Shown here: positions 1 to 64,000 of the stretch, piece after piece
How positions within the stretch are numbered: the stretch's first letter is position 1
Layout of the letters: each line of letters begins with the position of its first letter
Assembly: GCA_963725775.1 (NCBI GenBank)
Contig: CAVRZT010000001.1
Location: 1,036,209-1,100,208, forward strand
Length of the DNA: 64,000 nucleotides
Reading direction: 5' to 3'
From: an uncultured Actinomycetes bacterium
GTDB taxonomy: Bacteria > Actinomycetota > Acidimicrobiia > IMCC26256 > DASPTH01
Translations under genes and position numbers: made by a program
Notes under the pieces: model-generated
Seen by the model: the letters and a program-made list of their open reading frames with translations, nothing else
Databases searched by the model: none
What the model was told of the DNA's origin: nothing

Positions 1-1198
1 ACGGTCGCAGCGGCAGGACGCCGTCGTTGGTCAGGAGGCACACCGACTTTGCCGCCACCCGGCGCGCCAGGTCGCGCTGCTCCGCGGTGTCGAACGCCGC
101 GGCCGCGCGCGACGGCTCGACGTACGGGTGTTCGAACAGACCGAGCCGGAGCTTCTGCGCGAGCACGCGTTCGACGGCGACGTCGATCGTCTCCTCGGCC
201 AGACGTCCGTCACGAACCAGCCCAGGCAGCTCCCGGTAGCAGTCGAGGGAGGGCAACTCGACGTCGAGGCCGGCGGTGAGCGCCTGCGCCGCAGCCTCGG
301 CCCGATCCGCGGCGGTGCGGTGGTTGTCGAGCAGCTGGTTCACCGCGAAGTAGTCGGCGACGACCGCGCCGTGGAACCCGAGCTCACCTCGGAGGAGGTC
401 GGTGAGGATCTCGCGTGCGCCCGCGCACGGGAGCCCGTCGATCGACGAATACGAGTTCATGATCCCGTCGAGTGCAGCCTCGCGGATCGCGGCCGCGAAC
501 GGCATCGCGTACACGTCCCGGAGCTCGCGTCCGCCGACGTGGACCGGTGCCTGGTTCCGGCCACCCATCGATGCGGCGTAGCCGAGGAAGTGCTTGGCCG
601 CGCAGGCGACGCCGTTCGAGAGATCGGAGGTCTGCAGACCCTGGACGTACGCGACGCCGAGCCGGGCGCACAGCTCGGGAGACTCGCCGTACGTCTCCTC
701 CACCCTTCCCCAGCGCGGATCGCGGGCCACGTCGAGCACCGGCGAGAGCACGAGGCGCGCGCCGACCGCGAGCATCTGGTGACGAATCACCTCGGCGACC
801 TCGCCGATGAGCGCGGGATCCCACGTGCAGGCCAGACCGAGCGCCTGCGGAAACGTGGTGGCGCCCCGATGGGTGAACCCGCCGACCGCCTCTTCGTGGA
901 GGAGCACCGGGATGCCGAGGCGGGTGTGCTCGACGGCGACGTGCTGGATCTGGTTGATGAGCGTCGCCGAGTCCTCAGCGAGCAGTCCGGTGGACGCACC
1001 GATCCTGGTGATCTGACCGATGCCGTCGGCCAGGAGTTCGCGCGTCGCGGCGTCGTCGAACGCGTCGTTGCGGACGAGCTGCGTGACCCAGATCGCTCCC
1101 AGCTGCGCCACCTTCTCCTCGAGCGTCATGCGGCCGAGCAGGTCGCCGACGCGTTCGTCGACCGACGCCGCAGGGTTCTGGTACGTCTCGATGGTCAT
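1..1198 (-). CDS. Glycoside hydrolase family 3 (beta-xylosidase/glucosidase), N-terminal part; runs off the window
   Basis: Hand translation from ATG 1198: MTIETYQNPAASVDERVGDLLGRMTLEEKVAQL..., a typical GH3 start. Missing from the ORF track because there is no stop in the window. Start overlaps the xylB stop. Confidence 0.9.
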   Translation of the reverse strand, partial: MTIETYQNPAASVDERVGDLLGRMTLEEKVAQLGAIWVTQLVRNDAFDDAATRELLADGIGQITRIGASTGLLAEDSATLINQIQHVAVEHTRLGIPVLLHEEAVGGFTHRGATTFPQALGLACTWDPALIGEVAEVIRHQMLAVGARLVLSPVLDVARDPRWGRVEETYGESPELCARLGVAYVQGLQTSDLSNGVACAAKHFLGYAASMGGRNQAPVHVGGRELRDVYAMPFAAAIREAALDGIMNSYSSIDGLPCAGAREILTDLLRGELGFHGAVVADYFAVNQLLDNHRTAADRAEAAAQALTAGLDVELPSLDCYRELPGLVRDGRLAEETIDVAVERVLAQKLRLGLFEHPYVEPSRAAAAFDTAEQRDLARRVAAKSVCLLTNDGVLPLRP

Positions 1199-2588
1199 GT
1201 GCCCCCCCTGGTTCGCGCCCGGTAGGCCGCGCGCACGGCGTCCGCGTCGACAGCGCTGTCCGGTTCGACGACGTCGCCGTCGTGCACCGACCACGCGGTC
1301 ACGATCTCGCCGACAGTGCACGACCGGAGAACCGCGGCGGCCTGGACGCACGCGCCCGTGGCCACGTGCTCGCCCACGGGCGCGACGAGCACCGGTCGTT
1401 GGGCGAGATCGGCGACGATGCGTCGGTACGCCGCGGACCGCGCGCCTCCCCCACGAGGAAGAGCCGCCCCGCGCGCGTCGCGACCCCGGCCCGCTCGAGC
1501 GCGTCGAGCGCGTCGAGCAGGCTGCAGACCACGCCCTCGAATGCCGCGCGGGCGAGCTGCACCCGCTCCGTGTCGGACCGCAGGCCCACCAACGCGCCGG
1601 TGGCGTCGGGGAGGTTCGGCGTCCGCTCGCCGTCGAGGTAGGGGACCATGACGACACCACCCGCGCCCGGCGCGACGTCGAGCGCGGCGCGGTCCAGCTC
1701 GGAGGTCGACATGCCCAAAAGCCGAGCGATGGTGTCGGTCACCTTGGTGGCGTTGAGGGTGCAGACCAGCGGGAGGTAGCGGCCGGTGGCATCGGCGAAG
1801 CCCGCGACCGCGCCGGTGGCGTCGGCCGTGGGGCGGTCCGACATCGCGAAGACGGTGCCGGAGGTGCCGAGCGAGATGGTGACGTCGCCCTCGACGAGCC
1901 CGAGTCCGAGCGCGGCCGCCATGTTGTCGCCGGTCCCGGGCCCGACGACGACCTCGCCCCACGCGCCCGCAGGAGTCGCCGGTCCGAGCACGGTCGGCGC
2001 GACCGTGGGATCGAGGCCAACCAGGTGCAGGATCTCGGCCGAGTACTTGCCCGTCGCCGGTGACCAGTAACCGGTCCCGGAGGCGTCGCCCCGGTCGGTG
2101 ACGAGCTCACCCGTGAGCCGGTAGGTCAACCAGTCGTGGGGGAGCAGCACGTGACGCACGCGCGCGAAGGCTTCGGGTTCCTGCTCCCGGAGCCAGGCGA
2201 GCTTGGTGACGGTGAACGACGCGACGGGCACGCTGCCGGTGTGCTCGGCCCAGTACGCGGCACCGAGCTCGTCGACGAGGCGTTGCGCCTGCGGTGCCGA
2301 TTCGGTGTCGTTCCACAGCTTCGCCGGTCGGAGTACCCGACGCTGCTCGTCGAGGACGACCATCCCGTGTTGCTGGCCCGCGACGCTGATCGCGGCGACA
2401 TCGTTCGCATGGCCGTCGAGGAGCGACGACAACGCGTGCCACCACGCGTCAGGAGCCTGCTCGCTGCGCGGCGGGACCGTCGGCGGATGCGGCGCAGTCG
2501 CCGAGTGCACCAGCGTTCCGGAGTCGGCATCGCGTACTTCGATCTTGCACGACTGCGTCGACGAATCGGTCCCGACGACGAGGCTCAT
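1195..2588 (-). CDS. xylB: Xylulokinase (one frameshift near 1450)
   Basis: FGGY kinase motifs GTDSSTQSCK, GQQHG, LWND, GDNMAAALG, PYLDGERTP. The C-terminus GGGARSAAYRRIVADL lies in the 1195..1962 frame. Confidence 0.92.
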
Positions 2589-3745
2589 GTCGCGGCGAGC
2601 TCTCGAGCGCCTTCGAACGCGAGTAGGACCGCGCCCGCGAGGGCAGGGTCACCCGTGAGCCCGGTGGCGACCACCGGTACCCGTTCCGGTTCGAGGACGT
2701 CCTCGTGCAGGGCGGCGCGGAGCGGTTCGAGGAGGAGGTCGCCGGCCGGCGACGCCTCGCCCCCGACCACGACCAGCTCGGGATTGAGGATGCTGACGAG
2801 ATATGAGGTCCCGAGCCCGAGGAGATGTCCGGCGGCGCGGAGGGTCTCGCGCGCGCTGTCGTCGCCGTTGTCCGCGTCGTCGATGACGTCGCGCACACTC
2901 GCTCGGCCTGCAGCATCTGCGATCGCAGGCCCCGAAGTGAAGACCTCCAGGCAGCCGCGCTTGCCGCAGTGACAGCGCGGTCCGTCGTCGACGACGCGGC
3001 AGTGGCCGATCTCGCCGGCGAACCCTCGCGTGCCGTAGACGAGTTTGCCGTCGTGGACGATGGCGCTCCCCACGCCGGAGCCGACGTACAGCCAGACGAA
3101 GGTGCGCGCGTGCGTGGCGACCCCATGACGTGCTTCGGCGAGTGCCGACGCCTGCGTGCTGTTGTAGGCGTCGGTTGGGACGGCGATCGCCTCGCCGATC
3201 GCCTCGCCGATCGCGTGCGCGATGGGCACGTCTCGCCACTCGAGGTTCGGCGCGATCGTGCAGACGCCGCTTGCACGGTCGACGAGGCCGGGAATGGCAA
3301 CCGCGGCGCGCCGCACGTGTTGCATCGACATGTCCGCGTCGCGGAGTGCGGCGCGCGTGAGTCGTCGAACGTGCTCGACCGAGCGTTCCGGCACGCCGAC
3401 CGCCGAGTCGCAGGTGTGGCTCGCGAGCACCGCGGCGCGCCCGTCGGCGACGGCGACGGTCGTGTGGTCGACGCCGATGTGGATGCCGAGGTACGCCTCG
3501 GTGCGGGCATCGAAGTCGAGCAGCGTCGGTGGGCGCCCGCCCGTCGTCTCGCCGACGCCGGTCTCGAACACGACGCCGTCGGCGATGAGCTCGTCGACGA
3601 TCCCCGAGACGGTGGGCTTGGCGAGGAGCGTCCGCCGCGCGACCTCGGTCCGGGCCATCGGGCCGGACCGGCGCAGGAGATCGAGCACGACCGCGCGGTT
3701 GTGCCCGCGCATCACTCGGCGGTCGATCTTGGCGGCGCTTGCCAT
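2585..3745 (-). CDS. xylR: ROK-family xylose repressor
   Basis: N-terminal HTH, GGRP motif, GFAGEIGH and CHCGKRGCLE zinc motif; located between xylA and xylB. Confidence 0.88.
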   Translation of the reverse strand: MASAAKIDRRVMRGHNRAVVLDLLRRSGPMARTEVARRTLLAKPTVSGIVDELIADGVVFETGVGETTGGRPPTLLDFDARTEAYLGIHIGVDHTTVAVADGRAAVLASHTCDSAVGVPERSVEHVRRLTRAALRDADMSMQHVRRAAVAIPGLVDRASGVCTIAPNLEWRDVPIAHAIGEAIGEAIAVPTDAYNSTQASALAEARHGVATHARTFVWLYVGSGVGSAIVHDGKLVYGTRGFAGEIGHCRVVDDGPRCHCGKRGCLEVFTSGPAIADAAGRASVRDVIDDADNGDDSARETLRAAGHLLGLGTSYLVSILNPELVVVGGEASPAGDLLLEPLRAALHEDVLEPERVPVVATGLTGDPALAGAVLLAFEGARELAAT

Positions 3746-3755
3746 CAAGGCCGTA

Positions 3756-3780
3756 ACTTAGTACGGTCAGCGAACAAAGT
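3756..3780. promoter_or_regulatory. XylR (ROK) operator
   Basis: Imperfect 25-bp inverted repeat ACTTAGTAC-N7-GAACAAAGT in the divergent xylR/xylA gap; resembles known XylR operators. Confidence 0.75.
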
Positions 3781-3834
3781 GCAGTGGAGAACAGCCGGCG
3801 CCCCGTCGCCCGCCCCGAACGCCCGAGGTGGCGC

Positions 3835-4992
3835 ATGTCCGATCGCTACGTCCCGACCCCCGACGACCATTTCACCTTCGGCCTCTGGACGGTGGGCAAC
3901 CCCGGCCGCGACCCGTTCGGTCACGAGGTCCGGCCGCCGCTGGATCCGGTGGATTCGGTGCGACACTTGGCGGAGGTGGGCGCGTACGGCGTGAGCTTCC
4001 ACGACGACGACCTCGTCCCGCCGGGCTCGTCGCCCGCCGAGCGCGAGGCGATCGTGAAGCGGTTCCGCCGCGCGCTCGACGACACCGGTCTGAAGGTGCC
4101 GATGGCGACGTGCAACCTGTTCTCGCAGCCCGTGTTCCGATCGGGCGCGTTCACCGCGAACGACGTGAACGTCCGCCGCTTCGCGGTGGCCAAGGTCCTC
4201 GACGCGATCGACCTCGGCGTCGAGCTCGGCGCGCAGGTCTTCGTCATGTGGGGTGGCCGTGAAGGCTGCGAGGTCGACGCCGCGATGGACACCCGTGCGG
4301 CGCTCGACCGCTACGCCGAGGCGATCAACCTCGCCTGTGAGTACGCGATCAGTCGCGGGTACGAGTTGCGGTTCGCGCTCGAACCCAAGCCGAACGAGCC
4401 GCGCGGCGACATCCTGCTGCCCACGGTCGGACACATGCTCGCGTTCATCGAGAAGCTCGAGTATCCCGACATGGTCGGCGTGAACCCCGAGTTTGCGCAC
4501 GAGACCATGTCGGGCCTGTCGTTCCACCACGCGGTCGCGCAGGCGCTGTGGCACGGCAAGCTCTTCCACATCGATCTCAACGCGCAGCGGCCCGGCAAGT
4601 ACGACCAGGACTTCCGCTTCGGCTCCGAGGGCATCCGTGACGCGTTCTACCTCGTGAAGCTCCTCGAAGACGCGGGCTACGACGGGATGCGTCACTTCGA
4701 CGCCCATCCCTACCGCACCGAAGACGAAGCCGGCGTGTGGGACTTCGCGCGCGGGTGCATCCGCACGTACCTGATCCTGCGGGAGAAGGCGCAACGGTTT
4801 CACGAGGACGCCGAGATCCAGGCCGCGCTCGAGGTCGCGAAGGTGTCCGAGCTCGCGGTGCCGACGCTCCCGTCGGGTGGCATCGAGGCGTTGCGGCGGG
4901 AGGTGCCCGACCCGGTTGCGCTGGCGCAGCGCGGTCAGGGACTCGAGCACCTGGACCAGCTCGTCAACGAGCTGCTCCTCGGCGTGCGGTAG
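3835..4992 (+). CDS. xylA: Xylose isomerase (Streptomyces-type)
   Basis: [51 protein letters not shown] motifs. Confidence 0.97.
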
Positions 4993-4997
4993 GACCC

Positions 4998-5483
4998 TCA
5001 GTCGTTTCGTTCGGCCTCGGCCTTGAGCTTGGCCAGCGTCTCGGGCATTCCGGATTCCGCCATGCCCTTCATGCCGTCGAGGCGTTGCGCGACGTCGCCA
5101 GTGACCTCGCTCTCGTTGAGGAAGCTCTCGACGTACGCGGGGAGCACCTCCCAGGTCTGCGTCACCTCGGTCTTCCCCTCGCCGGCAGCGCGGAGCGTGA
5201 AGCCCCAGCGGACGATCTCGTAGTTGCCCTCCTGGCCACAGTTCACGAACGCGAACTCCTGCCCGGGTTCGGCGACGGCCACGCGACAGCGGGTCGACCA
5301 GGTGAACTCGCCGATGGCGTTGTCGCCGGTGAACCACGTCGGATCGTCGGCGTCGTACCGACCGCCGGTGCAGACCGGGCTCCACCGTCCCATGGCGCTC
5401 ACGTCGGCGAGGAGGTCGTAGATCTCGCCGGCCGCAGCGTCGATGGTCAGGGTCTCGGTCCGGCGGTACGCGCTCAGGTCCAT
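4998..5483 (-). CDS. SRPBCC (polyketide cyclase/START-like) protein
   Basis: IYDLLADVSAMGRWSP and WSTRCRV..AEPGQEFAF pattern. Confidence 0.8.
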   Translation of the reverse strand: MDLSAYRRTETLTIDAAAGEIYDLLADVSAMGRWSPVCTGGRYDADDPTWFTGDNAIGEFTWSTRCRVAVAEPGQEFAFVNCGQEGNYEIVRWGFTLRAAGEGKTEVTQTWEVLPAYVESFLNESEVTGDVAQRLDGMKGMAESGMPETLAKLKAEAERND

Positions 5484-5606
5484 GGTTGCTCCCCGTGGCG
5501 ATGGTGGTGGCGGTGGCGGACGGTATCACCGTCGGGGGGCGCCGAGCGCGGTCACGTGCCCGGTCCCGTAGTGTCGGCCCGCAGGCGGATCCGACCGGAG
5601 GTGGCA

Positions 5607-6411
5607 ATGTCCGAGACCGCACCCGTGCTTCTGGTCGAGGTCGCAGACCGCATCGCGACGCTGACCCTCAACCGGCCCGACGCGCGGAACGCGCTCAGCC
5701 GCGCGCTGACCTTCGCGTTGTGGGACGCGGTGCTCGCCGCCGGTGACGATCCCGACGTCGACGCGGTGATCCTGACCGGCGCCGATCCCGCCTTCTCAGC
5801 CGGCGTCGACCTCAAGGAGATCACGGGTGAGCTCCCCCGCACCGCGGAGGATCGCGCGCCGGGTGAAGGTCCCGAGCGCTACGACAACGGGCTCTACCGG
5901 TTCCTCCCCGTCATCCCGAAGCCCGTCATCGGCGCGATCAACGGCGTCGCGGTGACCGGCGGCCTTGAGCTCGCGTTGCAGTGCACCTTCCTCGTCGCGT
6001 CGGAACGCGCACGCTTCGCCGACACCCACGCCCGCGTCGGCATCATGCCGGGAGGCGGCATCACCGTGCTGCTCGCGCAGTCGATCGGTCTCCGACGCGC
6101 GATCGAGATGTCGCTCACCGGCAACTTCATGACCGCCGAGGAAGCGCTCGGCCTCGGCCTCGTCAACCACGTCGTGCCCCACGAGGAGCTGCTGCCGTGC
6201 GCGCGGTGTCGCCGGTGACATCGTGAACAACGACCAGCAGGGTGTCCGCCGCCTCTTGGAGCACTACCGACGACTGCCGAACGCGGCCACCGTCGACGAA
6301 GCGCACCTCATCGAGGGCTATATGGCCGAGATCTGGCAACGGGGCACGAGCGACGTCGCCAGCCGGCGCGACGCGGTCACCGAGCGCGGCCGTTCGCAGA
6401 CCCAGGGCTGA
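5607..6411 (+). CDS. Enoyl-CoA hydratase/isomerase (frameshift near 6205)
   Basis: TLNRPDARNALS, FSAGVDL, GAINGVAVTGGLELALQC; the C-terminus continues in ORF 6223..6411. Confidence 0.88.
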
Positions 6412-6414
6412 CGG

Positions 6415-7422
6415 GTGGAGCTCCGGCCCTTCGGCACGACCGGTGTCGCCGTCGCGCCGTTGGTGCTGGGCGCGATGAACTTCGGGATCGCGACGCCACC
6501 CGAGGAGGCGGCAGTCATGCTCGACCGCGCGTTCGACGCGGGGATCACCGTCGTCGACACTGCCGACGTCTACGGCGAGAGCGAGCAGGTCGTCGGCGAT
6601 GCGCTCGCCGCCAGCCGACGGCGCGACCAGGTGCTGCTCGCGACGAAGGTCGGTCTCCCGCATGGAGAGGGGTCTCCCGACCAGTGGCACCGGCGCGAGC
6701 ACCTCGTCGCGTCGTGTGATCGTTCGCTGCGTCGCTTGCGCACCGATCGGATCGACCTCTACCAGCTGCACCGTCCGTCGAGCGTCGTGCCGTTGGACGA
6801 GACCGTCGGGGTGCTCGGCGAGCTCGTCGACGCCGGCAAGGTGCGCTGGATCGGTTCGTCGACCTTCGCCGCATGGATGGTGGTCGACGAGCTGGCGCTC
6901 GCGCGTGAGCGCAACCTGCCCGCGTTCGTGAGTGAGCAGCCTCCGTACAACTTGCTCGATCGGCGCATCGAGAACGAGCTGCTCCCCGCGTGCGCGCACC
7001 ACGGGGTGGCGGTGCTGCCGTGGTCACCGATCGGCGGGGGACTGCTCAGCGGGCGCTACGACTCAATCGACCGGTTCCCCGACGGCTCGCGCGCCGCGCG
7101 CATTCCCCAGACGCGCGCGCGGGTCACCGAACCCGGACTCGCGGTGGCGTCGGCCCTCGCGGAGTTGGCGCGCGAGCGCGGGCTGAGCACGTCGCAGCTC
7201 GCGCTCCTCTGGGTCAAGGACCAGCCTGGGGTCACGGCACCGATCGTCGGTCCGCGCACGCTCGCGCAGCTCGACGACGCCCTCGCGGTGCTCGACCTCG
7301 CCCTCGACGACGCCGCCCGCGTCGCCTGTGACGCCCTGGTCCACCCGGGCAATGCGGCGGTCGACTTCCACAACTCGGCGGGCTGGATGCGGGCGACGGT
7401 TCCGGGTGGCCGTGCGAAGTAG
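6415..7422 (+). CDS. Aldo/keto reductase
   Basis: LGAMNFG, DTADVYG, SLRRLRTDRIDLYQLH, WSPIGGG. Confidence 0.92.
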   Translation: MELRPFGTTGVAVAPLVLGAMNFGIATPPEEAAVMLDRAFDAGITVVDTADVYGESEQVVGDALAASRRRDQVLLATKVGLPHGEGSPDQWHRREHLVASCDRSLRRLRTDRIDLYQLHRPSSVVPLDETVGVLGELVDAGKVRWIGSSTFAAWMVVDELALARERNLPAFVSEQPPYNLLDRRIENELLPACAHHGVAVLPWSPIGGGLLSGRYDSIDRFPDGSRAARIPQTRARVTEPGLAVASALAELARERGLSTSQLALLWVKDQPGVTAPIVGPRTLAQLDDALAVLDLALDDAARVACDALVHPGNAAVDFHNSAGWMRATVPGGRAK

Positions 7423-7487
7423 AAGGGTCTTCTCTTTTTGGTAGATGGGTGTTAGAGTCAGCCGGTCTGACGAAGGGGAGGACTGCT

Positions 7488-8754
7488 GTGCCGCATTTCG
7501 CGAAGCCCGCCGAGGGCTCCTGGACCGAGCACTATCCGCAGCTCAACACGGGCCCGGTGTCCTACGAGGACTCGATCTCGCCGGAGCACTACGAGCTGGA
7601 GCGCCAGGCGATCTTCGCCAAGACCTGGCTCAACGTCGGTCGGGTGGAGCAGATCCCCAGGAAGGGGAGCTACTTCACCAAGGAGATCGACGCCGCCCGC
7701 ACCTCGATCATCGTGGTGCGCGCCGGCGACGACCAGGTGCGCGCGTTCTACAACATCTGTCGCCACCGCGGGAACAAGCTGGTGTGGCAGGACTACCCCG
7801 ACGAAGAGGTGAACGGCACCTGCCGGCAGTTCCAGTGCAAGTACCACGGCTGGCGGTACTCGCTCGAAGGTGACCTCACCTTCGTGCAGCAGGAAGCCGA
7901 GTTCTTCGACCTCGACAAGGCCGACTACGGGCTCGCGCCCGTCCGGGTGGAGACGTGGGAGGGGTTCATCTTCGTGAACCTCGACGCCACCGACACCACA
8001 CCGTTGCGCGACTACCTGGGCGAGCTCGGCAAGGGCCTCGAGGGCTACCCCTTCGGCGAGATGACGCAGGTGTACAAGTACCGCGCCGAGGTCGGCGCGA
8101 ACTGGAAGCTGTTCATCGACGCCTTCGCGGAGTTCTACCACGCACCGATCCTGCACGCGAAGCAGGCGGTGTCGGAGGAGTCGCAGAAGCTCGCGGGCTA
8201 CGGCTACGAGGCCTTGGCGTACGCGCTCGACGGTCCGCACGGCATGGTCTCGTCGTGGGGCGGCATGTCGCCGCCGAAGGACCTCGACATGGTGAAGCCG
8301 ATCGAGCGGGTGCTCCACAGCGGCCTCTTCGGCCCGTGGGAGAAGACCATCGACATCGACCTGCCCGAGGCGGTGAACCCGGCGCGCTCGAAGGCGTGGG
8401 GTGTCGACAGCTTCGTGTTCTTCCCGAACTTCATGGTGCTCATCTGGCAGCCGAACTGGTACCTCACGTACCACTACTGGCCGACGTCGGTGAACTCGCA
8501 CATCTTCGAGGGCACGCTCTACTTCGTGCCGCCGAAGAACGCGCGGGAGCGGCTGCAACAGGAGCTCGCGGCGGTCACGTTCAAGGAGTACGCGCTGCAG
8601 GACGGCAACACGCTCGAAGCGACGCAGAAGTCGCTCGAGTCCCGCGTCGTCCAGCAGTTCCCCCTGAACGACCAGGAGATCCTGCTGCGCCAGCTGCACC
8701 AGACCGCCCGCGGCTACGTCGCCGACCACGCGCCGGCCGCGGCGCACGTCCTGA
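7488..8754 (+). CDS. Rieske non-heme iron oxygenase alpha subunit (copy 1)
   Basis: Rieske CRHRG...CKYHGW; mononuclear Fe site NWK..DAFAEFYHAPILH...D; RBS GGGGAGGA before GTG 7488. Reads through into the next gene in this assembly. Confidence 0.92.
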
Positions 8755-8771
8755 CGAAGGAGCTGACGAAC

Positions 8772-9098
8772 ATGGCCACCCTTCCCGCAGATTTCGCCGA
8801 CCTCGAGCCGTTCTCCGACTGGTGCCTCGAGTGGGAGCGTGAGCGGTACGCCAAGCGGCTCGCGAGCACCATGGACGAGATGCAGGCGTTCTACGACGCC
8901 GCGTTTCCCCGGCTCGAAGCGGCCATGGAGTACCTCGACCAGTACCCGCTCGACGCGCTGCCCGAGGACGCTTCACATCTGCTCTGGCTCTGCTACTCGC
9001 TGGTGAACGTGTCGTTCCCGATCGAGGTGTGGCGCCAGCCGCGGGTGCCCGACAGCGGCGCCGCCACCATGGACGTCGTCGTCGAACCTGCCGTCTGA
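8772..9098 (+). CDS. Conserved ~108-aa hypothetical protein following the Rieske alpha subunit
   Basis: MATLPADFADLEPFSDWCLEWERERYAKRL...; has its own AAGGAG RBS; paralog at 17296..17627. Confidence 0.8.
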   Translation: MATLPADFADLEPFSDWCLEWERERYAKRLASTMDEMQAFYDAAFPRLEAAMEYLDQYPLDALPEDASHLLWLCYSLVNVSFPIEVWRQPRVPDSGAATMDVVVEPAV

Positions 9099-9114
9099 CC
9101 ACGGGGGTCGCACC

Positions 9115-9498
9115 ATGGAAGAGACCGAGGAGCTCCGCGCCGCGCGGGCGATGCGGCGGGCGATGCTCGGCGACGCCTACGTCGACCGCGCGACCTCCGA
9201 CGCCGAGCCCGTCGCGGTCGAGTTCCAGGACTACGTCACTTCGATGGCGTGGGGCGTGTGGACCCGTGGCGGTCCGCTCACCACGCGCGACCGGAGCCTG
9301 CTGGTGATGGCGATGACGGCCGCGCTCGGTCGGATGGAGGAGTTCCGTCTCCATGCGAGCAGCATCGCCCAGACCGGCGTGACCGACGACGAGGTCGACG
9401 AGCTGCTGTTCCAGATCGCCGCGTACTGCGGCGCGCCCGCCGCGGTGTCGGCTCGGCGCGAGATCCAGGCCGTGCGCGCCGAGCGCGCCGGAGGTTGA
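9115..9498 (+). CDS. Carboxymuconolactone decarboxylase family protein
   Basis: WGVWTRGGPLTTRDRSL...AAYCGAP (PcaC-like). Confidence 0.85.
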   Translation: MEETEELRAARAMRRAMLGDAYVDRATSDAEPVAVEFQDYVTSMAWGVWTRGGPLTTRDRSLLVMAMTAALGRMEEFRLHASSIAQTGVTDDEVDELLFQIAAYCGAPAAVSARREIQAVRAERAGG

Positions 9499-9500
9499 CC

Positions 9501-10356
9501 GTGGCCACCGTCGGATTCGTTGGTCTCGGCAACATGGGCAGCGTGCTCGCGTCGAACCTGGTGCAGACCGGTCACACCGTCGTCGCGCACGACGTGCTCG
9601 GGCCCGAACGGGTCCCCGACGGCGCGACCTACGCCTCCGACGTCGGGGAGCTCGCCCGCGCCGCCGACGTCGTCGTGCTCAGCCTTCCGGACGGTCCGGC
9701 GAGCGAGGCGGTGGTCGGGGAGATCCTGGCCGTCGCCGATCGCCGCGTCACCTCCGTCGTCGACACGTCGACCATCGGGGTGCAGACCGCGCGCCACCTG
9801 GGCGAGCTGCTCGCGGCCGCCGGGGTCATGTACGTCGATGCGCCGGTGTCGGGCGGGGTGGCCGGAGCCCGCGCCCGCACGCTCGCGGTGATGTACGCGG
9901 GCAGCGACGACGCCTGCGCCGAGGTCGCCCCGGTGCTCGCCGGTCTGAGCGACTTCCGCCACCGGGTGGGCGACCGGCCCGGTCTCGCCCAGGCGATGAA
10001 GTTGGCGAACAACTTCCTGTCCGCCACCACGCTGGCCGCGACCAGCGAGGCCATCGCCTTCGGGGTGTCGGAGGGGCTCGAGATGTCGACGATGCTGGAG
10101 GTCTTGAACGGCGCCAGTGGCCGGAGCGCGGCGACCGCCGACAAGTTCCCGAACCACGTGCTGACCGGTCGCTACGCGTCGGGGTTCACCAACTCGTTGA
10201 TGACGAAAGACGTGCAGCTGTACCTCAGCGCGGTCGACGACGCGCGAAGGGCCGTCGGCGATCGGTGCGGTGACCGCATCGGTGTGGGCGCGGTTCGCGG
10301 CGGCGGAACCCGGCGCCGACTTCACCCGCATCTATCCCTTCGTCGAAGGCTCGTGA
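9501..10356 (+). CDS. 3-hydroxyisobutyrate dehydrogenase-family NAD(P) oxidoreductase (frameshift near 10245)
   Basis: GFVGLGNMG, DAPVSGG, KLANN, KDVQL. Confidence 0.88.
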
Positions 10357-10375
10357 TGATCGAGGAGGAGCGCCG

Positions 10376-11207
10376 ATGAGCGTGTTGACCACGAAGCAGC
10401 TCGGGAGCAACGTCGGTGCCGAGGTGCTCGACGTCGACCGCGACCGATTGCTGCACGACGAGGAGCTCCCCGCCGCGACGCTCGAGGCGCTCGACGCGAA
10501 CGGCGCCCTCGTGTTCCGCGACCTGCACGTCGACGACGCGACGCAGGTCGCGTTCAGCCGAAAGCTCGGCAAGGTCGAGGTGTTGGGCAAGGGCGAGCTC
10601 CCGGAGATCTTCCGGGTCACGCTCGACCCGGCCAAGAACCCTGTGGCTGCATACCTCCGCGGCACCTTCGACTGGCACCTCGACGGCGCCACCGACGACA
10701 TCCCCATCATGGCGACCGTGCTCAGCGCGCACGCGGTCGCGGCGTCGGGCGGGGAGACCGAGTTCTCCAGCACCTACGCCGCGTACGACGACCTCTCCGA
10801 CGCCGACAAGGAGCGCTACCAGAAGGTGCGCGTCGTGCACTCCTTCGAGGCGGCGCAGCGTCTCACGACTCCCAACCCGTCGCCCGAGGAGCTGGCGATG
10901 TGGCGGAAGCGACCGTCGAAGACCCACCCGCTGGTCTGGCGGCACCAGTCGGGGCGACGATCCCTCGTGCTCGGCGCGACCGACCTCGCACGTCGAGGGA
11001 ATGGACGTCGACGAAGGACGCGCCTTGCTCGACGAGCTGCTGGCGTGGTCCACCACACCGGAGCGGGTGTACCGGCACGAGTGGTCGGTCGGCGACATGG
11101 TCATCTGGGACAACCGCGGCGTGCTGCACCGAGCGCTTCCCTACGACGCAGCATCGGCGCGCGACATGCACCGCACGACCATCGCCGGTGAGGAGCCGAT
11201 CCAATGA
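10376..11207 (+). CDS. TauD/TfdA alpha-ketoglutarate-dependent dioxygenase (frameshift near 10985)
   Basis: WHLDG, GGETEF, HPLVWRH, WDNRGVLHR. Confidence 0.9.
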
Positions 11208-11800
11208 CCGCGTCGACCGTCCCCGCATCCCGCCGCTGCCGCCCGACCAGTGGGGCGACGACGTGATGCAGGCCATCGGGGTGCTGCGACCGCCGGACGC
11301 GACGCAGGAGCTCCGCCGCGACGCAAGGGCGGACCCAAGGGGCTCAACGTCCTCGGGCACCCTGGCGCAGCATCCGGCGCTCATGCACGCGTACCACATC
11401 GTTCAACGGGCACATCCTCTACACGAACGACGCTCAGCGCCCGTCAGCGCGAGCTGCTGGTGCTCCGCGTCGCCGCCCGACGCGAGGCCGAGTACGAGTG
11501 GGAGCAGCACGTCCGTCATCGCCCGCGACGCCGACATCACCGACGCCGAGATCGAGCGCATCGCGGAGGGACCGCACGCCGACGGGGTGGTCGCCGATCG
11601 ACGCCGCGATGCTGCGCGCGGTCGACGAGCTGCTCGACCGACGCGCTGATCACCGACACGACGTGGGCGGTGCTCGCCGCGACCTCGATCGGCACCAATT
11701 GATGGACCTGGTCTTCACCGTCGGCGCCTACGACCTGCTGGCGATGGCGTTCCGGTCGTTCGGGGTCGAGCTCGACGCCGACCTGGCCCCGGCGTCATGA
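11204..11800 (+). CDS. AhpD/CMD-family protein (several frameshifts)
   Basis: Pieces across frames: PRIPPLPPDQW, LNVLGTLAQHP, RELLVLRVA..YEWEQH, MDLVFTVGAYDLLAM. Confidence 0.75.
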
Positions 11801-12512
11801 GCGCCCCCGAGGTCCCGGCCGACGCGCCGACGGCGACGTGACCCGCCGGGAGCTCGCGGTCGCGCGCGCGCTCGACCAGGCGGCGTTCGCGTGCCGAGAA
11901 CCGCGTGCAGCTCTTCCTCGACGCGGCACGCGAGCTCATGAACACGAACTCGGGGGAGTTCACCGTGCAGGAGGTGGTCGAGCGCTCCGGCCAGTCGCTG
12001 CGGACCTTCTACCAGTACTTCGCGGGGCAAGCAGGAGCTCCTGCTCGCGCTGTTCGAGGAGTCCGATCCGCGCGGCGGCCGCGCATCTGCAGGAAGTCGG
12101 TCGCGGGGGTCGACGATCCGCTCGATCGTCTCCACTGCTTCGCGGTCGAGTACTTCCGGATGTGCCGGCTCCGCGCGAAGGGTCAGGCGCCCCGAGGGCC
12201 GGCTCCCGCGATCGTGGAGTTCGCCCAGCAGCTGTTGACGTCACGCACCCACGGAATGCCGCCCACGCGTTCGCGCCGCTCGTCGAGATGCTCGAGGACC
12301 TGCTCGCCGACGCCGATGTCGGCCGGCGCGGTCCGCGCCGATCTCGACCTTCGCCGCGATCGCCGGCACGTTGCTGCAGGCGACCATGTTCAACTCGGTG
12401 GCCGACGCCATCAGCGGTCCGCCGGCGCCTCGACGGTGACGCTGGGCGCCGAGGCACTGTGGGACCTGCTGCTGCGCGGCATCGGCACGGGCGCCGAGCG
12501 ACTGACGACTGA
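11797..12512 (+). CDS. TetR-family regulator (frameshifts)
   Basis: FLDAARELM...FTVQEVVERSGQSLRTFYQYFAG HTH. Confidence 0.82.
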
Positions 12513-12528
12513 AGGAAGCGGGGGTACG

Positions 12529-14534
12529 ATGAGCGACGACGTGCGCACGGTCCGGAGCTTCTGCCGGATCTGCACCTCGGTGTGCGGGATCCTGGTCGAC
12601 GTGTCGGGCGACGAGGTCGTCCGCGTGCGCGGCGACCAGGACCACCCGCTCTCGCATGGCTACACGTGCGCGAAGGGTCGCGCGCTGCCCGCAGATGCAC
12701 CACCATCCCGACCGCATCGAGCAGCCGCAGGTGCGCGTCGACGGCGAGCTCGCGGCCGACGACCTGGGAGGCGTGCCTCGACGACCTCGGGAGCCGGGTC
12801 CGCGGCGATCATCGAGCAGCACGGGCCGTCGGCGGTCGGCGTGTTCTTCGGCAGCGGGAACGGCATGGACGCCGCGGGCTACCGCATGTCGCAGGCGCTG
12901 CACGCGGCGATCGGCACGCCGGCCAAGTTCAGCCCGCTCACCATCGACGGCACCGCCAAGGTGCTGGTGTCCGATCTCGTCGGCGGCGCGGTCGCACTCA
13001 GCGGACGTCCCGACTACGACTGCGCGACGTTCGTCATGTTCGTCGGCAGCAACCCGGTGGTCTCGCACGGTCACTCGGTCGCGATCCCGGACCCGGTGTC
13101 GGCCATCCGCGAGCTCACGAGCCGGGCCGACGTCTGGGTCGTCGACCCGCGACCGCACCGAGACCGCGCGCCTCGCCGACCACCACCTCGCGCCGCGTCC
13201 GGGCACCGACTACGCGATCCTCGCCTTCCTCGTGCGCGAGCTGCTGCGTGACGGCGCCGACCGCGCGGTCGCAGCGCGAGCGGCGTCGATGAGCTCAGCG
13301 GTCGCGGTCGAGCCGTTCACGCTCGAGCAGACGGCGCGCGTTGCCGATGTCCCCTCCGCCGACCTCGCGCAGCTGCTCGCCGCGGTCCGGCGCGCCGGTC
13401 GCGTCGCGATCGACACCGGCACCGGGGTCACGATGGCGGCCAGCGCCAACGTCACGCAGTGGCTGGCGTGGGTGCTGATGGTGCTCACCGATTCGATGAA
13501 CCGCCCCGGCGGCTACTGGTTCCATCCCGGGTTCGCCCACCAGCTCGAAGCGTTCGAGATGCCGGTGTCACCCGCCGAAGGTTCGTTCGGACCCGGACCG
13601 GCGAGCCGGCCGGAGACGCACGTCGTTCCTCGGCGAATGGCCGTGCGCCGTGCTGGCCGACGAGATCCGCGCCGGCAACATCCGCGCCGTGCTCAACTTC
13701 GGCGGCCACCTCCTCACCGCCTTCCCCGAGGCCGACGACCTCGAGTCGGCGCTGCGGGAGGTCGAGGTGTTCGCGACCATCGAGATCATCGACAACGCGA
13801 CCACCGCGATCTCGACGCACGTGTTGCCGACCAAGGACCAGCTCGAACGGGCCGACGTGACCCTGTGGGACTTCCTGAGTCCGCGGGTCGCCGCGCAGCA
13901 CACGCCGGCAGTCGTCGAACCGGTCGGCGACCGCCGTTCCACCTGGTGGGTGCTCGCCGAGCTCGGACGCCGCCTCGGCTACGAGCTCGCCGAGACGACC
14001 GGCGACGACGCCACCGACGACGCCCGGCTCGCCAAGATCACGGCCCGGGGCCGTCGCCCGTACGAGCAGCTGGTCGCCGATGGTTGGGTCGAGGTCGACC
14101 ACGAGGTGCCGGCGCCGTGGGTCGACGCGCACGTCGCGCGGATGGGCGGCTGGCGGCTCGCGCCGCAGCTGCTCGTCGACCAGCTGGCCGCGCTCGACCT
14201 CCCGGACGAGCTGGTCATGGTGCCCCGCCGGCAGGTGCGCCACCTCAACTCGCAGTTCGACTACCTGGGGGAGCCCGCCGAGGTGCTGCTCCACCCGGAC
14301 GACGCGGCCGCCGCGCTGGTGGTCGACGGCGAGGCGGTGATCGTCCGGAGCGCGCACGGTGAGCTGACCGGCGTCGCCAAGGTCGACGATGCCATCCGGC
14401 GGGGCGCGGTCTCCGTGCCGCACGGGCACCAGAGCGCCAACGTGAACCGGCTCACGAGCAAGGACGCCCTCGATCCGATCACCGGGATGGCGCTCTACTC
14501 CGGGATCCCGGTCACCGTGCATCCCGCTGGCTGA
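12529..14534 (+). CDS. DMSO-reductase-superfamily molybdopterin oxidoreductase with N-terminal [4Fe-4S] (frameshifts)
   Basis: CRICTSVC...CAKG, GSNPVVSHG, VVDPR, HVLPTKDQLER, C-terminal VSVPHG and NVNRLT. Confidence 0.88.
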
Positions 14535-14616
14535 GCGAAGGAAAATATCAAATCAGGGTGCATCGAGCCTGCGTTGACAGGCGGAGGGTCCCGGAGGCAA
14601 GCTTTGGGCGGATCAA

Positions 14617-14635
14617 GAAAATACTTTATCGAGAT
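14617..14635 (+). promoter_or_regulatory. Conserved motif upstream of binding-protein gene
   Basis: GAAAATACTTTATCGAGAT matches 41508..41526 (minus strand) at 17/19; TTGACA lies about 40 bp upstream. Confidence 0.6.
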
Positions 14636-14656
14636 CCGCTTTCCCGGGGGAACGAC

Positions 14657-15976
14657 ATGCGAATCGCTCGTGCGGTGCCGGCGGCCGTCGCGGTCGTCGC
14701 CACCCTTCTCGGTGTGGCACTCCTGCCCGCCGGGGCGCAGCAGAAGGTCAAGGCCGATGACGTGGGGATCACCGACACGGAGATCCGCATCGCGGTGATC
14801 GCCGACGTCGACAACCCGATCGTGCCCGGCCTGTTCAAGGCCGGGGCCGACGCGGTGAAGGCGTGGGGGGCGACGATCAACAAGGCCGGCGGCATCGCCG
14901 GCCGCAAGGTCGTCGTCGACTTCATCGACTCGAAGCTGAGCGCGAACGACACCCGCAACGCGGTCATCAAGGCGTGCAGCGAGGACTTCGCGCTCGTGGG
15001 CACGGAGGCGCTCTCGCTCAACAACGTCGCCGACCTGGAGACCTGCCCGAACGCGCAGGGCGAGGCAATCGGGATCCCCGAGCTCCCGGGTCTCGTGAGC
15101 GCGGCGGAGAAGTGCTCGCCGGTCGTGTTCTACGTCACCGCCGACGCGAGGTACTGCGACGACCAAGGACTCCCCGACGGTGACCTACACCGACCCAGCA
15201 GGGCGATTACCGCTACTACGTGTCGAAGAACAAGGACCTCCACGGCATCTGGCTCGCGCCGGCCGACGTGAAGTCGGTGAAGGACGCGGCGGTCCCGAGC
15301 TACACGGCGGGGATGGACCTCGGGATCAAGGAAGACGGCGAAGGCATCTACGACGTCTTCGCCCGCGACCCGCAGAGCTCGCTGACGCCGTTCCTGAACG
15401 TCGTCAAGCAGAACGGTTCGACGTTCGTCTACAACGGTTCCAGCGCCAGCAAGATGGTGCAAGCCCGTCAGGAGGCGGACATCCAGGGGGTCGACTCGGT
15501 GAAGGTCTGGGCATGTCACCAGGGCTGTTACGACCACGCCTTCCTCGACACGGGAGGCACCGACGTCGAAGGCACCAACTCGATCCTGAACACCCTGCCC
15601 TTCTACAGCGAGTACAAGGCGAACGCGTCGTTGAAGAGCTTCGCCAAGCAGGTCGGCGGTGTCGACAAGCTCAACAGCTACGGCATGTCGGCGTGGGTCG
15701 CGGCGCTGTTGTTCCAGGACGCGGCCGAGAAGGCCGTCGCCGACGGGGGCACGCTCACCCGGCAGTCGCTCTTCGACGCGCTGAAGGCCGAGCACAAGTT
15801 CGACGCCCAGGGCATCATGGGCCCGGTCGACGTCGCTGCCCGCATCCCGCCGACGTGCATCGTCGTCGCGCAGGTCAAGAACGGGAAGTGGGTACGCGGT
15901 CCACCCGACGAAGCCGGACACGTTCGACTGCAGCAAGCAGAACCTCACCGAGATCACGGTGAACCAGAGCGGCTGA
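14657..15976 (+). CDS. ABC-type substrate-binding protein (LivK/PBP1-like; frameshifts near 15170 and 15900)
   Basis: Signal peptide, DVGITDTEIRIAV, NKAGGIAGRKV; close paralog of 40155..41468. Confidence 0.85.
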
Positions 15977-16008
15977 CCCCGCCGCCGACCGACAACTGGG
16001 AGACAACC

Positions 16009-17296
16009 ATGGTGATGCAGTTCGAGAAGCCCGCGGCCGGCAGCTGGACGGAGGCGTATCCCGGATCTCGGTACGGGGTTGATCTCCTACGAGGATTCGA
16101 TCTCACCCGAGTTCTACGAGCTCGAGCGGGAGGCGATCTTCCGCCGCACGTGGTTGAACATCGGGCGGGTGGAGCAGGTCCCGAAGAAGGGCGAGCTACT
16201 TCACCAAGGAGCTCGCGGTCTGCGACACGTCGATCGTCGTGGTGCGGGGCCAGGACGACACGATCCGCGCGTTCCACAACATGTGTCGCCACCGCGGCAA
16301 CAAGTTGGTGTGGCAGGACTACCCGAACGAGGAAGTCGCCGGCACGTGTCGCCAGTTCACGTGCAAGTACCACGGGTGGCGGTACGCGCTCGACGGCGAG
16401 CTCACGTTCATCCAGCAGGAGCAGGAGTTCTTCGACCTCGACAAGAGCGACTTCCCGCTGGTGGAGGTCAACCTCGACATCTGGGAGGGGTTCATCTTCG
16501 TGAACCTCGACAAGGAACCGGCCGCGAGACGCTCGCAGGAGTTCCTCGGCGAGCTGGGCGAGAAGCTCGAGGGCTACCCGTTCTCCGAGCTCACGCAGGT
16601 GTTCAGCTACTCGGCGGAGGTCGGCAGCAACTGGAAGCTGTTCATCGACGCCTTCCAGGAGTTCTACCACGCACCGGTGTCTGCACGTGAAGCAGTCGCT
16701 GCCGCGAGGTCGCGGTGCCGATGATGGAAGCCGGCTTCGAGGCCATCCACTACTCGATCCACGGCGATCACCGCGTGGTGTCGACCGCCGGCGGCCGCAT
16801 GGACGCGCGGAGGTCCGCCGGAGTTCGTGAAGCCGATCGACATCGCTGTTCCGCAGTGGCCTGTTCGGCCCGTGGGACCGCGCCGAGAACGAGCGCGGTC
16901 TCCTCTCGCCGGGCATGAACCCGTCGCAGCCACCCGGCGTGGGGTCTCGACTCGTTCCAGTTCTTCCCGAACTTCGTGATCCTGGTCTGGGAGCCGGGCT
17001 GGTACCTCACGTACCACTACTGGCCGACGTCGGTGAACTCGCACATCTTCGAGGGTCGCCTCTACTTCCGGCCGCCGAAGAACGCGAGCGAGCGCCTGGC
17101 GCAGGAGCTCGCGGCGGTGACGTTCAAGGAGTTCGCGTTGCAGGACGGCAACACGCTCGAGGCGACGCAGACGATGCTGCAGTCACGCGTCATCACCGAG
17201 TTCCCGCTCTGCGACCAGGAGGTGCTGTGCCGGCACCTCCACAAGGTCGCGCACGACTACGTCGACGCCTACGGCGGCGTCGGGAAGGACAAGTGA
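16009..17296 (+). CDS. Rieske oxygenase alpha subunit (copy 2; several frameshifts)
   Basis: CRHRGNKLVW, CKYHGW, DAFQEFYHAP, FPNFVILVW, QDGNTLE; highly similar to copy 1. Confidence 0.88.
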
Positions 17297-17627
17297 TGAC
17301 GATGCTGCCCGAGCGAGTTCTCCGACCTCGAGCCGTTCGCGGCCCGGTGGTCCCTGCCGACCGAGAAGCGAACGCTACGCGGAGCGTCTGTCGAGCTCGA
17401 TGGAGGACATGCAGGCGTTCTACGACGCCACCTTCCCGCGCACCGAGGCGGCGAAGACGTATCTCGACACCTTCCCGCTCGACGCCCTGCCGGAGGACGC
17501 GACCAACCTGTTGCACCTGCTCTACTCCTTCATCTCGGTGTCGTTCGCGGTCGAGGTCTGGAAGCAGCCGAACGTGCCCGACTCGGGTGCCGCGTACCTC
17601 GACCTCGTCGGGGAGCCCACGCCATGA
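17296..17627 (+). CDS. Conserved hypothetical protein (paralog of 8772..9098; frameshifts)
   Basis: MEDMQAFYDATFPR...SFAVEVWKQPNVPDSGAAYLD; TGATG overlap with the Rieske gene. Confidence 0.78.
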
Positions 17628-18901
17628 CCGCGACGATGGTGGCCGGATCCCGGCCGAAGCCGCCCGACCACCCGGTCGTCCTGAAGGCCGACCGGATGGT
17701 CGACGTCGACGCGCGCACGATCGTCGAGCCGGGCGTCGTGGTCGTGGAGCGCGAGCACATCCGCGACGTGTCGCCCGAGCGGATCCCCGACGACGCCGAG
17801 GTGATCGAGCTCGGTGACCTGACCCTGCTGCCCGGGCTCATGGACATGGAGCTCAACTTCCTCATGGGCGGCGCCGGCGGCACGATGATGAGCTCGGTGT
17901 CGGACGATCCCGCGCTGAAGCTCATGCGGGCGATCCCGAGCGTCCGCAAGACGCTGCTGGCCGGGTTCACGACGGTGCGCAACCTCGGCCTGTTCGTGCA
18001 GACCGGCGGTCTGCTCCTCGACGTCACGCTCATGAAGGCGGTCGACGCCGGTTGGATTCCCGGGCCGCGCATCTTCCCTTCGGGGCACGCGATCACGCCG
18101 AGCGGTGGTCACCTCGATCCGACCATGTTCCAGGGGTTCGCACCGGGGGTGCTGCCGTTGACGGTCGAAGAGGGGATCGCCGACGGCGTCAGCCAGGTGC
18201 GTCGCGCGGTGCGCTACCAGATCAAGTACGGCGCCACGCAGATCAAGGTGTGCGCGTCGGGCGGCGTCATGTCGCTCACCGGTACGGCGGGCGCGCAGCA
18301 CTACTCCGACGAGGAGCTGCGGGCGATCGTCGACGAAGCCCACCGACGCGGCATGAGGGTGGCCGCGCACGCGCACGGCGACCAGGGGATCAAGGCCGCG
18401 ATCGAGGCCGGGATCGACTGCATCGAGCACGCCTCGCTCATGAGCGAGGAGACGCAGAAGCTCGCGCTCGAGCGCGGCACGTTCATCGTGCCCACGTCGT
18501 ACCTCTCCGAGGGCATGGACGTGTCGAACGCGGCACCCGAGCTGCAGGCCAAGGCGGCGGAGGTCTTCCCGATCGCGAAGAAGACGATCGCGCGGCTGAT
18601 CGACGCGGGAGCGAAGATCGCCACGGGTACCGACGCGCCGGCGATCCCGCACGGGCAGAACTGGAAGGAGCTGTGGGCGTTGGTGCAGCGCGGCATGCGG
18701 CCGGTCGACGCGATCGTGGCGTCGACGGTGGTCAGCGCGGAGCTCGTGCAGCGCGAAGGCGACCTCGGTCGCCTGGTGCCGGGCTTCCTCGCCGACGTCA
18801 TCGCGGTGCCCGGCGACCCCACCGAGGACATCACCGTCACCGAGGACGTGCAGTTCGTGATGAAGGGTGGCGTGGTCTACAAGATGCCCGTCACCGTCTG
18901 A
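17624..18901 (+). CDS. Metal-dependent amidohydrolase (prolidase-like subgroup)
   Basis: TLLPGLMD, AGFTTVR, IKVCASGGV, VAAHAHG, CIEH, GTDAP, ADVIAV.GDP; intact ORF. Confidence 0.9.
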   Translation: MTATMVAGSRPKPPDHPVVLKADRMVDVDARTIVEPGVVVVEREHIRDVSPERIPDDAEVIELGDLTLLPGLMDMELNFLMGGAGGTMMSSVSDDPALKLMRAIPSVRKTLLAGFTTVRNLGLFVQTGGLLLDVTLMKAVDAGWIPGPRIFPSGHAITPSGGHLDPTMFQGFAPGVLPLTVEEGIADGVSQVRRAVRYQIKYGATQIKVCASGGVMSLTGTAGAQHYSDEELRAIVDEAHRRGMRVAAHAHGDQGIKAAIEAGIDCIEHASLMSEETQKLALERGTFIVPTSYLSEGMDVSNAAPELQAKAAEVFPIAKKTIARLIDAGAKIATGTDAPAIPHGQNWKELWALVQRGMRPVDAIVASTVVSAELVQREGDLGRLVPGFLADVIAVPGDPTEDITVTEDVQFVMKGGVVYKMPVTV

Positions 18902-20050
18902 TGGATTTCGACCTCTCCGAGGAACACGAAGCCTTCCGCAAGGTCGTCCGCGACTTCGCGGAGCAGGAGATCGCACCGCACGCCGAGCGCGTGGGACCGC
19001 GATCACGTGTTCCCCGTCGAGGTCGTGCAGGCGATGGGCGAGCTCGGCCTGTTCGGCCTGCCGTTCCCGCTGGAGTACGGCGGGTCGGGGGCCGACTTCA
19101 CCACGTTGTGCGTCGCCATCGAGGAGGTGGCGCGCGTCGACTCGTCGATGGCGATCACGCTCGAGGCGGCGGTCGGGCTCGGCGCCGCGCCGATCGCGGC
19201 GTACGGCACCGAGGAGCAACGCCAGCAGTGGTTGCCCGACCTGTGCGCGGGGCGGGCGCTGGCCGGGTTCGGTCTCACCGAGCCCGACGCCGGAAGCGAC
19301 GCCGGCGCCAGCCGCACGCGCGCGCGCGCAGGACGGCGACGAGTGGGTGCTCGACGGCACCAAGGCGTTCATCACCAACTCGGGCACGCCCATCACCTCG
19401 CTGGTGACGGTCACCGCGCGCACGGGGTCGGCACGCGAGATCACCGCGATCATCGTCCCGACCGGCACGCCGGGGTTCACCGTGGAACCGGCGTACCGGA
19501 AGATGGGATGGCACGCCTCCGACACCCACCCGCTCACGCTTCGCCGACTGCCGGGTGCCGCTCACGAACACGCTCGGCACCGAGGGCGACGGCTTCCGTC
19601 AGTTCCTCGCCACCCTCGACGACGGCCGCATCGCCATCGCCGCGCTGGCGGTCGGGCATGGCCCAGGCGTGCCTGGAACAGAGCGTCGCGTACGCGGGGG
19701 AGCGCATGGCGTTCGGTGCGCCGATCGGCGCCAACCAGGGCGTGGCGTTCCGGTGCGCCGATCTCGCGGTGATGGTCGAGAACGCCCGGTTGCTCACCTA
19801 CAAGGCGGCGTGGCTGAAGGACGTCGGGCGTCCGTTCAAGCAGGCGGCGGCGATGGCGAAGCTCTACGCGACGGAAGCCGCGGTCGACGCCACGCGCCAC
19901 GCCACGCAGATCTTCGGCGGCGCCGGGTTCATCGACGAGACGCCGGTCAGCCGCTTCTACCGCGACGCGAAGATCCTGGAGATCGGTGAGGGAACCAGCG
20001 AGATCCAGCGGCTGGTCATCGGTCGCGAGCTGGGGCTGCCCGTCCGGTGA
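18901..20050 (+). CDS. Acyl-CoA dehydrogenase, FadE19-like (frameshifts)
   Basis: GLFGLPFP..YGG, AITLEAAVGLGA, FGLTEPDAGSD, YRDAKILEIGEGTSEIQR. Confidence 0.88.
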
Positions 20051-21029
20051 CGAGCTCGGCGACGCGGCCGCGCGACGATCCCGAGCTGCTCGCCGAAGGT
20101 GTTCGCCGCGGCGAGCGGGCGTTCGGTGGCGCGCATGCTGACGTTGGTGGAATCCGGCGACGAGGCGGCCCGCCCGGCGATCGCGTCGTTGGCCGCCGAC
20201 GGCGGACGCGCGTACACCGTCGGTGTCACCGGAGCGCCCGGTGCGGGGAAGTCGTCGCTCACCGATCAGCTCGTGCGGGTCCTCCGCGCGCAGGGCGATC
20301 CGGTGGCCGTCCTCGCGGTCGATCCGTCGAGCCCCCGTACCGGCGGGGCCATCCTCGGTGACCGGGTGCGCATGGGCGCGCACGCCACCGACCCGGATGT
20401 CTTCATCCGCTCGATGGCGACGCGCGGCCAGCTCGGGGGTCTCGCCGCGGCCGCGCCCCAGGCGATTCGGGTGCTCGATGCCAGCGGCACGCCGTGGGTC
20501 CTCGTCGAGACGGTCGGGGTCGGCCAGGTGGAGCTCGACATCGCCGGCGCGACCGACACCACCGTGGTCGTCGTCACCCCGGGCTGGGGCGACGGCGTGC
20601 AGGCCAACAAGGCCGGCCTCCTCGAGGTCGCCGACGTGTTCGTGGTGAACAAGGCCGATCGCGCCGGCGCCGACGCCGCGGTGAAGGACCTCGTCTCGAT
20701 GCTCGAGTTCTCGGCGACGGAATCGTGGCGCCCGCCGATCATCGAGACGGTCGCCACGACCGGTCAGGGCATCGACGCGTTGTGGGATGCGGTGTCGGCG
20801 CACCGCGCGCACCTGATGGAGACGGGTCTCCTCGAACGTCGTCGTCGTGAACGTCTGCACCACGAGATCCGCGAGATGGTGAAGGCGCACCTCCTGCAGC
20901 TCGCCGATGCGTGCTGTCAGGGGCCGCGGTTCGACAGCGATCGTCGAAGAGCACACCCAGGGCGCGTTCGATCCGCAGCGCGTCGCGGAACTGGTGGTCG
21001 GAGCGGAGCTCGGAGGAGTGCAGCAATGA
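20047..21029 (+). CDS. meaB: Mutase-associated GTPase MeaB/ArgK (frameshifts at both ends)
   Basis: GVTGAPGAGKSS, AVDPSSPRTGGAILGDRVRM, FIRSMATRG, ETVGVGQ, NKAD. Confidence 0.93.
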
Positions 21030-22079
21030 GTCGCGACCACGGGTTCCATCCGCTGCGCGGTCGACGCGCATCGTGCAGGAGACCCACGACACGAAGTCGT
21101 TCGTGTTCGACGTACCCGCCGAGCTGCAGGAGGCCTTCGCCTACGAGGCGGGCCAGTTCTGCACCTTCCGCGTCCCCTTCGGCGACGAAGACCTGATGCG
21201 CTGCTACTCGATGTCGAGCTCGCCGCACACCGACACCGAGTTCGTCACCACGGTGAAGCGCGTGCCCGGCGGGCGGGTCTCCAACTGGATGCTCGACGAG
21301 GTCGCGGAGGGCGACGTGCTCGCCCTCACCCGACCGGCCGGGGTCTTCACGCTGGTACCGCGCAGCACGCCGATCGTCGCGTTCTCCGGCGGCAGCGGGA
21401 TCACGCCGGTGATCTCGGTGATCAAGAGCGCGCTGGCGACCACCGAGCGGTCCGGTGCGGCTGCTCTACGCCAACCGCGACGTCGAGTCGGTCATCTTCC
21501 GGGCCGAGCTCGACGCGCTGAGCGTCGCGCATCCCGACCGGTTCGAGGTGGTGCACCACCTCGACACCGAGCACGGCTTCGTCCACTCGAACGGCGTGGC
21601 GGAGTTCGTGGGCACCGACCTCGACGCCGACTTCTACATCTGCGGACCGGGCCCGTTCATGGACGTGGTCGAGGACGCGCTGGCGCAGGTCGCGGTGCCG
21701 TCGGAGCAGGTGTTCATCGAGCGGTTCGCCTTCGCGGCGCCGCGGCGCGGCTCGACGAACCCCCGGCGCACCCCCGCGACCGCGACGGCGGTGGAGGCGG
21801 GCACCGAGACGGTCGTCATCGTGCTCGACGGGAAGGAGCACTCGGTGCACTACCAGCCCGGGGAGACGTTCCTCGAGACCGCTCGTCGCGCCGGGCTGCG
21901 CGCGCCGTTCTCGTGCGAGGCCGGGAGCTGCGCGACGTGCATGGCGTTCTTGCGCGAGGGCACGGCGACGATGCGCGTCAACAACGCGTTGACGCCCGAA
22001 GAGGTCGACGGAGGGCTGGGTGCTCACGTGCCAGGGCTTCCCGGCGTCACCGGCGGTGACCGTCGTGTACGAGTCGTGA
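21026..22079 (+). CDS. Ferredoxin-NAD(P)H reductase with C-terminal [2Fe-2S], KshB/PaaE-like (frameshifts)
   Basis: RCYSMSS, GGSGITP, YICGPGPFM, CEAGSCATC...LTCQ. Confidence 0.9.
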
Positions 22080-22140
22080 CCGTCGCGTCGCGCGTCGACA
22101 CCGCGTCGATAACCTGGATCGAACATGGGAGACGGAGCAG

Positions 22141-22878
22141 ATGGCCGAGCCCGAGGTTGCGGAGACCACCGCCGTGCGTGCCGGAACCGTGAACCATCCG
22201 AGCCTCAAGGACACCGCCGCGGCGTACCTGCGCGAGCAGATCCTCACCGGCAAGCTCACGCCGGGCACCAAGATCGACCAGGACGAGATCAGCGAGGCGC
22301 TCGGGCATGAGCCGCCTGCCCGTGCGCGAGGCGCTCATCGAGCTCGCGCAGGAGAGCCTGATCGACGCGGTGCCCCGACGCGGCGCGTTCGTCGCCCGCT
22401 TGGAACGGGCCGACATCATCGACCACTACCGGATCTTCGGACTCATCGCCGGGCTCGCGGCCAGCCGCGCCGCGACGTCGCTGACCGACGAGCAGCTCGT
22501 GCAGCTGCGCGCCGTCCACGAGGCGTTCGTCGCGGCGACCGATCCCGACGACAAGGCGAACTGGAACCACGAGTTCCACAAGATGATCAACCAGGCCGGC
22601 GGTTCGCGTCGCCTGGTCTCGGTGCTCGGCGCTGCTGTCGCGCAGCCTGCCGGTGCGCTACTTCGAGTTCGTGCCCGACTGGGCCGAGATCTCGGCGAGC
22701 CACCACGCCCGAATCCTGAGCGCGCTCGAGGCGCACGACGCGCACGAGGCGCAGCGCATGCATGGAGCACCACCTGGCCGAGAGCGGCGACCTCGCGGTC
22801 GAGATCCTCCAGGAGATGGGGTACTGGGACCGATTGCCCGGCGAGCGGACGGAAGCGAGCGAGTCCGGCGCGGCGTAG
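22141..22878 (+). CDS. GntR/FCD-family regulator (frameshifts)
   Basis: LREQILTGKLTPG...SRLPVREAL; FCD motifs NHEFH and HHARIL. Confidence 0.85.
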
Positions 22879-22882
22879 TCAC

Positions 22883-24064
22883 GTGGCGCCGCTCGACGGC
22901 ATCCGGGTCCTGGAGCTCTGTCACTTCCTCGCCGGCCCGTACGCGGGCCTGGTCCTGGCCGACCTCGGCGCCGACGTGCTGAAGGTCGAGGACCCTTCCC
23001 ATCCCGACGACGCCCGCTCGATGGGGCCGCACTTCCAGGGCGACCAGTCGCTGTACTTCCTCGCGCTGAACAGCGGGAAGCGGTCGATCGGCGTGCGCCT
23101 GGCGACGCCCGAGGGCCGCGCGGTCGTCGAGGATCTCGTGCGCGACGCCGACGTGGTCATCGACAACTACCGGCCCGGCGTGCTGGCGAAGTTCGGCCTG
23201 GATCACGACGCGCTGCACGTGGTGAACCCGGCCGTGGTCACGTGCTCGTTGACCGGCTACGGCGAGACCGGTCCCGACGCGACCCGGGCCGGCTACGACT
23301 ACACCATCCAGGCCCTCGCCGGGGTCATGAGCCTCGCCGGTGAGCCCGACGGACCGCCGACCAAGGCGGGCATCTCGTACGTCGACCACAGCGGGGGCAT
23401 CACCGCCGCGCTCGGCGTGTGCGCGGCGCTGGTCGAGCGGGCGCGCACCGGCGTCGGTTCGCACGTCGACCTCGCGCTCTTCGACGTGCAGATCTCCATG
23501 CTCACGTACCTCGCGTCGTGGCAACGGAACCGCGGCGCCGCGTTCGCGCGCACCGCGAACTCTGCGCACCCGACGCTCGTGCCCGCGCAGAACTTCCGAA
23601 CCGCCGACGGTCACCTCGCGCTCTTCATCGGCAACGACGGCATGTGGCAGCGGTTCGTCGACGTGTTGGGCGACCCGCCGTTGGCCGACGAGCGGTTCGC
23701 CACCCGCGAGGGCCGGTTGGAGCACCGGGAGGAGGTCCTCGCCCACGTCCAGCGGGTGTTCCTCACCGGTACCGGCCGCGAGTGGGAGCAACGGCTGGGC
23801 GCCGCGGGCGTCGCGTGCGGCACGGTCAACGACGTCGCCGACGCGCTCGAGGAGCCCCAGACCCGGGCGCGGGGCCTCCTGGTGCAGAACGAGCACCCGG
23901 CGTACGGGCGCTACGAACACCTTCGTGGGCCACTGCCCACACGCGGGCGCGAAACCCTGCGCCCCGCACCGCTCCTCGGCGAGCACACGACCGAAGCGCT
24001 CACCGGCATCGGGTACCCGGAGGCACGCGTCGAGGAGCTGCGCGCCGCGGGGATCGTCGTCTGA
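22883..24064 (+). CDS. CaiB/BaiF family III CoA transferase
   Basis: PLDGIRVLEL, AGPYAG..LADLGADV, NSGKRS, DNYRPG, GYDYTIQA. Confidence 0.93.
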   Translation: MAPLDGIRVLELCHFLAGPYAGLVLADLGADVLKVEDPSHPDDARSMGPHFQGDQSLYFLALNSGKRSIGVRLATPEGRAVVEDLVRDADVVIDNYRPGVLAKFGLDHDALHVVNPAVVTCSLTGYGETGPDATRAGYDYTIQALAGVMSLAGEPDGPPTKAGISYVDHSGGITAALGVCAALVERARTGVGSHVDLALFDVQISMLTYLASWQRNRGAAFARTANSAHPTLVPAQNFRTADGHLALFIGNDGMWQRFVDVLGDPPLADERFATREGRLEHREEVLAHVQRVFLTGTGREWEQRLGAAGVACGTVNDVADALEEPQTRARGLLVQNEHPAYGRYEHLRGPLPTRGRETLRPAPLLGEHTTEALTGIGYPEARVEELRAAGIVV

Positions 24065-24070
24065 CCGGAG

Positions 24071-24857
24071 TCAGCCCTCGTCGCGCGCGGCGCGTCGACG
24101 CTGCGCCGCCTCGTCGACCATCTGCCAGTGCTCGTCGGCGACCCACGTGCGCGCGAACGAGGCGATGGCGCCGTCGGCGAGGTCGGGGCGAGCGGTCGGG
24201 AACGCGGCACGCTGCGCGGCCTTGATGCCCACCAGAGCGTCCCGCGGGGCTCGCGCGATCTGCTCGGCGAGCTCGCGCCAGTGGCGCTCGAACTGCTCGC
24301 GTGGGACGACGTCGTCGAAGAGACCCTGCTCGAGCGCCTCGGGGGCGCCGAGGATCCGACCGGTGGTCATGAGCGCGAGCGCGCGTCCACGGCCCACCAA
24401 CGCGGTGAGGCGCTCGATGCCACCCCACGCCGGCATGATGCCCAGCGTCACCTGGTTGAACCCGCAGCGGACGTCGTCGGCCGCGACGCGGATGTCGCAG
24501 GCGACGGCCACTTCGGCGCCGCCGCCGTAGGCGTCGCCGTTCACCGCCGCGACCACGGGTATCGGCAGCGTGGCCATCCGGTCGAGGACCGTCCGCATGG
24601 TCACGGCCATCGCCGCGGCGTCATCGAGGGTGCGGATCGCCGCGAGCTCCTTGAGGTCACCGCCGGCGACGAAGACCCGGCTCCCGGCACCGGTGACCAC
24701 CAGCACGCGCGCCGGTGAGCCGGTCGACCTCGTCGAGGGCGTCGGCGAGCTCGCGCATGGTCGCCCGGGCGATGGAATTGCGGGCCTCGGGCCGGTCGAT
24801 GGTGAGCACCGTGACTGCGCCGTCGTGGTCGAGACGCACGTCGCCGCCACTGACCAT
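24071..24857 (-). CDS. Enoyl-CoA hydratase/isomerase (frameshift near 24720)
   Basis: TIDRPEARNSI, FVAGGDL, AVNGDAYGGGAEVAVACD, GIMPAWGG. Confidence 0.87.
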
Positions 24858-24941
24858 TCGGGAAAGATTATCAGATCTGCCGAATGCGGCTCCGGGGGTC
24901 GCCTGCTCTCGCAGCCCGAAGATGACAGCATGCGGCGCTCC

Positions 24942-24954
24942 AATATACGATATT
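24942..24954. promoter_or_regulatory. Inverted repeat over the -10 box of the mutase gene; candidate GntR operator
   Basis: AATAT-ACG-ATATT overlaps TACGAT, which lies 6 nt before ATG 24958. Confidence 0.45.
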
Positions 24955-24957
24955 TCG

Positions 24958-26554
24958 ATGGGAGCGGAGGGGGAGCTCACGACCGAAGCCGGTCTCGTCG
25001 TCGAGCGCAGCTACGGCCCCGACGATGTCGACGGCGACCTCGCGCGGCATCGGCAACCCCGGCGAATTCCCGTTCACGCGCGGCAACCATCCCGGTGGCT
25101 ACCGCGACAAGCTCTGGACGTTCCGCCAGTACTCCGGCTTCGGCACGCCCGAATGGTCGAACGAGCGCTACAAGCTCCTGCTGAAGGAGGGCGGCACCGG
25201 GCTCTCGGTGGCGGCCGATCTCCCGACCCAGATCGGGTACGACTCCGACGACCCCGAGGTCGAGGAAGAGGTCGGCCGGGTCGGGGTCGCGCTCGACTCT
25301 CTCGCCGACGCCGAGATCCTCTTCCGCGACATCCCACTCGACCAGATCTCGACGTCGTGGACGGTCAACGGCACCGCGGCGATCATGCTCGCCTTCTACG
25401 TCGCGGTCGGCGGCAAGCAGGGCGTGGCGCGTTCGAAGCTGCGCGGCACGGTGCAGAACGACATCCTCAAGGAGTACGTGGCGCGCGGCACGTGGATCTG
25501 GCCGCCGACACCGTCGATCCGGTTGATCGCCGACTCGATCGAGTTCTGCGCCGACGAGGTGCCCCGGTACAACGCGGTCTCGGTCGCGGGTGCGCACTTC
25601 CGCGACGCGGGTGCGAACGCCGCGCAGGAGATGGCGTTCACGCTGCAGGACGCGGTCACCTACTGCGACGAGATCGTCGGTCGCGGCCGGATGACGATCG
25701 ACCAGTTCGCGCCGCAGGTGTCCTTCTTCTTCTACACCCACAACGACTTCTTCGAGGAGGTCGCGAAGTACCGGGCCGGCCGCCGTCGCTGGGCGCACAT
25801 CGTCCGCGATCGCTACGGCGCGCAGGAGGCGAGCTCGTCGATGTTCCGCACCGGCGTGGTGTGCGGCGGCTGGACGCTGCAGGCGCAGCAGCCGCACAAC
25901 AACATCGTGCGGGTCGCCTACCAGGCCATGGCCGCAGTGCTCGGCGGCGTGCAGTCGATGTTCACTGCCGCGTGGGACGAGCCGTTCGCGCTTGCCCACC
26001 GAGGAGAGCACGACGCTCGCGCTGCGGACGCAGCAGATCCTCGCCCACGAGACGGGCGTCACCCGCACCGTCGATCCGCTCGGCGGGTCGTACTTCGTCG
26101 AGTCGCTCACCGACGCGATGGAGGAGAAGATCGTCGGGATCATGGCCGAGCTCGAAGCGCGCGGCGGCATGGTCCAGTGCATCGAGGACGGGTACGTGCA
26201 ACGGTTGATCGCCGACGAGTCGGCCGCGGTGCAGCGCAAGATCGACAGCGGTGAGCGCGTGATCGTCGGCGTGAACCGCTACGAGAGCGACCAGCCGGCG
26301 CCGGAGCTGGCGCCGCCCGAGATGGACGAAGCCGGCGCGCAAGGTGCAGCTCGACCGCCTGGCCGAGGTCCGGCGCACCCGCAACACGCCGGGCCGCGCT
26401 CGCCGCACTGGCCGAGCTGCGCGCCGCCGCACTGGGCGACGCCAACCTCATGCCCCACCTGGTCGAGTGCGTCGAGGAGTACTGCACGGTCGGCGAGATC
26501 ACGAAGGAGCTCAAGGACGTGTGGGGCGAGTACCAGCAGCCGACGGTGTTCTGA
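24958..26554 (+). CDS. B12-dependent acyl-CoA mutase large subunit, divergent MCM-like (frameshifts near 25040, 25990, 26340-26400)
   Basis: PGEFPFTRG, WTFRQYSGF, DLPTQIGYDSD, QNDILKEYVARGT, ALRTQQILAHETG, DPLGGSY. Confidence 0.93.
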
Positions 26555-26616
26555 TGGAGATGCAGCGGAGGCGTGGCCGGAGGCCGGGATGCCGTAGCGG
26601 AATCGACCAGGCGTGA
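26554..26616 (+). other. 20-codon bridging mini-ORF (MIRU-like translational coupler)
   Basis: TGATG overlap with the mutase stop and TGATG overlap with the B12-subunit start; encodes [20 protein letters not shown]. Confidence 0.55.
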
Positions 26617-27017
26617 TGACCGCTCCGGTGCGGGTCCTGGTCGCGAAGCCGGGCCTCGACGGTCACGACCGCGGCGCCAAGCTCGTGGCGCGGGCGTTGC
26701 GCGACTCCGGCTTCGAGGTCATCTACACCGGCATCCGGCAGAAGCCGGAGGCGATCGCGTCGATCGCCCTGCAGGAAGACGTCGACCTGGTCGGTCTCTC
26801 GATCCTCTCCGGTGCGCACATCGGGCTCACCCGCAAGACGGTCGAGGCGTTGCGGGCGTCGGGCGTCGGCGACATCAAGGTCGTGGTCGGCGGGACGGTG
26901 CCGCAGGCCGACGTGCAACCGCTGCTCGACCTCGGCGTCGCCGCGGTGTTCCCGACCGGCACTCCGATCGAGACGCTGGTCGCCGAGGTCCGTAAGCTCA
27001 CGGGCGCGGTCGGCTGA
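26616..27017 (+). CDS. Cobalamin-binding small subunit of the mutase
   Basis: [10 protein letters not shown] (DxHxxG), SILSGAH, VGG. Confidence 0.95.
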
Positions 27018-27046
27018 CCGATCGGATCCGGGACCAAGGAGCACAG

Positions 27047-27807
27047 ATGACGTTTGCAGGTTCCACCGCGATCGTGACCGGTGGCGCGTCGGGCATCGGG
27101 CTCGCGATCAGCGAACGGCTGGCCCGCGACGGCGCCAAGGTGTCGGTGTTCGACCTCGACGTCGAGCAGGCCAGACGGGCCGCGCAGGGCATCCGCGACG
27201 AGGGCGGTGAGGCCATCGCGTGCGAGGTCGACGTGTCGGACCGCGCGCAGGTCGACGCCGCGATCGAGCAGACGCGTCGCCACCCTCGGCCCGGTGCTCG
27301 TGCTGGTCAACAACGCGGGCAAGGACGGCTTCGACCCGTTCATGGACATCAGCACCGAGCTGTGGGAGCGCATCATCGCGGTGAACCTCACCGGCACGTT
27401 CCACTGCACGCAGTCGGCGTTGCCCGACATGCTCGAGGCCGAAGTGGGGCCGCATCGTCAACATCTCGTCGTCGAGCGCGCAGACCGGCGCGGTGCGGAT
27501 GGCGCACTACTCGTCGTCCAAGGGCGGCATGATCGCCCTGACGAAGTCGTTGGCGCTCGAGCTCGGACCGCACGGCATCACCGTCAACACCATCCCGCCC
27601 GGATCCATCGACACCCCGATGAGCCGCCGCTCCGCCGACGAAGGCCGATTCGGGGGCGGCACGCTCGACGACGTCGCCCGCCACCTCCCGGTGCGTCGCA
27701 TCGGCGTCCCCGAGGACATCGCGGCGGCGTGCGCGTACCTCGTGTCCGACGAAGCCGGCTACGTCACCGGACAGATCATCGGCGTCAACGGCGGCCGGGT
27801 CACCTGA
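27047..27807 (+). CDS. Short-chain dehydrogenase/reductase (frameshifts)
   Basis: [26 protein letters not shown]. Confidence 0.9.
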
Positions 27808-27831
27808 CCTCTCGATCGAGGAGCGAACGAC

Positions 27832-28270
27832 ATGGACCAGCAAGAGATGGCCGACCTGCTCGAGATCCAGCAGCTGGCGGCGCGCTACATGATGTTGTCG
27901 GCGCGGAAGGACAACGACCACTGGCTCGACGTGTTCACGCCCGACGGCGTGTACAACGCGTTCGGCACCCCGTACGGACTCGACGCCTTCCCGATGCTCC
28001 TGAAGAGCGCGCCGCCCGGCCAGTACATCGGCAACGCGCCGCTGGTCGAGTTCGACGGCGACACCGCGACCGGGGTGCAGCACTACGTCTTCGTCGACCA
28101 GACCACCCACGACATGCGCCTCGCCTGGTACGACGACGAGTACGTGCGCACCGCCGACGGCTGGCGCATCCGCTCGCGCTCGACCACGTTCATGCGCCGC
28201 AACGGCTCGTTCGACCACGGCAAGGCGCACGACCCGGCGCGCTTCGTCGCCGGTCAAGAGATCGACGTAG
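27832..28270 (+). CDS. SnoaL/NTF2-like protein (3' end uncertain)
   Basis: LEIQQLAARY...YDDEYVRTADGWRIRSR. Confidence 0.8.
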
Positions 28271-28279
28271 GCGTCGAGC

Positions 28280-29239
28280 ATGCGCATCGGCATCATGGTC
28301 GGGCCCGAGACCCGCGACTACGCGGCGCAAGGTCGACCGACTGGTCGACGACGCCAAGGCGGCCGACGACGCGGGCTTCGCGACCGCGTGGATCCCGCAG
28401 CTCCCGCAGGACTTCGACGCGATGACCGCGGTCGCGCTCATGGGGCGCGAGACGAGCCGCATCGAGCTCGGCACCGCGGTCGTCCCGCTGCAGTCGCGCC
28501 ATCCGATCGCGCTCGGCCAACAGGCGCTGTCGGTGCAGGCGGTGTGCGGCGGTCGGTTCAGCCTCGGCGTCGGGCCGTCGCACCACTGGATCGTCGACAA
28601 CATGCTGGGGTTGCCCTACGAGCAGCCGGCGAAGGTGGTCGAGGACTACCTCGACGTGTTCGACGCGATGTTCGTCGGGTCCGAGCCCGGTCGACGTCGA
28701 GAACGACCGCTTCCGCATCCACAACCCGCTCGACATCACCGACCTCGCGGTCCCCGTGCTGCTCGCGGCACTCGGTCCGGTGATGCTGCGGATCGCCGGC
28801 GAGCGGGCCGACGGCACGGTGCTGTGGATGGCCGACGAGCGCGCGATCGCCGAGCACGTCGTGCCGCGGATCACGAAGGCGGCCGAGGCGCGCGGGCCGA
28901 CCCGCGCCGCGCGTCGTCGCCGGCGTGCCGGTGGGCCTGTGTGCGGCCGACCAGGTGGACGCGGCGCGATCGAGCGGGCGAACCGCATCCTCGGTCACGC
29001 GGAGTACTCGCCCGAACTACCAGCGGCTGCTCGAGCAGGGCGACGCCGCCGACGTCGGCGACATGGCGGCGCTGGGCACCGAAGCCGACATCGAGCGCCG
29101 GCTGCGCTCGTACGCCGACGCCGGCACCACCGACTTCTCGGTCCGCGTCCTGCCGCTGGGCAACGGGCGCGACGAGATCGTCGCCTCGTCCCGCCGCACG
29201 CGCGAGTTCCTGGCGTCGCTCGCGCCCGAGTTCACGTGA
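28280..29239 (+). CDS. LLM-class, probably F420-dependent oxidoreductase (frameshifts)
   Basis: TSRIELGTAVVP..RHP, LGVGPSH, AALGPVMLRIAGERADG. Confidence 0.85.
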
Positions 29240-30903
29240 GCGTGACCCGTGAGGGGCGACCAGCTCTGGCGCGTCGCTTCCCGCGATGGCGGCCGACGCC
29301 GGCGCGCGCTTCGGTGACGCCGACGCGGTGGTCGACGGCGATCGCCGGGTGAGCTTCGCGGAGCTCGATCGCCGACGCCCGGCGCGTCACCGCCGCGCTG
29401 GTGGCGTCGGGGATCGAGCCCGGGGAGCGCGCCGCGATCTGGTCGCCGAACCGCTACGAGTGGCTGGTCGCCGCGCTGGGCACGCTCGGCGCCGGTGCCG
29501 CGGTCGTGCCGGTGAACACCCGCTTCAAGGGCGAAGAGGTGCGGTACATCCTCGAGCGCAGTGGCGCGCGCGTCGTGTTCACGGTCGGGGAGTTCCTCGG
29601 CATGGACTACGCCGCGCACCGTCGCCGACCTGCGCCCCGACCTCCCGAACCTCGCGCTCGTCGTCGGGTTCGACGACGCCGTCGGCGGCCGACCACTCGC
29701 TCGACGCGTTCTGTCGCGTTGGGTGACGCGGTCGACGCCGACGACCGTCGATGCACGCTGGGCCGCGGTCGGCGGCCGACGACGTGTGCGACGTGCTGTT
29801 CACGTCGGGCACGACCGGTGCGCCGAAGGGCGTGCTCATGACGCACGCGCAGACGCTCCGGCAGTTCTCCGACTGGTGCGACATGGCCGGACTGCAGACC
29901 GGCGACAAGTACCTGATCGTCAACCCGTTCTTCCACATGTTCGGGTACAAGGCCGGGTGCCTGGCGTCGCTCATGCAGGGCGCGACGATCATCCCGAAGG
30001 CCGGTCCTCGACGTCGACGACCTGCTGCGCACGGTCGCCGCGGAGTCGGTGACCGTGCTGCCCGGTCCGCCCACGCTCTACCAGTCGATCCTCGACCATC
30101 CCGACCGCGACGGGTTCGACCTGTCGTCGTTGCGGGTCGCGGTCACCGGCGCGGCCGACATCCCGGTCGACCTGATCCGCCGCTTGCACGAGGAGCTGCC
30201 GTTCTCCACCATCATCACCGGCTACGGGCTGACCGAAGGCGGCACGGTCACGGGCACCGGACCCGACGACGACTTCGAGACCATCGCGACCACGGTCGGT
30301 CGCGCCCGTCCCGGGCTCGAGATCCGCATCGCCGACGACGACGGGAACGCACTGCCGGTCGGCGAGCCGGGCGAGGTGCTCGTGCGCGGCTACAGCGTGA
30401 TGCGCGGCTACCTCGACGACCCGGCCGAGACCGCACGCGCCATCGACACCGAGGGTTGGCTGCACACCGGCGACCTCGGCACGCTCGACGAGCGCGGCTG
30501 CCTGCGCATCGTCGGGCGCAAGAAGGACATGTTCATCGTCGGCGGCTTCAACGCCTACCCGGCCGAGATCGAGAACCTGCTGCTCGGCCACCCCGCGGTC
30601 GGCCGGGTCGCGGTGGTCGGGATGCCCGACGAGCGCCTCGGTGAGGTCGGCATGGCCTTCGTCGTGCCCGCACCCGGCGCCGAGGTCGATCCGGACGAGC
30701 TCATCGAGTGGGCACGCGGCACGATGGCCAACTACAAGGTGCCCCGCGCAGTCGAGATCGTCGACGAGCTGCCGGTGAACGCCGCCGGCAAGGTCGAGAA
30801 GGAAACGCTGCGCGCCCGTGCCGCCTCGTTCCCGGGTCGATCCCGTTCCGCCGTCCCACGCTCCGCGCACGGCTCCACTCCATCTCCGAAGCGGAAGGGA
30901 TAG
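29236..30903 (+). CDS. Acyl-CoA synthetase, FadD3-like (frameshifts in the 5' half)
   Basis: FTSGTTGAPKG, NPFFHMFGYKAG, GYGLTE, LHTGDLG, GGFNAYPAEIE. Confidence 0.88.
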
Positions 30904-30906
30904 CTC

Positions 30907-31948
30907 GTGGACACCCGCTACTCGCCGGAGCAGCTCGAGCTGCGACGCAGCGCCGCCGTCGCTGGTCGACGACCTCGGACCGCGCACGGTCGACGACCTC
31001 GACGACGCGGTGCGGCGCGGCGCGGCTCGCCGACGCCGCGGACTGCGTCGGGGTGGTTCGAGCTCCGCGGGCCGGGTGACGACGACGGCCCGCTGGCGTC
31101 CGGCGTCGAGGTGGCGCTCGTGGCGCGGCGAGCTCGGTCGTGCCGCTGCCGACACGCCCTTCTTCGGGCCGGTGGTCGCCGCCGACCTGGCGCGTCAGGC
31201 CGGACTCGAGCTCGAGGACGCGCGTGCCAGCGTCGTGCTCGACGGCGCGTTGCTCGACGTCGCCGTCGTGCCGCCGACGGGTACGGCCGACGGGCGTCGC
31301 GGTCGACTGCGCGGGTGCGGAACGCGGCCTGGTGCTGCTCGGCGAGGGTGGTGGCGCACACCTGGCCGAGGTCGGCCATCGGCGACGCCGGCTCCGGCGA
31401 CCGACCTGACCCGCGCCCTCGCGCCGGTGACGCTCGCGGCGTCGTCGACGACCGCACTCGACGGCGCGATGCTCGATGACGACGCGCTCGAGCGGTGCCG
31501 GGCGCTCGGCGTCGCGATCACCGTCGCCGATCTCGTGGGCACGATGGAAGGCGCGATCGACACCACGTGCGAGTACGCGAAGGAGCGACAGCAGTACGGC
31601 GTGGCCATCGGATCGTTCCAGGCGGTGCAGCACCTGTTGGCCGAGGCGCGGGTGCTGCTCGAAGGATCGATCAGCGTGTCGCAGTACGCGGCGTGGGCGG
31701 TCGACGCGCTGCCACCGGCCGAGGCGAGCGACGCCGGATCGGTGGCCAAGGCGTACTGCGCCCGGGCGGCGCGCATCGTGTGCGAGACCGCCATCCAGGT
31801 GCACGGCGGTATCGGGAACACGTGGGAGTGCTTCGTGCACGTGTACCTGCGCCGGGCGCTGCTCTCGAGCTCGCTGCTCGGCGACGAGGGACACCACCTG
31901 CGGGCGCTGGCCCGCCATCGAGTGGGAGACGAACGTGGACTTCGGTGA
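30907..31948 (+). CDS. Acyl-CoA dehydrogenase, degenerate beta-type subunit (frameshifts)
   Basis: RQQYGVAIGSFQAVQH, QVHGGIGNTWE; overlaps the following ACAD gene. Confidence 0.82.
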
Positions 31949-33068
31949 CTCGCCCGAGGAAGCCGCCTTCCGCGCGCGCATCCGCGCCTGGCTGACGGAC
32001 AACAACCCCGGCCTCCCCGCGTCGTCGACCGACGACGAGTACTGGGCCCGGCAGGCCGAATGGCACTGCGCGCTGTTCGACGCGGGGTTCTTCGCGCTCA
32101 CGTGGCCGAAGCGCATCGGCGGTCACGAGCTGCCGCCCGTCTACGAGGTCATCGTCGACGAGGAGCTCGCCGCGGCCGGCGCGCCGCCCAAGCCGAGCCT
32201 CGGCTACCTGATCCAGGGCATCACCCGACACGGCAGCGACGAGATCTGCGACCGGTTCCTCCCCGCGCTCATCAGTGGGCGCGACCGCTGGTGCCAGGGG
32301 TTCAGCGAGCCCGATGCGGGCTCCGACCTCGCGTCGTTGCGCACGCGCGCGGTGCTCGACGGCGACGAGTACGTCGTCGACGGGCACAAGATCTGGACCA
32401 GCTACTCCGACGTCGCCGACTGGTGCATGCTGCTGGCGCGCACCGATCCCGGCGCACCGAAGCACAAGGGCATCTCGGCGTTCGCGGTGCCGATGCACCA
32501 GCCGGGAATCGAGCAGCGGCCGCTCAAGATGATCAACGGGGTCACGAGCGAGTTCGGCCAGGTGCTGTTCGACGGCGTGCGGGTACCGGCGGCGAACATG
32601 ATCGGCGAGCCGGGGGAGGGCTGGGCGCTGGCGATGACGGTGGTGAGCCACGAGCGCGAGCCGACGGAGCTCGGCTACGTGGCGCGCTACAGCAAGTTGG
32701 TGAACCAGCTCGAGGCGACCGTGCGCGCGCAGCCCGATCGGTACCGACCCGACCAGATCGCCGCGCTCGGTCGTGCGTACGTCGAGTCGGAGATGTTGCG
32801 CTTGCACGTGGGCCGGCGGCTCTCCGAACGCCTCGACGGAGTGAAGCACGGGCCCGACGGCTCCATCGACAAGCTGCTGATGACCGCGGTCGAACAGGCC
32901 GTCGGGCACGCCGCGTTGGCCGTCGGCGAGCCGACGCCGGTGCTCGACGCCGACGACACCTGGCTGAAGGTGTACCTCTACAGCCGCGCGCAGAGCGTGA
33001 TGGGCGGGACCTCACAGATCCAGAAGAACATCATCGCGACGCGGATCCTCGGCCTGCCGACGTCCTGA
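31935..33068 (+). CDS. Acyl-CoA dehydrogenase alpha subunit
   Basis: [38 protein letters not shown]. Confidence 0.92.
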
Positions 33069-33087
33069 GCGGTGGCGCGGTGAGAAC

Positions 33088-33323
33088 TCAGTCGCGGCGG
33101 TAGTCGTCGCGTTGCGACCCGTCGAAAGTTGCCTCCGCGCATACAACACCGCTTGAAGCGTCGCCCAGACCCGTATGGGCATGGATCGTTCCGACCGAGG
33201 CGCTCGATCAGCTCCTTGCCGTGACCGACCGCGCGGTCGCCGCGCTTGACCCGCGACTCGCTACGGGTACCCCCTGCGACGCTTGCTCATGGGCTCGAAC
33301 GGTGCTTGCTCTTCGTGTCCCAC
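33088..33323 (-). pseudogene. Small SEC-C motif protein, disrupted
   Basis: Hand translation after AGGAGG RBS: [77 protein letters not shown]; two +1 shifts. Confidence 0.7.
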
Positions 33324-33452
33324 GACGACACCTCCTGGCGGGAGCGGAAACGCTATTCGGTGTGCCGGACGGGAGCGAACGAATTCTCCGGAGTGCACCG
33401 CGGGCAGGTGTGAGACGATCCGGGCGCGGGAGGCGACGCGGAGAGAGGAGTT

Positions 33453-33875
33453 GTGGTGGATTCGAGCGAGAACTCGAAGCTGCTGATGCGGCGAATCACG
33501 ACGGAGATCTGGGACGAGGGACGGATCGAATTGGTCGACGAGTTGATCGCCGTCGACCTGATCGATCACCTCGAACTGCCGGGTGTGGAAAGCGAGGGAC
33601 GGGATCGGTATCGCGCGTCGGTCGAGACCATGCGCGAGGCGTATCCGGACTTCCGGAACCCCCTCGATCTCGTCATCGGTGACGGAGACCTCGCGGTCTC
33701 GTACGGTCGCACGACGGGAACCAACACCGGCGAACTCATGGGCACGCCACCGACGGGCCAGGCCATCGACGTGCCGGTGTTCGGCATGTTGCGCTTTCGG
33801 GACGGCCAGGCAATCGAGCGATGGGGCCTCGCTGACTTCATGACGATGACGCAACAGCTTGGGTACCAGGACTGA
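33453..33875 (+). CDS. SnoaL-like ester cyclase
   Basis: WDEGRIELVDEL, AYPDF, GTNTGELMGTPPTG. Confidence 0.85.
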   Translation: MVDSSENSKLLMRRITTEIWDEGRIELVDELIAVDLIDHLELPGVESEGRDRYRASVETMREAYPDFRNPLDLVIGDGDLAVSYGRTTGTNTGELMGTPPTGQAIDVPVFGMLRFRDGQAIERWGLADFMTMTQQLGYQD

Positions 33876-33904
33876 GCGGCCGCGGTGGTGACCAGCGATG
33901 CGGG

Positions 33905-34462
33905 TCAGGGCGATGGCCAGGCGCTGATCGCGAGCGCGTTGGCGACCATCGAGAGCATGGTGTACTGCCCGGCGACGAAGGGGATCTCCACCAGCTGGCC
34001 CGGCGTGTAGTGACGAGCGAGCACGGCCCACGTGGCGTCGCGGATCGAGCAGTTCGTCGCGAGCTCGTCGGTGGCGCGTAGCAGCGCCGCTTCGTGCTCG
34101 GCCCATTCGGGTGCGTCCGCCCCGTCGTCGAGGTCGAGGCGCGCGAGCTCGACGTCGGTGATGCCGACATTGCGTGCGAACTCCGAGTGCTCGACCCGTT
34201 CGAATTCGGAATGGCAGTGGTGAATGGCGCGCAATGCGACCAGTTCGTGGTCACGTATGGGAAGCGGGCCTTCGAGCGCGATCGCCGACGCCCAGCCGAG
34301 GAAGGGCCCGAACAACGCCGGCGCATGGGCAAGGACGGCGACGGTGGGGATCGGTCCGCGCGGTGGCCGATCCACGAGCTCGAGCAGGCTCGCGGTGTCG
34401 GGATCCACGTCCTCCCTGGCCGGGATGGCGACGCGGTACTCAGGCGTAGTGCCATTCGTCAT
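33905..34462 (-). CDS. AhpD/CMD-family protein
   Basis: VLAHAPALF, RDHELVALR...SEFERVEH, LLRATDEL, GQYTMLSM. Confidence 0.8.
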   Translation of the reverse strand: MTNGTTPEYRVAIPAREDVDPDTASLLELVDRPPRGPIPTVAVLAHAPALFGPFLGWASAIALEGPLPIRDHELVALRAIHHCHSEFERVEHSEFARNVGITDVELARLDLDDGADAPEWAEHEAALLRATDELATNCSIRDATWAVLARHYTPGQLVEIPFVAGQYTMLSMVANALAISAWPSP

Positions 34463-35035
34463 GCTCGTGACCGTATCTCGAGGTACCGGCGCATGCTGTC
34501 GCCGAATGATCACGCGCGTTGAGCAGCACCGCTGCAGCACTGCTTCGCCGGACCGGGCAAGTTGCGTTCCGCGTGGTGCAGCTCTGCAACTCGGATGCGT
34601 GGGAGCACTGTGACGAGAGAACGTTGGATTCGGAGGGATGGCGGTTTGGCATCGCCGGACGTACCACGAGTGGCCGGGAGCGAACCTCCCTGACCGTCTG
34701 TCGCACTGCAATCGGCAGTACGGCCAAGGCGAGAAGGTCGCGATCGAGAGAAGCGCCATCGCTGTCGTACGCCTATCGATTCGACCCTCCGCTCGCTACG
34801 CATCACAAGGTGTACTCGGAGGCGAGCACCTTCACGAACGACCAAGGCCAGGCGTGCCCGATGGTCCTGTGGGTGCGAGACGGACCGGACTACGTCGAGG
34901 TACGGCCGCGAAGGTGGTCCGTAGCCGCCAAGCGGACACGTGTAACAGATTGACGCCTTCGACCGCTCCACACTGGCCCAGGGGGCCAACCACTTCGGAC
35001 GCACCCGAGCGGGCGGGCGCAGTCGGCCGACTACT

Positions 35036-35170
35036 TCACGAAGCGGGAACGTGATACTTCTCGTAGATCTCGTGCGCCTCCTCTTCGGTGACGGCGTTCG
35101 CGAAGCCGTACCGGAACTCGTCGAAAGTGAGCGACACGGCTCGGTTGCGGTTCGCGGGGTTGAACAGGAC
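35036..35170 (-). pseudogene. Fragment of a non-heme chloroperoxidase-like alpha/beta hydrolase
   Basis: VLFNPANRNRAVSLTFDEFRYGFANAVTEEEAHEIYEKYHVP with no N-terminal part. Confidence 0.55.
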
Positions 35171-35731
35171 TCGTCGCTCGTATCGAGCGTGCGCTGCAAG
35201 GACCACGCCAGCGCCAGCCAGCCGAAGCACGCCACACGGAGACGCAGATCCGTGCAGTCGTAGAACTTGAGCGTCCATGCGCCCCACATCGACTGGGTCC
35301 CGAACCAAGGCTTGTCGCCGAACAACACGTCGGCGACTCGTCCACCTTCCGGATGGAACACGGTTCCCGTGCGGATGTGGGCGACTTCACGGGCCGACCC
35401 GGTCAGGCGTACTGAACCAGTCCACGAGAGCGGAGCTGTCGCCTTGACCGGCTTGCGATTGCCCCGCCAGTTGATGCGGTTCGCCGGTACGAGCGACCCA
35501 ACTTCGTGACCATCGGCGTCCTCGATCACCCAGACGCGATAACCGTCGTCCCCTCGGCGCTGCCGATTGAGGGTGGCGATCGGCCCGCCGTTCGGCACGT
35601 ACAGCAGGCCTCGTTCCGCGTACCCCAACACGTGCCCGGTCGGGGACAGCAGAGTCGCGCCCGCGCCACGCGCCCGCGGGAACGCGGATCATCTTCTGGC
35701 GCAACAGCGCCGGCAACTCAGCTTCGTCCAC
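35170..35731 (-). CDS. Hypothetical protein (beta-rich, possibly scramblase/LURP-like; disrupted)
   Basis: Protein-like composition in the 34510..35631 frame (VWVIEDADGHEVGSL...LRVACFGWLAL); start lies in another frame. Confidence 0.4.
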
Positions 35732-35863
35732 CGTGCGGCGCTCCCATCCCCGAGGAACGACGTGCCCATCTCTCGAGCCGGGTCTTCACGGCGTCGCCAT
35801 CATTGCCGATGATTCGCGATGCGCCCGAACGACGCGCCGAGGCGCCCCATCGCCGGATGGTGG

Positions 35864-36184
35864 TCAGCAACCGAGGGCGTAGCCGACGGCCGAGCACACT
35901 CCGCTCATCGTTTCGTCATCCACGGCGCCGACCAGGGCGGCAAGCGACGACCGAGCAACTGTGTGAAGGCCGTCGCAGTTGATCACCGAAGGCCGGTCGA
36001 GCCCGGCGGTGTCGTGATCGAAGGCGACCTCGGCTGAGATGCCGCGAATCGATGAGGTGATCTCGGCGACGGTGACCAGGTCGCGAACGTCGATCACCTC
36101 TGGTCGGGTGAGGATCAGTACCGGGCGTCGCTTGTGGCCGACCTGCGCGAGCCAGATCTCGCCGCGTGTCAATCCTCGCTCCAA
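35864..36184 (-). CDS. mazF: PemK/MazF toxin
   Basis: RGEIWLA...KRRPVLILTR, VAEITSSIRG, SVINCDGLHTV. Confidence 0.88.
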   Translation of the reverse strand: MERGLTRGEIWLAQVGHKRRPVLILTRPEVIDVRDLVTVAEITSSIRGISAEVAFDHDTAGLDRPSVINCDGLHTVARSSLAALVGAVDDETMSGVCSAVGYALGC

Positions 36185-36379
36185 GCCTCGGCTTCATCCC
36201 AGAATGGATCGGGTCGTTCCGGGTGTCGCTCGTAGGCGGCGCGATCTCGCGCGAGCCAGCGCCGCACGAACTGCAGCTGCCACTCCGTCGCGAGCGGCGG
36301 CGGAGACGTTGATGCCGAGCCGCCGGGCGCGTTCCGCGAGGGCGTCGTCGAGCGTGAAGGTCGTTCGAGTCGAGGCCAC
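36169..36379 (-). CDS. RHH antitoxin (CcdA/MazE-like; one frameshift)
   Basis: RTTFTLDDALAERARRLGINVSAAAR + DRAAYERHPERPDPFWDEAEAW; sits upstream of and overlaps mazF. Confidence 0.78.
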
Positions 36380-36484
36380 ATGGACATGCTAGCAGAAGAC
36401 GGTAGCGTCCTGAGCTAGCGAGCATGGCGAGTCTCGAGCGTGTTGAGCCTGCCTCCGTCCGATCCGCCGGGTTGCATCGCGCCT

Positions 36485-37993
36485 TCACGTGTCAGAAAGG
36501 TCGGCGAGCCAGTCTTCCTTGAGCGTGCGACGCAGCGCCTTGCCCGACGGGAGGCGGGGGATCTCGTCGACCATGACGACGTGACGGATCCGCTTGTACC
36601 CCGCGAGCTGCTCGGCGACCGCGGCTTGGAGCTCTTCGGCCGTGACGACCGCGTCGGGTACGACGACGACCGCGGCGACCACCGCTTCTCCGAGCTCGGC
36701 GTCGTCGACCCCGAAGACCGCGCAGTCGCGCACGCGTGGGTCGGCGTGTAGGACGGCCTCGATCTCCGCAGGCGCGACCTGGAAGCCGCGCACCTTGATC
36801 ATCTCCTTGAGCCGGTCGGTGATGTGCAGCCAGCCCTCCGGCTCCATCCAGCCGATGTCGCCGGTGCGGTACCAGCCGTCGTGGAACGCCGCCGCGGTCT
36901 CGGCATCGGGGAGGTAGCCGGCCATGGCCGACGCGCTCCACACCTCGATCTCTCCGGTCGCGCCGGCGTCGAGCACGGCGCCGGTCTCGGGGTCGGCGAT
37001 GCGGATGCGCACGCCGGGCGCGGGCAGCCCGGCGCTGTCGAGGCGCCACCGGTCGGGGCTGTCCTGCACGGGGTTGGCCGCGATGACCGGGACCTCACTC
37101 GTGCCGTACGCGGGCAGCCACCGCACTCCGGTACGGCGGGTGACGGTGCGCGCCACCTCTTCGGCCACGGGCGTCGCCCCCCACATGATGTAGCGCAGCG
37201 AGCTCAGGTCGAAGTCTTCGAGCCGCGGGTGATTGGCCATGCCCAGCGCGATCGGCGCCACCGCCATCTCGAGCGTCATGCGTTCCTGCTCGATGGCGCG
37301 CAGCGACGCGTCGAGGTCGAAGCGCGGGTGGAGACGGATCCGCGCACCCGCGGCCACCGCGGTCACGATGTTGAGCAACCCGAGGATGTGCACCGGCGGG
37401 GTGGCGACCTGAAAGCGGTCGCGGTCGGTGAGCCCGAGCGACGCGATCCAGTGTTCCACCGCGTGTCCCATCGTGCGGTGCGTGTGGCGCACCGCCTTGG
37501 GGAAGCCGGTCGTGCCCGAGCTGAACACGAGCACCGCGTCCGCGTCGGGATCGTCGATGATGTGCGCGGGATCGAGCGTGGCCGTCGGCCGCGCCTCGTC
37601 GAACTCCAGCACCGGCGCCGACGGGAGCGCATCGGTCAACGCGCGGCACCCGGCGGCGTCGCCCATCGCGGCCTGTGGCGCCACGATCCCGCAGGCGTGC
37701 TCCACCTCGGCGGCCTTCCACGCCGGGCTGAACATCACGATCGACGCGCCCAGCTGCAGCACGCCGTACGCGGCGAACACGAACTCGGGCCGGTTGTTCG
37801 ACATCAACGCGACGCGCGTACCTCGCGTGACGCCGGCGGCCGCCAACGACGCGCTCCACTCGTCGGCGTGGGTCTGCACGTTGTCGAACGTGTACTCGCG
37901 GTCCTCGAAGTCGAGCGCCACGCGTTCGTGATCGCTCGCCACCCGGTTCCGCAACACCTCGGGCAGCGTGCGCCCCTCCCGCTGGCCGCTCAC
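36485..37993 (-). CDS. AMP-binding acyl-CoA synthetase
   Basis: FSSGTTGFPK, YGTSE, YRTGD, GFQVAPAEIE, PRLPSGK. Confidence 0.92.
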   Translation of the reverse strand: MSGQREGRTLPEVLRNRVASDHERVALDFEDREYTFDNVQTHADEWSASLAAAGVTRGTRVALMSNNRPEFVFAAYGVLQLGASIVMFSPAWKAAEVEHACGIVAPQAAMGDAAGCRALTDALPSAPVLEFDEARPTATLDPAHIIDDPDADAVLVFSSGTTGFPKAVRHTHRTMGHAVEHWIASLGLTDRDRFQVATPPVHILGLLNIVTAVAAGARIRLHPRFDLDASLRAIEQERMTLEMAVAPIALGMANHPRLEDFDLSSLRYIMWGATPVAEEVARTVTRRTGVRWLPAYGTSEVPVIAANPVQDSPDRWRLDSAGLPAPGVRIRIADPETGAVLDAGATGEIEVWSASAMAGYLPDAETAAAFHDGWYRTGDIGWMEPEGWLHITDRLKEMIKVRGFQVAPAEIEAVLHADPRVRDCAVFGVDDAELGEAVVAAVVVVPDAVVTAEELQAAVAEQLAGYKRIRHVVMVDEIPRLPSGKALRRTLKEDWLADLSDT

Positions 37994-37995
37994 CG

Positions 37996-38952
37996 CTACA
38001 GGTCGAGCAGGCGGGGGAGTTGTCGGGTCACCAGGAGCGTCGATCCGATCTCCCGCGGGAGCCGGCTCGACGATCCGAGGAGGCCGTCGAGCACCAACGC
38101 GCGCTTGGTGTAGTGGTGCAGGGCGTGCTCCGCGGTGAACCCGATGCCGGCCAGCACCTGCTGGCAGTGCCGGGCTGCGACCGTGGTACTCCGACCGGCG
38201 AGCGACTTGGCGAGCATCGCGGTGAGTGGATCCGGCGCGTCCCACGCCGACACGACCGCGGCGTCGGCGGCTTCGAGCGCGACGTAGGTCTCGGCCAGCC
38301 GGTGGCGGACGGCCTGGAACTGGGCGATCGGTCGCCCGAACTGCACCCGCTCCAGCGCGTGCTCGCGTGCCAGGCGCAGCATCACGCGACCGGCGGCGAG
38401 GAGCTCCGTGGCGAGTGCCCGGCGACCGGCGATGAGCGCGTCGTCCCAGGCGGCGGGTTCGAGGGTCTCAATGGTGGCCGGCTGCGCGGCCTCGGCGCGG
38501 AGGCGCGACATGCCGAGCTCCGGGGCGATGCCGTCGACGGCCGTGCGCTCGACGGCGTCGGTGGGCAGCATCGCGACGACGATGCGGTCGCCGTCGCGGG
38601 CTGGTACCGCGACGGTGCCGCGGCGGGTGACGCGCGCGAGCGCGAGGCCGTCGATCTGCACGAGGCCGTCGCGCACGGTGCCCGGAGGTTCCCAGCGGCC
38701 GAACGCCGGGAGCGCGACCGCGCCGCCCGGCGCACCGTCGACACCGAGCCCATCGAGCATCACGTCGTCGAGCGCCGACGCAACCGCGTTGAGGTCGCCG
38801 AGCGCGCCGAACACCACCGACACCGCGTCACGCGGTTCGTAGGCGAGGACGTCGGACCAGCCGATCGCCTCGAGCGCGTCGTCGGCGTCGGCCGCCGAGG
38901 CCAGCGCGTGCCGCACGCTCTTGTCGAGCAGCTCGAGCTCGTCTCCTTCCAT
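37996..38952 (-). CDS. Acyl-CoA dehydrogenase, degenerate beta-type subunit
   Basis: RVQFGRPIAQFQAVRHRLA, QQVLAGIGFTAEH. Confidence 0.88.
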   Translation of the reverse strand: MEGDELELLDKSVRHALASAADADDALEAIGWSDVLAYEPRDAVSVVFGALGDLNAVASALDDVMLDGLGVDGAPGGAVALPAFGRWEPPGTVRDGLVQIDGLALARVTRRGTVAVPARDGDRIVVAMLPTDAVERTAVDGIAPELGMSRLRAEAAQPATIETLEPAAWDDALIAGRRALATELLAAGRVMLRLAREHALERVQFGRPIAQFQAVRHRLAETYVALEAADAAVVSAWDAPDPLTAMLAKSLAGRSTTVAARHCQQVLAGIGFTAEHALHHYTKRALVLDGLLGSSSRLPREIGSTLLVTRQLPRLLDL

Positions 38953-38956
38953 CGAT

Positions 38957-40087
38957 CTACGCCTCCGCTCCGAGGTCGAGGAGTCGTCGGGCCACGATGT
39001 TGCGCTGGATCTCGGCCGAACCGCCGTAGATGGTCGCCGCGCGCGAGTACAGGAACTCGGAGCGCCAGTGTGCACCGTCGGGGCTGTCGTCGAGCTCCAC
39101 GACGCCGGGCATGAGCTCGCGCACCGCGTCGAACACCTGCTGCTCGGCGGTGGCGACCAGGATCTTGTCGACCGACGTCTCCGGCCCGATGGTGCCCTGC
39201 TCGGCGAGTCGGTACTGCGTGAGCCGCGACCGTGCGCGCATCGCGTACAGCTGTTGGAAGGCCTCGCCGAGCACCGTCGCGCTGTGGACGTCGTCGGGCG
39301 CGCGTTCCACGAGCTGTTGCATGCGGCGGGCGAGGAAGGCGGTGCGGTGCCAGAACGACGTCGATCGCTCGAACGGGAGGATGTTCATCGCCACGGCCCA
39401 CCCGCCGTTCACCGCGCCGAGGATCCGGTCGGCGGGCACGACCACATCGTCGAAGAACACCTCGGCGAACTCGGGGGCGCCGTTCAGCAGCTCGAACGGC
39501 CGCACGGTGATCCCCGGGGTGTCGATGTCGACGAAGAAGGCGGTGATGCCACGGTGCGCGGATCCCGGCGGACCGGTGCGGGTGAGGAGCACACACGCCG
39601 ACGCGTGTTGCGCCAGGCTGGTCCACAGCTTCTGCCCGTTGACCACCCAGTGATCGTCGACCGGGGTCGCCCGGCACGACAACGAGGAGAGGTCGCTCCC
39701 GGTGCCGGGCTCGGAGAAGCCCTGGCACCACATGGTGTCGCCGCGCAGGAGCTTGGGGATCTCCTCGCGAGCGAGCTCAGGGGGCGCGAACTCGGCGAGC
39801 GTCGGGGCCAGGACCTCGGTCATCGAGTAGAAGCCCGCCTCCACGAGGCCCCGGGCGGTGACCTCCTCGCCGAGCACGGCCCGCAGGATCGACGGGCCGC
39901 CCAGCCCACCCACCGACTCGGGCCAGCCGTACCGTATCCACCCCGCCTCGTACAGGGCGCGCTTCACCCGTGAGAGTTGCGCCATCTGTTCGTCGAGCGT
40001 TCCCTCGCCGACGTAGGACGGGACGAGATCGGCGAGGTGCTCGTCGAGCCACTCGACCAGCCCGGTGCGGAACTCCGCGGTCTCCAC
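38957..40087 (-). CDS. Acyl-CoA dehydrogenase alpha subunit
   Basis: [36 protein letters not shown]. Confidence 0.92.
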   Translation of the reverse strand: METAEFRTGLVEWLDEHLADLVPSYVGEGTLDEQMAQLSRVKRALYEAGWIRYGWPESVGGLGGPSILRAVLGEEVTARGLVEAGFYSMTEVLAPTLAEFAPPELAREEIPKLLRGDTMWCQGFSEPGTGSDLSSLSCRATPVDDHWVVNGQKLWTSLAQHASACVLLTRTGPPGSAHRGITAFFVDIDTPGITVRPFELLNGAPEFAEVFFDDVVVPADRILGAVNGGWAVAMNILPFERSTSFWHRTAFLARRMQQLVERAPDDVHSATVLGEAFQQLYAMRARSRLTQYRLAEQGTIGPETSVDKILVATAEQQVFDAVRELMPGVVELDDSPDGAHWRSEFLYSRAATIYGGSAEIQRNIVARRLLDLGAEA

Positions 40088-40154
40088 GTGGTGCGTGCCC
40101 CCCGGGCCGTGCGGACGGTGGAGACCGAGAATACCAACCCGATGTCGGGCGTGA

Positions 40155-41468
40155 TCAGCTCAGATCCAGCTCGAGATCGACCAGGTTCTTCTTGTTGCAG
40201 TCGAAGGTTCCGGCCTTCTTGGGGTAGGTGCGCACGAACTTGCCGTCCTTGATCTGTGTCATCACGATGCACCCTGGCGCCCCGCGGTTGCCGTAGTCGA
40301 CGGGACCGGTGATCCCTTCGGCGTCGAACGCGTTCTCCTGCTTCAGCGCGTCGAACAGCGACTGGCGGCTGAGGGTTCCGCCGTTGGCGACGGCCTTCGA
40401 CGCCGCGTCCTGGAAGAGCAGCGCCCCGAGCCACGACGACACCGCGTTGAAGTCGACCTTGTCGATGCCGCCGACCGCGGCGACCAGCTTCTTCAGCGTC
40501 GGGTTCTGCTTGTACTCCGAGTAGAAGGGGAGCATCGTGAGCACGATCTGCGTGCCGTCGACGTCGGCGCCACCCTGCTCGATGACCAGGTTGTTGTAAC
40601 AGGCCTGGTTGCAGGCCCAGACCTTGACCGAGGTGACCCCCTGGAGCGTGGCCTCCTTGCGCAGGTCGGCCATCTTGTTCCCACCGTTGTACGCGAAGTT
40701 CGAGTTGTTCTGCTTGATGGCCTGTACGATCGGAGTCATCGCGCTCTGCGGGTCGCGGGAGAAGATGTCGTAGAAACCCTGCCCGTCCTTCTTGATCCCG
40801 AGGTCGACACCCGCCTGAGCGGTCGGCGTGACCGCGTTCTTCGTCGCCTTCAGGTCGGCCGGGATCGTCCAGATGCCGTGGAGGTTCTTGTTCTTCTTCA
40901 GGTAGTAGAGGTAGTCGCCCTGTAGCGTCGTGTAGGTCTGCGGGTGGTCGTTCTTGGTCTCGCAGTACGAGCCCCGGCCGTTGAGGACGTAGGTGACCGG
41001 CGAGCAGGCCTGCGCATTGTCGAGCGCGTTCCCCGGCATGTCGGGGATGCCGATCGCCTCCCCCGCGGAGTTCTTGCACGCGACCATGTCATCGACGTTG
41101 CTGAGGAACAGCGCCTCGCCACCGACCATGGCGAAGTCGTCGGCGCACGCCTTGATGATTGCGTTGCGGGTCTCGTTCGGGTTCAACTTCGAGTCGATGA
41201 AGTCGATCACGACCTTGCGCCCCGCGATGCCGCCCTCCTGGTTGACCACCTTGGCCCACGCCTTCATGGCGTCGACCGAGGCCTGGAACAGGCCGGGCTG
41301 GATGGGCGTGTCGACGTCGGCGATGACGGCGACGCGGATCTCGGTACCGGTGATCCCGACGTCGTCGGCCTTCGGCTTGGCGCTCTGCGCACCGGCGGCC
41401 GCGAAGGTGGAGCCGACCAGACCGACGACGATGGCGACGGTGATCAGCAGTACTCGTGAGAATCGCAA
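40155..41468 (-). CDS. ABC-type substrate-binding protein (LivK/PBP1-like)
   Basis: TTG start after GGGGGA, signal peptide ending AGA, DVGITGTEIRVAV, NQEGGIAGRKV. Confidence 0.88.
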   Translation of the reverse strand: MRFSRVLLITVAIVVGLVGSTFAAAGAQSAKPKADDVGITGTEIRVAVIADVDTPIQPGLFQASVDAMKAWAKVVNQEGGIAGRKVVIDFIDSKLNPNETRNAIIKACADDFAMVGGEALFLSNVDDMVACKNSAGEAIGIPDMPGNALDNAQACSPVTYVLNGRGSYCETKNDHPQTYTTLQGDYLYYLKKNKNLHGIWTIPADLKATKNAVTPTAQAGVDLGIKKDGQGFYDIFSRDPQSAMTPIVQAIKQNNSNFAYNGGNKMADLRKEATLQGVTSVKVWACNQACYNNLVIEQGGADVDGTQIVLTMLPFYSEYKQNPTLKKLVAAVGGIDKVDFNAVSSWLGALLFQDAASKAVANGGTLSRQSLFDALKQENAFDAEGITGPVDYGNRGAPGCIVMTQIKDGKFVRTYPKKAGTFDCNKKNLVDLELDLS

Positions 41469-41507
41469 CGGTCCCCCCACGATGCCCGGGCCGGGAGGCC
41501 TCTGGGC

Positions 41508-41526
41508 ATCTCGATACAATATTTTC
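41508..41526 (-). promoter_or_regulatory. Conserved motif upstream of binding-protein gene
   Basis: GAAAATATTGTATCGAGAT matches 14617..14635 at 17/19. Confidence 0.6.
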
Positions 41527-41552
41527 GCTGCGGGATCATACCGAAGCGGAGC

Positions 41553-41576
41553 CTCTTGTACCAGTCGGTACAAGAG
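41553..41576. promoter_or_regulatory. Perfect inverted repeat, TetR-type operator
   Basis: CTCTTGTACC-AGTC-GGTACAAGAG in a divergent intergenic region. Confidence 0.75.
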
Positions 41577-41603
41577 AAATCACGTCCGTGGTCGAGGGGG
41601 CGC

Positions 41604-43124
41604 ATGAGCGACGAGATCCGCGCCGCCGCCGAGCGGGCCCGCCAGGGCAACCTCGAGAAGGAGGGGGCCAAGCTCGAGCGGCAGGGGAAGCTCTTCGTCC
41701 GCGACCGCCTCGCGCTGCTCCTCGACGAGGGATCCTTCGTCGAGAACGCGCTCCTGGCGAACGCGCTGGCCGGCGATCTCCCCGCCGACGGCGTGGTCAC
41801 CGGCGTCGGCACCATCGACGGCCGGCCGGTGTGCGTGATGGCCAACGACTCGACGGTGAAGGCGGGCTCGTGGGGTGCGCGCACGGTCGAGAAGATCGTG
41901 CGGCTCACCGAGTACGCGCTCGAGCACGAGATCCCGGTGTTCTGGTTGGTCGACTCCGCCGGGGCGCGGCTGACTGATCAGGTCGAGCTGTTCCCGGGCC
42001 GGCGCGGGGCCGGGCGCATCTTCTACAACCAGAACCGGCTCTCCGGTCGGGTGCCCCAGATCTGCTGCCTGTTCGGCCCTTCGGCGGCCGGGGGCGCGTA
42101 CATCCCTGCGTTCTGCGACGTCGTGTTCATGGTGGAGGGGAACGCGTCGATGTACCTGGGCTCGCCGCGGATGGTCGAGATGGTCGTGGGGGAGCGCACC
42201 ACGCTCGAGGAGATGGGTGGCGCGCGGATGCACGCGACCGTCTCCGGGAGCGGTGACAACCTCGCCGTCGACGACGCCGACGCCATCGCGCAGGCGCGCG
42301 CGTACTTCGCGTACATGCCGCAGAGCTGGCGAACGCCTCTGCCGAGCTACGCGGCGGAGGCCTCAGCGCGCGCGCTGACCACCGACGTCGTCCCCGCCGA
42401 CGAGAGCGTCGCGTTCGACATGCACGAGCTGATCGACGGGGTCATCGACGCCGACAGCTTCTTCGAGGTGAAGCCGCTCTTCGCGCCGGAGCTGATCGTG
42501 GGCTTCGCGCTGCTCGACGGGCGACCCGTCGGTGTTGTCGCCAGCAACTCGGTGCACAAGGGCGGCGCGCTCTTCGTCGACTCGTCCGACAAGGCGGCCC
42601 GGTTCATCTGGTGCTGCGACGCCTACGGGATCCCGCTGGTGTTCCTGGCCGACGTTCCGGGGTTCATGGTGGGCACCGAGGTCGAACGCCAGGGGATCAT
42701 CCGCCACGGCGCCAAGATGATCACCGCGGTGTCGGAGGCGACGGTCCCCAAGGTCTCGGTGATCGTCCGCAAGGCGTATGGGGCCGGGCTCTACGCGTTC
42801 GCGGGGCCGGCGTTCGGGCCCGACGCGTGTGTGGCGCTCCCAACCGCGCGCATCGCGGTCATGGGCCCCGAAGCGGCGATCAACGCGGTGTACGCCAACA
42901 AGATCGCGGCCATCGACGATCCCGAGGAGCGCGAGCAGTTCGTCGACGAACGGCGCGCCGAGTTCGCCGCCGACGTCGACCTGCTGCGCCTCGCGTCGGA
43001 GCTCGTGATCGACGGGATCGTCGAACCCGAAGACCTCCGCGCCGACCTGATCGCCCGGCTCGCGCTCGCGGGCGGCAAGGACCGCACGTTCAGCGACCGC
43101 CTCCACGGCGTGCCGCCGGTCTGA
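41604..43124 (+). CDS. Acyl-CoA carboxylase carboxyltransferase (beta) subunit
   Basis: DSAGARL, GPSAAGGAY, DVPGFMVG, RKAYGAG, AVMGPEAA. Confidence 0.93.
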   Translation: MSDEIRAAAERARQGNLEKEGAKLERQGKLFVRDRLALLLDEGSFVENALLANALAGDLPADGVVTGVGTIDGRPVCVMANDSTVKAGSWGARTVEKIVRLTEYALEHEIPVFWLVDSAGARLTDQVELFPGRRGAGRIFYNQNRLSGRVPQICCLFGPSAAGGAYIPAFCDVVFMVEGNASMYLGSPRMVEMVVGERTTLEEMGGARMHATVSGSGDNLAVDDADAIAQARAYFAYMPQSWRTPLPSYAAEASARALTTDVVPADESVAFDMHELIDGVIDADSFFEVKPLFAPELIVGFALLDGRPVGVVASNSVHKGGALFVDSSDKAARFIWCCDAYGIPLVFLADVPGFMVGTEVERQGIIRHGAKMITAVSEATVPKVSVIVRKAYGAGLYAFAGPAFGPDACVALPTARIAVMGPEAAINAVYANKIAAIDDPEEREQFVDERRAEFAADVDLLRLASELVIDGIVEPEDLRADLIARLALAGGKDRTFSDRLHGVPPV

Positions 43125-43151
43125 GCCTGCGATCTCCGAACGGTAGGTGCG

Positions 43152-43925
43152 TCAGGACTTCGGGCGCGTGAGCCGGGCCAGGTTGGCCTGGAACTCGGGC
43201 GTGTCGAACGACTGCCACTCGGCGTCCATGGCGTCGTCGATGAGCGTCGCCACCGCGTTCCGCAGCCCGGCGTTGAGGAGGCGCTTCGTCTCGCGCACCG
43301 ACTGCGGCGGGAGCGCGGCGAGCTTGTGCGCCAGCTCGACCGCTTCGGTGAGCGGGTCGGCCGAGACGCGCGTGGCGAGGCCCGCTTCCACTGCCTTCGC
43401 CGCGCTGATGCGCGTGCCGAGGAACAGGTGCTCCTTGGCCTTGAGCAGCCCGGTGAGGTACGGCCACGAGATCGCGCCGCCGTCGGCGGCCACGAGGCCG
43501 AGCACCGCGTGGGGGTCGGAGAGGTAGGCGTCCTCGGCGATGAGGACGAGATCGCAGAGCGACGCCAAGCTGCAGCCGAGACCGACCGCGGGCCCGTTGA
43601 CCGCACCGACGATCGGGATCTCCATCGCCAGCATCGACTTGACCAGGGTCTTGCCCTCGTCGATGGTCACCGTCCGAATCTCGGTGTCGTCGGCCATGGC
43701 CTGGAGCAACCCGAAGTCGCCGCCCGCGCTGAAGGCCTTGCCTGCACCGGTGAGCACCACCGCCCGGGCGTCGGCGTCGGCAGCAAGCTCGCTCCACACC
43801 TCCGTGATCGCGCGGTGCAGTTCGGCGTCGGCGGCGTTCAGGGTGTCGGGTCGGTTCAGCGTGACGATGCGGACGGGACCGTCGACCGCCACCAGGACGG
43901 CATCGGAGCTGCTGGGCTGTGCCAT
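43152..43925 (-). CDS. Enoyl-CoA hydratase/isomerase
   Basis: TLNRPDTLNA, FSAGGD, AVNGPAVGLG, DPH..LGLVAADGG. Confidence 0.9.
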   Translation of the reverse strand: MAQPSSSDAVLVAVDGPVRIVTLNRPDTLNAADAELHRAITEVWSELAADADARAVVLTGAGKAFSAGGDFGLLQAMADDTEIRTVTIDEGKTLVKSMLAMEIPIVGAVNGPAVGLGCSLASLCDLVLIAEDAYLSDPHAVLGLVAADGGAISWPYLTGLLKAKEHLFLGTRISAAKAVEAGLATRVSADPLTEAVELAHKLAALPPQSVRETKRLLNAGLRNAVATLIDDAMDAEWQSFDTPEFQANLARLTRPKS

Positions 43926-44004
43926 GTGACCCCCCGGGCCGGTAACGAGAGTTTGGTACGATATCCCGCCGCCGTCACCGCCGACGCGGCTGGAAGAAAC
44001 GACG

Positions 44005-44850
44005 ATGACTGTCACGCACCTCTCCACCATCAAGGTCGAGCCCATCGCGGGCGCGCTCGGCGCCGAGATCTCCGGCGTCGACCTGGCGACCGAGCTCGAC
44101 GACGAGGTCGTCGCCGAGATCCGACGCGCGTGGTTGGACCACCTCGTCGTCTTCTTCCGCGACCAGCTCCTCTCGCCCGACGAGTTCCTCGCGTTCGCGC
44201 GCCGCATCGGCGAGCCGGTGGAGTATCCGTTCGTGAAGGGCCTCGACAGCCACCCCGAGATCATCGCGGTCACGAAGCTGCCGTACGAGACGGTGAACTT
44301 CGGCGGGATCTGGCACAGCGACACCGCGTACCTCGAGCGACCGCCGATGGCCACGATGCTGCTCGCCCGCGAAGTGCCGCCGCATGGAGGCGACACGATG
44401 TTCGCGAACATGTACCGCGCGTACGAGACGCTCTCGCCGGGGATGCGGCAGTTGCTCGACGGCATGCGGGCGGTCAACAGCTCCGCGCTGGCCGACGTCT
44501 CCAAGACGCGCGAAGACCGCATCCGCGACGCGGGGGTCGACGACGAGCAGCAGTACCTGGCCGAGCACCTGGTCGTGCGCACGCACCCCGAGACCGGCCG
44601 CAAGTCGCTCTACGTGAACCCGGCGCACACCGCGTCGTTCGCCGACCTCACCGAGGACGAGAGCCGGCCATTGCTCGAGTACCTGTTCCAGCACTCGATC
44701 CGCCCCGAGCTCACCTGCCGGTTCCGCTGGGAGGTCGGCTCGCTCGCGCTCTGGGACAACCGGTGCACCATGCACAACCCGATCAACGACTACCACGGGT
44801 ACACGCGGGTGATGCACCGCATCACGCTCGCGGGTGACGTCCCCCGCTGA
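44005..44850 (+). CDS. TauD-like dioxygenase
   Basis: GAEISGVDL, WHSDT, GGDTMF, WDNRCTMH. Confidence 0.93.
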   Translation: MTVTHLSTIKVEPIAGALGAEISGVDLATELDDEVVAEIRRAWLDHLVVFFRDQLLSPDEFLAFARRIGEPVEYPFVKGLDSHPEIIAVTKLPYETVNFGGIWHSDTAYLERPPMATMLLAREVPPHGGDTMFANMYRAYETLSPGMRQLLDGMRAVNSSALADVSKTREDRIRDAGVDDEQQYLAEHLVVRTHPETGRKSLYVNPAHTASFADLTEDESRPLLEYLFQHSIRPELTCRFRWEVGSLALWDNRCTMHNPINDYHGYTRVMHRITLAGDVPR

Positions 44851-44917
44851 CCCGCCGGCGCGGCGCCGATTCCACACTGGTGTTGACGGCGGGTCGCCGA
44901 GCCCGCAGAATGCCGCC

Positions 44918-46528
44918 GTGACCGCGGCCGAGCTGTTCCTCCGCGATCCCGAGAGCGACGCGATCGCCGCGCACTTCGAGGACCGCTCCTACACCCGGCG
45001 TGAGCTCGTCAGCGAGTCACGCCGCCGGGCGGCGTGGTGGGAGCGGGTCCGCGATCCCGCGGCGCCGCCGCACATCGGGGTGCTGCTCGACAACACCGCC
45101 GAGTACCTCTTCTGGCTCGGCGCCGCCGCGATCACCCGTTCGGTGGTGGTCGGCATCAACGCGACGTACCGGGGTGCCGAGCTGGCTCAGCTGATCGACC
45201 ACACCGACTGCCAGGTGCTCGTGACCTCCGAGGCGTACGCCGATCTCCTGGCCGCGGCACCGAGCCGGGTCACCGACGATCGCGTCTTCGTCACCGGGAC
45301 CGACGACTACACGGCGCGGCTGGCTTCGGTCGACGCCGACCACCCGGGAACGGCGGCGCTCGACGACGACCTGTACCTCCTCGTCTTCACCTCGGGAACG
45401 ACCGGGCTCCCCAAGGCGGTGCGTTGCACCCAGGGTCGCTTCGCCCGCACCGGGAAGCACGTCGCCAGCGTCGCCGGTCTCGGCCCCGGGTCGGCGGTGT
45501 ACGCGCCGCTGCCCATCTTCCACACCAGCTTCCTGTTCACCGGGCTGGCCAGCGCGCTCGAGGCGTCCGTCCCGATCGCGACGCGAGCGAAGTTCTCGGC
45601 GTCACGCGTCATGCCCGACATCCGTCGCACCGGGTCGACGATGCTGGCGTACACCGGGAAGGTCCTGAACTACATCCTCGCGGTGCCGCCCTCGCCCGAC
45701 GATGCTTCGTCGCCGCTCGAGTTCGCGTTCGGGAACGAAGCCTCGGAGTCCGACATCCGCGACTTCTCGGCGCGGTTCGACTGCCAGGTGCGCGACAGCT
45801 ACGGCTCGACCGAAGGGATGATCGTGATCCGGCGCGACGCGTCGATGCCGCGCGGTGCCCTCGGCCAAGCCGACGACACCATCGCGGTGTACGACCCCGA
45901 GAGCGGCCACGAGTGCCCACGTGCCGAGTTCGACGCGATGGGGCGACTGCTCAACGGCGACGTGGCGGTCGGCGAGATCGTGCACACGTCGCCCACCGAC
46001 ACCTTCGAGGGCTACTACCGCAACGAGGAGGCCCGCGCGTCGAAGGTGCGGGGCGGCATCTACTGGTCCGGCGATCTCGCGTACCGCGACGCCGCTGGGT
46101 GGTTCTTCTTCGCCGGTCGCTCGAACGAGTGGCTGCGGGTCGACGGCGAGAACTTCGCCGCCGCACCGGTCGAACGGATCGCGCTGCGCCATCCGGCGGT
46201 GCGCGCGGCCGCGGTGTACGCCGTGCCCGACGACCCGGTCGGCGACCGCGTGATGGTCGCGGTCGAGGTCGACGACCTCGACGCCTTCGACGTCGCCGAG
46301 TTCGACGAATTCGTGGCCGCGCAGCCGGATCTCGGACCCAAGTGGGTGCCGAGCTTCGTGCGGGTCGAGGCCGAACTGCCCAAGCTGGCGAGCATGAAGC
46401 TCGACAAGTCGCGGCTCCGTCGAGAGGGGTGGAGCGCCGATGGGGTCAGTTGGCGACCGAAGCGTGGCGAACCGCTGCGCCCGTTGACGCGAGACGACGT
46501 CGACGCGTTGGCCCACCTGTTGCCGTGA
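44918..46528 (+). CDS. Acyl-CoA synthetase, FadD1/FadD17-like
   Basis: FTSGTTGLPK, YGSTEG, WSGDLAY, RVDGENF; TTGACG and CAGAAT boxes before a leaderless GTG. Confidence 0.9.
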   Translation: MTAAELFLRDPESDAIAAHFEDRSYTRRELVSESRRRAAWWERVRDPAAPPHIGVLLDNTAEYLFWLGAAAITRSVVVGINATYRGAELAQLIDHTDCQVLVTSEAYADLLAAAPSRVTDDRVFVTGTDDYTARLASVDADHPGTAALDDDLYLLVFTSGTTGLPKAVRCTQGRFARTGKHVASVAGLGPGSAVYAPLPIFHTSFLFTGLASALEASVPIATRAKFSASRVMPDIRRTGSTMLAYTGKVLNYILAVPPSPDDASSPLEFAFGNEASESDIRDFSARFDCQVRDSYGSTEGMIVIRRDASMPRGALGQADDTIAVYDPESGHECPRAEFDAMGRLLNGDVAVGEIVHTSPTDTFEGYYRNEEARASKVRGGIYWSGDLAYRDAAGWFFFAGRSNEWLRVDGENFAAAPVERIALRHPAVRAAAVYAVPDDPVGDRVMVAVEVDDLDAFDVAEFDEFVAAQPDLGPKWVPSFVRVEAELPKLASMKLDKSRLRREGWSADGVSWRPKRGEPLRPLTRDDVDALAHLLP

Positions 46529-46557
46529 GCGTTCGCGTGGCCGCACCGACGACGAAC

Positions 46558-47229
46558 ATGAGCCGACGGCGCACGAGCGCGCAGCAGGAAGCCGCGCCCG
46601 GCTACCAGGCCCGACGCGAGGAGATCATCGCCGCCGCCGGTCATGCGTTCCTCGCCAAGGGCTACCGCGCGACGTCGTTCAAGGACATCGCCGAGGCGAT
46701 CGGGGTCGACCGCGCGTCGCTCTACTACTACTTCGAGAGCAAGCACGACCTGTTCCGGGTCGCCACCGGCGTGGCCGTGGCGCGCAACGTCGACGAGGCC
46801 GAACGGATCGCGCGCAGTGACGGTGCACCCACCGACAAGCTCGCCGAGATCGTGGCGAAGCTACTCGACTCCTACACGCGCACCGACTACCCGTACATGT
46901 TCATCTTCCTGCAGGAAGACGTGAATCGGATCACCGCCGATCCCGACGACCCGTGGGCGCGCGAGATGAACCAGCTCAGTCGCCGGTACGAGCAGGCGAT
47001 CACCGCGATCATCGAGGAGGGCGTGGCCGCCGGCGACTTCTCGCTCGCCGGCCCTCCGCACGTGCTGACCAAGGCCGTGATCGGGATGGCGAACTGGACC
47101 CACCGCTGGTACCGGTCCGACGGTGCGCTCAGCGCCGAGCAGATCGCCGACACCTTCGTGCAGACCTTTCTCCACGGAGTCACGACCCCACCGGAGACGC
47201 ACCTGCCGATCAGTTACGAGCTCGCGTGA
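46558..47229 (+). CDS. TetR-family regulator (KstR2-like)
   Basis: AKGYRATSFKDIAEAIGVDRASLYYYFESK, GMANWTHRWYR. Confidence 0.9.
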   Translation: MSRRRTSAQQEAAPGYQARREEIIAAAGHAFLAKGYRATSFKDIAEAIGVDRASLYYYFESKHDLFRVATGVAVARNVDEAERIARSDGAPTDKLAEIVAKLLDSYTRTDYPYMFIFLQEDVNRITADPDDPWAREMNQLSRRYEQAITAIIEEGVAAGDFSLAGPPHVLTKAVIGMANWTHRWYRSDGALSAEQIADTFVQTFLHGVTTPPETHLPISYELA

Positions 47230-47648
47230 GCTCCTCGATCCATCAACTCGACCATGATCCCGTCCGGATCACGCACGGTTGCCACCGCGGTCCCGTTGGC
47301 GAGCGTCGTGCGGCGCACGTCGGTGGCGCCGAGGGCGATGAGCCGCGCGAGCACGGGCTCGAGGGTGACGAGGAACGACAGCATGACCGTGCCGGTCGCG
47401 GGCGCCGACGGTGCCGGGCCGACGGGCACCGGTTCGGCCAAGGTGAGGAGCTCGACCTGACCGACGTGGGGATCGTCGGGGCTCCCGAGGATGACGGCGC
47501 GCAGCCGGGTCGACGTCACGCCGAGCAGCGTCGGCCAGTCGCCGTCGAACTCGCGGTCGACGAGCACCGAGCAGCCCACCCCGTCGCGGTGGAACCGGAG
47601 GCTGCGCTCGGCGTCGTCGACGAAGAGGACGACGTGGTGCAGCTGCAT
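47214..47648 (-). CDS. VOC/glyoxalase family protein
   Basis: LHHVVLFVDDAERSLRFH...VRDPDGIMVEL. Confidence 0.85.
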   Translation of the reverse strand: MQLHHVVLFVDDAERSLRFHRDGVGCSVLVDREFDGDWPTLLGVTSTRLRAVILGSPDDPHVGQVELLTLAEPVPVGPAPSAPATGTVMLSFLVTLEPVLARLIALGATDVRRTTLANGTAVATVRDPDGIMVELMDRGAHASS

Positions 47649-47701
47649 GGCGAACGAGCCTACGGGCGTAAGGTTCCTGACGACCGAGGAACGGAGCACT
47701 G

Positions 47702-48121
47702 ATGGCGCAGGTACCGGTGGCCGAAGGCGTCTTCACCTGGCCCGCCGACGAGCCGCAATTGATCGGCAGCCGGTGCACGGAGTGCGGGATCATCACGTTC
47801 CCGACCCAGGACTCGTGCCCCCGGTGCGCGTCGACCGCCATGGAAGACCAGCTGCTCGCCCGACGCGGTCGGCTCTGGGCGTGGACCACGCAGTCGTTCC
47901 CGCCCCCACCGCCGTACGCGGGGCCCACCGGTGCCGACTTCGTGCCGTTCGGGGTCGGGTACGTCGAGCTGCCCGGTGAGGTGAAGGTGGAGTCCCGCCT
48001 CACGGAGTCCGATCCCGACCGGCTCGCCAACGGGATGGAGATGGAGCTGGTGATCGTCCCGTTCCGCACCGACGACGACGGCAACGAGGTCGTCACGTTC
48101 GCGTTCCAGCCCGTCGTCTGA
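47702..48121 (+). CDS. DUF35 Zn-ribbon/OB-fold protein
   Basis: CTECG..FP...CPRC, PFGVGYVELPG. Confidence 0.9.
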   Translation: MAQVPVAEGVFTWPADEPQLIGSRCTECGIITFPTQDSCPRCASTAMEDQLLARRGRLWAWTTQSFPPPPPYAGPTGADFVPFGVGYVELPGEVKVESRLTESDPDRLANGMEMELVIVPFRTDDDGNEVVTFAFQPVV

Positions 48122-48131
48122 AGGGGCAAGC

Positions 48132-49281
48132 ATGAGCATGGACGTCGCCATTGTCGGAGTCGGGCTGCACCCATTCGGGCGCTTCGCCGGGATGACCGGC
48201 ATCGAGATGGGGGCGGTCGCCATCCGCAACACCCTCGCCGACGCCGGGGTGAGCTGGGGCGACATCCAGTTCGCGTTCGCGGGCAGCTACGAGATCGACA
48301 ATCCCGACGCGGTCGTGGCGCTGTTGGGCCTCACCGGCATCCCGTTCACCGACGTGTACAACGGGTGCGCGACGGCCGCGAGCGCGCTGACGCTCGCGGC
48401 CAACACCATCCGCCTGGGCGACCACGACCTCGGGATCGCGGTGGGAATGGACAAGCACCCGCCGGGCGCGTTCGGCGCCGACCCGCGCCTGTACGCGTGC
48501 CCGTCGTGGTACGGCGAGGTCGGCCAGTTCGTCACCACGAAGTTCTTCGGCATGAAGATCAACAAGTACATGACCGACCACGGCATCTCGCACTCCACGT
48601 TGGCGAAGGTCGCGGCGAAGAACTACCGCAACGGCTCACTGAACCCGAACGCCTTCCGGCGCAAGCCACTGTCCGAGGAGGAGATCCTCGGGTCGACGAT
48701 GCTGAACTACCCGCTCACGCAGTACATGTTCTGCACCCCCGACGAAGGTGCGGCCGCGGTGGTGTTGTGCAAGGCCGAGCACGCACACCGCTACACCGAC
48801 ACGCCCGTCTACCTGCGCGGCGACAACGGTGCGAACGCGCCGGCTCGGCGCGTTCGAGGTGCACAGCCCGTGGCTCCCGATCGAGCAGACGGTGGGTCCG
48901 ACCGTCGACGCGTCGCGACAGGCCTACGAGATGGCGGGCATCGGGCCCGAGGACGTCGACGTCATCCAGCTGCAGGACACCGACGCCGGCGCCGAGGTGA
49001 TCCACCTCGCCGAGAACGGCTTCTGCGCCGACGGCGAGCAGGAGGCGCTCGTCGCCGACGGCGCGCTCGAGATCGACGGCCCGCTGCCGGTGAACACCGA
49101 CGGCGGCCTCATCGCCAACGGCGAACCCATCGGCGCCTCCGGGTTGCGCCAGATCCACGAGGTCGTCCGCCAGCTGCGCGGGCAGGCGGGTGACCGGCAG
49201 GTTCCCGGTAACCCGAAGGTCGGCTACACGCAGCTGTACGGCGCGCCCGGCACCGCGGGCGTCTCGATCCTGTCGGTCTGA
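48132..49281 (+). CDS. SCP2-type thiolase family protein (frameshift near 48820)
   Basis: NGCATA, DEGAAA, QLQDTD, NTDGGLIANGEPIGASG. Confidence 0.9.
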
Positions 49282-49293
49282 CCCCCGGCGCGA

Positions 49294-50464
49294 TCAGTAA
49301 CTGCGCGGCAGCCCCATCACGTTCTGCGCGAGGTAGTTGAGCGTCATCTCCTGGGTCACCGGCGCGATGCGCTGCAGGCGCGCCTCGCGCCAGTACCGCT
49401 CGACGTGGTACTCCGACGCGTAGCCCATGCCGCCGAGGGTCTGCACCGCGCGGTCGGCGGCGTAGAACGATGCGTCCGCGGCGAGGTACTTGGCGGTGTT
49501 GGCCGCCTCGCCGCATTCGAGGCCGGCGTCGTAGCGACGCCCGGCGTGCAGCGCCATCATCCACGCGGCGCGGCAGTTGCGCGTGCGCGTGCGCCAGGGG
49601 ATGGCTGATCGCCTGGTTGGCACCGATGGGACGGTCGAACACGATCCGTTCCTTGGCGTAGGCGACCGCGCGGTCGAGCGCGACCTCACCGATCCCGCAC
49701 GCCTCCGACGCCAGCAGCACGCGCTCGGGGTTCAACCCGTGCAGGAGCAACCGGAATCCCTCGTTCTCCTCGCCGAGCAGCCGCCAGCTCTCCACCGGCA
49801 GGCCGTCGTACGCGACCTCGCACGAGGCGACCGCGTTGCGCCCGACCTTGGGGATGGCGCGGATGTCGACGTAGTCGAGGTCGAGGTCGGCGAGGAAGAG
49901 GCTGAGGCCCTTGAGGCCGCTGTCGGCGTCGCCGGTGCGGGCGATGAGCAGCACCACCTCCGATTCGAGCGCCTTGCTGGTCCAGATCTTGCGTCCGTGG
50001 ATGCGCCACCCCCCGTTGCCGTCGGGGACGGCGCGGGTGGTGATGCGACCGGTGTCGGTGCCGGCGTCGGGCTCGGTGACACCGAACGCGACGTGGAGCT
50101 CGCCCGCGGCGGCACGGGGGAGGAACGTCTCCTTGAGGCGGTCGTTGCCGAACTTCACCACCGGGTTGAGCCCGAACACGGTGAGGTGCACGGCGGAGCA
50201 GCCGTTCATCGCCGCGCCACTCGCGGCGATCTCGTGGAGCATCACCGCGGCGTCGGTGATGCCCCGGCCGCCGCCGCCGTACTCCTCGGGGATCGCGAGC
50301 CCCAACCAGCCGCCCTCGGCCAACCGCGCGTAGAAGTCCCACGGGAACTCGTGGTCCCGGTCGTGCTGCGCCCAGTAGTCGTCGTCGAACCCGCTGCAGA
50401 CGTCGCGGATCGCGTCGGCGATCAGGATCTGGTCGTCGTCGAGGAGCTCGTCGGTGGCGGCCAC
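49294..50464 (-). CDS. Acyl-CoA dehydrogenase (frameshift near 49575)
   Basis: IPEEYGGGG, FGVTEPDAGTD, LNPER, GGMGYASEYHVERYWRE. Confidence 0.9.
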
Positions 50465-50507
50465 GGGGGCAGTCTGCCACCCGTCTCCGCCGCCGCCGGG
50501 AGCGAGC

Positions 50508-50525
50508 TTGTACCGACCGGTCCAA
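50508..50525. promoter_or_regulatory. TetR-type operator (second copy)
   Basis: TTGTACCGACCGGTCCAA matches the core of the 41553 palindrome at 16/18; next to a TAGTAT -10 box. Confidence 0.68.
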
Positions 50526-50545
50526 TCGCTTCTAGTATCTGCCCC

Positions 50546-51833
50546 GTGACCGACTTCGATGCGATGGACTTCTTCCGCGACGACGCGTTCGTCGCCGACC
50601 CGTTCCCGTACTTCGAGTTCCTGCGCGAGCAGTGCCCGGTGCAGCGCGAACCGCACCACGACGTCGTGATGATCACGGGGTACGACGAAGCGGTCGAGGT
50701 CTACAACGACACCGAGCGGTTCTCGTCGTGCACGTCGGTGAGCGGTCCGTTTCCCGGGTTCCCGGTGCCGCTCGTCGGCGACGACGTCAGCGAGCTCATC
50801 GAGGCACACCGCGACGAGCTCCCGATGAGCGACCAGATCATCACGTTCGATCCGCCACTGCACACCGACCACCGTTCCCTCTTGATGCGACTGATCACGC
50901 CGAAGCGCCTCAAGGAGAACGAGGAGTTCATGTGGCGCCTCGCCGATCGCCAACTCGACACGTTCCTCGCCCGTGGGAGGTGCGAGTTCATCCACGAGTA
51001 CGCCGGTCCCTTCGCATTGCTGGTCATCGCCGATCTGCTCGGAGTGCCCGAAACGGACCACCCGGAATTCCAGGCCGCGCTCCTGCGCCGTCCGGACGCT
51101 GGCGCGGTCGGGAGCGTCGGCGACGACACGCTGGCGCACTCGCCGCTCGAGTACCTCTACGAGAAGTTCTCGGCGTACGTCGAGGACCGCCGCCGCGCTC
51201 CGACCAGCGACATCCTCACCGGACTGGCCACCGCGACGTTCCCCGACGGGTCAACCCCCGAGGTCATCGACGTCGTACGCGTGGCAGCGAACGTCTTCGC
51301 CGCCGGGCAGGAGACCACCGTCCGGCTCTTGAGCTCGGCGGTGAAGCAGATCGCCGAGGAGCCTGACCTGCAGAAGTTGTTGCGCGACGACCGGGCCCGC
51401 ATCCCGAACTTCATCGAGGAGATGCTCCGGACCGAGAGCCCGGTCAAGGGCGACTTCCGCCTGTCGCGCGTGCCGACGACGATCGGCGGCGTGGATCTCC
51501 CGGCCGGCACGACGGTGATGCTGCTGAACGCCGCCGCGAACCGCGACCCGCGCCGGTTCGACGCGCCGGCAACGTTCGACATCAATCGGGCCAACGCCCG
51601 CCAGCACATCGCATTCGGGCGTGGGGCGCACACCTGCCCCGGCTCGCCGCTCGCGCGCGGAGACGCGGGTGAGCATCGAGCGGCTCCTCGACCGGACGAC
51701 CGACATCAGCATCTCCGAAGCGGAGCACGGGCCCGCCGACGCCCGCCGCTACCAGTACGTGCCGACCTTCATCCTGCGGGGCCTCACCCAGCTCCACCTC
51801 GAGTTCACGCCCGTCGCGGGCGAGGCTCGATGA
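50546..51833 (+). CDS. Cytochrome P450 (frameshift near 51660)
   Basis: DPPLH, AGQETT, EEMLR, ANRDP, FGRGAHTCPG. Confidence 0.93.
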
Positions 51834-52021
51834 AGGTCGCGGTCGATGCCGACCGCTGCCGCGGTCACGGCGTCTGCTGGTCGCTCTGTCCCGAGGTGTT
51901 CACCCTGCTCGACGACGGGTACACCGTCGTCGAGGTGCCGGAGGTCCCACCCGAGTTCGAGGACGCCGTGCGCGCCGCGGTCAACCAATGCCCCGAGCAC
52001 GCCATCACCGCCGAGCGTTGA
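51830..52021 (+). CDS. P450-associated ferredoxin
   Basis: MKVAVDADRCRGHGVCWSLCPEVF...CPEHAI (CxxHxxC...CP). Confidence 0.92.
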   Translation: MKVAVDADRCRGHGVCWSLCPEVFTLLDDGYTVVEVPEVPPEFEDAVRAAVNQCPEHAITAER

Positions 52022-52034
52022 CTGCGGCGATCGG

Positions 52035-52472
52035 TCACGCGGCGGCGGGTGCCTCGATGGAGTCGAGCTCGTCCTCGTCGATCTGCTCGGTGCGGGACGC
52101 GCCCCGGAGCCACACGAACACCGCGCCGGTGAAGAGCAGCACCGTGCCGACGAGCACCGCGTAGCGCATCCCGGTGGTGAACGCCTCGCGGGCGGCGTCG
52201 GCCAGGGCGTCGCCTCCGGGGATCCGCCCCGCGAGCTGCACCGCGATCGCAGGTGCTTCGCGCGCCTGGTGCGCGACGTCGGCGGGGAACCGCGCGAGGT
52301 CGGCGTCGATGTCGTTGCGGTACCCGATGTTGAACGCGCTGCCGAGCACCGCGACGCCGAACGCGGCACCGAGCTCGCGCGCGGTGTCGTTGACCGCCGA
52401 CGCGACCCCCTGCTTCGCGCGCGGGAGTGACGCGACGATGGCGTTGGTCGCCGGCGTCATCGCGAGGGCCGT
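52035..52472 (-). pseudogene. C-terminal fragment of a DHA2 MFS transporter
   Basis: ALAMTPATNAIVASLP..QGVASAVNDTARELGAAFGVAVLG; the N-terminal ~2/3 is absent. Confidence 0.8.
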
Positions 52473-52723
52473 CTCGCCGCCGAGGCCATGTTGGCGATGC
52501 TCGACGCGAACGAGGGTGAGCCGAGTCCGTGTGAAGCCATGCGTCACTCGGGGGCCGCGCTGCTCGCGCGCGGCAGGCGTCGGGTGAGGTGCGTGAGGGC
52601 GTCGACATCGACGACCTCGTGCGGATGGTGCAGGCGATCCGGCTCGCCGCCGACGACAGCACCGATTCCGGTGCCGCCGAACGGCTGTTCGCGTTCATGC
52701 TCGACGGGGTCAGGCCCGGCTGA
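52471..52723 (+). pseudogene. C-terminal fragment of a TetR regulator
   Basis: LAAEAML...GAALLAR..ASGEVR.GVDIDDLVRMVQAI...ERLFAFMLDGVRPG; no HTH. Confidence 0.65.
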
Positions 52724-52730
52724 TCCAACG

Positions 52731-53657
52731 TCAGCGGTCGAGCTGGAGCCCCAGCCACTCGGTCACGATCTGGCCCCAGCGCCTCGCCACCACCGAGTCC
52801 ATGAACATCTGCACGCCGTGCGGTGCACCCGGGAGCACGTGGAGCTCGGTGGGCACGCCCGACTGGTTGAGGCGCAGCGCGTACCCGATGTCCTCGTCGC
52901 GAAAGCCGTCGGCACCGCCGACGATCACGAGCGCGGGCGGGAGGCCCACGAGGTTCTCCGCACGCGCGGCGGCCGCGTACGGCGGGATGTCGTCGCTCCC
53001 GTAGAGGTCGCCGAGGTAGCTGCGCCAGCCGAACTCGTTCGACTCGCGACTCCAGATCGGGAGGCCGTCGAGCCGGCTCGACGACGTGGTCTGGCGATCG
53101 TCGATCATCGGGCACTCGAGCAGCTGGAATGCCAGCGACACCTCGCCGCGGTCACGCGCGAGCAGCGCCAGACCCGCGGCCAGCCCGCCGCCGGCGCTGA
53201 CCCCGGCGATGCCGATGCGGGCGCGGTCGATGCCGAGGTCGTCGGCGTGGTCGTACGTCCAGCGCAACCCCGCGTAGCAATCGTCGAGCGGACCCGGGTA
53301 GGGCGTCTCCGGGGCGAGGCGGTACTCCACCGACACGCCCACGCAGGGGAACCGCGTGCACTGGCGGTCGAAGCGGGCGTCGTCCATCGCGTAGGTGCCG
53401 AGGACGTAGCCGCCCCCGTGGACGGAGTACACGCACGGCAACGGTCCGGCCACGCCCTTCGGACGGTGGACGCGCACGACGACGTATGGATCCTGGCTCA
53501 CCACGTGGTCGGTGCGCTCGACCGCGTCGGAGAGCTCGACCTGGAACTGGGCGTTGCGCAGGTCGCGGAGGGCGGGGAGCGCGTCGACCGAGAGCTGGAA
53601 GGCGGGGGCGAGTTCGAGGAGGGGAGCGATCTCGGGGTCGAGGATCACGGCGTCCAT
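52731..53657 (-). CDS. HSL-family esterase/lipase
   Basis: HGGGY, YRLAPE, GVSAGG, DGFRDE, PHG. Confidence 0.93.
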   Translation of the reverse strand: MDAVILDPEIAPLLELAPAFQLSVDALPALRDLRNAQFQVELSDAVERTDHVVSQDPYVVVRVHRPKGVAGPLPCVYSVHGGGYVLGTYAMDDARFDRQCTRFPCVGVSVEYRLAPETPYPGPLDDCYAGLRWTYDHADDLGIDRARIGIAGVSAGGGLAAGLALLARDRGEVSLAFQLLECPMIDDRQTTSSSRLDGLPIWSRESNEFGWRSYLGDLYGSDDIPPYAAAARAENLVGLPPALVIVGGADGFRDEDIGYALRLNQSGVPTELHVLPGAPHGVQMFMDSVVARRWGQIVTEWLGLQLDR

Positions 53658-53694
53658 GTCGACTCCTGGGGGAAGTTCGGCGAGAATCGGGGGC

Positions 53695-54153
53695 GTGACG
53701 GACCCTACGACCTTCCGTGGGCCGATCGCACCCGAGTCGCCGGCGACGACCGCCGACCGCCTCGCGGTGTGCCGGCTCGCTCCCACCTACGCGTTCGGCA
53801 TCGACTCACGCGACGAAGCGCTCGTGCGCAGTGTGTTCGCGCCCGACGCAGTGCTCGTCGGCACGCTGGGAGAAGCGCCCGTCGACGAGTACGTACCGCG
53901 CCTGCTCGCCGGCGTCGCCAACTACGAAGCCACGATGCACAACATCACCAACCAGTACGCGGCGATGGCCGGCGACGAGGCCGACGTGTGGAGCTACGCG
54001 GTGGCGATCCACCTCGCCCCCGCCGATTCGGGGCGCGCCGATCTCACCATGGGCGTGCAGTACCGAGATCACGCCCGGCGCATCGACGGCGGGTGGTTGA
54101 TCGGGCACCGCCACACGGTGAAGCTCTGGGCTCGCGGGCCGCTTCCCGGCTGA
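53695..54153 (+). CDS. SnoaL_4/NTF2-like protein
   Basis: YAFGIDSRD, ATMHNITN, GVQYRD...GGWLI. Confidence 0.85.
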   Translation: MTDPTTFRGPIAPESPATTADRLAVCRLAPTYAFGIDSRDEALVRSVFAPDAVLVGTLGEAPVDEYVPRLLAGVANYEATMHNITNQYAAMAGDEADVWSYAVAIHLAPADSGRADLTMGVQYRDHARRIDGGWLIGHRHTVKLWARGPLPG

Positions 54154-54181
54154 CCCGCCCGAACCGCGACAGAATGCGCCG

Positions 54182-54553
54182 ATGGAGACCGATGTTGAGG
54201 CAGAACAGCGGGCGCGCTACCTCGTCGCCATGGAAGCGGTGGCCGTGGCGAGCGACCGCATGATCGACGCGCTGCGCGACGCGCAGCACGCCCGGGGCAT
54301 CGTCCGCGAGCACATGGCCCAGGGTGGCCGGCTGTCCGACCTCGAGCACATCATCCAGCCCGGACCCCTGCGGGCCTCGGTGTCGAACGGAATCGTGGAG
54401 CTCGAACGGACCCGGCACGAGGCGCAGCGGCTCCTGTTCCAGCTGCTGCAGGCGGAGGGTCAGAGCATGACCGACATCGGGCGGACCTGGGGGATCTCCC
54501 GCCAACTGGTGTCGCGCCTGGTCAACGAAGTGACCGAGGACGCCTCGCCGTAG
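54182..54553 (+). CDS. Small protein with C-terminal HTH
   Basis: EGQSMTDIGRTWGISRQLVSRL. Confidence 0.7.
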   Translation: METDVEAEQRARYLVAMEAVAVASDRMIDALRDAQHARGIVREHMAQGGRLSDLEHIIQPGPLRASVSNGIVELERTRHEAQRLLFQLLQAEGQSMTDIGRTWGISRQLVSRLVNEVTEDASP

Positions 54554-54564
54554 GCTGTTCCACT

Positions 54565-56193
54565 GTGGACGGTGGCGACTTCGCCGCGTGGCGCGAGGCC
54601 TACGAACGGGCGTCGCTGCGCGACGACGACTTCGAGACGATGTCGGGGGTCCCGCTCGACGCGGTGTACGGCGACGCTCCGTACCCGGGCCAGTTCCCGT
54701 ACACCCGGGGGATCTTCCCCTCCATGTACCGGTCGCGGCTCTGGACCATGCGCATGTTCGCCGGGTTCGGCACCGCCGAGGACACGAACGCACGATTCCA
54801 GGACCTCTTGCGTTCGGGCGGCACCGGGTTGTCGACGGCGTTCGACATGCCGACGTTGATGGGCCGCGACTCCGACGACGAGTGGTCGGTGGGCGAGGTC
54901 GGCCGGGCCGGCGTGGCGATCGACACCGTTGCCGACATGCACGACCTGTTCGCCGACATCGACCTCGCCGCGGTGAGCACGTCGATGACGGTGAACGGCC
55001 CGGCCGCGATCCTGCTGGCGATGTACGTGGCGACGGCCGAAGACCAGGGCGTCGAGCGGTCGCAGCTCTCGGGGACGCTGCAGAACGACATCCTGAAGGA
55101 GTACCAGGCGCAGAAGGAGTACATCTTCCCGCCGCGCCCGTCGATGCGGCTGGTCAGCGACACCGTGCGCTTCGCCACCGCGGAGATGCCGCGCTGGCAT
55201 CCGCTCTCCGTCTCCGGGTACCACATCCGCGAGGCGGGCTCGACCGCGGCGCAGGAGTTGGCGTTCACACTCGCCAACGGGTTCGCCTACGTCGAAGCGG
55301 CGATGGCGGTCGGGCTCGCGGTCGACGACTTCGCGCCGCGGCTGAGCTTCTTCTTCAACGCGCACATCGACTTCTTCGAGGAGATCGGCAAGTTCCGCGC
55401 CGCGCGCCGCATCTGGGCGCGGTGGATGCGCGACCGCTACGGCGCGTCCGACGAGCGCTCGATGACGTGCCGGTTCCACACGCAGACGGCCGGCGTGTCG
55501 CTCACCGCGCAGCAACCCGAGATCAACATCGCGCGGGTCGCCATCGAAGCCCTGGCCGGGGTGCTGGGCGGGACGCAGAGTCTCCACACCGACAGCTACG
55601 ACGAAGCCTTGGCGTTGCCATCCGATCGCGCGGCGCGCATCGCGCTGCGGACCCAGCAGATCGTGGCGCACGAGACCGGGGTCGCCGCGGTGGCCGATCC
55701 GCTCGGCGGGGCGCCGTTCGTCGAGTGGATGACCGACGAGCTCGAGCGGCAGGCCGAGGCGATCTTCGCCCACCTCGACGGTCTCGGGGGCGGTTCGATG
55801 CTCGAAGGGGTCTACGAGGGCATCGAGAACGGGTACTTCGTGAACGAGATCGCCGACGCGTCGTACCGTTTCGAGCGCCGGGTGAACGCCGGGCGCCGGA
55901 TCGTCGTCGGGGTCAACGACTTCACCGAGGGCGACGACCACTCGGGTGACCTTCTCCGCATCGGCCCCGAGACCGAGGACACGCAGCTGAAGCGGCTCGC
56001 CGAGGTGAAGCGCCACCGCGACGACGACCGCGTGCGTGCCGCACTCGAGGCGGTGGCGCTCGACGCCGCCGAAGCGACCACCAACCTGATGCCCGTGATC
56101 ATCGACGCCACCCGCGCGATGGCGACCGAGGGTGAGATCGTCCACGCGCTCGAGCGTGAGTTCGGTACCTACACCGAACGCGCGCCGTCGTGA
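54565..56193 (+). CDS. B12-dependent acyl-CoA mutase large subunit, ICM/HCM-like
   Basis: WTMRMFAGF, STAFDMPTLMG, QNDILKEYQAQKEY, SGYHIREAG, RFHTQTAG, LHTDSYDEA; intact ORF. Confidence 0.95.
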   Translation: MDGGDFAAWREAYERASLRDDDFETMSGVPLDAVYGDAPYPGQFPYTRGIFPSMYRSRLWTMRMFAGFGTAEDTNARFQDLLRSGGTGLSTAFDMPTLMGRDSDDEWSVGEVGRAGVAIDTVADMHDLFADIDLAAVSTSMTVNGPAAILLAMYVATAEDQGVERSQLSGTLQNDILKEYQAQKEYIFPPRPSMRLVSDTVRFATAEMPRWHPLSVSGYHIREAGSTAAQELAFTLANGFAYVEAAMAVGLAVDDFAPRLSFFFNAHIDFFEEIGKFRAARRIWARWMRDRYGASDERSMTCRFHTQTAGVSLTAQQPEINIARVAIEALAGVLGGTQSLHTDSYDEALALPSDRAARIALRTQQIVAHETGVAAVADPLGGAPFVEWMTDELERQAEAIFAHLDGLGGGSMLEGVYEGIENGYFVNEIADASYRFERRVNAGRRIVVGVNDFTEGDDHSGDLLRIGPETEDTQLKRLAEVKRHRDDDRVRAALEAVALDAAEATTNLMPVIIDATRAMATEGEIVHALEREFGTYTERAPS

Positions 56194-56594
56194 CCGACGA
56201 ACGCCCGATCCGGATCGTCCTGGCCAAGCTCGGCCTCGACGGGCACGACCGAGGGCTGCGCATCGTGGGCCGCATGCTGCGTGACGCGGGCATGGAGGTC
56301 ATCCAGCTCGGTCTGCGCCAGACCACCGACACGATCGTGGCGGCCGCGCGCGACGAAGATGCCGACGCGGTCGGGCTCTCGATGCACAACGCCGGCCACC
56401 TCACGCTCGCGCCCCGCATGCTGGCGGCCATGCGCGACGCCGACCTCGACATCCCTCTGGTGATCGGCGGCATCATCCCCGCGCAGGACGTCGACGCCCT
56501 GCGCGCGCAGGGTGTCGCGGCGATCCTCGGGCCGGGCGCCTCGACCGAGAGCGTGGTGGGGACCATCCGTGCGGTCGTCGGCCGCGCGCCCTGA
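56190..56594 (+). CDS. Cobalamin-binding small subunit
   Basis: [23 protein letters not shown]. Confidence 0.95.
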   Translation: MTDERPIRIVLAKLGLDGHDRGLRIVGRMLRDAGMEVIQLGLRQTTDTIVAAARDEDADAVGLSMHNAGHLTLAPRMLAAMRDADLDIPLVIGGIIPAQDVDALRAQGVAAILGPGASTESVVGTIRAVVGRAP

Positions 56595-56651
56595 TCGGCG
56601 AAAGCTGTCGCGAGGGCGCTCGTACGCACGATCGTGATCTCTGGGGATCGC

Positions 56652-56709
56652 AGCGTCCCGACCTGGCCAAGGTCGGGGGTCGCGGGTTCGAATCCTCTCG
56701 TCTGCTGCA
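56652..56709 (+). pseudogene. Degenerate 3' portion of tRNA-Gly(GCC)
   Basis: Anticodon arm GACC-TGGCCAA-GGTC, GGTCGCGGGTTCGAATC T-arm and acceptor-like TCGTCTGCTGCA; no D-arm or 5' end. Confidence 0.7.
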
Positions 56710-56741
56710 CTCTCGTCTGCTGCACACTCTCGTCTGCTGCA
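56695..56741 (+). repeat. Three tandem copies of CTCTCGTCTGCTGCA
   Basis: Copies start at 56695, 56710 and 56727. Confidence 0.9.
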
Positions 56742-56777
56742 CGAGAATCGGTCCCCGACAGACTTTCACGAACACTC

Positions 56778-57200
56778 TCACGACCCGCCCGGCTCCGAAT
56801 CCGGCGCGAAGAGCGGCACGTAGACCTCGCCGTGCTGCTCGAAGACGACACGGACCGGCATGGCGATGCGAACCGCCTCCGGGGGACAGCCGACGACGTT
56901 GGTGGTGAATCGCAGACCCTTCTGATCGCGCAGCTCGACGATGGAGATGTTGTACGGCAGAGGCACCGCAGGGTTGTAGGGGTGAGCGTTGGTCGTGTAC
57001 GTGAACACAGTGCCTCGACCACTCGTCGTCTCGTACTCGGTGGTGCTCCCGCAGTCAGGGCAGCTCCGCGACAGCGGAAATGTCCAGTGGCGACACGCCG
57101 TGCACCTGGTGATGCGCAGCTCTCCGCGCTCGCCCGCGGTCCAGAACTCGCGGTTGAGGGCATCGAGCGTCGGGACGATGCGGGCAACGGGCTCGGTCAT
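56778..57200 (-). CDS. DUF35 Zn-ribbon/OB-fold protein
   Basis: FW...GELRITRCTAC...CPDC, SGRGTVFTYT. Confidence 0.92.
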   Translation of the reverse strand: MTEPVARIVPTLDALNREFWTAGERGELRITRCTACRHWTFPLSRSCPDCGSTTEYETTSGRGTVFTYTTNAHPYNPAVPLPYNISIVELRDQKGLRFTTNVVGCPPEAVRIAMPVRVVFEQHGEVYVPLFAPDSEPGGS

Positions 57201-57223
57201 GAGCGCGGCGGTACCTTTCGTGC

Positions 57224-58426
57224 ATGAGCGAAATCATCGAGCGGGGCGCGATCATCTCGGGGATCGGGATCTCGCGCATCGGTCGCAAGACGGGGATCGA
57301 GGGTCTCGACCTCACGGCCGAGTCGGCGACCGCGGCGATCGCGGATGCCGGCCTGCGTCCCGCCGACATCGATGGCATCGCCACCATGGGTGACACGCCG
57401 GTCGCGCAGGCCGCCGCCCGACTCCGGATCGAAGCCGGGTGGGTCAGCGGCGCGGTCGGGACGTGGGGATTGCTCAGCCCGGTGGTGAACGCGTTCCATG
57501 CCGTGGCGTCGGGCCAGGCGCGTCACGTGCTGGTGTACCGGACGGTGAACATGATGGGCGGGTCGGTGTTCCCCGGCGCGCAGCCCGGGCCCCGCGCGCC
57601 GCGCCCGGCGTCGGACGTGGACACGCCCGACGAGCCGCCTCCCGAACCGGTGGAAGAGCGCGACGCACCCATGAGCGATGTCCCGCGGCTCCTCACGGCG
57701 CACGCGTACTCGGCGGTGAACTGGCTGGCGCTGCACGCGCGGCGTCACATGCACCTCTACGGGACGACGAAGGAACAACTCGGCTGGTTGGCCATCAACA
57801 GCCGTCGGAACGCGGCAGCCAACCCTCGGGCGGCGTACCAGTCGCCGATGACGATGGACGACTACCTCGGCGCTCGCATGATCTCCGATCCGTTCGGCCT
57901 GCTGGATTGCGATGTTCCGGTCGACGGTTCGGTCGCGTTCGTCGTATCGGCGGCCGAGCTTGCGGACGACTGCGACCATGTCGTCAGGGTCGAAGCCTGC
58001 GGCGGGTCGCGGGGGAGCGGCGGATGGGACCAACGACCGGACTTCCCGAAGATGGCGTCGGCCGACGCCGCCGCCGAGCTGTGGTCGCGCACCGACCTCG
58101 CGCCCAGTGACGTGGATGTCGCGGAGCTGTACGACGGGTTCACCTTCCTCACCTTCGCATGGCTCGAAGCGCTTGGGTTCTGTGGCGACGGCGAGGCCGG
58201 GCCCTTCGTGGAAACCGCGTCGCGCATCGCGCTCGATGGCGAGCTGCCGCTGAACACCTACGGGGGCCAGCTCTCGGCCGGCCGCATGCACGGATACTGG
58301 GTGTTGCACGAAGCGTGTCTGCAGCTGCGCGGCCAGGCCGGCGACCGCCAGGTCGACCGACACGATGTCGCGGTGGTATCGAACGGAGGCGGTCCGATCG
58401 CGGGGTGCATGCTCCTGACACGCTGA
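57224..58426 (+). CDS. SCP2-type thiolase-like protein (Ltp2/aldolase-like)
   Basis: DCDVPVDGS, ELYDGFT, NTYGGQLSAGRMHG. Confidence 0.9.
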   Translation: MSEIIERGAIISGIGISRIGRKTGIEGLDLTAESATAAIADAGLRPADIDGIATMGDTPVAQAAARLRIEAGWVSGAVGTWGLLSPVVNAFHAVASGQARHVLVYRTVNMMGGSVFPGAQPGPRAPRPASDVDTPDEPPPEPVEERDAPMSDVPRLLTAHAYSAVNWLALHARRHMHLYGTTKEQLGWLAINSRRNAAANPRAAYQSPMTMDDYLGARMISDPFGLLDCDVPVDGSVAFVVSAAELADDCDHVVRVEACGGSRGSGGWDQRPDFPKMASADAAAELWSRTDLAPSDVDVAELYDGFTFLTFAWLEALGFCGDGEAGPFVETASRIALDGELPLNTYGGQLSAGRMHGYWVLHEACLQLRGQAGDRQVDRHDVAVVSNGGGPIAGCMLLTR

Positions 58427-58490
58427 TACCGCCCGGTCAGCGATGGTGTGGTGCCCTCGACGGAACACAGGCGCCAGGCACGCCGGACCT

Positions 58491-60833
58491 TCAGACAACG
58501 CGCGACTCTTCGTCCGTGCCGACAGGCACTTCGAGGACGCCGCCACGAATGAGGGCATCGATGTCCGTGGGGTCCAGGTCCAGCAACCCGGCGGCGAGGT
58601 CGCGCGTGTGCTCGCCCTGGCGGGGGGCCGGTTCGGGAGGGGCCACGGCGAGGTGTTCGGCGCGGAAGCACTGTCCCTCGACGAACAACGGCTCCCAATC
58701 AGGTTGGAGGATCACCTGCACGAAGTCGTGCGCCTGCAGATGCGGGTCCTGCAACAGCTCGAATGGGGTTGCGACCCGGGCAGCAGGGACGCCGACCGAC
58801 TGCAGGCGCTGCATGACCGTGGATGCGGTCATGGTGGAGGTTGACGACGCGATCAGCTCGTCGAGGACGTCCGCGTGGCCGTGACGACCGACCGAGGTTG
58901 CGAACCGTTCGTCGAGCCCCCATTCCGGGTTGCCGAGCGCCTGCACCAGCGCCGACCACTCGGCGTCGTTGCGTACCGTGATTGCGCACCAGGTGTCGTC
59001 GTCGGTACACGGATAGATACCCGCGGGGTTTCCGCCGTCGCCGCGGTTCCCGCGGGCGTCGACCGAGCCGGGCTCCAGGCTCTCCTGGAGGACCAGCTCG
59101 GCAAGGTGGTTCACGACCGCGTCGACCTGGGACACGCGGATGTGGCGACCGCCACCGGCACCGAGGCACGCGAGCACCGCGAGTGCGGCGAGCCGCGCGG
59201 TGAACTGGTCGGGGAAGAAGATCGGGTTCTCCGCGAAGTCGGCGACGGTCCCGGGATAGCGCCACAGCCAGGTCTGACCACCGAGGCTGCGGGCGTGGGA
59301 ACCGAACCCGCGCCAGTCGCCCCAAGGTCCATGTCCGCCGAAGAGCTGGCTGCTCACGACGATCAGTTCGGGGTTGGCGGCACGCATCTCGTCGACGCCG
59401 AGCCCGAGGCCGTCGAGCGCACCGGGCCCGAGGTTCTCGATCACGATGTCGCTGTGCTCGATCAGCTCGAGCACGAAGCGGCGCCCGGCGTCGGACGTGA
59501 GGTCCACACCGAAGCTCAGCTTGCCCCGATTGATGCTGACGAACTGCGACGACATGTTGGCGTCGCCGCCGAAGACCCGGCTCTGGTCGGGGAAGGCGCC
59601 GCTCTCGATGCGGATCACCTCGGCGCCGTGGTCCCGGAGCAGCTTGCCGGTCTCGGGGCCGGCCATCAGCTGCGTGAACTCGAGCACTCGCACACCGCTC
59701 AACGGCAGCTGCCCCGCACCCGCCGGGGGCCGGACCTCGAAGCGCGGGCCGCCGAATGGCGCGACGGCCGCGTCGAGCGCCGCGCGCACCTCCGCGGTGT
59801 CGGCACCCATCGGGGAAGCGGGGCGCCGAAAGCCGACGCGACGGTCGTCGAACTGCCAGTACCCAGCGGGAACGAGCCCTGTTCTCCCCTCGACCGTGGT
59901 CTCGACGAACGTGCCTCGCTCGCGAAGGGGTTCGCTCGTCAGGAGCTGCTCGGGTGACATCACCGGCGCGACCGGAACCCCGCGACGCTGGGCCTCCGCG
60001 CAAATCTCCTCGGTGGTGGTCTCCGCAAAGAGCGGCGCGTAGATGGACGCCATGACGTCAGGCTGCATGAGCCGGCCGCCGTAGGTGTCGAGCGCGTCGT
60101 CGTGCAGCTCGGCGGGATCGCCGACCCACACCCGGAGCGCGACCCATTGGCGGTGGCTGACCACCAGCGGTCGCACCAAGCCGTCGCGGGTGGGGAACGC
60201 AGGATGACCGGGCGCGACCATTCCTCGGGTGTCGCCCATGACGCTGGCGCCCGGGAGTGCCGTGTCGATCGTCTGGATCATGGCCTCGTGGATCGACAGA
60301 TCGATGTGGTCGCCCGTGCCGATGAGCGCCCGGTTCCACAGCGCCACCAGCGCGAGATAGGCGCCCATCGCGGACGCGACCTCGAACGCCGGTTGGCCCG
60401 GCGGCAGGAGCGGCGGACGACCGGGAAGTCGGCACGCCGCCAGCTGGCCGGCGAGCGCGTACACGATCGCGTGCGTCGCCTCGAAGGACGAGTACGGACC
60501 GGTCGCGCCGAACGGGCTCGTCGAGACCACCACCAGCTGCGGGTGCTCGTGTCGGACCGGCGCGACCTCGACGCCATGGCGTCCTGAATCGAACCAGATG
60601 TCCGCGTGCGCGAGCAACGCGCGCAGCTGCTCGGGGCTGTCACACAGGACCGATCGCTTGTTGGCGTGGTGAGTGGCGGAGAGCGCATCGAGCGGCTTCG
60701 CGGTGTGTTCGACGCGGATGACGTCGGCGCCCAGGTCCGCCAGCAGTCGCGCACTCGACCACGACGGCGAGTCGCTGGTGTCGACGACACGGAGACCGGC
60801 GAGCGGGAGCCCGACCTCGCGGTCATCGCTCAC
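58491..60833 (-). CDS. Two-domain fused CaiB/BaiF CoA transferase
   Basis: Two PLxGxRV..LADLGA/HGAEVIRIE repeats in one ~780-aa ORF. Confidence 0.9.
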   Translation of the reverse strand: MSDDREVGLPLAGLRVVDTSDSPSWSSARLLADLGADVIRVEHTAKPLDALSATHHANKRSVLCDSPEQLRALLAHADIWFDSGRHGVEVAPVRHEHPQLVVVSTSPFGATGPYSSFEATHAIVYALAGQLAACRLPGRPPLLPPGQPAFEVASAMGAYLALVALWNRALIGTGDHIDLSIHEAMIQTIDTALPGASVMGDTRGMVAPGHPAFPTRDGLVRPLVVSHRQWVALRVWVGDPAELHDDALDTYGGRLMQPDVMASIYAPLFAETTTEEICAEAQRRGVPVAPVMSPEQLLTSEPLRERGTFVETTVEGRTGLVPAGYWQFDDRRVGFRRPASPMGADTAEVRAALDAAVAPFGGPRFEVRPPAGAGQLPLSGVRVLEFTQLMAGPETGKLLRDHGAEVIRIESGAFPDQSRVFGGDANMSSQFVSINRGKLSFGVDLTSDAGRRFVLELIEHSDIVIENLGPGALDGLGLGVDEMRAANPELIVVSSQLFGGHGPWGDWRGFGSHARSLGGQTWLWRYPGTVADFAENPIFFPDQFTARLAALAVLACLGAGGGRHIRVSQVDAVVNHLAELVLQESLEPGSVDARGNRGDGGNPAGIYPCTDDDTWCAITVRNDAEWSALVQALGNPEWGLDERFATSVGRHGHADVLDELIASSTSTMTASTVMQRLQSVGVPAARVATPFELLQDPHLQAHDFVQVILQPDWEPLFVEGQCFRAEHLAVAPPEPAPRQGEHTRDLAAGLLDLDPTDIDALIRGGVLEVPVGTDEESRVV

Positions 60834-60898
60834 GACGACCGTCCGTTGCGGCGAGGCGAGACCTTCCCCACGTCCACGCCGTGCAACGTATCCCGGAG

Positions 60899-60913
60899 TG
60901 GCACGGTGTGCCA
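60899..60913. promoter_or_regulatory. Inverted repeat, candidate operator
   Basis: TGGCAC-GGT-GTGCCA in the divergent CoA-transferase/P450 gap. Confidence 0.5.
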
Positions 60914-61029
60914 AAGTATCGCCATGGCGAATCAACACTCCGACGGGTGGGGCTGCGGCCTCTTGGCGTTCGAGGAAGCATGAGGGCAGCGGTCATCACC
61001 TCGCCGTCACCGACCTGTCCGAGCCGGTC

Positions 61030-62229
61030 ATGTTCTCGGACCCGTTTCCACGGTACGCGCAATTGCGGTCGACCGCACCACGGTCGCGAGTGAAGTCCCG
61101 GCAACTCGTCCGCGGTGGCGGTGGATACCTGCTCACCCGCTATGACGACGTGCTGACGGTGCACACCGACAAGCGGTTCTCGAGCGACATCGTGAAGAAC
61201 AGCCGTTCCGGCGCGATGATCAAGTACCTCCCGCGCATGTTGCGTCTCCTGACCGACAGCATGGTGTTCAAGGACGACCCCGATCACAAGCGACTGCGCG
61301 GTCTCGTCAGCAGGGCGTTCACGCCGAAGATGGTCGAGCAGATGACGGCCGATGTGGAGACGGTCGTCGAGCGCCTGCTCGATGATCTTGCTGCCAAGGG
61401 GCGCGTGGATCTGGTCGACGAGTTCGCCACACCGCTGCCGTTGGCCGTGATCTCGGACATGCTGGGCGTGAGCGCGGACGATCGCGACGCGTTCCACGGG
61501 TGGGTCAAGCGGTTCGCCGAAAGCTCGAGCGCCGGCCCGGTGCAGCTGCTGGCGGCCCTTCCCACGGCGCAGCGCATGTTGCGCCTGTTCGAGCGCATCG
61601 CCGACCAGCGCCGAGACGAACCCGACGACCGTCTCATCTCGGCGCTCGTGCGGGCCAACGACGAAGGCGACCAGCTCAGCAACCAAGAGGTGCTCGCCAT
61701 GATCTTCCTCTTGCTGCTCGCCGGCCACGACACGACCGCGAACCTGATCGGCAGCGGCACACTGGCGTTGCTCGATCATCCCGACCAGTTGGCCAGGCTC
61801 CGGGAACAACCCGAGCTCATCGACCTCGCGGTCGAGGAGCTGCTGCGGTTCACCAGTCCGGTCACGTGCGGCGCGGCGCGCATCGCGTTGGAGGACGTCG
61901 ACGTCGCGGATGGGACCATCCCGAAGGGCGCGCAGGTGCTCGGGATGATCATCTCGGCGAACCGCGACGAGAGCGTGTTCACGGATCCCGAGACGCTCGA
62001 CGTGGCGCGCGATCCGAATCGGCACATCGCCTTCGCGTTCGGCGCGCACTACTGCCTGGGGAACCAGTTGGCGCGCCTCGAGGCTCGGATCGCGCTCGAC
62101 GCGCTCATCCAGCGGTTCGATCGCATCGAGTTGGCGGTGCCGCGAGCTGAGTTGCGCTACAAGTCCACGCAGTCGTTGCGTGGTCTCCGCAGCCTGCCGC
62201 TCGTGCTCCACGAGTCGAAAGCTCACTGA
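61030..62229 (+). CDS. Cytochrome P450 (true start possibly slightly upstream)
   Basis: DDPDHKRLR, AGHDTT, EELLR, ANRD, FAFGAHYCLG. Confidence 0.95.
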   Translation: MFSDPFPRYAQLRSTAPRSRVKSRQLVRGGGGYLLTRYDDVLTVHTDKRFSSDIVKNSRSGAMIKYLPRMLRLLTDSMVFKDDPDHKRLRGLVSRAFTPKMVEQMTADVETVVERLLDDLAAKGRVDLVDEFATPLPLAVISDMLGVSADDRDAFHGWVKRFAESSSAGPVQLLAALPTAQRMLRLFERIADQRRDEPDDRLISALVRANDEGDQLSNQEVLAMIFLLLLAGHDTTANLIGSGTLALLDHPDQLARLREQPELIDLAVEELLRFTSPVTCGAARIALEDVDVADGTIPKGAQVLGMIISANRDESVFTDPETLDVARDPNRHIAFAFGAHYCLGNQLARLEARIALDALIQRFDRIELAVPRAELRYKSTQSLRGLRSLPLVLHESKAH

Positions 62230-62244
62230 GTAAAGGAACGAGCC

Positions 62245-63135
62245 GTGACATCACGTTCGAACGCACTGCCGGCGATGCTCGAGCTGGAACCGGTCGGGCC
62301 ACACTGCTACGCAGGTCGCCCCGAACACACGGGCGAACTCCGCAACGTCGTGTTCGGAGGACAGATCCTGGCGCAGATGATCATGGCCGCTCATCTCGAT
62401 CGCAGCACCGAACAGCCCAACGACAAAGAGGTGAAATCGATCCACGCGATCTTCGCCCGTGCCGGGGACTATGCGGCCCCGATCGAGTACGAGGTCGAGG
62501 CGATGCACCGCGGTCGCACGCTCGGCAGCGACACGGTCACGTTCTCACAGCACGGCAAGATCATGTCGCGGGGACTGATCCTGTGGAGTCGGGCCGAGCC
62601 CGATCTCATCCGCCACACCGCCAACGTGTCGATGCCCGTCGTTGCCCCGCCCGACGACCCGGCTGGACGGCCCGACGGGCGCGTCTTTCCCGGCGCGACC
62701 GGTCTCATCGTCGACGGGATCAACACGTGGAGTGACGACGAGCCCGTGCGCGACGCGGTGCAGAACGTCTGGACCCGCTTCGACCTCGTGTCCGACGATC
62801 CTGTCGTCCACCAGGCGGTCCTTTCTTGGGCCACCGACGGATACCTGATCGGGACCGCGATGCTTCCCCACGCGGGCTTCCACGAGGGTCAGGCGCACCG
62901 GACCATCTCCACCGGTGTGGTCTCGCACACGGTGAGTTTCCACGAGCCCTTCGACGTGTCAGCGTGGTTGTTGCTGGCACACGAGAGCGTCTGGGCAGGC
63001 CGTGGGCGTACCCATGGGCGATGCAACGTGTGGACGCGCGGCGGCCAGCTCGTTGCGACCTACACGCAGGACAATCTCGTCCGCGCGTTCGCCGACGATC
63101 AGGACCACAGCGCCGACTACCAACGCATCATGTGA
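62245..63135 (+). CDS. Acyl-CoA thioesterase II (TesB-like)
   Basis: VFGGQILAQ, SIHAIFARAG, SHTVSFH, GQLVATYTQD. Confidence 0.88.
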   Translation: MTSRSNALPAMLELEPVGPHCYAGRPEHTGELRNVVFGGQILAQMIMAAHLDRSTEQPNDKEVKSIHAIFARAGDYAAPIEYEVEAMHRGRTLGSDTVTFSQHGKIMSRGLILWSRAEPDLIRHTANVSMPVVAPPDDPAGRPDGRVFPGATGLIVDGINTWSDDEPVRDAVQNVWTRFDLVSDDPVVHQAVLSWATDGYLIGTAMLPHAGFHEGQAHRTISTGVVSHTVSFHEPFDVSAWLLLAHESVWAGRGRTHGRCNVWTRGGQLVATYTQDNLVRAFADDQDHSADYQRIM

Positions 63136-63140
63136 AGACC

Positions 63141-63175
63141 GCCTCCCACGAATTCATCAGGCATCCGTGGGGGGC
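63141..63175. terminator. Hairpin between convergent genes
   Basis: GCCTCCCACG(A)AT...AT(C)CGTGGGGGGC stem; no U-tract. Confidence 0.5.
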
Positions 63176-63186
63176 CGCCGCACTGC

Positions 63187-64000
63187 CTACCCATTGAGAC
63201 TCTCCGGGACGAGCGTTCCCTTGATCGCCTTCTTCGTGTAGGGCACGAACTTGCCGTTCTTGATCTGCAGGTACCAGCCGCAGAGGGTCTTGGGCGCGGT
63301 GCCAAAGCCCTGGGCGCTCACGTCGACGGGCTGACAGCCGAGACCGGCGGCGTCCCAGGTGTTGAGACCCTTGGTCGCGCTGATGTAGCCGTCGCGGGTG
63401 AGGTTCTTCCCGGCTGCCTGGAGGCCTTTGATCAACAGGTCTGCCGCGAGGTAGCCGGTGTACACGCCGAAGTCGGGGACCCCGCGGAAGCTCGTGTACT
63501 TGGTGACGTCTCCCACGAACTGCTTGGTCGCCGCGGTCTTCAGCTCGACCGGCGCCCAGCCCTGGGCGAGCAGAACTTCTGGCCCGATCGTCTGCGCGGC
63601 GGGTTGGTCGAGCAGCGCCTGGCCGTACCCGGTCGCGAGCACCGCCAGCTTGAACTTCAGGTTGTTCTGGGCCGCGGTCTGGATGATCGCCAGGTTCGTC
63701 GACAGGACCAGCGGCAGGTACACCGCGTCGACACCGGCGTTCTTCATGCCGAGCACCAGGGGAGCGACATCCGTGGTCCCGAACTCGACGGTGGTGTTGG
63801 TGTACGCGGGATCGAGCCCGGCCTTGGGGACCGTGTACTTCTGGAGGTTCTTCGCTGCCGCGGTGGACGACGCCGAGGAGCCGTAGGACACCGTGCCGAC
63901 CTTCGTGGCGCCCTTCTTCTTCATGAGCTCGACGAAACCCGGCTCGTACTGCGCGCCGTAAACCGGCGAGCTGTTGCCAAGGATCGAGATGAGCTTCTCG
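63187..64000 (-). CDS. ABC-type substrate-binding protein (PBP1-like), partial
   Basis: FGTTDVAPLVLGMKNAGVDAVY, ATGYG, GYLAADLLIKGL; the ORF continues past the window end. Confidence 0.82.
   Translation of the reverse strand, partial: EKLISILGNSSPVYGAQYEPGFVELMKKKGATKVGTVSYGSSASSTAAAKNLQKYTVPKAGLDPAYTNTTVEFGTTDVAPLVLGMKNAGVDAVYLPLVLSTNLAIIQTAAQNNLKFKLAVLATGYGQALLDQPAAQTIGPEVLLAQGWAPVELKTAATKQFVGDVTKYTSFRGVPDFGVYTGYLAADLLIKGLQAAGKNLTRDGYISATKGLNTWDAAGLGCQPVDVSAQGFGTAPKTLCGWYLQIKNGKFVPYTKKAIKGTLVPESLNG

Follow-up and report, generated by a model that had tools for sequence, protein, structure and literature searches.

The window, a 64,000-nucleotide stretch of the genome of an uncultured Actinomycetes bacterium, carries a run of 18 genes between positions 14657 and 33068 (Table 1), limits that correspond to the predicted start of a binding-protein gene and the stop of the last acyl-CoA dehydrogenase (ACAD) gene. 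A Pfam profile search of 53 stop-to-stop ORFs matched Peripla_BP_6, Rieske with Ring_hydroxyl_A, Amidohydro_1, ACAD, MeaB, FAD_binding_6/NAD_binding_1/Fer2, GntR with FCD, and CoA_transf_3 in the front half, and ECH (minus strand), MM_CoA_mutase, B12-binding, SDR, SnoaL_4, Bac_luciferase, AMP-binding and two further ACADs in the back half. Together with tblastn mapping, this bore out the initial annotation in its gene families (18 of 18), their order and the outer coordinates. Taken as a whole, the window forms one large island of CoA-dependent paralogues, among them a second mutase, additional binding proteins and a Rieske paralogue.

Table 1 Features of the locus, with positions in the window.
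Feature	Position	Strand	Evidence	Frames and limits
Solute-binding protein, periplasmic (Peripla_BP_6)	14657..15969	+	Pfam, tblastn of G011 orthologue	1 frame change near 15157-15196
Rieske non-haem-iron oxygenase alpha (Rieske + Ring_hydroxyl_A)	16019..17296	+	Pfam	at least 2 frame changes
~108-aa helical partner	17309..17627	+	no Pfam family	1 frame change
Amidohydrolase (carboxypeptidase/prolidase/ochratoxin amide hydrolase relative)	17624..18901	+	Amidohydro_1	one frame
ACAD1, short-chain-type acyl-CoA dehydrogenase	18901..20050	+	Pfam; GEG active-site motif	1-4 frame changes
MeaB G-protein chaperone	20099..21030	+	PF03308, 304 bits	3' end approximate, ORF continues to 21196
FNR-type reductase with C-terminal 2Fe-2S ferredoxin domain	21030..22090	+	FAD_binding_6, NAD_binding_1, Fer2	at least 1 frame change
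GntR/FCD transcription regulator	22135..22880	+	Pfam	3 frame changes
Family III CoA-transferase	22877..24061	+	PF02515, 400 bits	one frame
Enoyl-CoA hydratase (ECH, crotonase), divergent from mutA	24074..24900	-	ECH_1	1 frame change
Sigma-70-like promoter match	24922..24951	+		ECH/mutA divergent spacer
mutA, large subunit of split B12 acyl-CoA mutase	24958..26554	+	PF01642 in three pieces	4 frame changes
mutB, small B12-binding subunit	26613..27017	+	PF02310	one frame
SDR dehydrogenase (BadH/FabG-like)	27044..27807	+	Pfam, NCBIfam	2 frame changes
SnoaL_4 (NTF2-like) protein	27826..28266	+	PF13577	one frame
F420-dependent luciferase-like oxidoreductase (LLM)	28277..29239	+	TIGR03564	2 frame changes
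FadD3-family acyl-CoA ligase	29246..30903	+	AMP-binding in three pieces	at least 3 frame changes
ACAD beta-like subunit, C-terminal ACAD domain only	30907..31948	+	Pfam	start approximate
ACAD alpha subunit (PimC-like)	31935..33068	+	Pfam	one frame

Eleven of the 18 genes are split over two to five reading frames, with at least 21 frame changes (24 if the middle of ACAD1 is resolved differently), and only the amidohydrolase, MeaB, CoA-transferase, mutB, SnoaL_4 and two terminal ACAD genes are confined to a single frame. Such damage could mean that the cluster is a decaying pseudogene cluster with biological frame changes, a reading that we consider very unlikely. The source genome (G000) scores as only 66% complete although it is assembled into 6 contigs (5.2 Mb), and short frame segments are patchy throughout it (median 13 per 20 kb and maximum 76 across 1019 windows; 36-43 at the locus). 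Two of five long essential genes are split in like manner, ileS into six pieces and alaS too, with rpoB, rpoC and secA unbroken, and another mutase gene, on contig C2, is likewise fragmented. Every piece at the locus preserves codon bias (GC3 0.85-0.97) and amino acid identity of up to 96%, the latter reached by residues 32-346 of mutA against its orthologue in congener G011 despite four frame changes. One-base indels relative to relatives' contigs lie at or near mapped breaks (19538, 28674, 16804/16815 and 15192, the last near the binding-protein frame change and representing one base missing in those contigs). Because ileS and alaS are split alike and the clusters of congeners are intact and tightly coupled, the fragmentation most likely reflects uncorrected single-base assembly indels rather than decay, and the cluster would be intact in nature. 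The breaks fall outside long homopolymers (a run of at least 4 in 4 of 25 junction windows) and a search for same-strain sequencing reads yielded at best a run containing 0.07 of sampled words, both of which would also suit decay; the artefact is therefore inferred rather than directly observed at the locus.

The initial description of the genes as nearly contiguous and translationally coupled does not hold in the window, given the split genes, and does hold for congeners G011, G009 and G006, whose orthologous clusters are intact and have overlapping or abutting stops and starts. Even these clusters comprise several units, with a gap after the binding-protein gene and ECH divergent from mutA, and in G011 a gap of ~250 nt precedes ACAD1. 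The promoter match in the ECH/mutA spacer is the only sigma-70-like match in 14000-33600, weak evidence given that one was found where 0.6 were expected.

The front end of the cluster appears to encode an oxygenase with a new small partner. The Rieske alpha subunit retains the CxH/CxxH and two-His motifs, invariant in the alignment, and among PDB entries it comes closest to CntA, at 98 bits and over the N-terminal half alone. Directly downstream, in every locus compared, lies the gene for the ~108-aa protein, which matched nothing in Pfam and NCBIfam and whose model (pLDDT 81.9) resembled no PDB fold. The predicted complex of the two proteins scored 0.92 (best of three controls 0.01), a value that 58 of 80 solved complexes attained, as did 2 of 110 mismatched pairs, although this calibration holds only roughly because the analysis's own alignments were used; at least 96% of contacts were shared between runs, with a partner pLDDT of at least 92. 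The locus shares two elements with three-component Rieske oxygenases (alpha3-beta3 plus reductase, or alpha-only of the CntA/GbcA type), namely an alpha subunit made up of Rieske and catalytic domains and a reductase of the FNR type that bears a plant-type ferredoxin domain, whereas the partner is a helical protein and not an NTF2-type beta subunit. The reductase is PaaE/GbcB-like by NCBIfam, under the cut-offs. The amidohydrolase best matches the Arg carboxypeptidase Cc2672 and Xaa-Pro dipeptidase among PDB entries (240-252 bits) and scores 375 bits against NF051886, under its cut-off of 500.

Among the remaining acyl-CoA enzymes, ACAD1 matches PDB 7szv (482 bits) and carries its GEG motif both in the window and in G011. 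The nearest PDB entries to the CoA-transferase are the CaiB/BaiF protein 4ed9, formyl-CoA transferase and succinate-hydroxymethylglutarate CoA-transferase. The LLM exceeds the TIGR03564 cut-off (340 versus 234 bits), as does the G011 ligase orthologue that of the FadD3-family model NF005801 (752.7 versus 657 bits). The ACAD beta-like subunit is PimD/IpdE2-like, far under the cut-offs, and the alpha subunit is 90% identical to that of G011, with orthologues (64-78%) adjoining the mutase in other taxa.

The mutase at the centre of the cluster belongs to a distinct and uncharacterised actinobacterial clade of split adenosylcobalamin acyl-CoA mutases. MutB passes the TIGR00640 cut-off (154 bits), as MeaB does that of TIGR00750 (316 versus 240.75 bits), whereas mutA falls short of the MCM equivalog model (554 versus 876 bits) and finds its best PDB match in HcmA (484 bits). 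Split MCM-like proteins of Bacillota and Archaea share ~50% identity with mutA. Like the MCMs of P. shermanii, human and M. tuberculosis, mutA aligns a substrate Tyr, a carboxylate-binding Arg and the GxH histidine, and it retains RQY and (A/S)RGT; the roles of these pocket residues, such as the carboxylate-binding Tyr and Arg, we take to be those given in the MCM/HCM literature. Unlike MCM, mutA lies in a catabolic operon and carries four clade-wide motif replacements (SGYH to AGAH, FHTQT to FG(C/V)V, SLHTNS to SMFTAA and YIFPP to WIWPP), the first three of which are fixed relative to the ~50%-identity relatives. The pocket is predicted to be enlarged and hydrophobic, in an enzyme that fits neither HCM nor MCM. 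A canonical MCM is encoded separately in the genome (contig C3, 777 bits), as are CofE and a PduO-type adenosyltransferase.

Synteny is kept in 6 of the 16 genomes of the genus (intact in G006, G009 and G011, and present in G010), in a sister genus and in a further four families of the order; Streptomyces, Nocardia and Mycobacterium retain part of it. All four of the other families place a mutAB orthologue (68-75%) beside ECH, LLM, ligase, reductase and SnoaL_4 genes in shuffled order, with ECH orthologues at 55-59% identity adjoining the mutase. G157 and G020 add both an SDR orthologue and the ACAD alpha/beta pair, G054 only the former and G139 only the latter. ACAD1 is represented there by 39% matches in G054 and G020 and none in G139 and G157, and its conservation alongside the mutase does not extend beyond the genus. 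The core is found again, with a mutase 66-72% identical, in Mycobacterium, Nocardia, Streptomyces, Frankia, Amycolatopsis and Acidimicrobiia. Comparison of 36 distant mutase loci across Actinomycetota (66-86% identity) recovered the order mutA-mutB-LLM-CoA-transferase repeatedly, with the LLM as the steadiest mutase neighbour (27 loci), a CoA-transferase in 34 that is ~41% identical to that of the window and may be non-orthologous, and ACAD alpha in 16. MeaB was found in 10, and any part of the Rieske/small protein/amidohydrolase trio in 4 (elsewhere P450s replace it); MeaB occupies the same cluster position only in G000 and G006. Within the proposed linkage of mutase, MeaB, Rieske and ~110-aa protein, the Rieske link is facultative. 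Streptomyces copies have the Rieske, small protein and amidohydrolase genes nearby, and a Nocardia copy sits behind a P450 and five Mce genes.

Recurring as it does in different genera, families and classes, the gene set is linked far beyond chance, and the check on conserved synteny suggested at the outset indicates that the genes belong together. The cluster is modular. An ancient core of mutA, mutB, F420 LLM and family III CoA-transferase is usually accompanied by genes for a CoA ligase, the two ACAD subunits (alpha and beta), ECH and reductase, and sometimes by MeaB, with a variable oxygenase front end (Rieske and 108-aa partner, or P450) and variable uptake (binding protein or Mce). In 9 of the 16 congeners, an amidohydrolase-reductase-GntR-SDR-SnoaL_4-LLM-ligase-ACAD cluster occurs without CoA-transferase, ECH and mutAB, so the flanking genes can function without the mutase; a search at E<=1e-100 found no orthologous mutase in 8 of 10 congeners searched (completeness 59-90%).

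On balance, and with confidence only a little better than even, we favour a genuine catabolic cluster, intact in nature and broken here by assembly indels, built around this ancient actinobacterial mutase-LLM-CoA-transferase unit and served by the acyl-CoA ligase, heteromeric ACAD pair, crotonase, SDR and sometimes the MeaB chaperone. A carboxylic compound, hydrophobic and either branched or cyclic, would be imported by the binding-protein system, or by Mce in Nocardia, where the adjacent Mce transporters make a lipid-like substrate plausible. The class put forward initially, a diterpenoid, steroid-like or naphthenic acid, may supply such a compound. The reductase-fed oxygenase, here the Rieske alpha subunit with its new helical partner and elsewhere a P450, would hydroxylate it, and the carboxypeptidase-like amidohydrolase would release it where amide-conjugated. 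Thioesterification and β-oxidation could then proceed down to a bulky substituted succinyl-type dicarboxylyl-CoA, on which the CoA-transferase would place CoA on the correct carboxyl and the mutase would catalyse a 1,2-carbonyl shift (between substituted succinyl-CoA and substituted malonyl-CoA, in either direction), lifting the block so that β-oxidation restarts. The mutase thus probably reshapes a bulky branched acid for fatty-acid-like breakdown; we infer the reaction order and substrate class, and likewise the roles of the LLM and SnoaL_4 protein.

The genes could alternatively form two or more independent units that adjoin one another within a catabolic island and have no common substrate, the Rieske, small protein, amidohydrolase, reductase, GntR and binding-protein genes acting on an amide or N-acyl compound and the widespread mutAB-LLM-CoA-transferase-ligase-ACAD unit on a different acid. 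The several transcription units, the divergent ECH, the rarity of the Rieske trio at distant mutase loci, the retention of both flanks in congeners without the mutase module and the wealth of paralogous CoA-dependent genes in the window all fit this account, which we regard as possible but doubtful. It sits less well with the insertion of the mutase module between the other unit's genes, not beside them, in the window's genus, with the presence of the oxygenase-required reductase in the conserved set even where order is shuffled, and with the co-occurrence of both sets in different classes, in the Acidimicrobiia genus and its order, in a MAG of Actinomycetes and in two species of Streptomyces.

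Literature searches turned up no characterised pathway corresponding to the cluster, in keeping with its initial designation as a candidate undescribed pathway. The resemblance then noted to the anaerobic indoleacetate (iaa) module of Aromatoleum aromaticum (IaaL/IaaGH/IaaF) extends, within the available account of that system, to a split mutase whose substrate is a substituted succinyl/malonyl-CoA, a family III CoA-transferase and an ACAD, along with a binding protein and regulators (PMC8360864). The retained carboxylate-binding Tyr and Arg and the linked CoA-transferase fit an iaa-like rearrangement of this kind. The joint presence of these genes with MeaB and the amidohydrolase would even match the logic of an aerobic iaa version (PMC8360864), in which oxygenase and amidohydrolase yield (2-aminophenyl)succinate for IaaL-, IaaGH- and IaaF-like steps. 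We nevertheless judge it distinctly unlikely, since IaaF is defined by GGG (PMC8360864) whereas ACAD1, which is not conserved with the mutase, has GEG, and the partners that are conserved, namely the F420 LLM, the heteromeric ACAD pair, Mce and P450, are foreign to iaa. O2-dependent oxygenases and an F420 enzyme likewise set the cluster apart, IaaG and IaaL being compared by their published description only.

Coupling of an oxygenase to a B12 mutase is itself not a new concept, as, in the portions of the literature available, the route from MTBE and isobutylene through 2-hydroxyisobutyryl-CoA mutase precedes it. This route, encoded by hcl-hcmAB-meaH together with a GntR regulator, serves the degradation of MTBE, tert-butyl alcohol and isobutylene in Aquincola and Mycolicibacterium sp. 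ELW1. It is described as aerobic, the oxygenase product being activated with CoA before a split large/small B12 mutase rearranges it, and has a MeaB-type chaperone and a GntR regulator nearby, as in our cluster. That the locus encodes such a 2-hydroxyisobutyrate/tert-butyl-type pathway, as the HcmA match and shared split architecture might suggest, or a steroid ring C/D (HIP, FadD3) cluster, as the FadD3-family ligase score might, is very improbable. For the steroid reading, the ACAD pair reaches 80.6 bits against an IpdE2 cut-off of 450, and IpdAB, EchA20 and TetR-type KstR2 signatures were not seen in the cluster with Pfam and NCBIfam. The hcl-hcmAB-meaH system, as described, is without the F420 LLM, family III CoA-transferase and heteromeric ACAD pair, and its ligase differs from the FadD3-family enzyme of the window. 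HcmA, moreover, has Ile/Asp/Gln where the mutase of the window has Tyr/Ala/Arg at the aligned positions, which implies a carboxylated, bulkier substrate.

A Pfam search of 53 stop-to-stop open reading frames (ORFs) recovered each of the 18 catabolic gene families named in the initial annotation, in the same order. The nearly contiguous run described there fails in the present assembly, in which most cluster genes are each spread across two to five frames; the Pfam match of mutA, the large subunit of the split B12 acyl-CoA mutase, falls in three different ORFs (profile positions 26-340, 337-450 and 468-512). Plain ORF lists are swamped by spurious frames because the G+C content of the window is 66-73%, and ORF-length coverage was dropped as a proxy for broken genes since out-of-frame ORFs are long in 70% GC DNA and the measure did not discriminate. 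A third-position GC (GC3) frame plot with a simple frame HMM was therefore adopted to trace the coding frames, and gave unusually frequent frame changes at about 11-34 kb and long frames at 36-64 kb. When intact orthologous proteins are mapped onto the window, 11 of the 18 cluster genes together contain at least 21 frame changes, or 24 with an alternative resolution of the middle of ACAD1, the single short-chain-type acyl-CoA dehydrogenase (ACAD) upstream. The other seven genes (amidohydrolase, MeaB, CoA-transferase, the small mutase subunit mutB, SnoaL4 and both terminal ACADs) each occupy a single frame. The genes just upstream of the cluster are also hit by frame breaks, their domains being spread over several frames. 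Between 14 and 33.6 kb there is a single promoter-like match, a weak piece of evidence, within the divergent spacer of mutA and a crotonase gene (ECH); an Rfam search of the window returned no matches, and thus no cobalamin riboswitch, and terminator-like sites occur at chance level (4 observed against 4.5 expected).

The breaks could reflect real pseudogenisation of the cluster or errors in the assembly (G000), which comprises 5.2 Mb in 6 contigs yet has a completeness score of only 66%; the window spans positions 1036209-1100208 of its contig C1. Short same-strand frame segments are patchy genome-wide (median 13, 95th percentile 43 and maximum 76 over 1019 windows of 20 kb), with 36-43 per 20 kb in the cluster region, and every contig has scattered indel-dense patches of 20-30 kb, with as many as 76 short segments per 20 kb in the densest. 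Five long essential genes were tested: rpoB, rpoC and secA are whole, ileS is broken into six frame pieces and alaS too is interrupted, both inside other dense patches. Such lesions in ileS and alaS would be untenable in a living cell, which argues that the breaks are assembly errors; with rpoB, rpoC and secA intact, this argument rests on ileS, alaS and the low completeness. We reject pseudogenisation. The broken cluster genes have kept full codon bias and up to 96% amino-acid identity to a congener, fragmentation also affects one of the genome's four other mutase genes, and single-base indels relative to contigs of close relatives lie at or near mapped breaks. The signature of a homopolymer origin is absent, runs of at least four bases occurring in only 4 of 25 junction windows. 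A search of public sequencing runs yielded none of the same strain (best share of sampled words 0.07), and the four runs compared with the window carry only relatives, mostly 90-95% alike, whose depth and cover are uninformative for this organism. From this indirect evidence, rather than from direct observation at the locus, we infer that the cluster is intact in nature and that its frame breaks are assembly errors. Apparent pseudogene clusters in this genome are accordingly best treated as assembly errors, with gene calls read through the frame breaks.

Positions of features in the window, and of related features elsewhere in the assemblies
Position	Strand	Feature	Content
7449-9095	+	Rieske alpha paralogue	one 549-aa frame
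9115-10376; 10376-11188	+	genes between Rieske paralogue and molybdenum enzyme	TauD-family dioxygenase, CMD-family protein, 3-hydroxyisobutyrate-dehydrogenase-like gene
11842-14531	+	genes just upstream of cluster	TetR_N signal; molybdopterin oxidoreductase (Molybdop_Fe4S4, Molybdopterin, Molydop_binding)
14657-33068		cluster	18 catabolic gene families
15192; 19538; 28674; 16804/16815		single-base indels
34442-36499		about 2 kb without coding-frame signal (GC3 model)	no Pfam match on tested ORFs
36488-46525	both	further CoA-dependent block	AMP-ligase, ACAD beta/alpha pair and binding-protein paralogue; opposite these, carboxyltransferase, ECH, TauD-family dioxygenase, second ligase
40158-41573	-	binding-protein paralogue
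41556-43121		carboxyltransferase
44005-44847		TauD-family dioxygenase
54182-62226		neighbourhood of second mutase	behind MarR-like gene; DUF35/ChsH2-like OB-fold and thiolase-like pairs, 815-aa double family III CoA-transferase, P450
54565-56591	+	second split mutase pair	intact; 542 aa and 134 aa
C1:400-430 kb		densest indel patch in G000
C1:1976928-1979333		split ileS
C1:2024502-2027029		split alaS
C2:460112-461465		fragmented other mutase gene
G011, L009:13170-14282	-	reductase of reference congener

The cluster genes are unbroken in three congeners (G006, G009 and the reference congener G011), except for the G011 reductase, which has no recognisable Fer2 domain, whose C-terminal ~90 residues look out of frame, and which probably carries an indel as well. 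Most stops and starts in these congener clusters overlap or abut. Family assignments were made on the G011 copies by NCBIfam, Pfam and PDB searches. These comprise a Peripla_BP_6 binding protein; a Rieske alpha subunit, whose best solved relative, CntA, matches the N-terminal half at just 98 bits; a carboxypeptidase/prolidase/ochratoxin-hydrolase-like amidohydrolase (240-252 bits); ACAD1 (short-chain type, best PDB match 7szv, 482 bits); an FNR-Fer2 reductase; a GntR/FCD regulator; a family III CoA-transferase (CoA-T); the divergent crotonase ECH; the split mutase (531 aa and 134 aa); a BadH/FabG-like short-chain dehydrogenase (SDR); a SnoaL_4 protein; an F420-dependent luciferase-like oxidoreductase (LLM) that passes TIGR03564 (340.2 bits, cut-off 234.25); a FadD3-family ligase (NF005801, 752.7 bits, cut-off 657); and a PimCD-like ACAD alpha/beta pair. 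MeaB occupies the place between ACAD1 and the reductase only in G000 and G006. Since G000 encodes CofE and a PduO-type adenosyltransferase, both F420 and adenosylcobalamin are plausible cofactors. Elsewhere in the window, the further CoA-dependent block resembles equipment for methyl-branched acyl-CoAs.

The best solved relatives of mutA are the large subunit of 2-hydroxyisobutyryl-CoA mutase (HcmA, 484 bits) and then human methylmalonyl-CoA mutase (MCM, 440 bits). As in HcmAB, large and small subunits are split, and where the cluster holds MeaB this likeness extends to it. At the positions compared (alignment to 4r3u_A) mutA reads RQYSGF, SVAAD and VARGTW, and its actinobacterial orthologues (the clade) read RQY, SVA(A/L)D and (A/S)RGTW. 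The corresponding HcmA residues, Ile in RQIAGF, Asp in ISTDFD and Gln in MAQKEY, which we take to contact its substrate, all differ: mutA has the MCM Tyr and Arg in place of Ile and Gln and lacks the Asp, and we therefore reject its membership of the 2-hydroxyisobutyryl-CoA mutases. PMC2847961 does not name these HcmA residues. Membership of the MCMs is likewise rejected, as mutA scores 554.2 bits against the NF006944 equivalog cut-off of 876, the generic domain model TIGR00641 being the only one that it passes. Tyr and Arg are retained as in MCM, but all nine aligned members of the clade carry Ala for the GYH tyrosine and G(C/V)V for HxQ; at both motifs the MCM residues persist in six MCM-like relatives of about 50% identity and in the second mutase of the window. 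Relative to the ~50% relatives, all nine share the changes SGYH to AGAH, FHTQT to FG(C/V)V, SLHTNS to SMFTAA and YIFPP to WIWPP. We assume that the Tyr and Arg bind the substrate carboxylate and that the GYH tyrosine and the HxQ pair form walls of the substrate pocket. On these assumed roles, the retained Tyr and Arg together with the pocket-wall changes predict a carboxylated, bulkier substrate, one that should carry a free carboxylate and a hydrophobic substituent larger than methyl.

The second split mutase pair of the window is only 51% identical to the cluster mutase. Its substrate positions carry RMF and AQKEY, the Phe/Gln combination of isobutyryl-CoA mutase-type enzymes.

Among 151 genomes of the class, mutA orthologues of at least 69% identity occur in six (G016, G020, G054, G085, G139 and G157), identities then dropping to about 50%; the G085 copy, on a 2.7-kb contig, has no neighbourhood. 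In the four genomes from other families (G020, G054, G139 and G157) the mutase adjoins cluster orthologues in shuffled order. ECH (55-59% identity), LLM (64-67%), ligase (62-64%), reductase (52-54%) and SnoaL4 (60-64%) are present beside it in all four. G054, G157 and G020 share SDR (58-64%), while G139, G157 and G020 have ACAD alpha (75-78%) and beta (48-53%). Only G054 has the amidohydrolase, only G020 the Rieske gene with the small protein encoded directly downstream of it, and only G139 the binding protein; ACAD1 reaches just 39% identity in G054 and G020 and is unmatched in G139 and G157, and MeaB has no match near the mutase in any of the four. A species-genome scan with an alignment of seven mutA orthologues yielded 36 loci (66-86% identity) in Mycobacterium, Mycolicibacterium, Mycolicibacter, Nocardia, Amycolatopsis, Streptomyces, Frankia, a Thermoleophilaceae MAG and Acidimicrobiia MAGs, the next hits being split MCM-like genes at ~50% from, among others, Bacillota and Thermococcus.

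Within 10 kb on either side of these loci (thresholds 45% identity and half the query length), mutB is a neighbour at 36/36 and LLM at 27/36, and CoA-T, at 38-44% identity, at 34/36, the recurring order being mutA-mutB-LLM-CoA-T. Less frequent are ACAD alpha (16/36), ACAD beta (10/36), ECH (9/36), reductase (7/36), ligase (5/36), the small protein (4/36) and amidohydrolase (3/36); GntR is found at none of the 36. The conserved linkage of mutase, MeaB, Rieske oxygenase and a ~110-aa protein, proposed earlier as a check, is borne out for the mutase set, which recurs, and only in part for Rieske (3/36) and MeaB (10/36), and the link of the oxygenase to the mutase is facultative. In Nocardia, five Mce genes, a P450 and two SDRs precede mutA-mutB-LLM-CoA-T, which is followed by reductase, ligase, ACAD beta/alpha, ECH and MeaB, and in Streptomyces fuscichromogenes Rieske-small-amidohydrolase lies ~7 kb upstream of ligase-mutA-mutB-LLM-CoA-T.

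Within the window's genus, two architectures emerged from a DNA search that covered 31 genomes. The long form occurs in 6 of 16 genomes (G000, G003, G006, G009, G010 and G011), the mutase copy of G003 being cut by contig ends. Nine (G001, G002, G005, G007, G008, G012, G013, G014 and G015) have a short form, in which amidohydrolase-reductase-GntR is joined straight to SDR-SnoaL4-LLM-ligase-ACADs and the cluster is without ACAD1, CoA-T, ECH and mutAB; G004 gave paralogue-level matches only. At the protein level, an orthologous mutase was missing at E<=1e-100 from 8 of 10 congeners, whose genomes are 59-90% complete so that true absence cannot be asserted, and G001 has a 74% mutase fragment on another contig.

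The small protein (108 aa) always directly follows the Rieske gene, in two paralogous sets. It has no Pfam family, and its protein atlas matches are unnamed actinobacterial clusters only. Its model (pLDDT 81.9) comprises a bundle of 4-5 helices and a disordered, highly conserved tail, and Foldseek found nothing in the PDB at E<=0.001. Classical alpha/beta Rieske oxygenases have an NTF2-fold beta subunit, whereas the partner here is modelled as helical. The predicted Rieske/108-aa complex scored 0.92, whereas the highest of three controls scored 0.01; among reference cases, 58 of 80 solved complexes attain this mark, as do 2 of 110 mismatched pairs, a calibration that is only rough as our own alignments were used. 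Runs agree in at least 96% of contacts with a partner pLDDT of at least 92, and the modelling supports binding of the 108-aa protein to the Rieske catalytic domain through its tail. The last 107 residues of the 549-aa Rieske alpha paralogue are 65% identical to the 108-aa protein; this part begins with the 108-aa protein's own Met, and in G010 the two are in separate frames. The ORF is either a natural fusion or the product of an assembly indel that removed a stop. The predicted helical partner would be a new kind of subunit for this enzyme class.

To our knowledge, the B12 acyl-CoA mutase specificities described so far are few (methylmalonyl-, isobutyryl-, ethylmalonyl-, 2-hydroxyisobutyryl-, pivalyl- and phenylsuccinyl-CoA), and every newly found one has opened a pathway and provided a carbon-skeleton rearrangement tool. 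A possible, if on balance doubtful, reading is that the clade represents a seventh specificity, interconverting a substituted succinyl-CoA, bulky and hydrophobic, with its substituted malonyl-CoA counterpart. The mutase, the F420 oxidoreductase and the CoA-transferase would then be the core of an aerobic pathway widespread among actinobacteria (Mycobacterium, Nocardia, Streptomyces, Frankia and Acidimicrobiia) and degrading a common environmental lipid-like compound with a branch point that blocks beta-oxidation, fed in some lineages by a new two-subunit Rieske oxygenase with the helical 108-aa partner. The clade offers a route to a possible new mutase specificity and to a role for the orphan F420 family TIGR03564, both directly testable because the pocket is fixed and distinctive, the operon conserved and many of the actinobacteria cultivable.

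The initial annotation had proposed an undescribed pathway coupling oxygenase activation to B12 radical rearrangement and beta-oxidation. The literature searched, with most subscription journals outside its coverage, holds no characterised equivalent. The proposal is partly supported, in that the genes form a conserved catabolic set, as yet uncharacterised, around a distinct B12 mutase; the facultative oxygenase, the ACAD mismatch with the indoleacetate (iaa) route and the precedent for the concept count against the remainder. The ligase recalls steroid ring C/D (HIP, KstR2-regulon) degradation, although FadD3-family membership says nothing on substrate. Unlike in HIP clusters, the ACAD pair here scores only 80.6 bits with the IpdE2 model (cut-off 450) and the regulator is GntR/FCD rather than a TetR-type KstR2, and domain searches of the cluster detected neither an IpdAB-type (family I) CoA-transferase nor an EchA20 signature; a steroid cluster is rejected, as HIP genes other than the FadD3-family ligase are absent. 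Closest in logic is the iaa module (IaaL, IaaGH, IaaF), with the likeness of mutase and CoA-transferase to IaaGH and IaaL at family level only. The resemblance noted earlier holds for this shared logic and breaks at the ACAD: ACAD1 reads ILEIGEGTSEIQ in both G011 and the window, with the motif GEG, and is rejected as an IaaF because, according to PMC8360864, IaaF-type decarboxylating ACADs have GGG in place of YEG, and GEG is given there for methylsuccinyl-CoA dehydrogenase. Aerobic oxygenase-to-B12-mutase routes are described in PMC7176365 and PMC13188929 for hcl-hcmAB-meaH with its GntR regulator and for the isobutylene ibc clusters, and the concept of an aerobic oxygenase feeding a B12 mutase is therefore not new.

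Follow-up and report, generated by a model that had tools for sequence, protein, structure and literature searches.

Introduction

To our knowledge, assays have so far demonstrated only some six substrate specificities among the B12-dependent acyl-CoA mutases, and each addition has given access to a pathway or to a route in biocatalysis. Ecm/MeaA is a dicarboxylyl-CoA mutase, the substrate of which carries a substituent larger than methyl, and the pairing of a large with a small subunit is a textbook arrangement of such mutases.

Two further systems act, or are proposed to act, on substrates of this kind. IaaGH from Aromatoleum aromaticum is described in the accessible part of its source as a (2-aminophenyl)succinyl-CoA/(2-aminobenzyl)malonyl-CoA mutase, which acts on a substrate with a bulky aryl group, and the iaa operon also encodes the family-III CoA-transferase IaaL, the acyl-CoA dehydrogenase IaaF and the CoA ligase IaaB (PMC8360864). 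ActD and MatB-MatQ from actinonin and matlystatin biosynthesis are split-type actinomycete mutases, for which the accessible sections of the respective paper propose a rearrangement of hexylmalonyl-CoA to 2-pentylsuccinyl-CoA (PMC5719088).

Here we describe a mutase locus on a 64,000-nucleotide stretch of DNA from an uncultured bacterium of the Acidimicrobiia, termed the window in the following. Judged by sequence comparison, the locus probably encodes a working two-subunit AdoCbl-dependent acyl-CoA mutase, which would represent a distinct, uncharacterised specificity class and form part of a CoA-ester catabolic operon.

Organization of the mutase locus

The interval at positions 24958-27017 had been described as a B12 acyl-CoA mutase in the initial annotation. 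The interval does specify such a mutase, but comprises two genes, coding for a large subunit and a B12-binding small subunit (Table 1), the first of which contains four +1 shifts; the length of 2060 bases is not divisible by three. The large subunit is read in the window frames 1, 2, 3, 1 and 2, in this order, and terminates with a stop codon at 26552-26554. It matches PF01642 in two frame pieces (424.9 and 140.2 bits) and TIGR00641 with 443.7 bits (cut-off 303.8), while the scores against the equivalog model NF006944, which represents a fused form of 721 amino acids, stay below the cut-off of 876 (383.4 and 101.7 bits). An intact orthologue, P0001, aligns with the window in five collinear tblastn pieces of 81-97% identity, and end-to-end with the structures of HCM and methylmalonyl-CoA mutase (MCM).

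The small subunit scores 152.2 bits against TIGR00640 (cut-off 57.45) and 94.3 bits against PF02310, and harbours the DxHxxG motif as DGHDRG at residues 16-21. A small-subunit homologue adjoins the large-subunit gene in all of the best 80 of 551 loci. The domain scores and the DxHxxG motif, along with the retained Tyr, Arg and His residues described below, bear out the identity of the gene product as a B12 acyl-CoA mutase.

Table 1. Features of the mutase locus and its surroundings (window positions)
Feature	Position	Strand	Basis and remarks
Rieske oxygenase alpha subunit	16031-17293	+	tblastn; G009 protein PF00848/PF00355
Amidohydrolase	17666-18898	+	PF01979, 129.9 bits; tblastn
Stand-alone acyl-CoA dehydrogenase	18901-20047	+	tblastn; full acyl-CoA dehydrogenase domain set in L016:4913-6055
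MeaB-type G-protein chaperone of B12 mutases	20129..20905	+	PF03308, 303.8-305 bits
Ferredoxin-NAD(P) reductase	21067-22076	+	tblastn; G009 protein PaaE-like, 248.8 bits, below cut-off; frameshifted
GntR/FCD regulator	22177-22863	+	tblastn; G009 protein PF00392 + PF07729; frameshifted
Family-III CoA-transferase	22883..24058	+	PF02515, 400.5 bits; unshifted
Enoyl-CoA hydratase/isomerase family gene	24110..24848	-	PF00378, 140.8 bits; one frame change
Acyl-CoA mutase large subunit	24958..26554	+	~530 aa with the four extra bases discounted
Mutase small subunit, B12-binding domain	26613..27017	+	134 aa; TIGR00640, PF02310, DGHDRG
Short-chain dehydrogenase (SDR)	27044..27804	+	tblastn of G009 SDR; two frame changes
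F420-dependent luciferase-like (LLM) oxidoreductase	28170..29236	+	TIGR03564; tblastn; two frame changes
FadD3-family acyl-CoA ligase	29274..30822	+	tblastn; four frame changes
Acyl-CoA dehydrogenase subunit pair	31229..33065	+	small, beta-like 31229-31942; large, alpha-like 31812-33065; tblastn

Coding state of the large-subunit gene

The four +1 shifts are single bases at 25046, 25992, 26332 and 26388, which occur in the window only and are absent from all eight aligned orthologues, whose genes measure 1593-1596 nt. In five related genomes, the orthologous matches are covered by intact open frames of 534-827 amino acids. As judged from the frames of the tblastn pieces, about 25 similar frame changes are spread over 9 of 15 genes in approximately 17 kb. 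Since the neighbouring genes are shifted likewise, the four breaks look like assembly or sequencing errors rather than signs of decay. The many broken frames of this genome, read in the same way as assembly errors, are a warning for its users.

A pseudogene carrying genuine frameshifts in the source organism would account for four frame breaks within 1.6 kb, and none of 21 public sequencing runs contained the exact sequence against which the bases could be checked (best share of sampled words, 0.12). Yet, all four lesions are single inserted bases of the kind that also affects the neighbouring genes, and the genome, although assembled into only 6 contigs, is merely 66% complete by marker genes. 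Moreover, once the four bases are ignored, the gene is devoid of in-frame stops and further lesions, and dN/dS values of 0.07-0.12 against the eight orthologues (~0.09) indicate strong purifying selection. A decayed gene is thus very improbable.

The substrate pocket

The pocket was assessed by pairwise HMMER alignments with human MCM (2xij), P. shermanii MCM (1req) and HCM (4r3u), and residue numbers were derived from the position in the 1req_A alignment (chain index + 1). Frame 2 of the segment 24716-27020 contains the motifs RQYSGF, SVAAD, TSWT, EYVARG, AGAHFRD, RTGVVCGG and SMFTAAWDEP, the gap-free counterparts of which in the solved enzymes are RQYAGF, SVAFD, SMT, EFMVRN, SGYHMQE, R(A/T)H(C/S)QTSG and SLHTNS(F/L)DEA. 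The five motif substitutions quoted in the initial annotation are all recovered, both in this frame and in the alignments with the solved enzymes. As had been argued, they do not stem from indels: all altered motifs lie within one unshifted stretch (25049-25993), the alignment is free of gaps, and P0001, an intact protein of 531 amino acids and 96% identity, features the same changes with RFGVVCGG as the sole difference. Their presence in P0001 as well as at the clade loci described below argues against chance or error.

Compared to 1req_A, the large subunit retains Tyr89, Gln197, Arg207, His244 and Glu370. We take Tyr89, His244 and Glu370 to be the catalytic residues of the P. shermanii enzyme and the Tyr89/Arg207 pair to bind the carboxylate. 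The proposed conservation of this pair (Tyr in RQYSGF, Arg in EYVARG) holds in the alignments and extends to all of the best 80 of 551 loci. Nine positions are replaced, namely Phe117 by Ala, Met165 by Trp, Ser241 by Ala, Tyr243 by Ala, His328 by Gly, Gln330 by Val, His364 by Phe, Asn366 by Ala and Leu368 by Trp. The set of Phe117, Tyr243, His328, Gln330 and Asn366 found in solved MCMs is therefore absent and reads Ala, Ala, Gly, Val and Ala; this includes the predicted loss of Tyr243, Gln330 and Asn366.

The altered pocket is not unique to the window, but marks a large and conserved family, in which it is fixed. Among the best 80 of 551 loci, AGAHFRD and RQYSGF are found in every single one and VQSMFTAAWDEP in 79; by position, Ala243 is present in 80, Gly328 and Val330 by pattern in at least 77, and Ala366 in 79. 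Positions 117 and 165 vary within this set, being occupied by Ala and Trp in 10 loci and by Leu and Phe in 67, a swap that is roughly volume-conserving and hence counts against a roomier pocket. Nevertheless, the replaced residues suggest a pocket that is more hydrophobic and, on balance, roomier, and they point to a substituent that probably exceeds methyl in size or hydrophobicity. By itself, the loss of side-chain bulk at position 243 is compatible with the turnover of methylmalonyl-CoA; the Y243A mutant of P. shermanii MCM is reportedly impaired, yet active.

Clade, phylogeny and paralogues

A total of 551 genome stretches passed the check for relatives, and the best 80 were examined. These 80 loci belong to several orders and include Acidimicrobiia at one end and Mycolicibacterium, Nocardia and Rhodococcus at the other. 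The clade corresponds to one 50%-identity cluster and is sharply delimited: the nearest sequence beyond it, 51% identical, reaches 549 bits, compared with 1109 bits for the clade, and nothing lies between ~69% and ~52%. In a FastTree phylogeny the clade is monophyletic (SH-like support 100, stem 0.42) and falls outside the canonical MCM and the ICM-signature groups; the supports are local, and the deep branching order in its vicinity is not resolved. The mutase is placed apart from the canonical MCM-type sequences; grouping with them would have spoken against a new specificity. The tree and the signature table comprise the 149 representatives except 27 shorter than 480 amino acids and one of 2974 amino acids.

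The highest-scoring representative outside the clade displays an ICM-type signature, which we presume to be Phe and Gln at positions 89 and 207. Some split-type representatives carry the full MCM signature, and these are found in other parts of the tree. The source genome (G000) contains a separate canonical MCM locus, followed by a MeaB gene. A related genome (G006) encodes an ICM-type and an ECM-like paralogue, the latter so labelled for a motif that we assume to be diagnostic, and the source genome has matches at corresponding identities. The signature table lists dozens of further 50%-identity representatives in which the Tyr/Arg pair is retained and the pocket varies, and therefore the chemical range of the mutase family is probably much wider than assayed so far. 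Full-text literature searches retrieved no paper on the clade or its operon and no activity data for any member, and a search with the locus tags MSMEG_4878-4882 yielded unrelated mentions only.

Gene neighbourhood

Conserved partners were counted by tblastn within 10 kb of the mutase at the best 80 of 551 loci, to which all of the following fractions refer. A homologue of the family-III CoA-transferase is present in 67-68 of the best 80. The closest solved relatives of this protein, at 264-278 bits, are CaiB/BaiF (4ed9), formyl-CoA transferase and succinate-hydroxymethylglutarate CoA-transferase; these act on small dicarboxylates, and hence the gene gives no pointer to a bulky substrate. Racemases are more distant, with only 96 bits for alpha-methylacyl-CoA racemase. 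The LLM oxidoreductase, the G009 orthologue of which scores 338.7 bits against TIGR03564 (cut-off 234.25), has homologues in 63 of the best 80 loci. The hydratase, matched by tblastn in frames -3 and -1, recurs in 41/80, the acyl-CoA dehydrogenase (ACAD) subunits in 43-46/80 and a CoA ligase in 44/80; homologues of the FadD3-family ligase are present in 13/80.

The large ACAD subunit is PimC-like (176.8 bits, below its cut-off), and the mycobacterial small subunit resembles IpdE2/PimD. The G009 orthologue of the ligase scores 753.6 bits against NF005801 (cut-off 657), and the SDR of the same genome matches PF00106 with 209 bits and is BadH-like (244 bits, under the 431-bit cut-off). The MeaB gene of the window (G000:C1:1056337-1057113) has like genes at 24 of the best 80 loci; by blastn blocks, no counterpart is located at the corresponding place in G009. 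The wider gene context is variable: the Rieske oxygenase and the amidohydrolase occur in 11 of the best 80 loci each, and the stand-alone acyl-CoA dehydrogenase (query L016:4913-6055) in 5. The mycobacterial and Frankiaceae flanks encode a generic aldehyde dehydrogenase, a ligase, SDRs and HIBADH-like and PcaC-like proteins, which offer no substrate clue. An Rfam scan of the whole window at gathering thresholds detected no match and no B12 riboswitch. Taken together, the predicted dicarboxylate-type CoA-transferase, ACADs, hydratase, SDR, ligase and MeaB support a role of the operon in CoA-ester catabolism.

Alternative substrates

The simplest alternative holds that the protein is an ordinary split-type MCM, whose odd residues reflect neutral, lineage-specific drift. 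Tyr89, Gln197, Arg207 and His244 are indeed kept, a MeaB gene is nearby, and sources name members of the clade solely as “methylmalonyl-CoA mutase” family proteins. Yet, at nine aligned positions of the pocket the residue is unlike that of any of the three solved MCMs, and the fixation of these changes across several orders (best 80 of 551 loci) rules against neutral drift. Furthermore, the split-type enzymes with a complete MCM signature reside elsewhere in the tree, a canonical MCM is already encoded at another locus of the genome, and the NF006944 scores (383 and 102 bits versus 876) are low, for a model of the fused form. An ordinary MCM is therefore improbable. Still less probable is a CoA ester lacking a free carboxylate, as used by ICM, HCM or PCM, although HCM (4r3u) scores highest among the solved enzymes (485 bits) and the mutase has the split architecture of HCM and ICM, and although the top representative beyond the clade bears the ICM-type signature. 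The non-carboxylate signature at positions 89, 117 and 207 is missing: Tyr, Ala and Arg are found instead, with the equivalents of Tyr89 and Arg207 kept in 80/80 (best 80 of 551 loci), while HCM has Ile, Asp and Gln (mrqIagf, stDfd and ymaQke in the alignment), and the ICM-type paralogue has Phe and Gln in the equivalent positions.

A somewhat stronger, but still unlikely candidate is a mutase of the ECM-like (ethyl/propyl) or of another known large-substituent type. Gly328, Trp368 and the S/A-R-G motif recur in the ECM-like paralogue, so labelled for a presumed diagnostic motif, yet this protein is distant in sequence, keeps two of the canonical pocket residues and branches elsewhere. A kinship with IaaGH would fit the family-III CoA-transferase, ACAD and CoA ligase likewise reported for the Aromatoleum iaa operon in the accessible part of PMC8360864. 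The split-type ActD/MatB, with their proposed hexylmalonyl-CoA substrate, would provide a further precedent; however, as far as the available sections of PMC5719088 go, their relatives are few and invariably belong to biosynthetic clusters that also encode a CCR and an epimerase, neither of which is among the neighbouring proteins scanned at the clade loci.

Proposed function and mechanism

The preferred reading is a distinct class of AdoCbl-dependent mutase, the substrate of which is most likely not methylmalonyl-CoA, but a malonyl- or succinyl-type CoA ester with another substituent. Both the nature of the substrate and the radical mechanism are inferred, the latter by homology. The small subunit would bind B12 in the base-off/His-on mode through DxHxxG, and MeaB would load and guard the cofactor. 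Homolysis of the Co-C bond would generate a 5'-deoxyadenosyl radical that abstracts a hydrogen from the substrate, and 1,2-migration of the CoA-thioester carbonyl would convert a 2-substituted malonyl-CoA into a substituted succinyl-CoA and back. During this process the equivalents of Tyr89 and Arg207 are predicted to hold the free carboxylate, assisted by the equivalent of His244, presumably the catalytic histidine. The CoA ester might be formed by the dicarboxylate-type CoA-transferase or the ligase, and the product might be processed by the acyl-CoA dehydrogenases, the hydratase and the SDR; the F420-type oxidoreductase would be a constant partner of the mutase module.

A more far-reaching reading, to which we give somewhat less than an even chance, joins several of these elements. 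The mutase would catalyse an undescribed B12-dependent rearrangement of the carbon skeleton between malonyl- and succinyl-type CoA esters, the substituent of which would be bulky and hydrophobic, be it alkyl, alicyclic or aryl. It would stand at the centre of a catabolic module that is widespread among actinobacteria, with the dicarboxylate CoA-transferase and the F420-dependent luciferase-like oxidoreductase as constant partners. In Acidimicrobiia, the substituted dicarboxylate would arise from a nitrogen-containing precursor through attack by the Rieske oxygenase and cleavage by the amidohydrolase, a route that, by analogy, would be the aerobic counterpart of the anaerobic IaaGH step.

The family, as its sequences indicate, is widespread, tightly conserved, actinobacterial and uncharacterised. 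It constitutes a concrete and testable candidate for another B12 mutase specificity, the strengths of which are a sharp identity border, purifying selection and an operon with its own chaperone and an F420-type partner. Members also occur in cultivable Mycolicibacterium, Nocardia and Rhodococcus.

Comparison with known mutases

The MCMs (MutB 1req, human MMUT 2xij and the M. tuberculosis enzyme 6oxc) belong to the same fold family (E 1e-110 to 1e-131) and have Tyr89, Gln197, Arg207, His244, Glu370, the DxHxxG B12 domain and the MeaB chaperone in common with the clade. In contrast to their fused alpha chain with a beta partner, the mutase described here is split into 530 and 134 amino acids, and it differs by the nine pocket replacements, its separate clade and a different operon. 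HcmAB (4r3u) is the best solved match (E 2.3e-144), aligns end-to-end and has the same large and small subunit architecture. Yet, at positions 89, 117 and 207 HCM features Ile, Asp and Gln, as against Tyr, Ala and Arg in the mutase described here, and it keeps the Tyr-His, His-x-Gln and His-Thr-Asn motifs that read Ala-His, Gly-x-Val and Phe-Thr-Ala in the latter. Gly328, Trp368 and the S-R-G motif are common to the clade and the ECM-like paralogue of G006; however, this paralogue is a fused protein of 656 amino acids that is ~39-40% identical, retains both Tyr243 and Gln330 and occupies another part of the tree.

The partner types at the clade loci resemble those of IaaGH, a likeness of context rather than a proof of membership. 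The host of IaaGH is an anaerobic betaproteobacterium, whereas the clade is actinobacterial, and the clade loci possess an F420 LLM partner that finds no mention for iaa in the accessible part of PMC8360864. Finally, ActD/MatB are encoded in secondary-metabolite clusters and have few close orthologues according to the available sections of PMC5719088, whereas the clade is found in catabolic-looking operons, as judged from the best 80 of the 551 genome stretches that passed the check for relatives.

Gene structure and integrity

The interval 24958-27017, read in the initial annotation as one mutase, does encode a mutase, but as two genes, a large subunit and a separate B12 subunit. The window has a G+C content of about 70%, and an ORF check found no single open frame over the full interval. 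Three-frame translation and family scans recovered the large subunit as a B12 acyl-CoA mutase read through successive frames (PF01642, 424.9 and 140.2 bits in two pieces; TIGR00641, 443.7 bits vs a cut-off of 303.8). Judged from sequence, the two-subunit mutase is complete: it has the residues for catalysis and for carboxylate binding, a His-on motif for B12 and also a chaperone.

Features of the window discussed in the text
Feature	Position	Strand	Remarks
Acyl-CoA mutase, large subunit	24958-26554	+	ATG at 24958; stop TGA 26552-26554
B12-binding small subunit, 134 aa	26613-27017	+	TIGR00640, 152.2 bits vs 57.45; motif DGHDRG
MeaB	20129-20905		Within 20051-21026
Second mutase large subunit	54676-56166	+	About 53% identical to the first; ICM/HCM-like signature (NDILKEYQAQKEY, SGYHIRE, STAFD); PF01642 671 bits, one frame
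Second Rieske oxygenase alpha subunit	7497-8732	+	64% identical to that of G009
Ligase	36509-37942	-	58%; resembles the mycobacterial-operon ligase
Hydratase	43188-43904	-	52%; resembles the mycobacterial-operon hydratase

The related genome G009 is collinear with the window from 14.7 to 33 kb at about 79-89% nucleotide identity (blastn) and carries an intact orthologue of 531 aa (P0001). Searched with G009 proteins (tblastn), the window mutase comes out in five pieces, collinear and successively in frames 1, 2, 3, 1 and 2, and most neighbouring genes are likewise shifted against their intact orthologues, each time by +1. Across about 17 kb (window 16000-33100), the frames of these pieces add up to about 25 frame changes, spread over 9 of the 15 genes. 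A DNA alignment with eight orthologous genes located exactly four window-only single bases in the large-subunit gene (25046, 25992, 26332, 26388), absent from all eight orthologues, which are open frames of 1593-1596 nt. With these four columns left out, dN/dS against the eight orthologues (80-88% nucleotide identity) is 0.067-0.116; the mutase is under purifying selection. The serial +1 changes look like uncorrected single-base insertions of a long-read assembly, and we consider it very likely that the mutase gene is functional and its frame breaks are assembly indel errors. None of the public sequencing runs checked contained the window sequence (best share 0.12). The problem probably extends over the whole genome (5.2 Mb, 6 contigs, marker-gene completeness only 66%). 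Another mutase gene of this genome (G000:C2:460112-461465), adjoined by a MeaB fragment (C2:458930-459403), is broken into four PF01642 pieces that differ in frame, which fits the same kind of assembly error in other parts of the genome.

The substrate pocket

HMMER alignments to solved structures run without gaps across the pocket motifs, and the five motif changes described initially are all correct and lie within the unshifted stretch 25049-25993. Positions were counted along 1req_A (index + 1), which reproduces the literature numbering of the P. shermanii enzyme. Tyr89, Gln197, Arg207, His244, Asp369 and Glu370 are retained, and with Tyr89 and Arg207 the carboxylate-binding pair is kept, as had been proposed. 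Replaced are Phe117 (Ala), Met165 (Trp), Ser241 (Ala), Tyr243 (Ala), His328 (Gly), Gln330 (Val), Thr331 (Cys), Ser332 (Gly), His364 (Phe), Asn366 (Ala), Ser367 (Ala), Leu368 (Trp) and Ala371 (Pro), residues that we take, from the structural literature on methylmalonyl-CoA mutase (MCM), to line the substrate/adenosyl pocket. Positions 117 and 165 co-vary among the 80 best-matching loci (Leu+Phe in 67, Ala+Trp in 10, other pairs in 3), Ala+Trp being the window's own subgroup; they look like a packing pair rather than the origin of extra space.

Distribution and phylogeny

Five related genomes carry orthologues that are 92-96% identical and whose open frames extend across the match, and a sixth has one at 79%; since most genomes of the same genus have only matches of at most 55%, the gene is accessory. 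A search of 5.8 billion proteins gave, among the matches listed, 120 clusters at 69-97% identity, with any name given being a generic mutase name, and a literature search found nothing on this clade. Among 1.84 billion representatives clustered at 50% identity, a single one (1109 bits) covers the entire clade, the next outside it scoring 549 bits at 51% identity. A scan of species-representative genomes yielded at least 598 pattern matches, of which at least 551 passed tblastn; conservation and synteny counts refer to the best 80 of these. Among them are Acidimicrobiia MAG loci at 84-90% identity and, at about 70%, loci of Mycolicibacterium, Mycobacterium, Nocardia, Rhodococcus, Actinocorallia, Streptomyces, Williamsia, Frankiaceae and Thermoleophilia. 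RQYSGF and AGAHFRD are found in 80/80 loci, VQSMFTAAWDEP in 79 and the pattern FR-x-G-x-V-x-GG in 77. Three clade members at 70-73% identity (L023, L066, L043) lie on contigs labelled as Burkholderiales or Bifidobacterium breve MAGs, which suggests misbinning or else transfer from soil lineages of Actinomycetota.

A signature table of 24 pocket columns covered 122 representatives of at least 480 aa and seven reference rows (27 of 149 representatives were shorter and dropped); for a FastTree phylogeny of 138 rows, one 2974-aa row was removed and ten clade rows were added. The tree has local supports only and a midpoint root, and its rows do not include characterised ECM, IaaG, ActD/MatB or PCM sequences. 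The clade is monophyletic (SH-like support 100, stem 0.42) and nested among non-canonical mutases, in a radiation of 79 rows (support 98), its immediate sisters being without resolution. In the tree it is set off from the canonical MCM group, to which a related genome's MutB-type paralogue belongs, and from the ICM-signature group, both groups being defined by the pocket residues themselves; it is also separate from split-type sequences with the full MCM signature.

Pocket variation is not confined to the clade. The Tyr/Arg pair is kept while residues 243, 328, 330 and 366 vary in 38 of the 138 tree rows (table of representatives P0122-P0270), and one representative, P0147, has Ala241-Ala243-His244 in common with the clade; such sequences suggest many unassayed specificities.

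Ten PF01642 matches in the window's genome correspond, on our reading, to five mutase loci; of its several MeaB genes, one follows the canonical MCM locus directly. The related genome G006 holds an ICM-type (Phe/Gln) paralogue, a canonical MCM and a fused third one, presumably ECM-like; no ECM model fired in an NCBIfam scan of these paralogues. The fused paralogue has Gly328, Trp368 and S-R-G in common with the clade but retains Tyr243 and Gln330.

Operon context

The G009 locus comprises, in order, a Rieske oxygenase alpha subunit, an amidohydrolase, an acyl-CoA dehydrogenase-matching segment (blastn), a ferredoxin reductase, a GntR/FCD regulator, a family-III CoA-transferase, an enoyl-CoA hydratase (opposite strand), the mutase large and small subunits, an SDR, an F420-type luciferase-like (LLM) oxidoreductase (TIGR03564, 338.7 bits vs 234.25), a FadD3-family ligase (753.6 bits vs 657) and two acyl-CoA dehydrogenase (ACAD) subunits. 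Gene order in the window is identical apart from an added MeaB. The G009 locus is otherwise collinear but lacks the segment containing that gene, so that close relatives differ here by an insertion or deletion. G006 has a MeaB-like gene at the corresponding place (L013). The Mycolicibacterium rhodesiae JS60 locus reads IclR, large and small mutase subunits, TIGR03564 LLM, CoA-transferase, ligase, small and large ACAD subunits, hydratase, SDR (on the opposite strand), MeaB and TetR. The mutase genes sit in a CoA-ester catabolic operon.

Partner genes within 10 kb of the best 80 clade loci (tblastn, at least 35% identity and 50% coverage)
Partner	Loci of 80	Loci with full flanks
Small subunit	80	
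CoA-transferase	67-68	54/59
LLM oxidoreductase	63	51/59
ACAD subunits	43-46	
Ligase	44	
Hydratase	41	
SDR	29	
Reductase	25	
MeaB	24	
Rieske oxygenase	11	
Amidohydrolase	11	

Among solved structures, dicarboxylate CoA-transferases come closest to the window CoA-transferase (264-278 bits: CaiB/BaiF protein 4ed9, formyl-CoA transferase, succinate-hydroxymethylglutarate CoA-transferase), compared with 162 bits for benzylsuccinate CoA-transferase and only 96 bits, across half the protein, for alpha-methylacyl-CoA racemase. The nearest solved relatives of the LLM are F420-dependent Mer enzymes (about 70 bits).

Proposed function and comparison with known systems

The initial proposal of a B12 acyl-CoA mutase other than MCM stands as to family, and the window mutase fails the tests for MCM proper, ICM and HCM types; the interpretation given initially is, as a whole, supported in part. 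The enzyme would move the thioester carbonyl in a standard AdoCbl radical 1,2-shift, converting a 2-substituted malonyl-CoA into a substituted succinyl-CoA and back. Because Tyr243, His328, Asn366 and Ser241/332 are replaced by Ala or Gly, Gln330 by Val and His364 by Phe, the substituent is probably larger or more hydrophobic than methyl. The substrate would be activated by CoA transfer or ligation, and the product then processed in a beta-oxidation-like manner. The physiological substrate is probably other than the five assayed small substrates.

As a target in the search for a new B12 rearrangement, the clade is sharply delimited, widely distributed and cultivable, and it is best filed as an uncharacterised specificity class of acyl-CoA mutase. 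Among split-type actinomycete mutases, ActD/MatB are proposed to take a hexyl substituent (PMC5719088). The closest described logic is that of the Aromatoleum iaa operon, where the mutase (IaaGH) is encoded together with a CoA-transferase (IaaL), a dehydrogenase (IaaF) and a ligase (IaaB) (PMC8360864).
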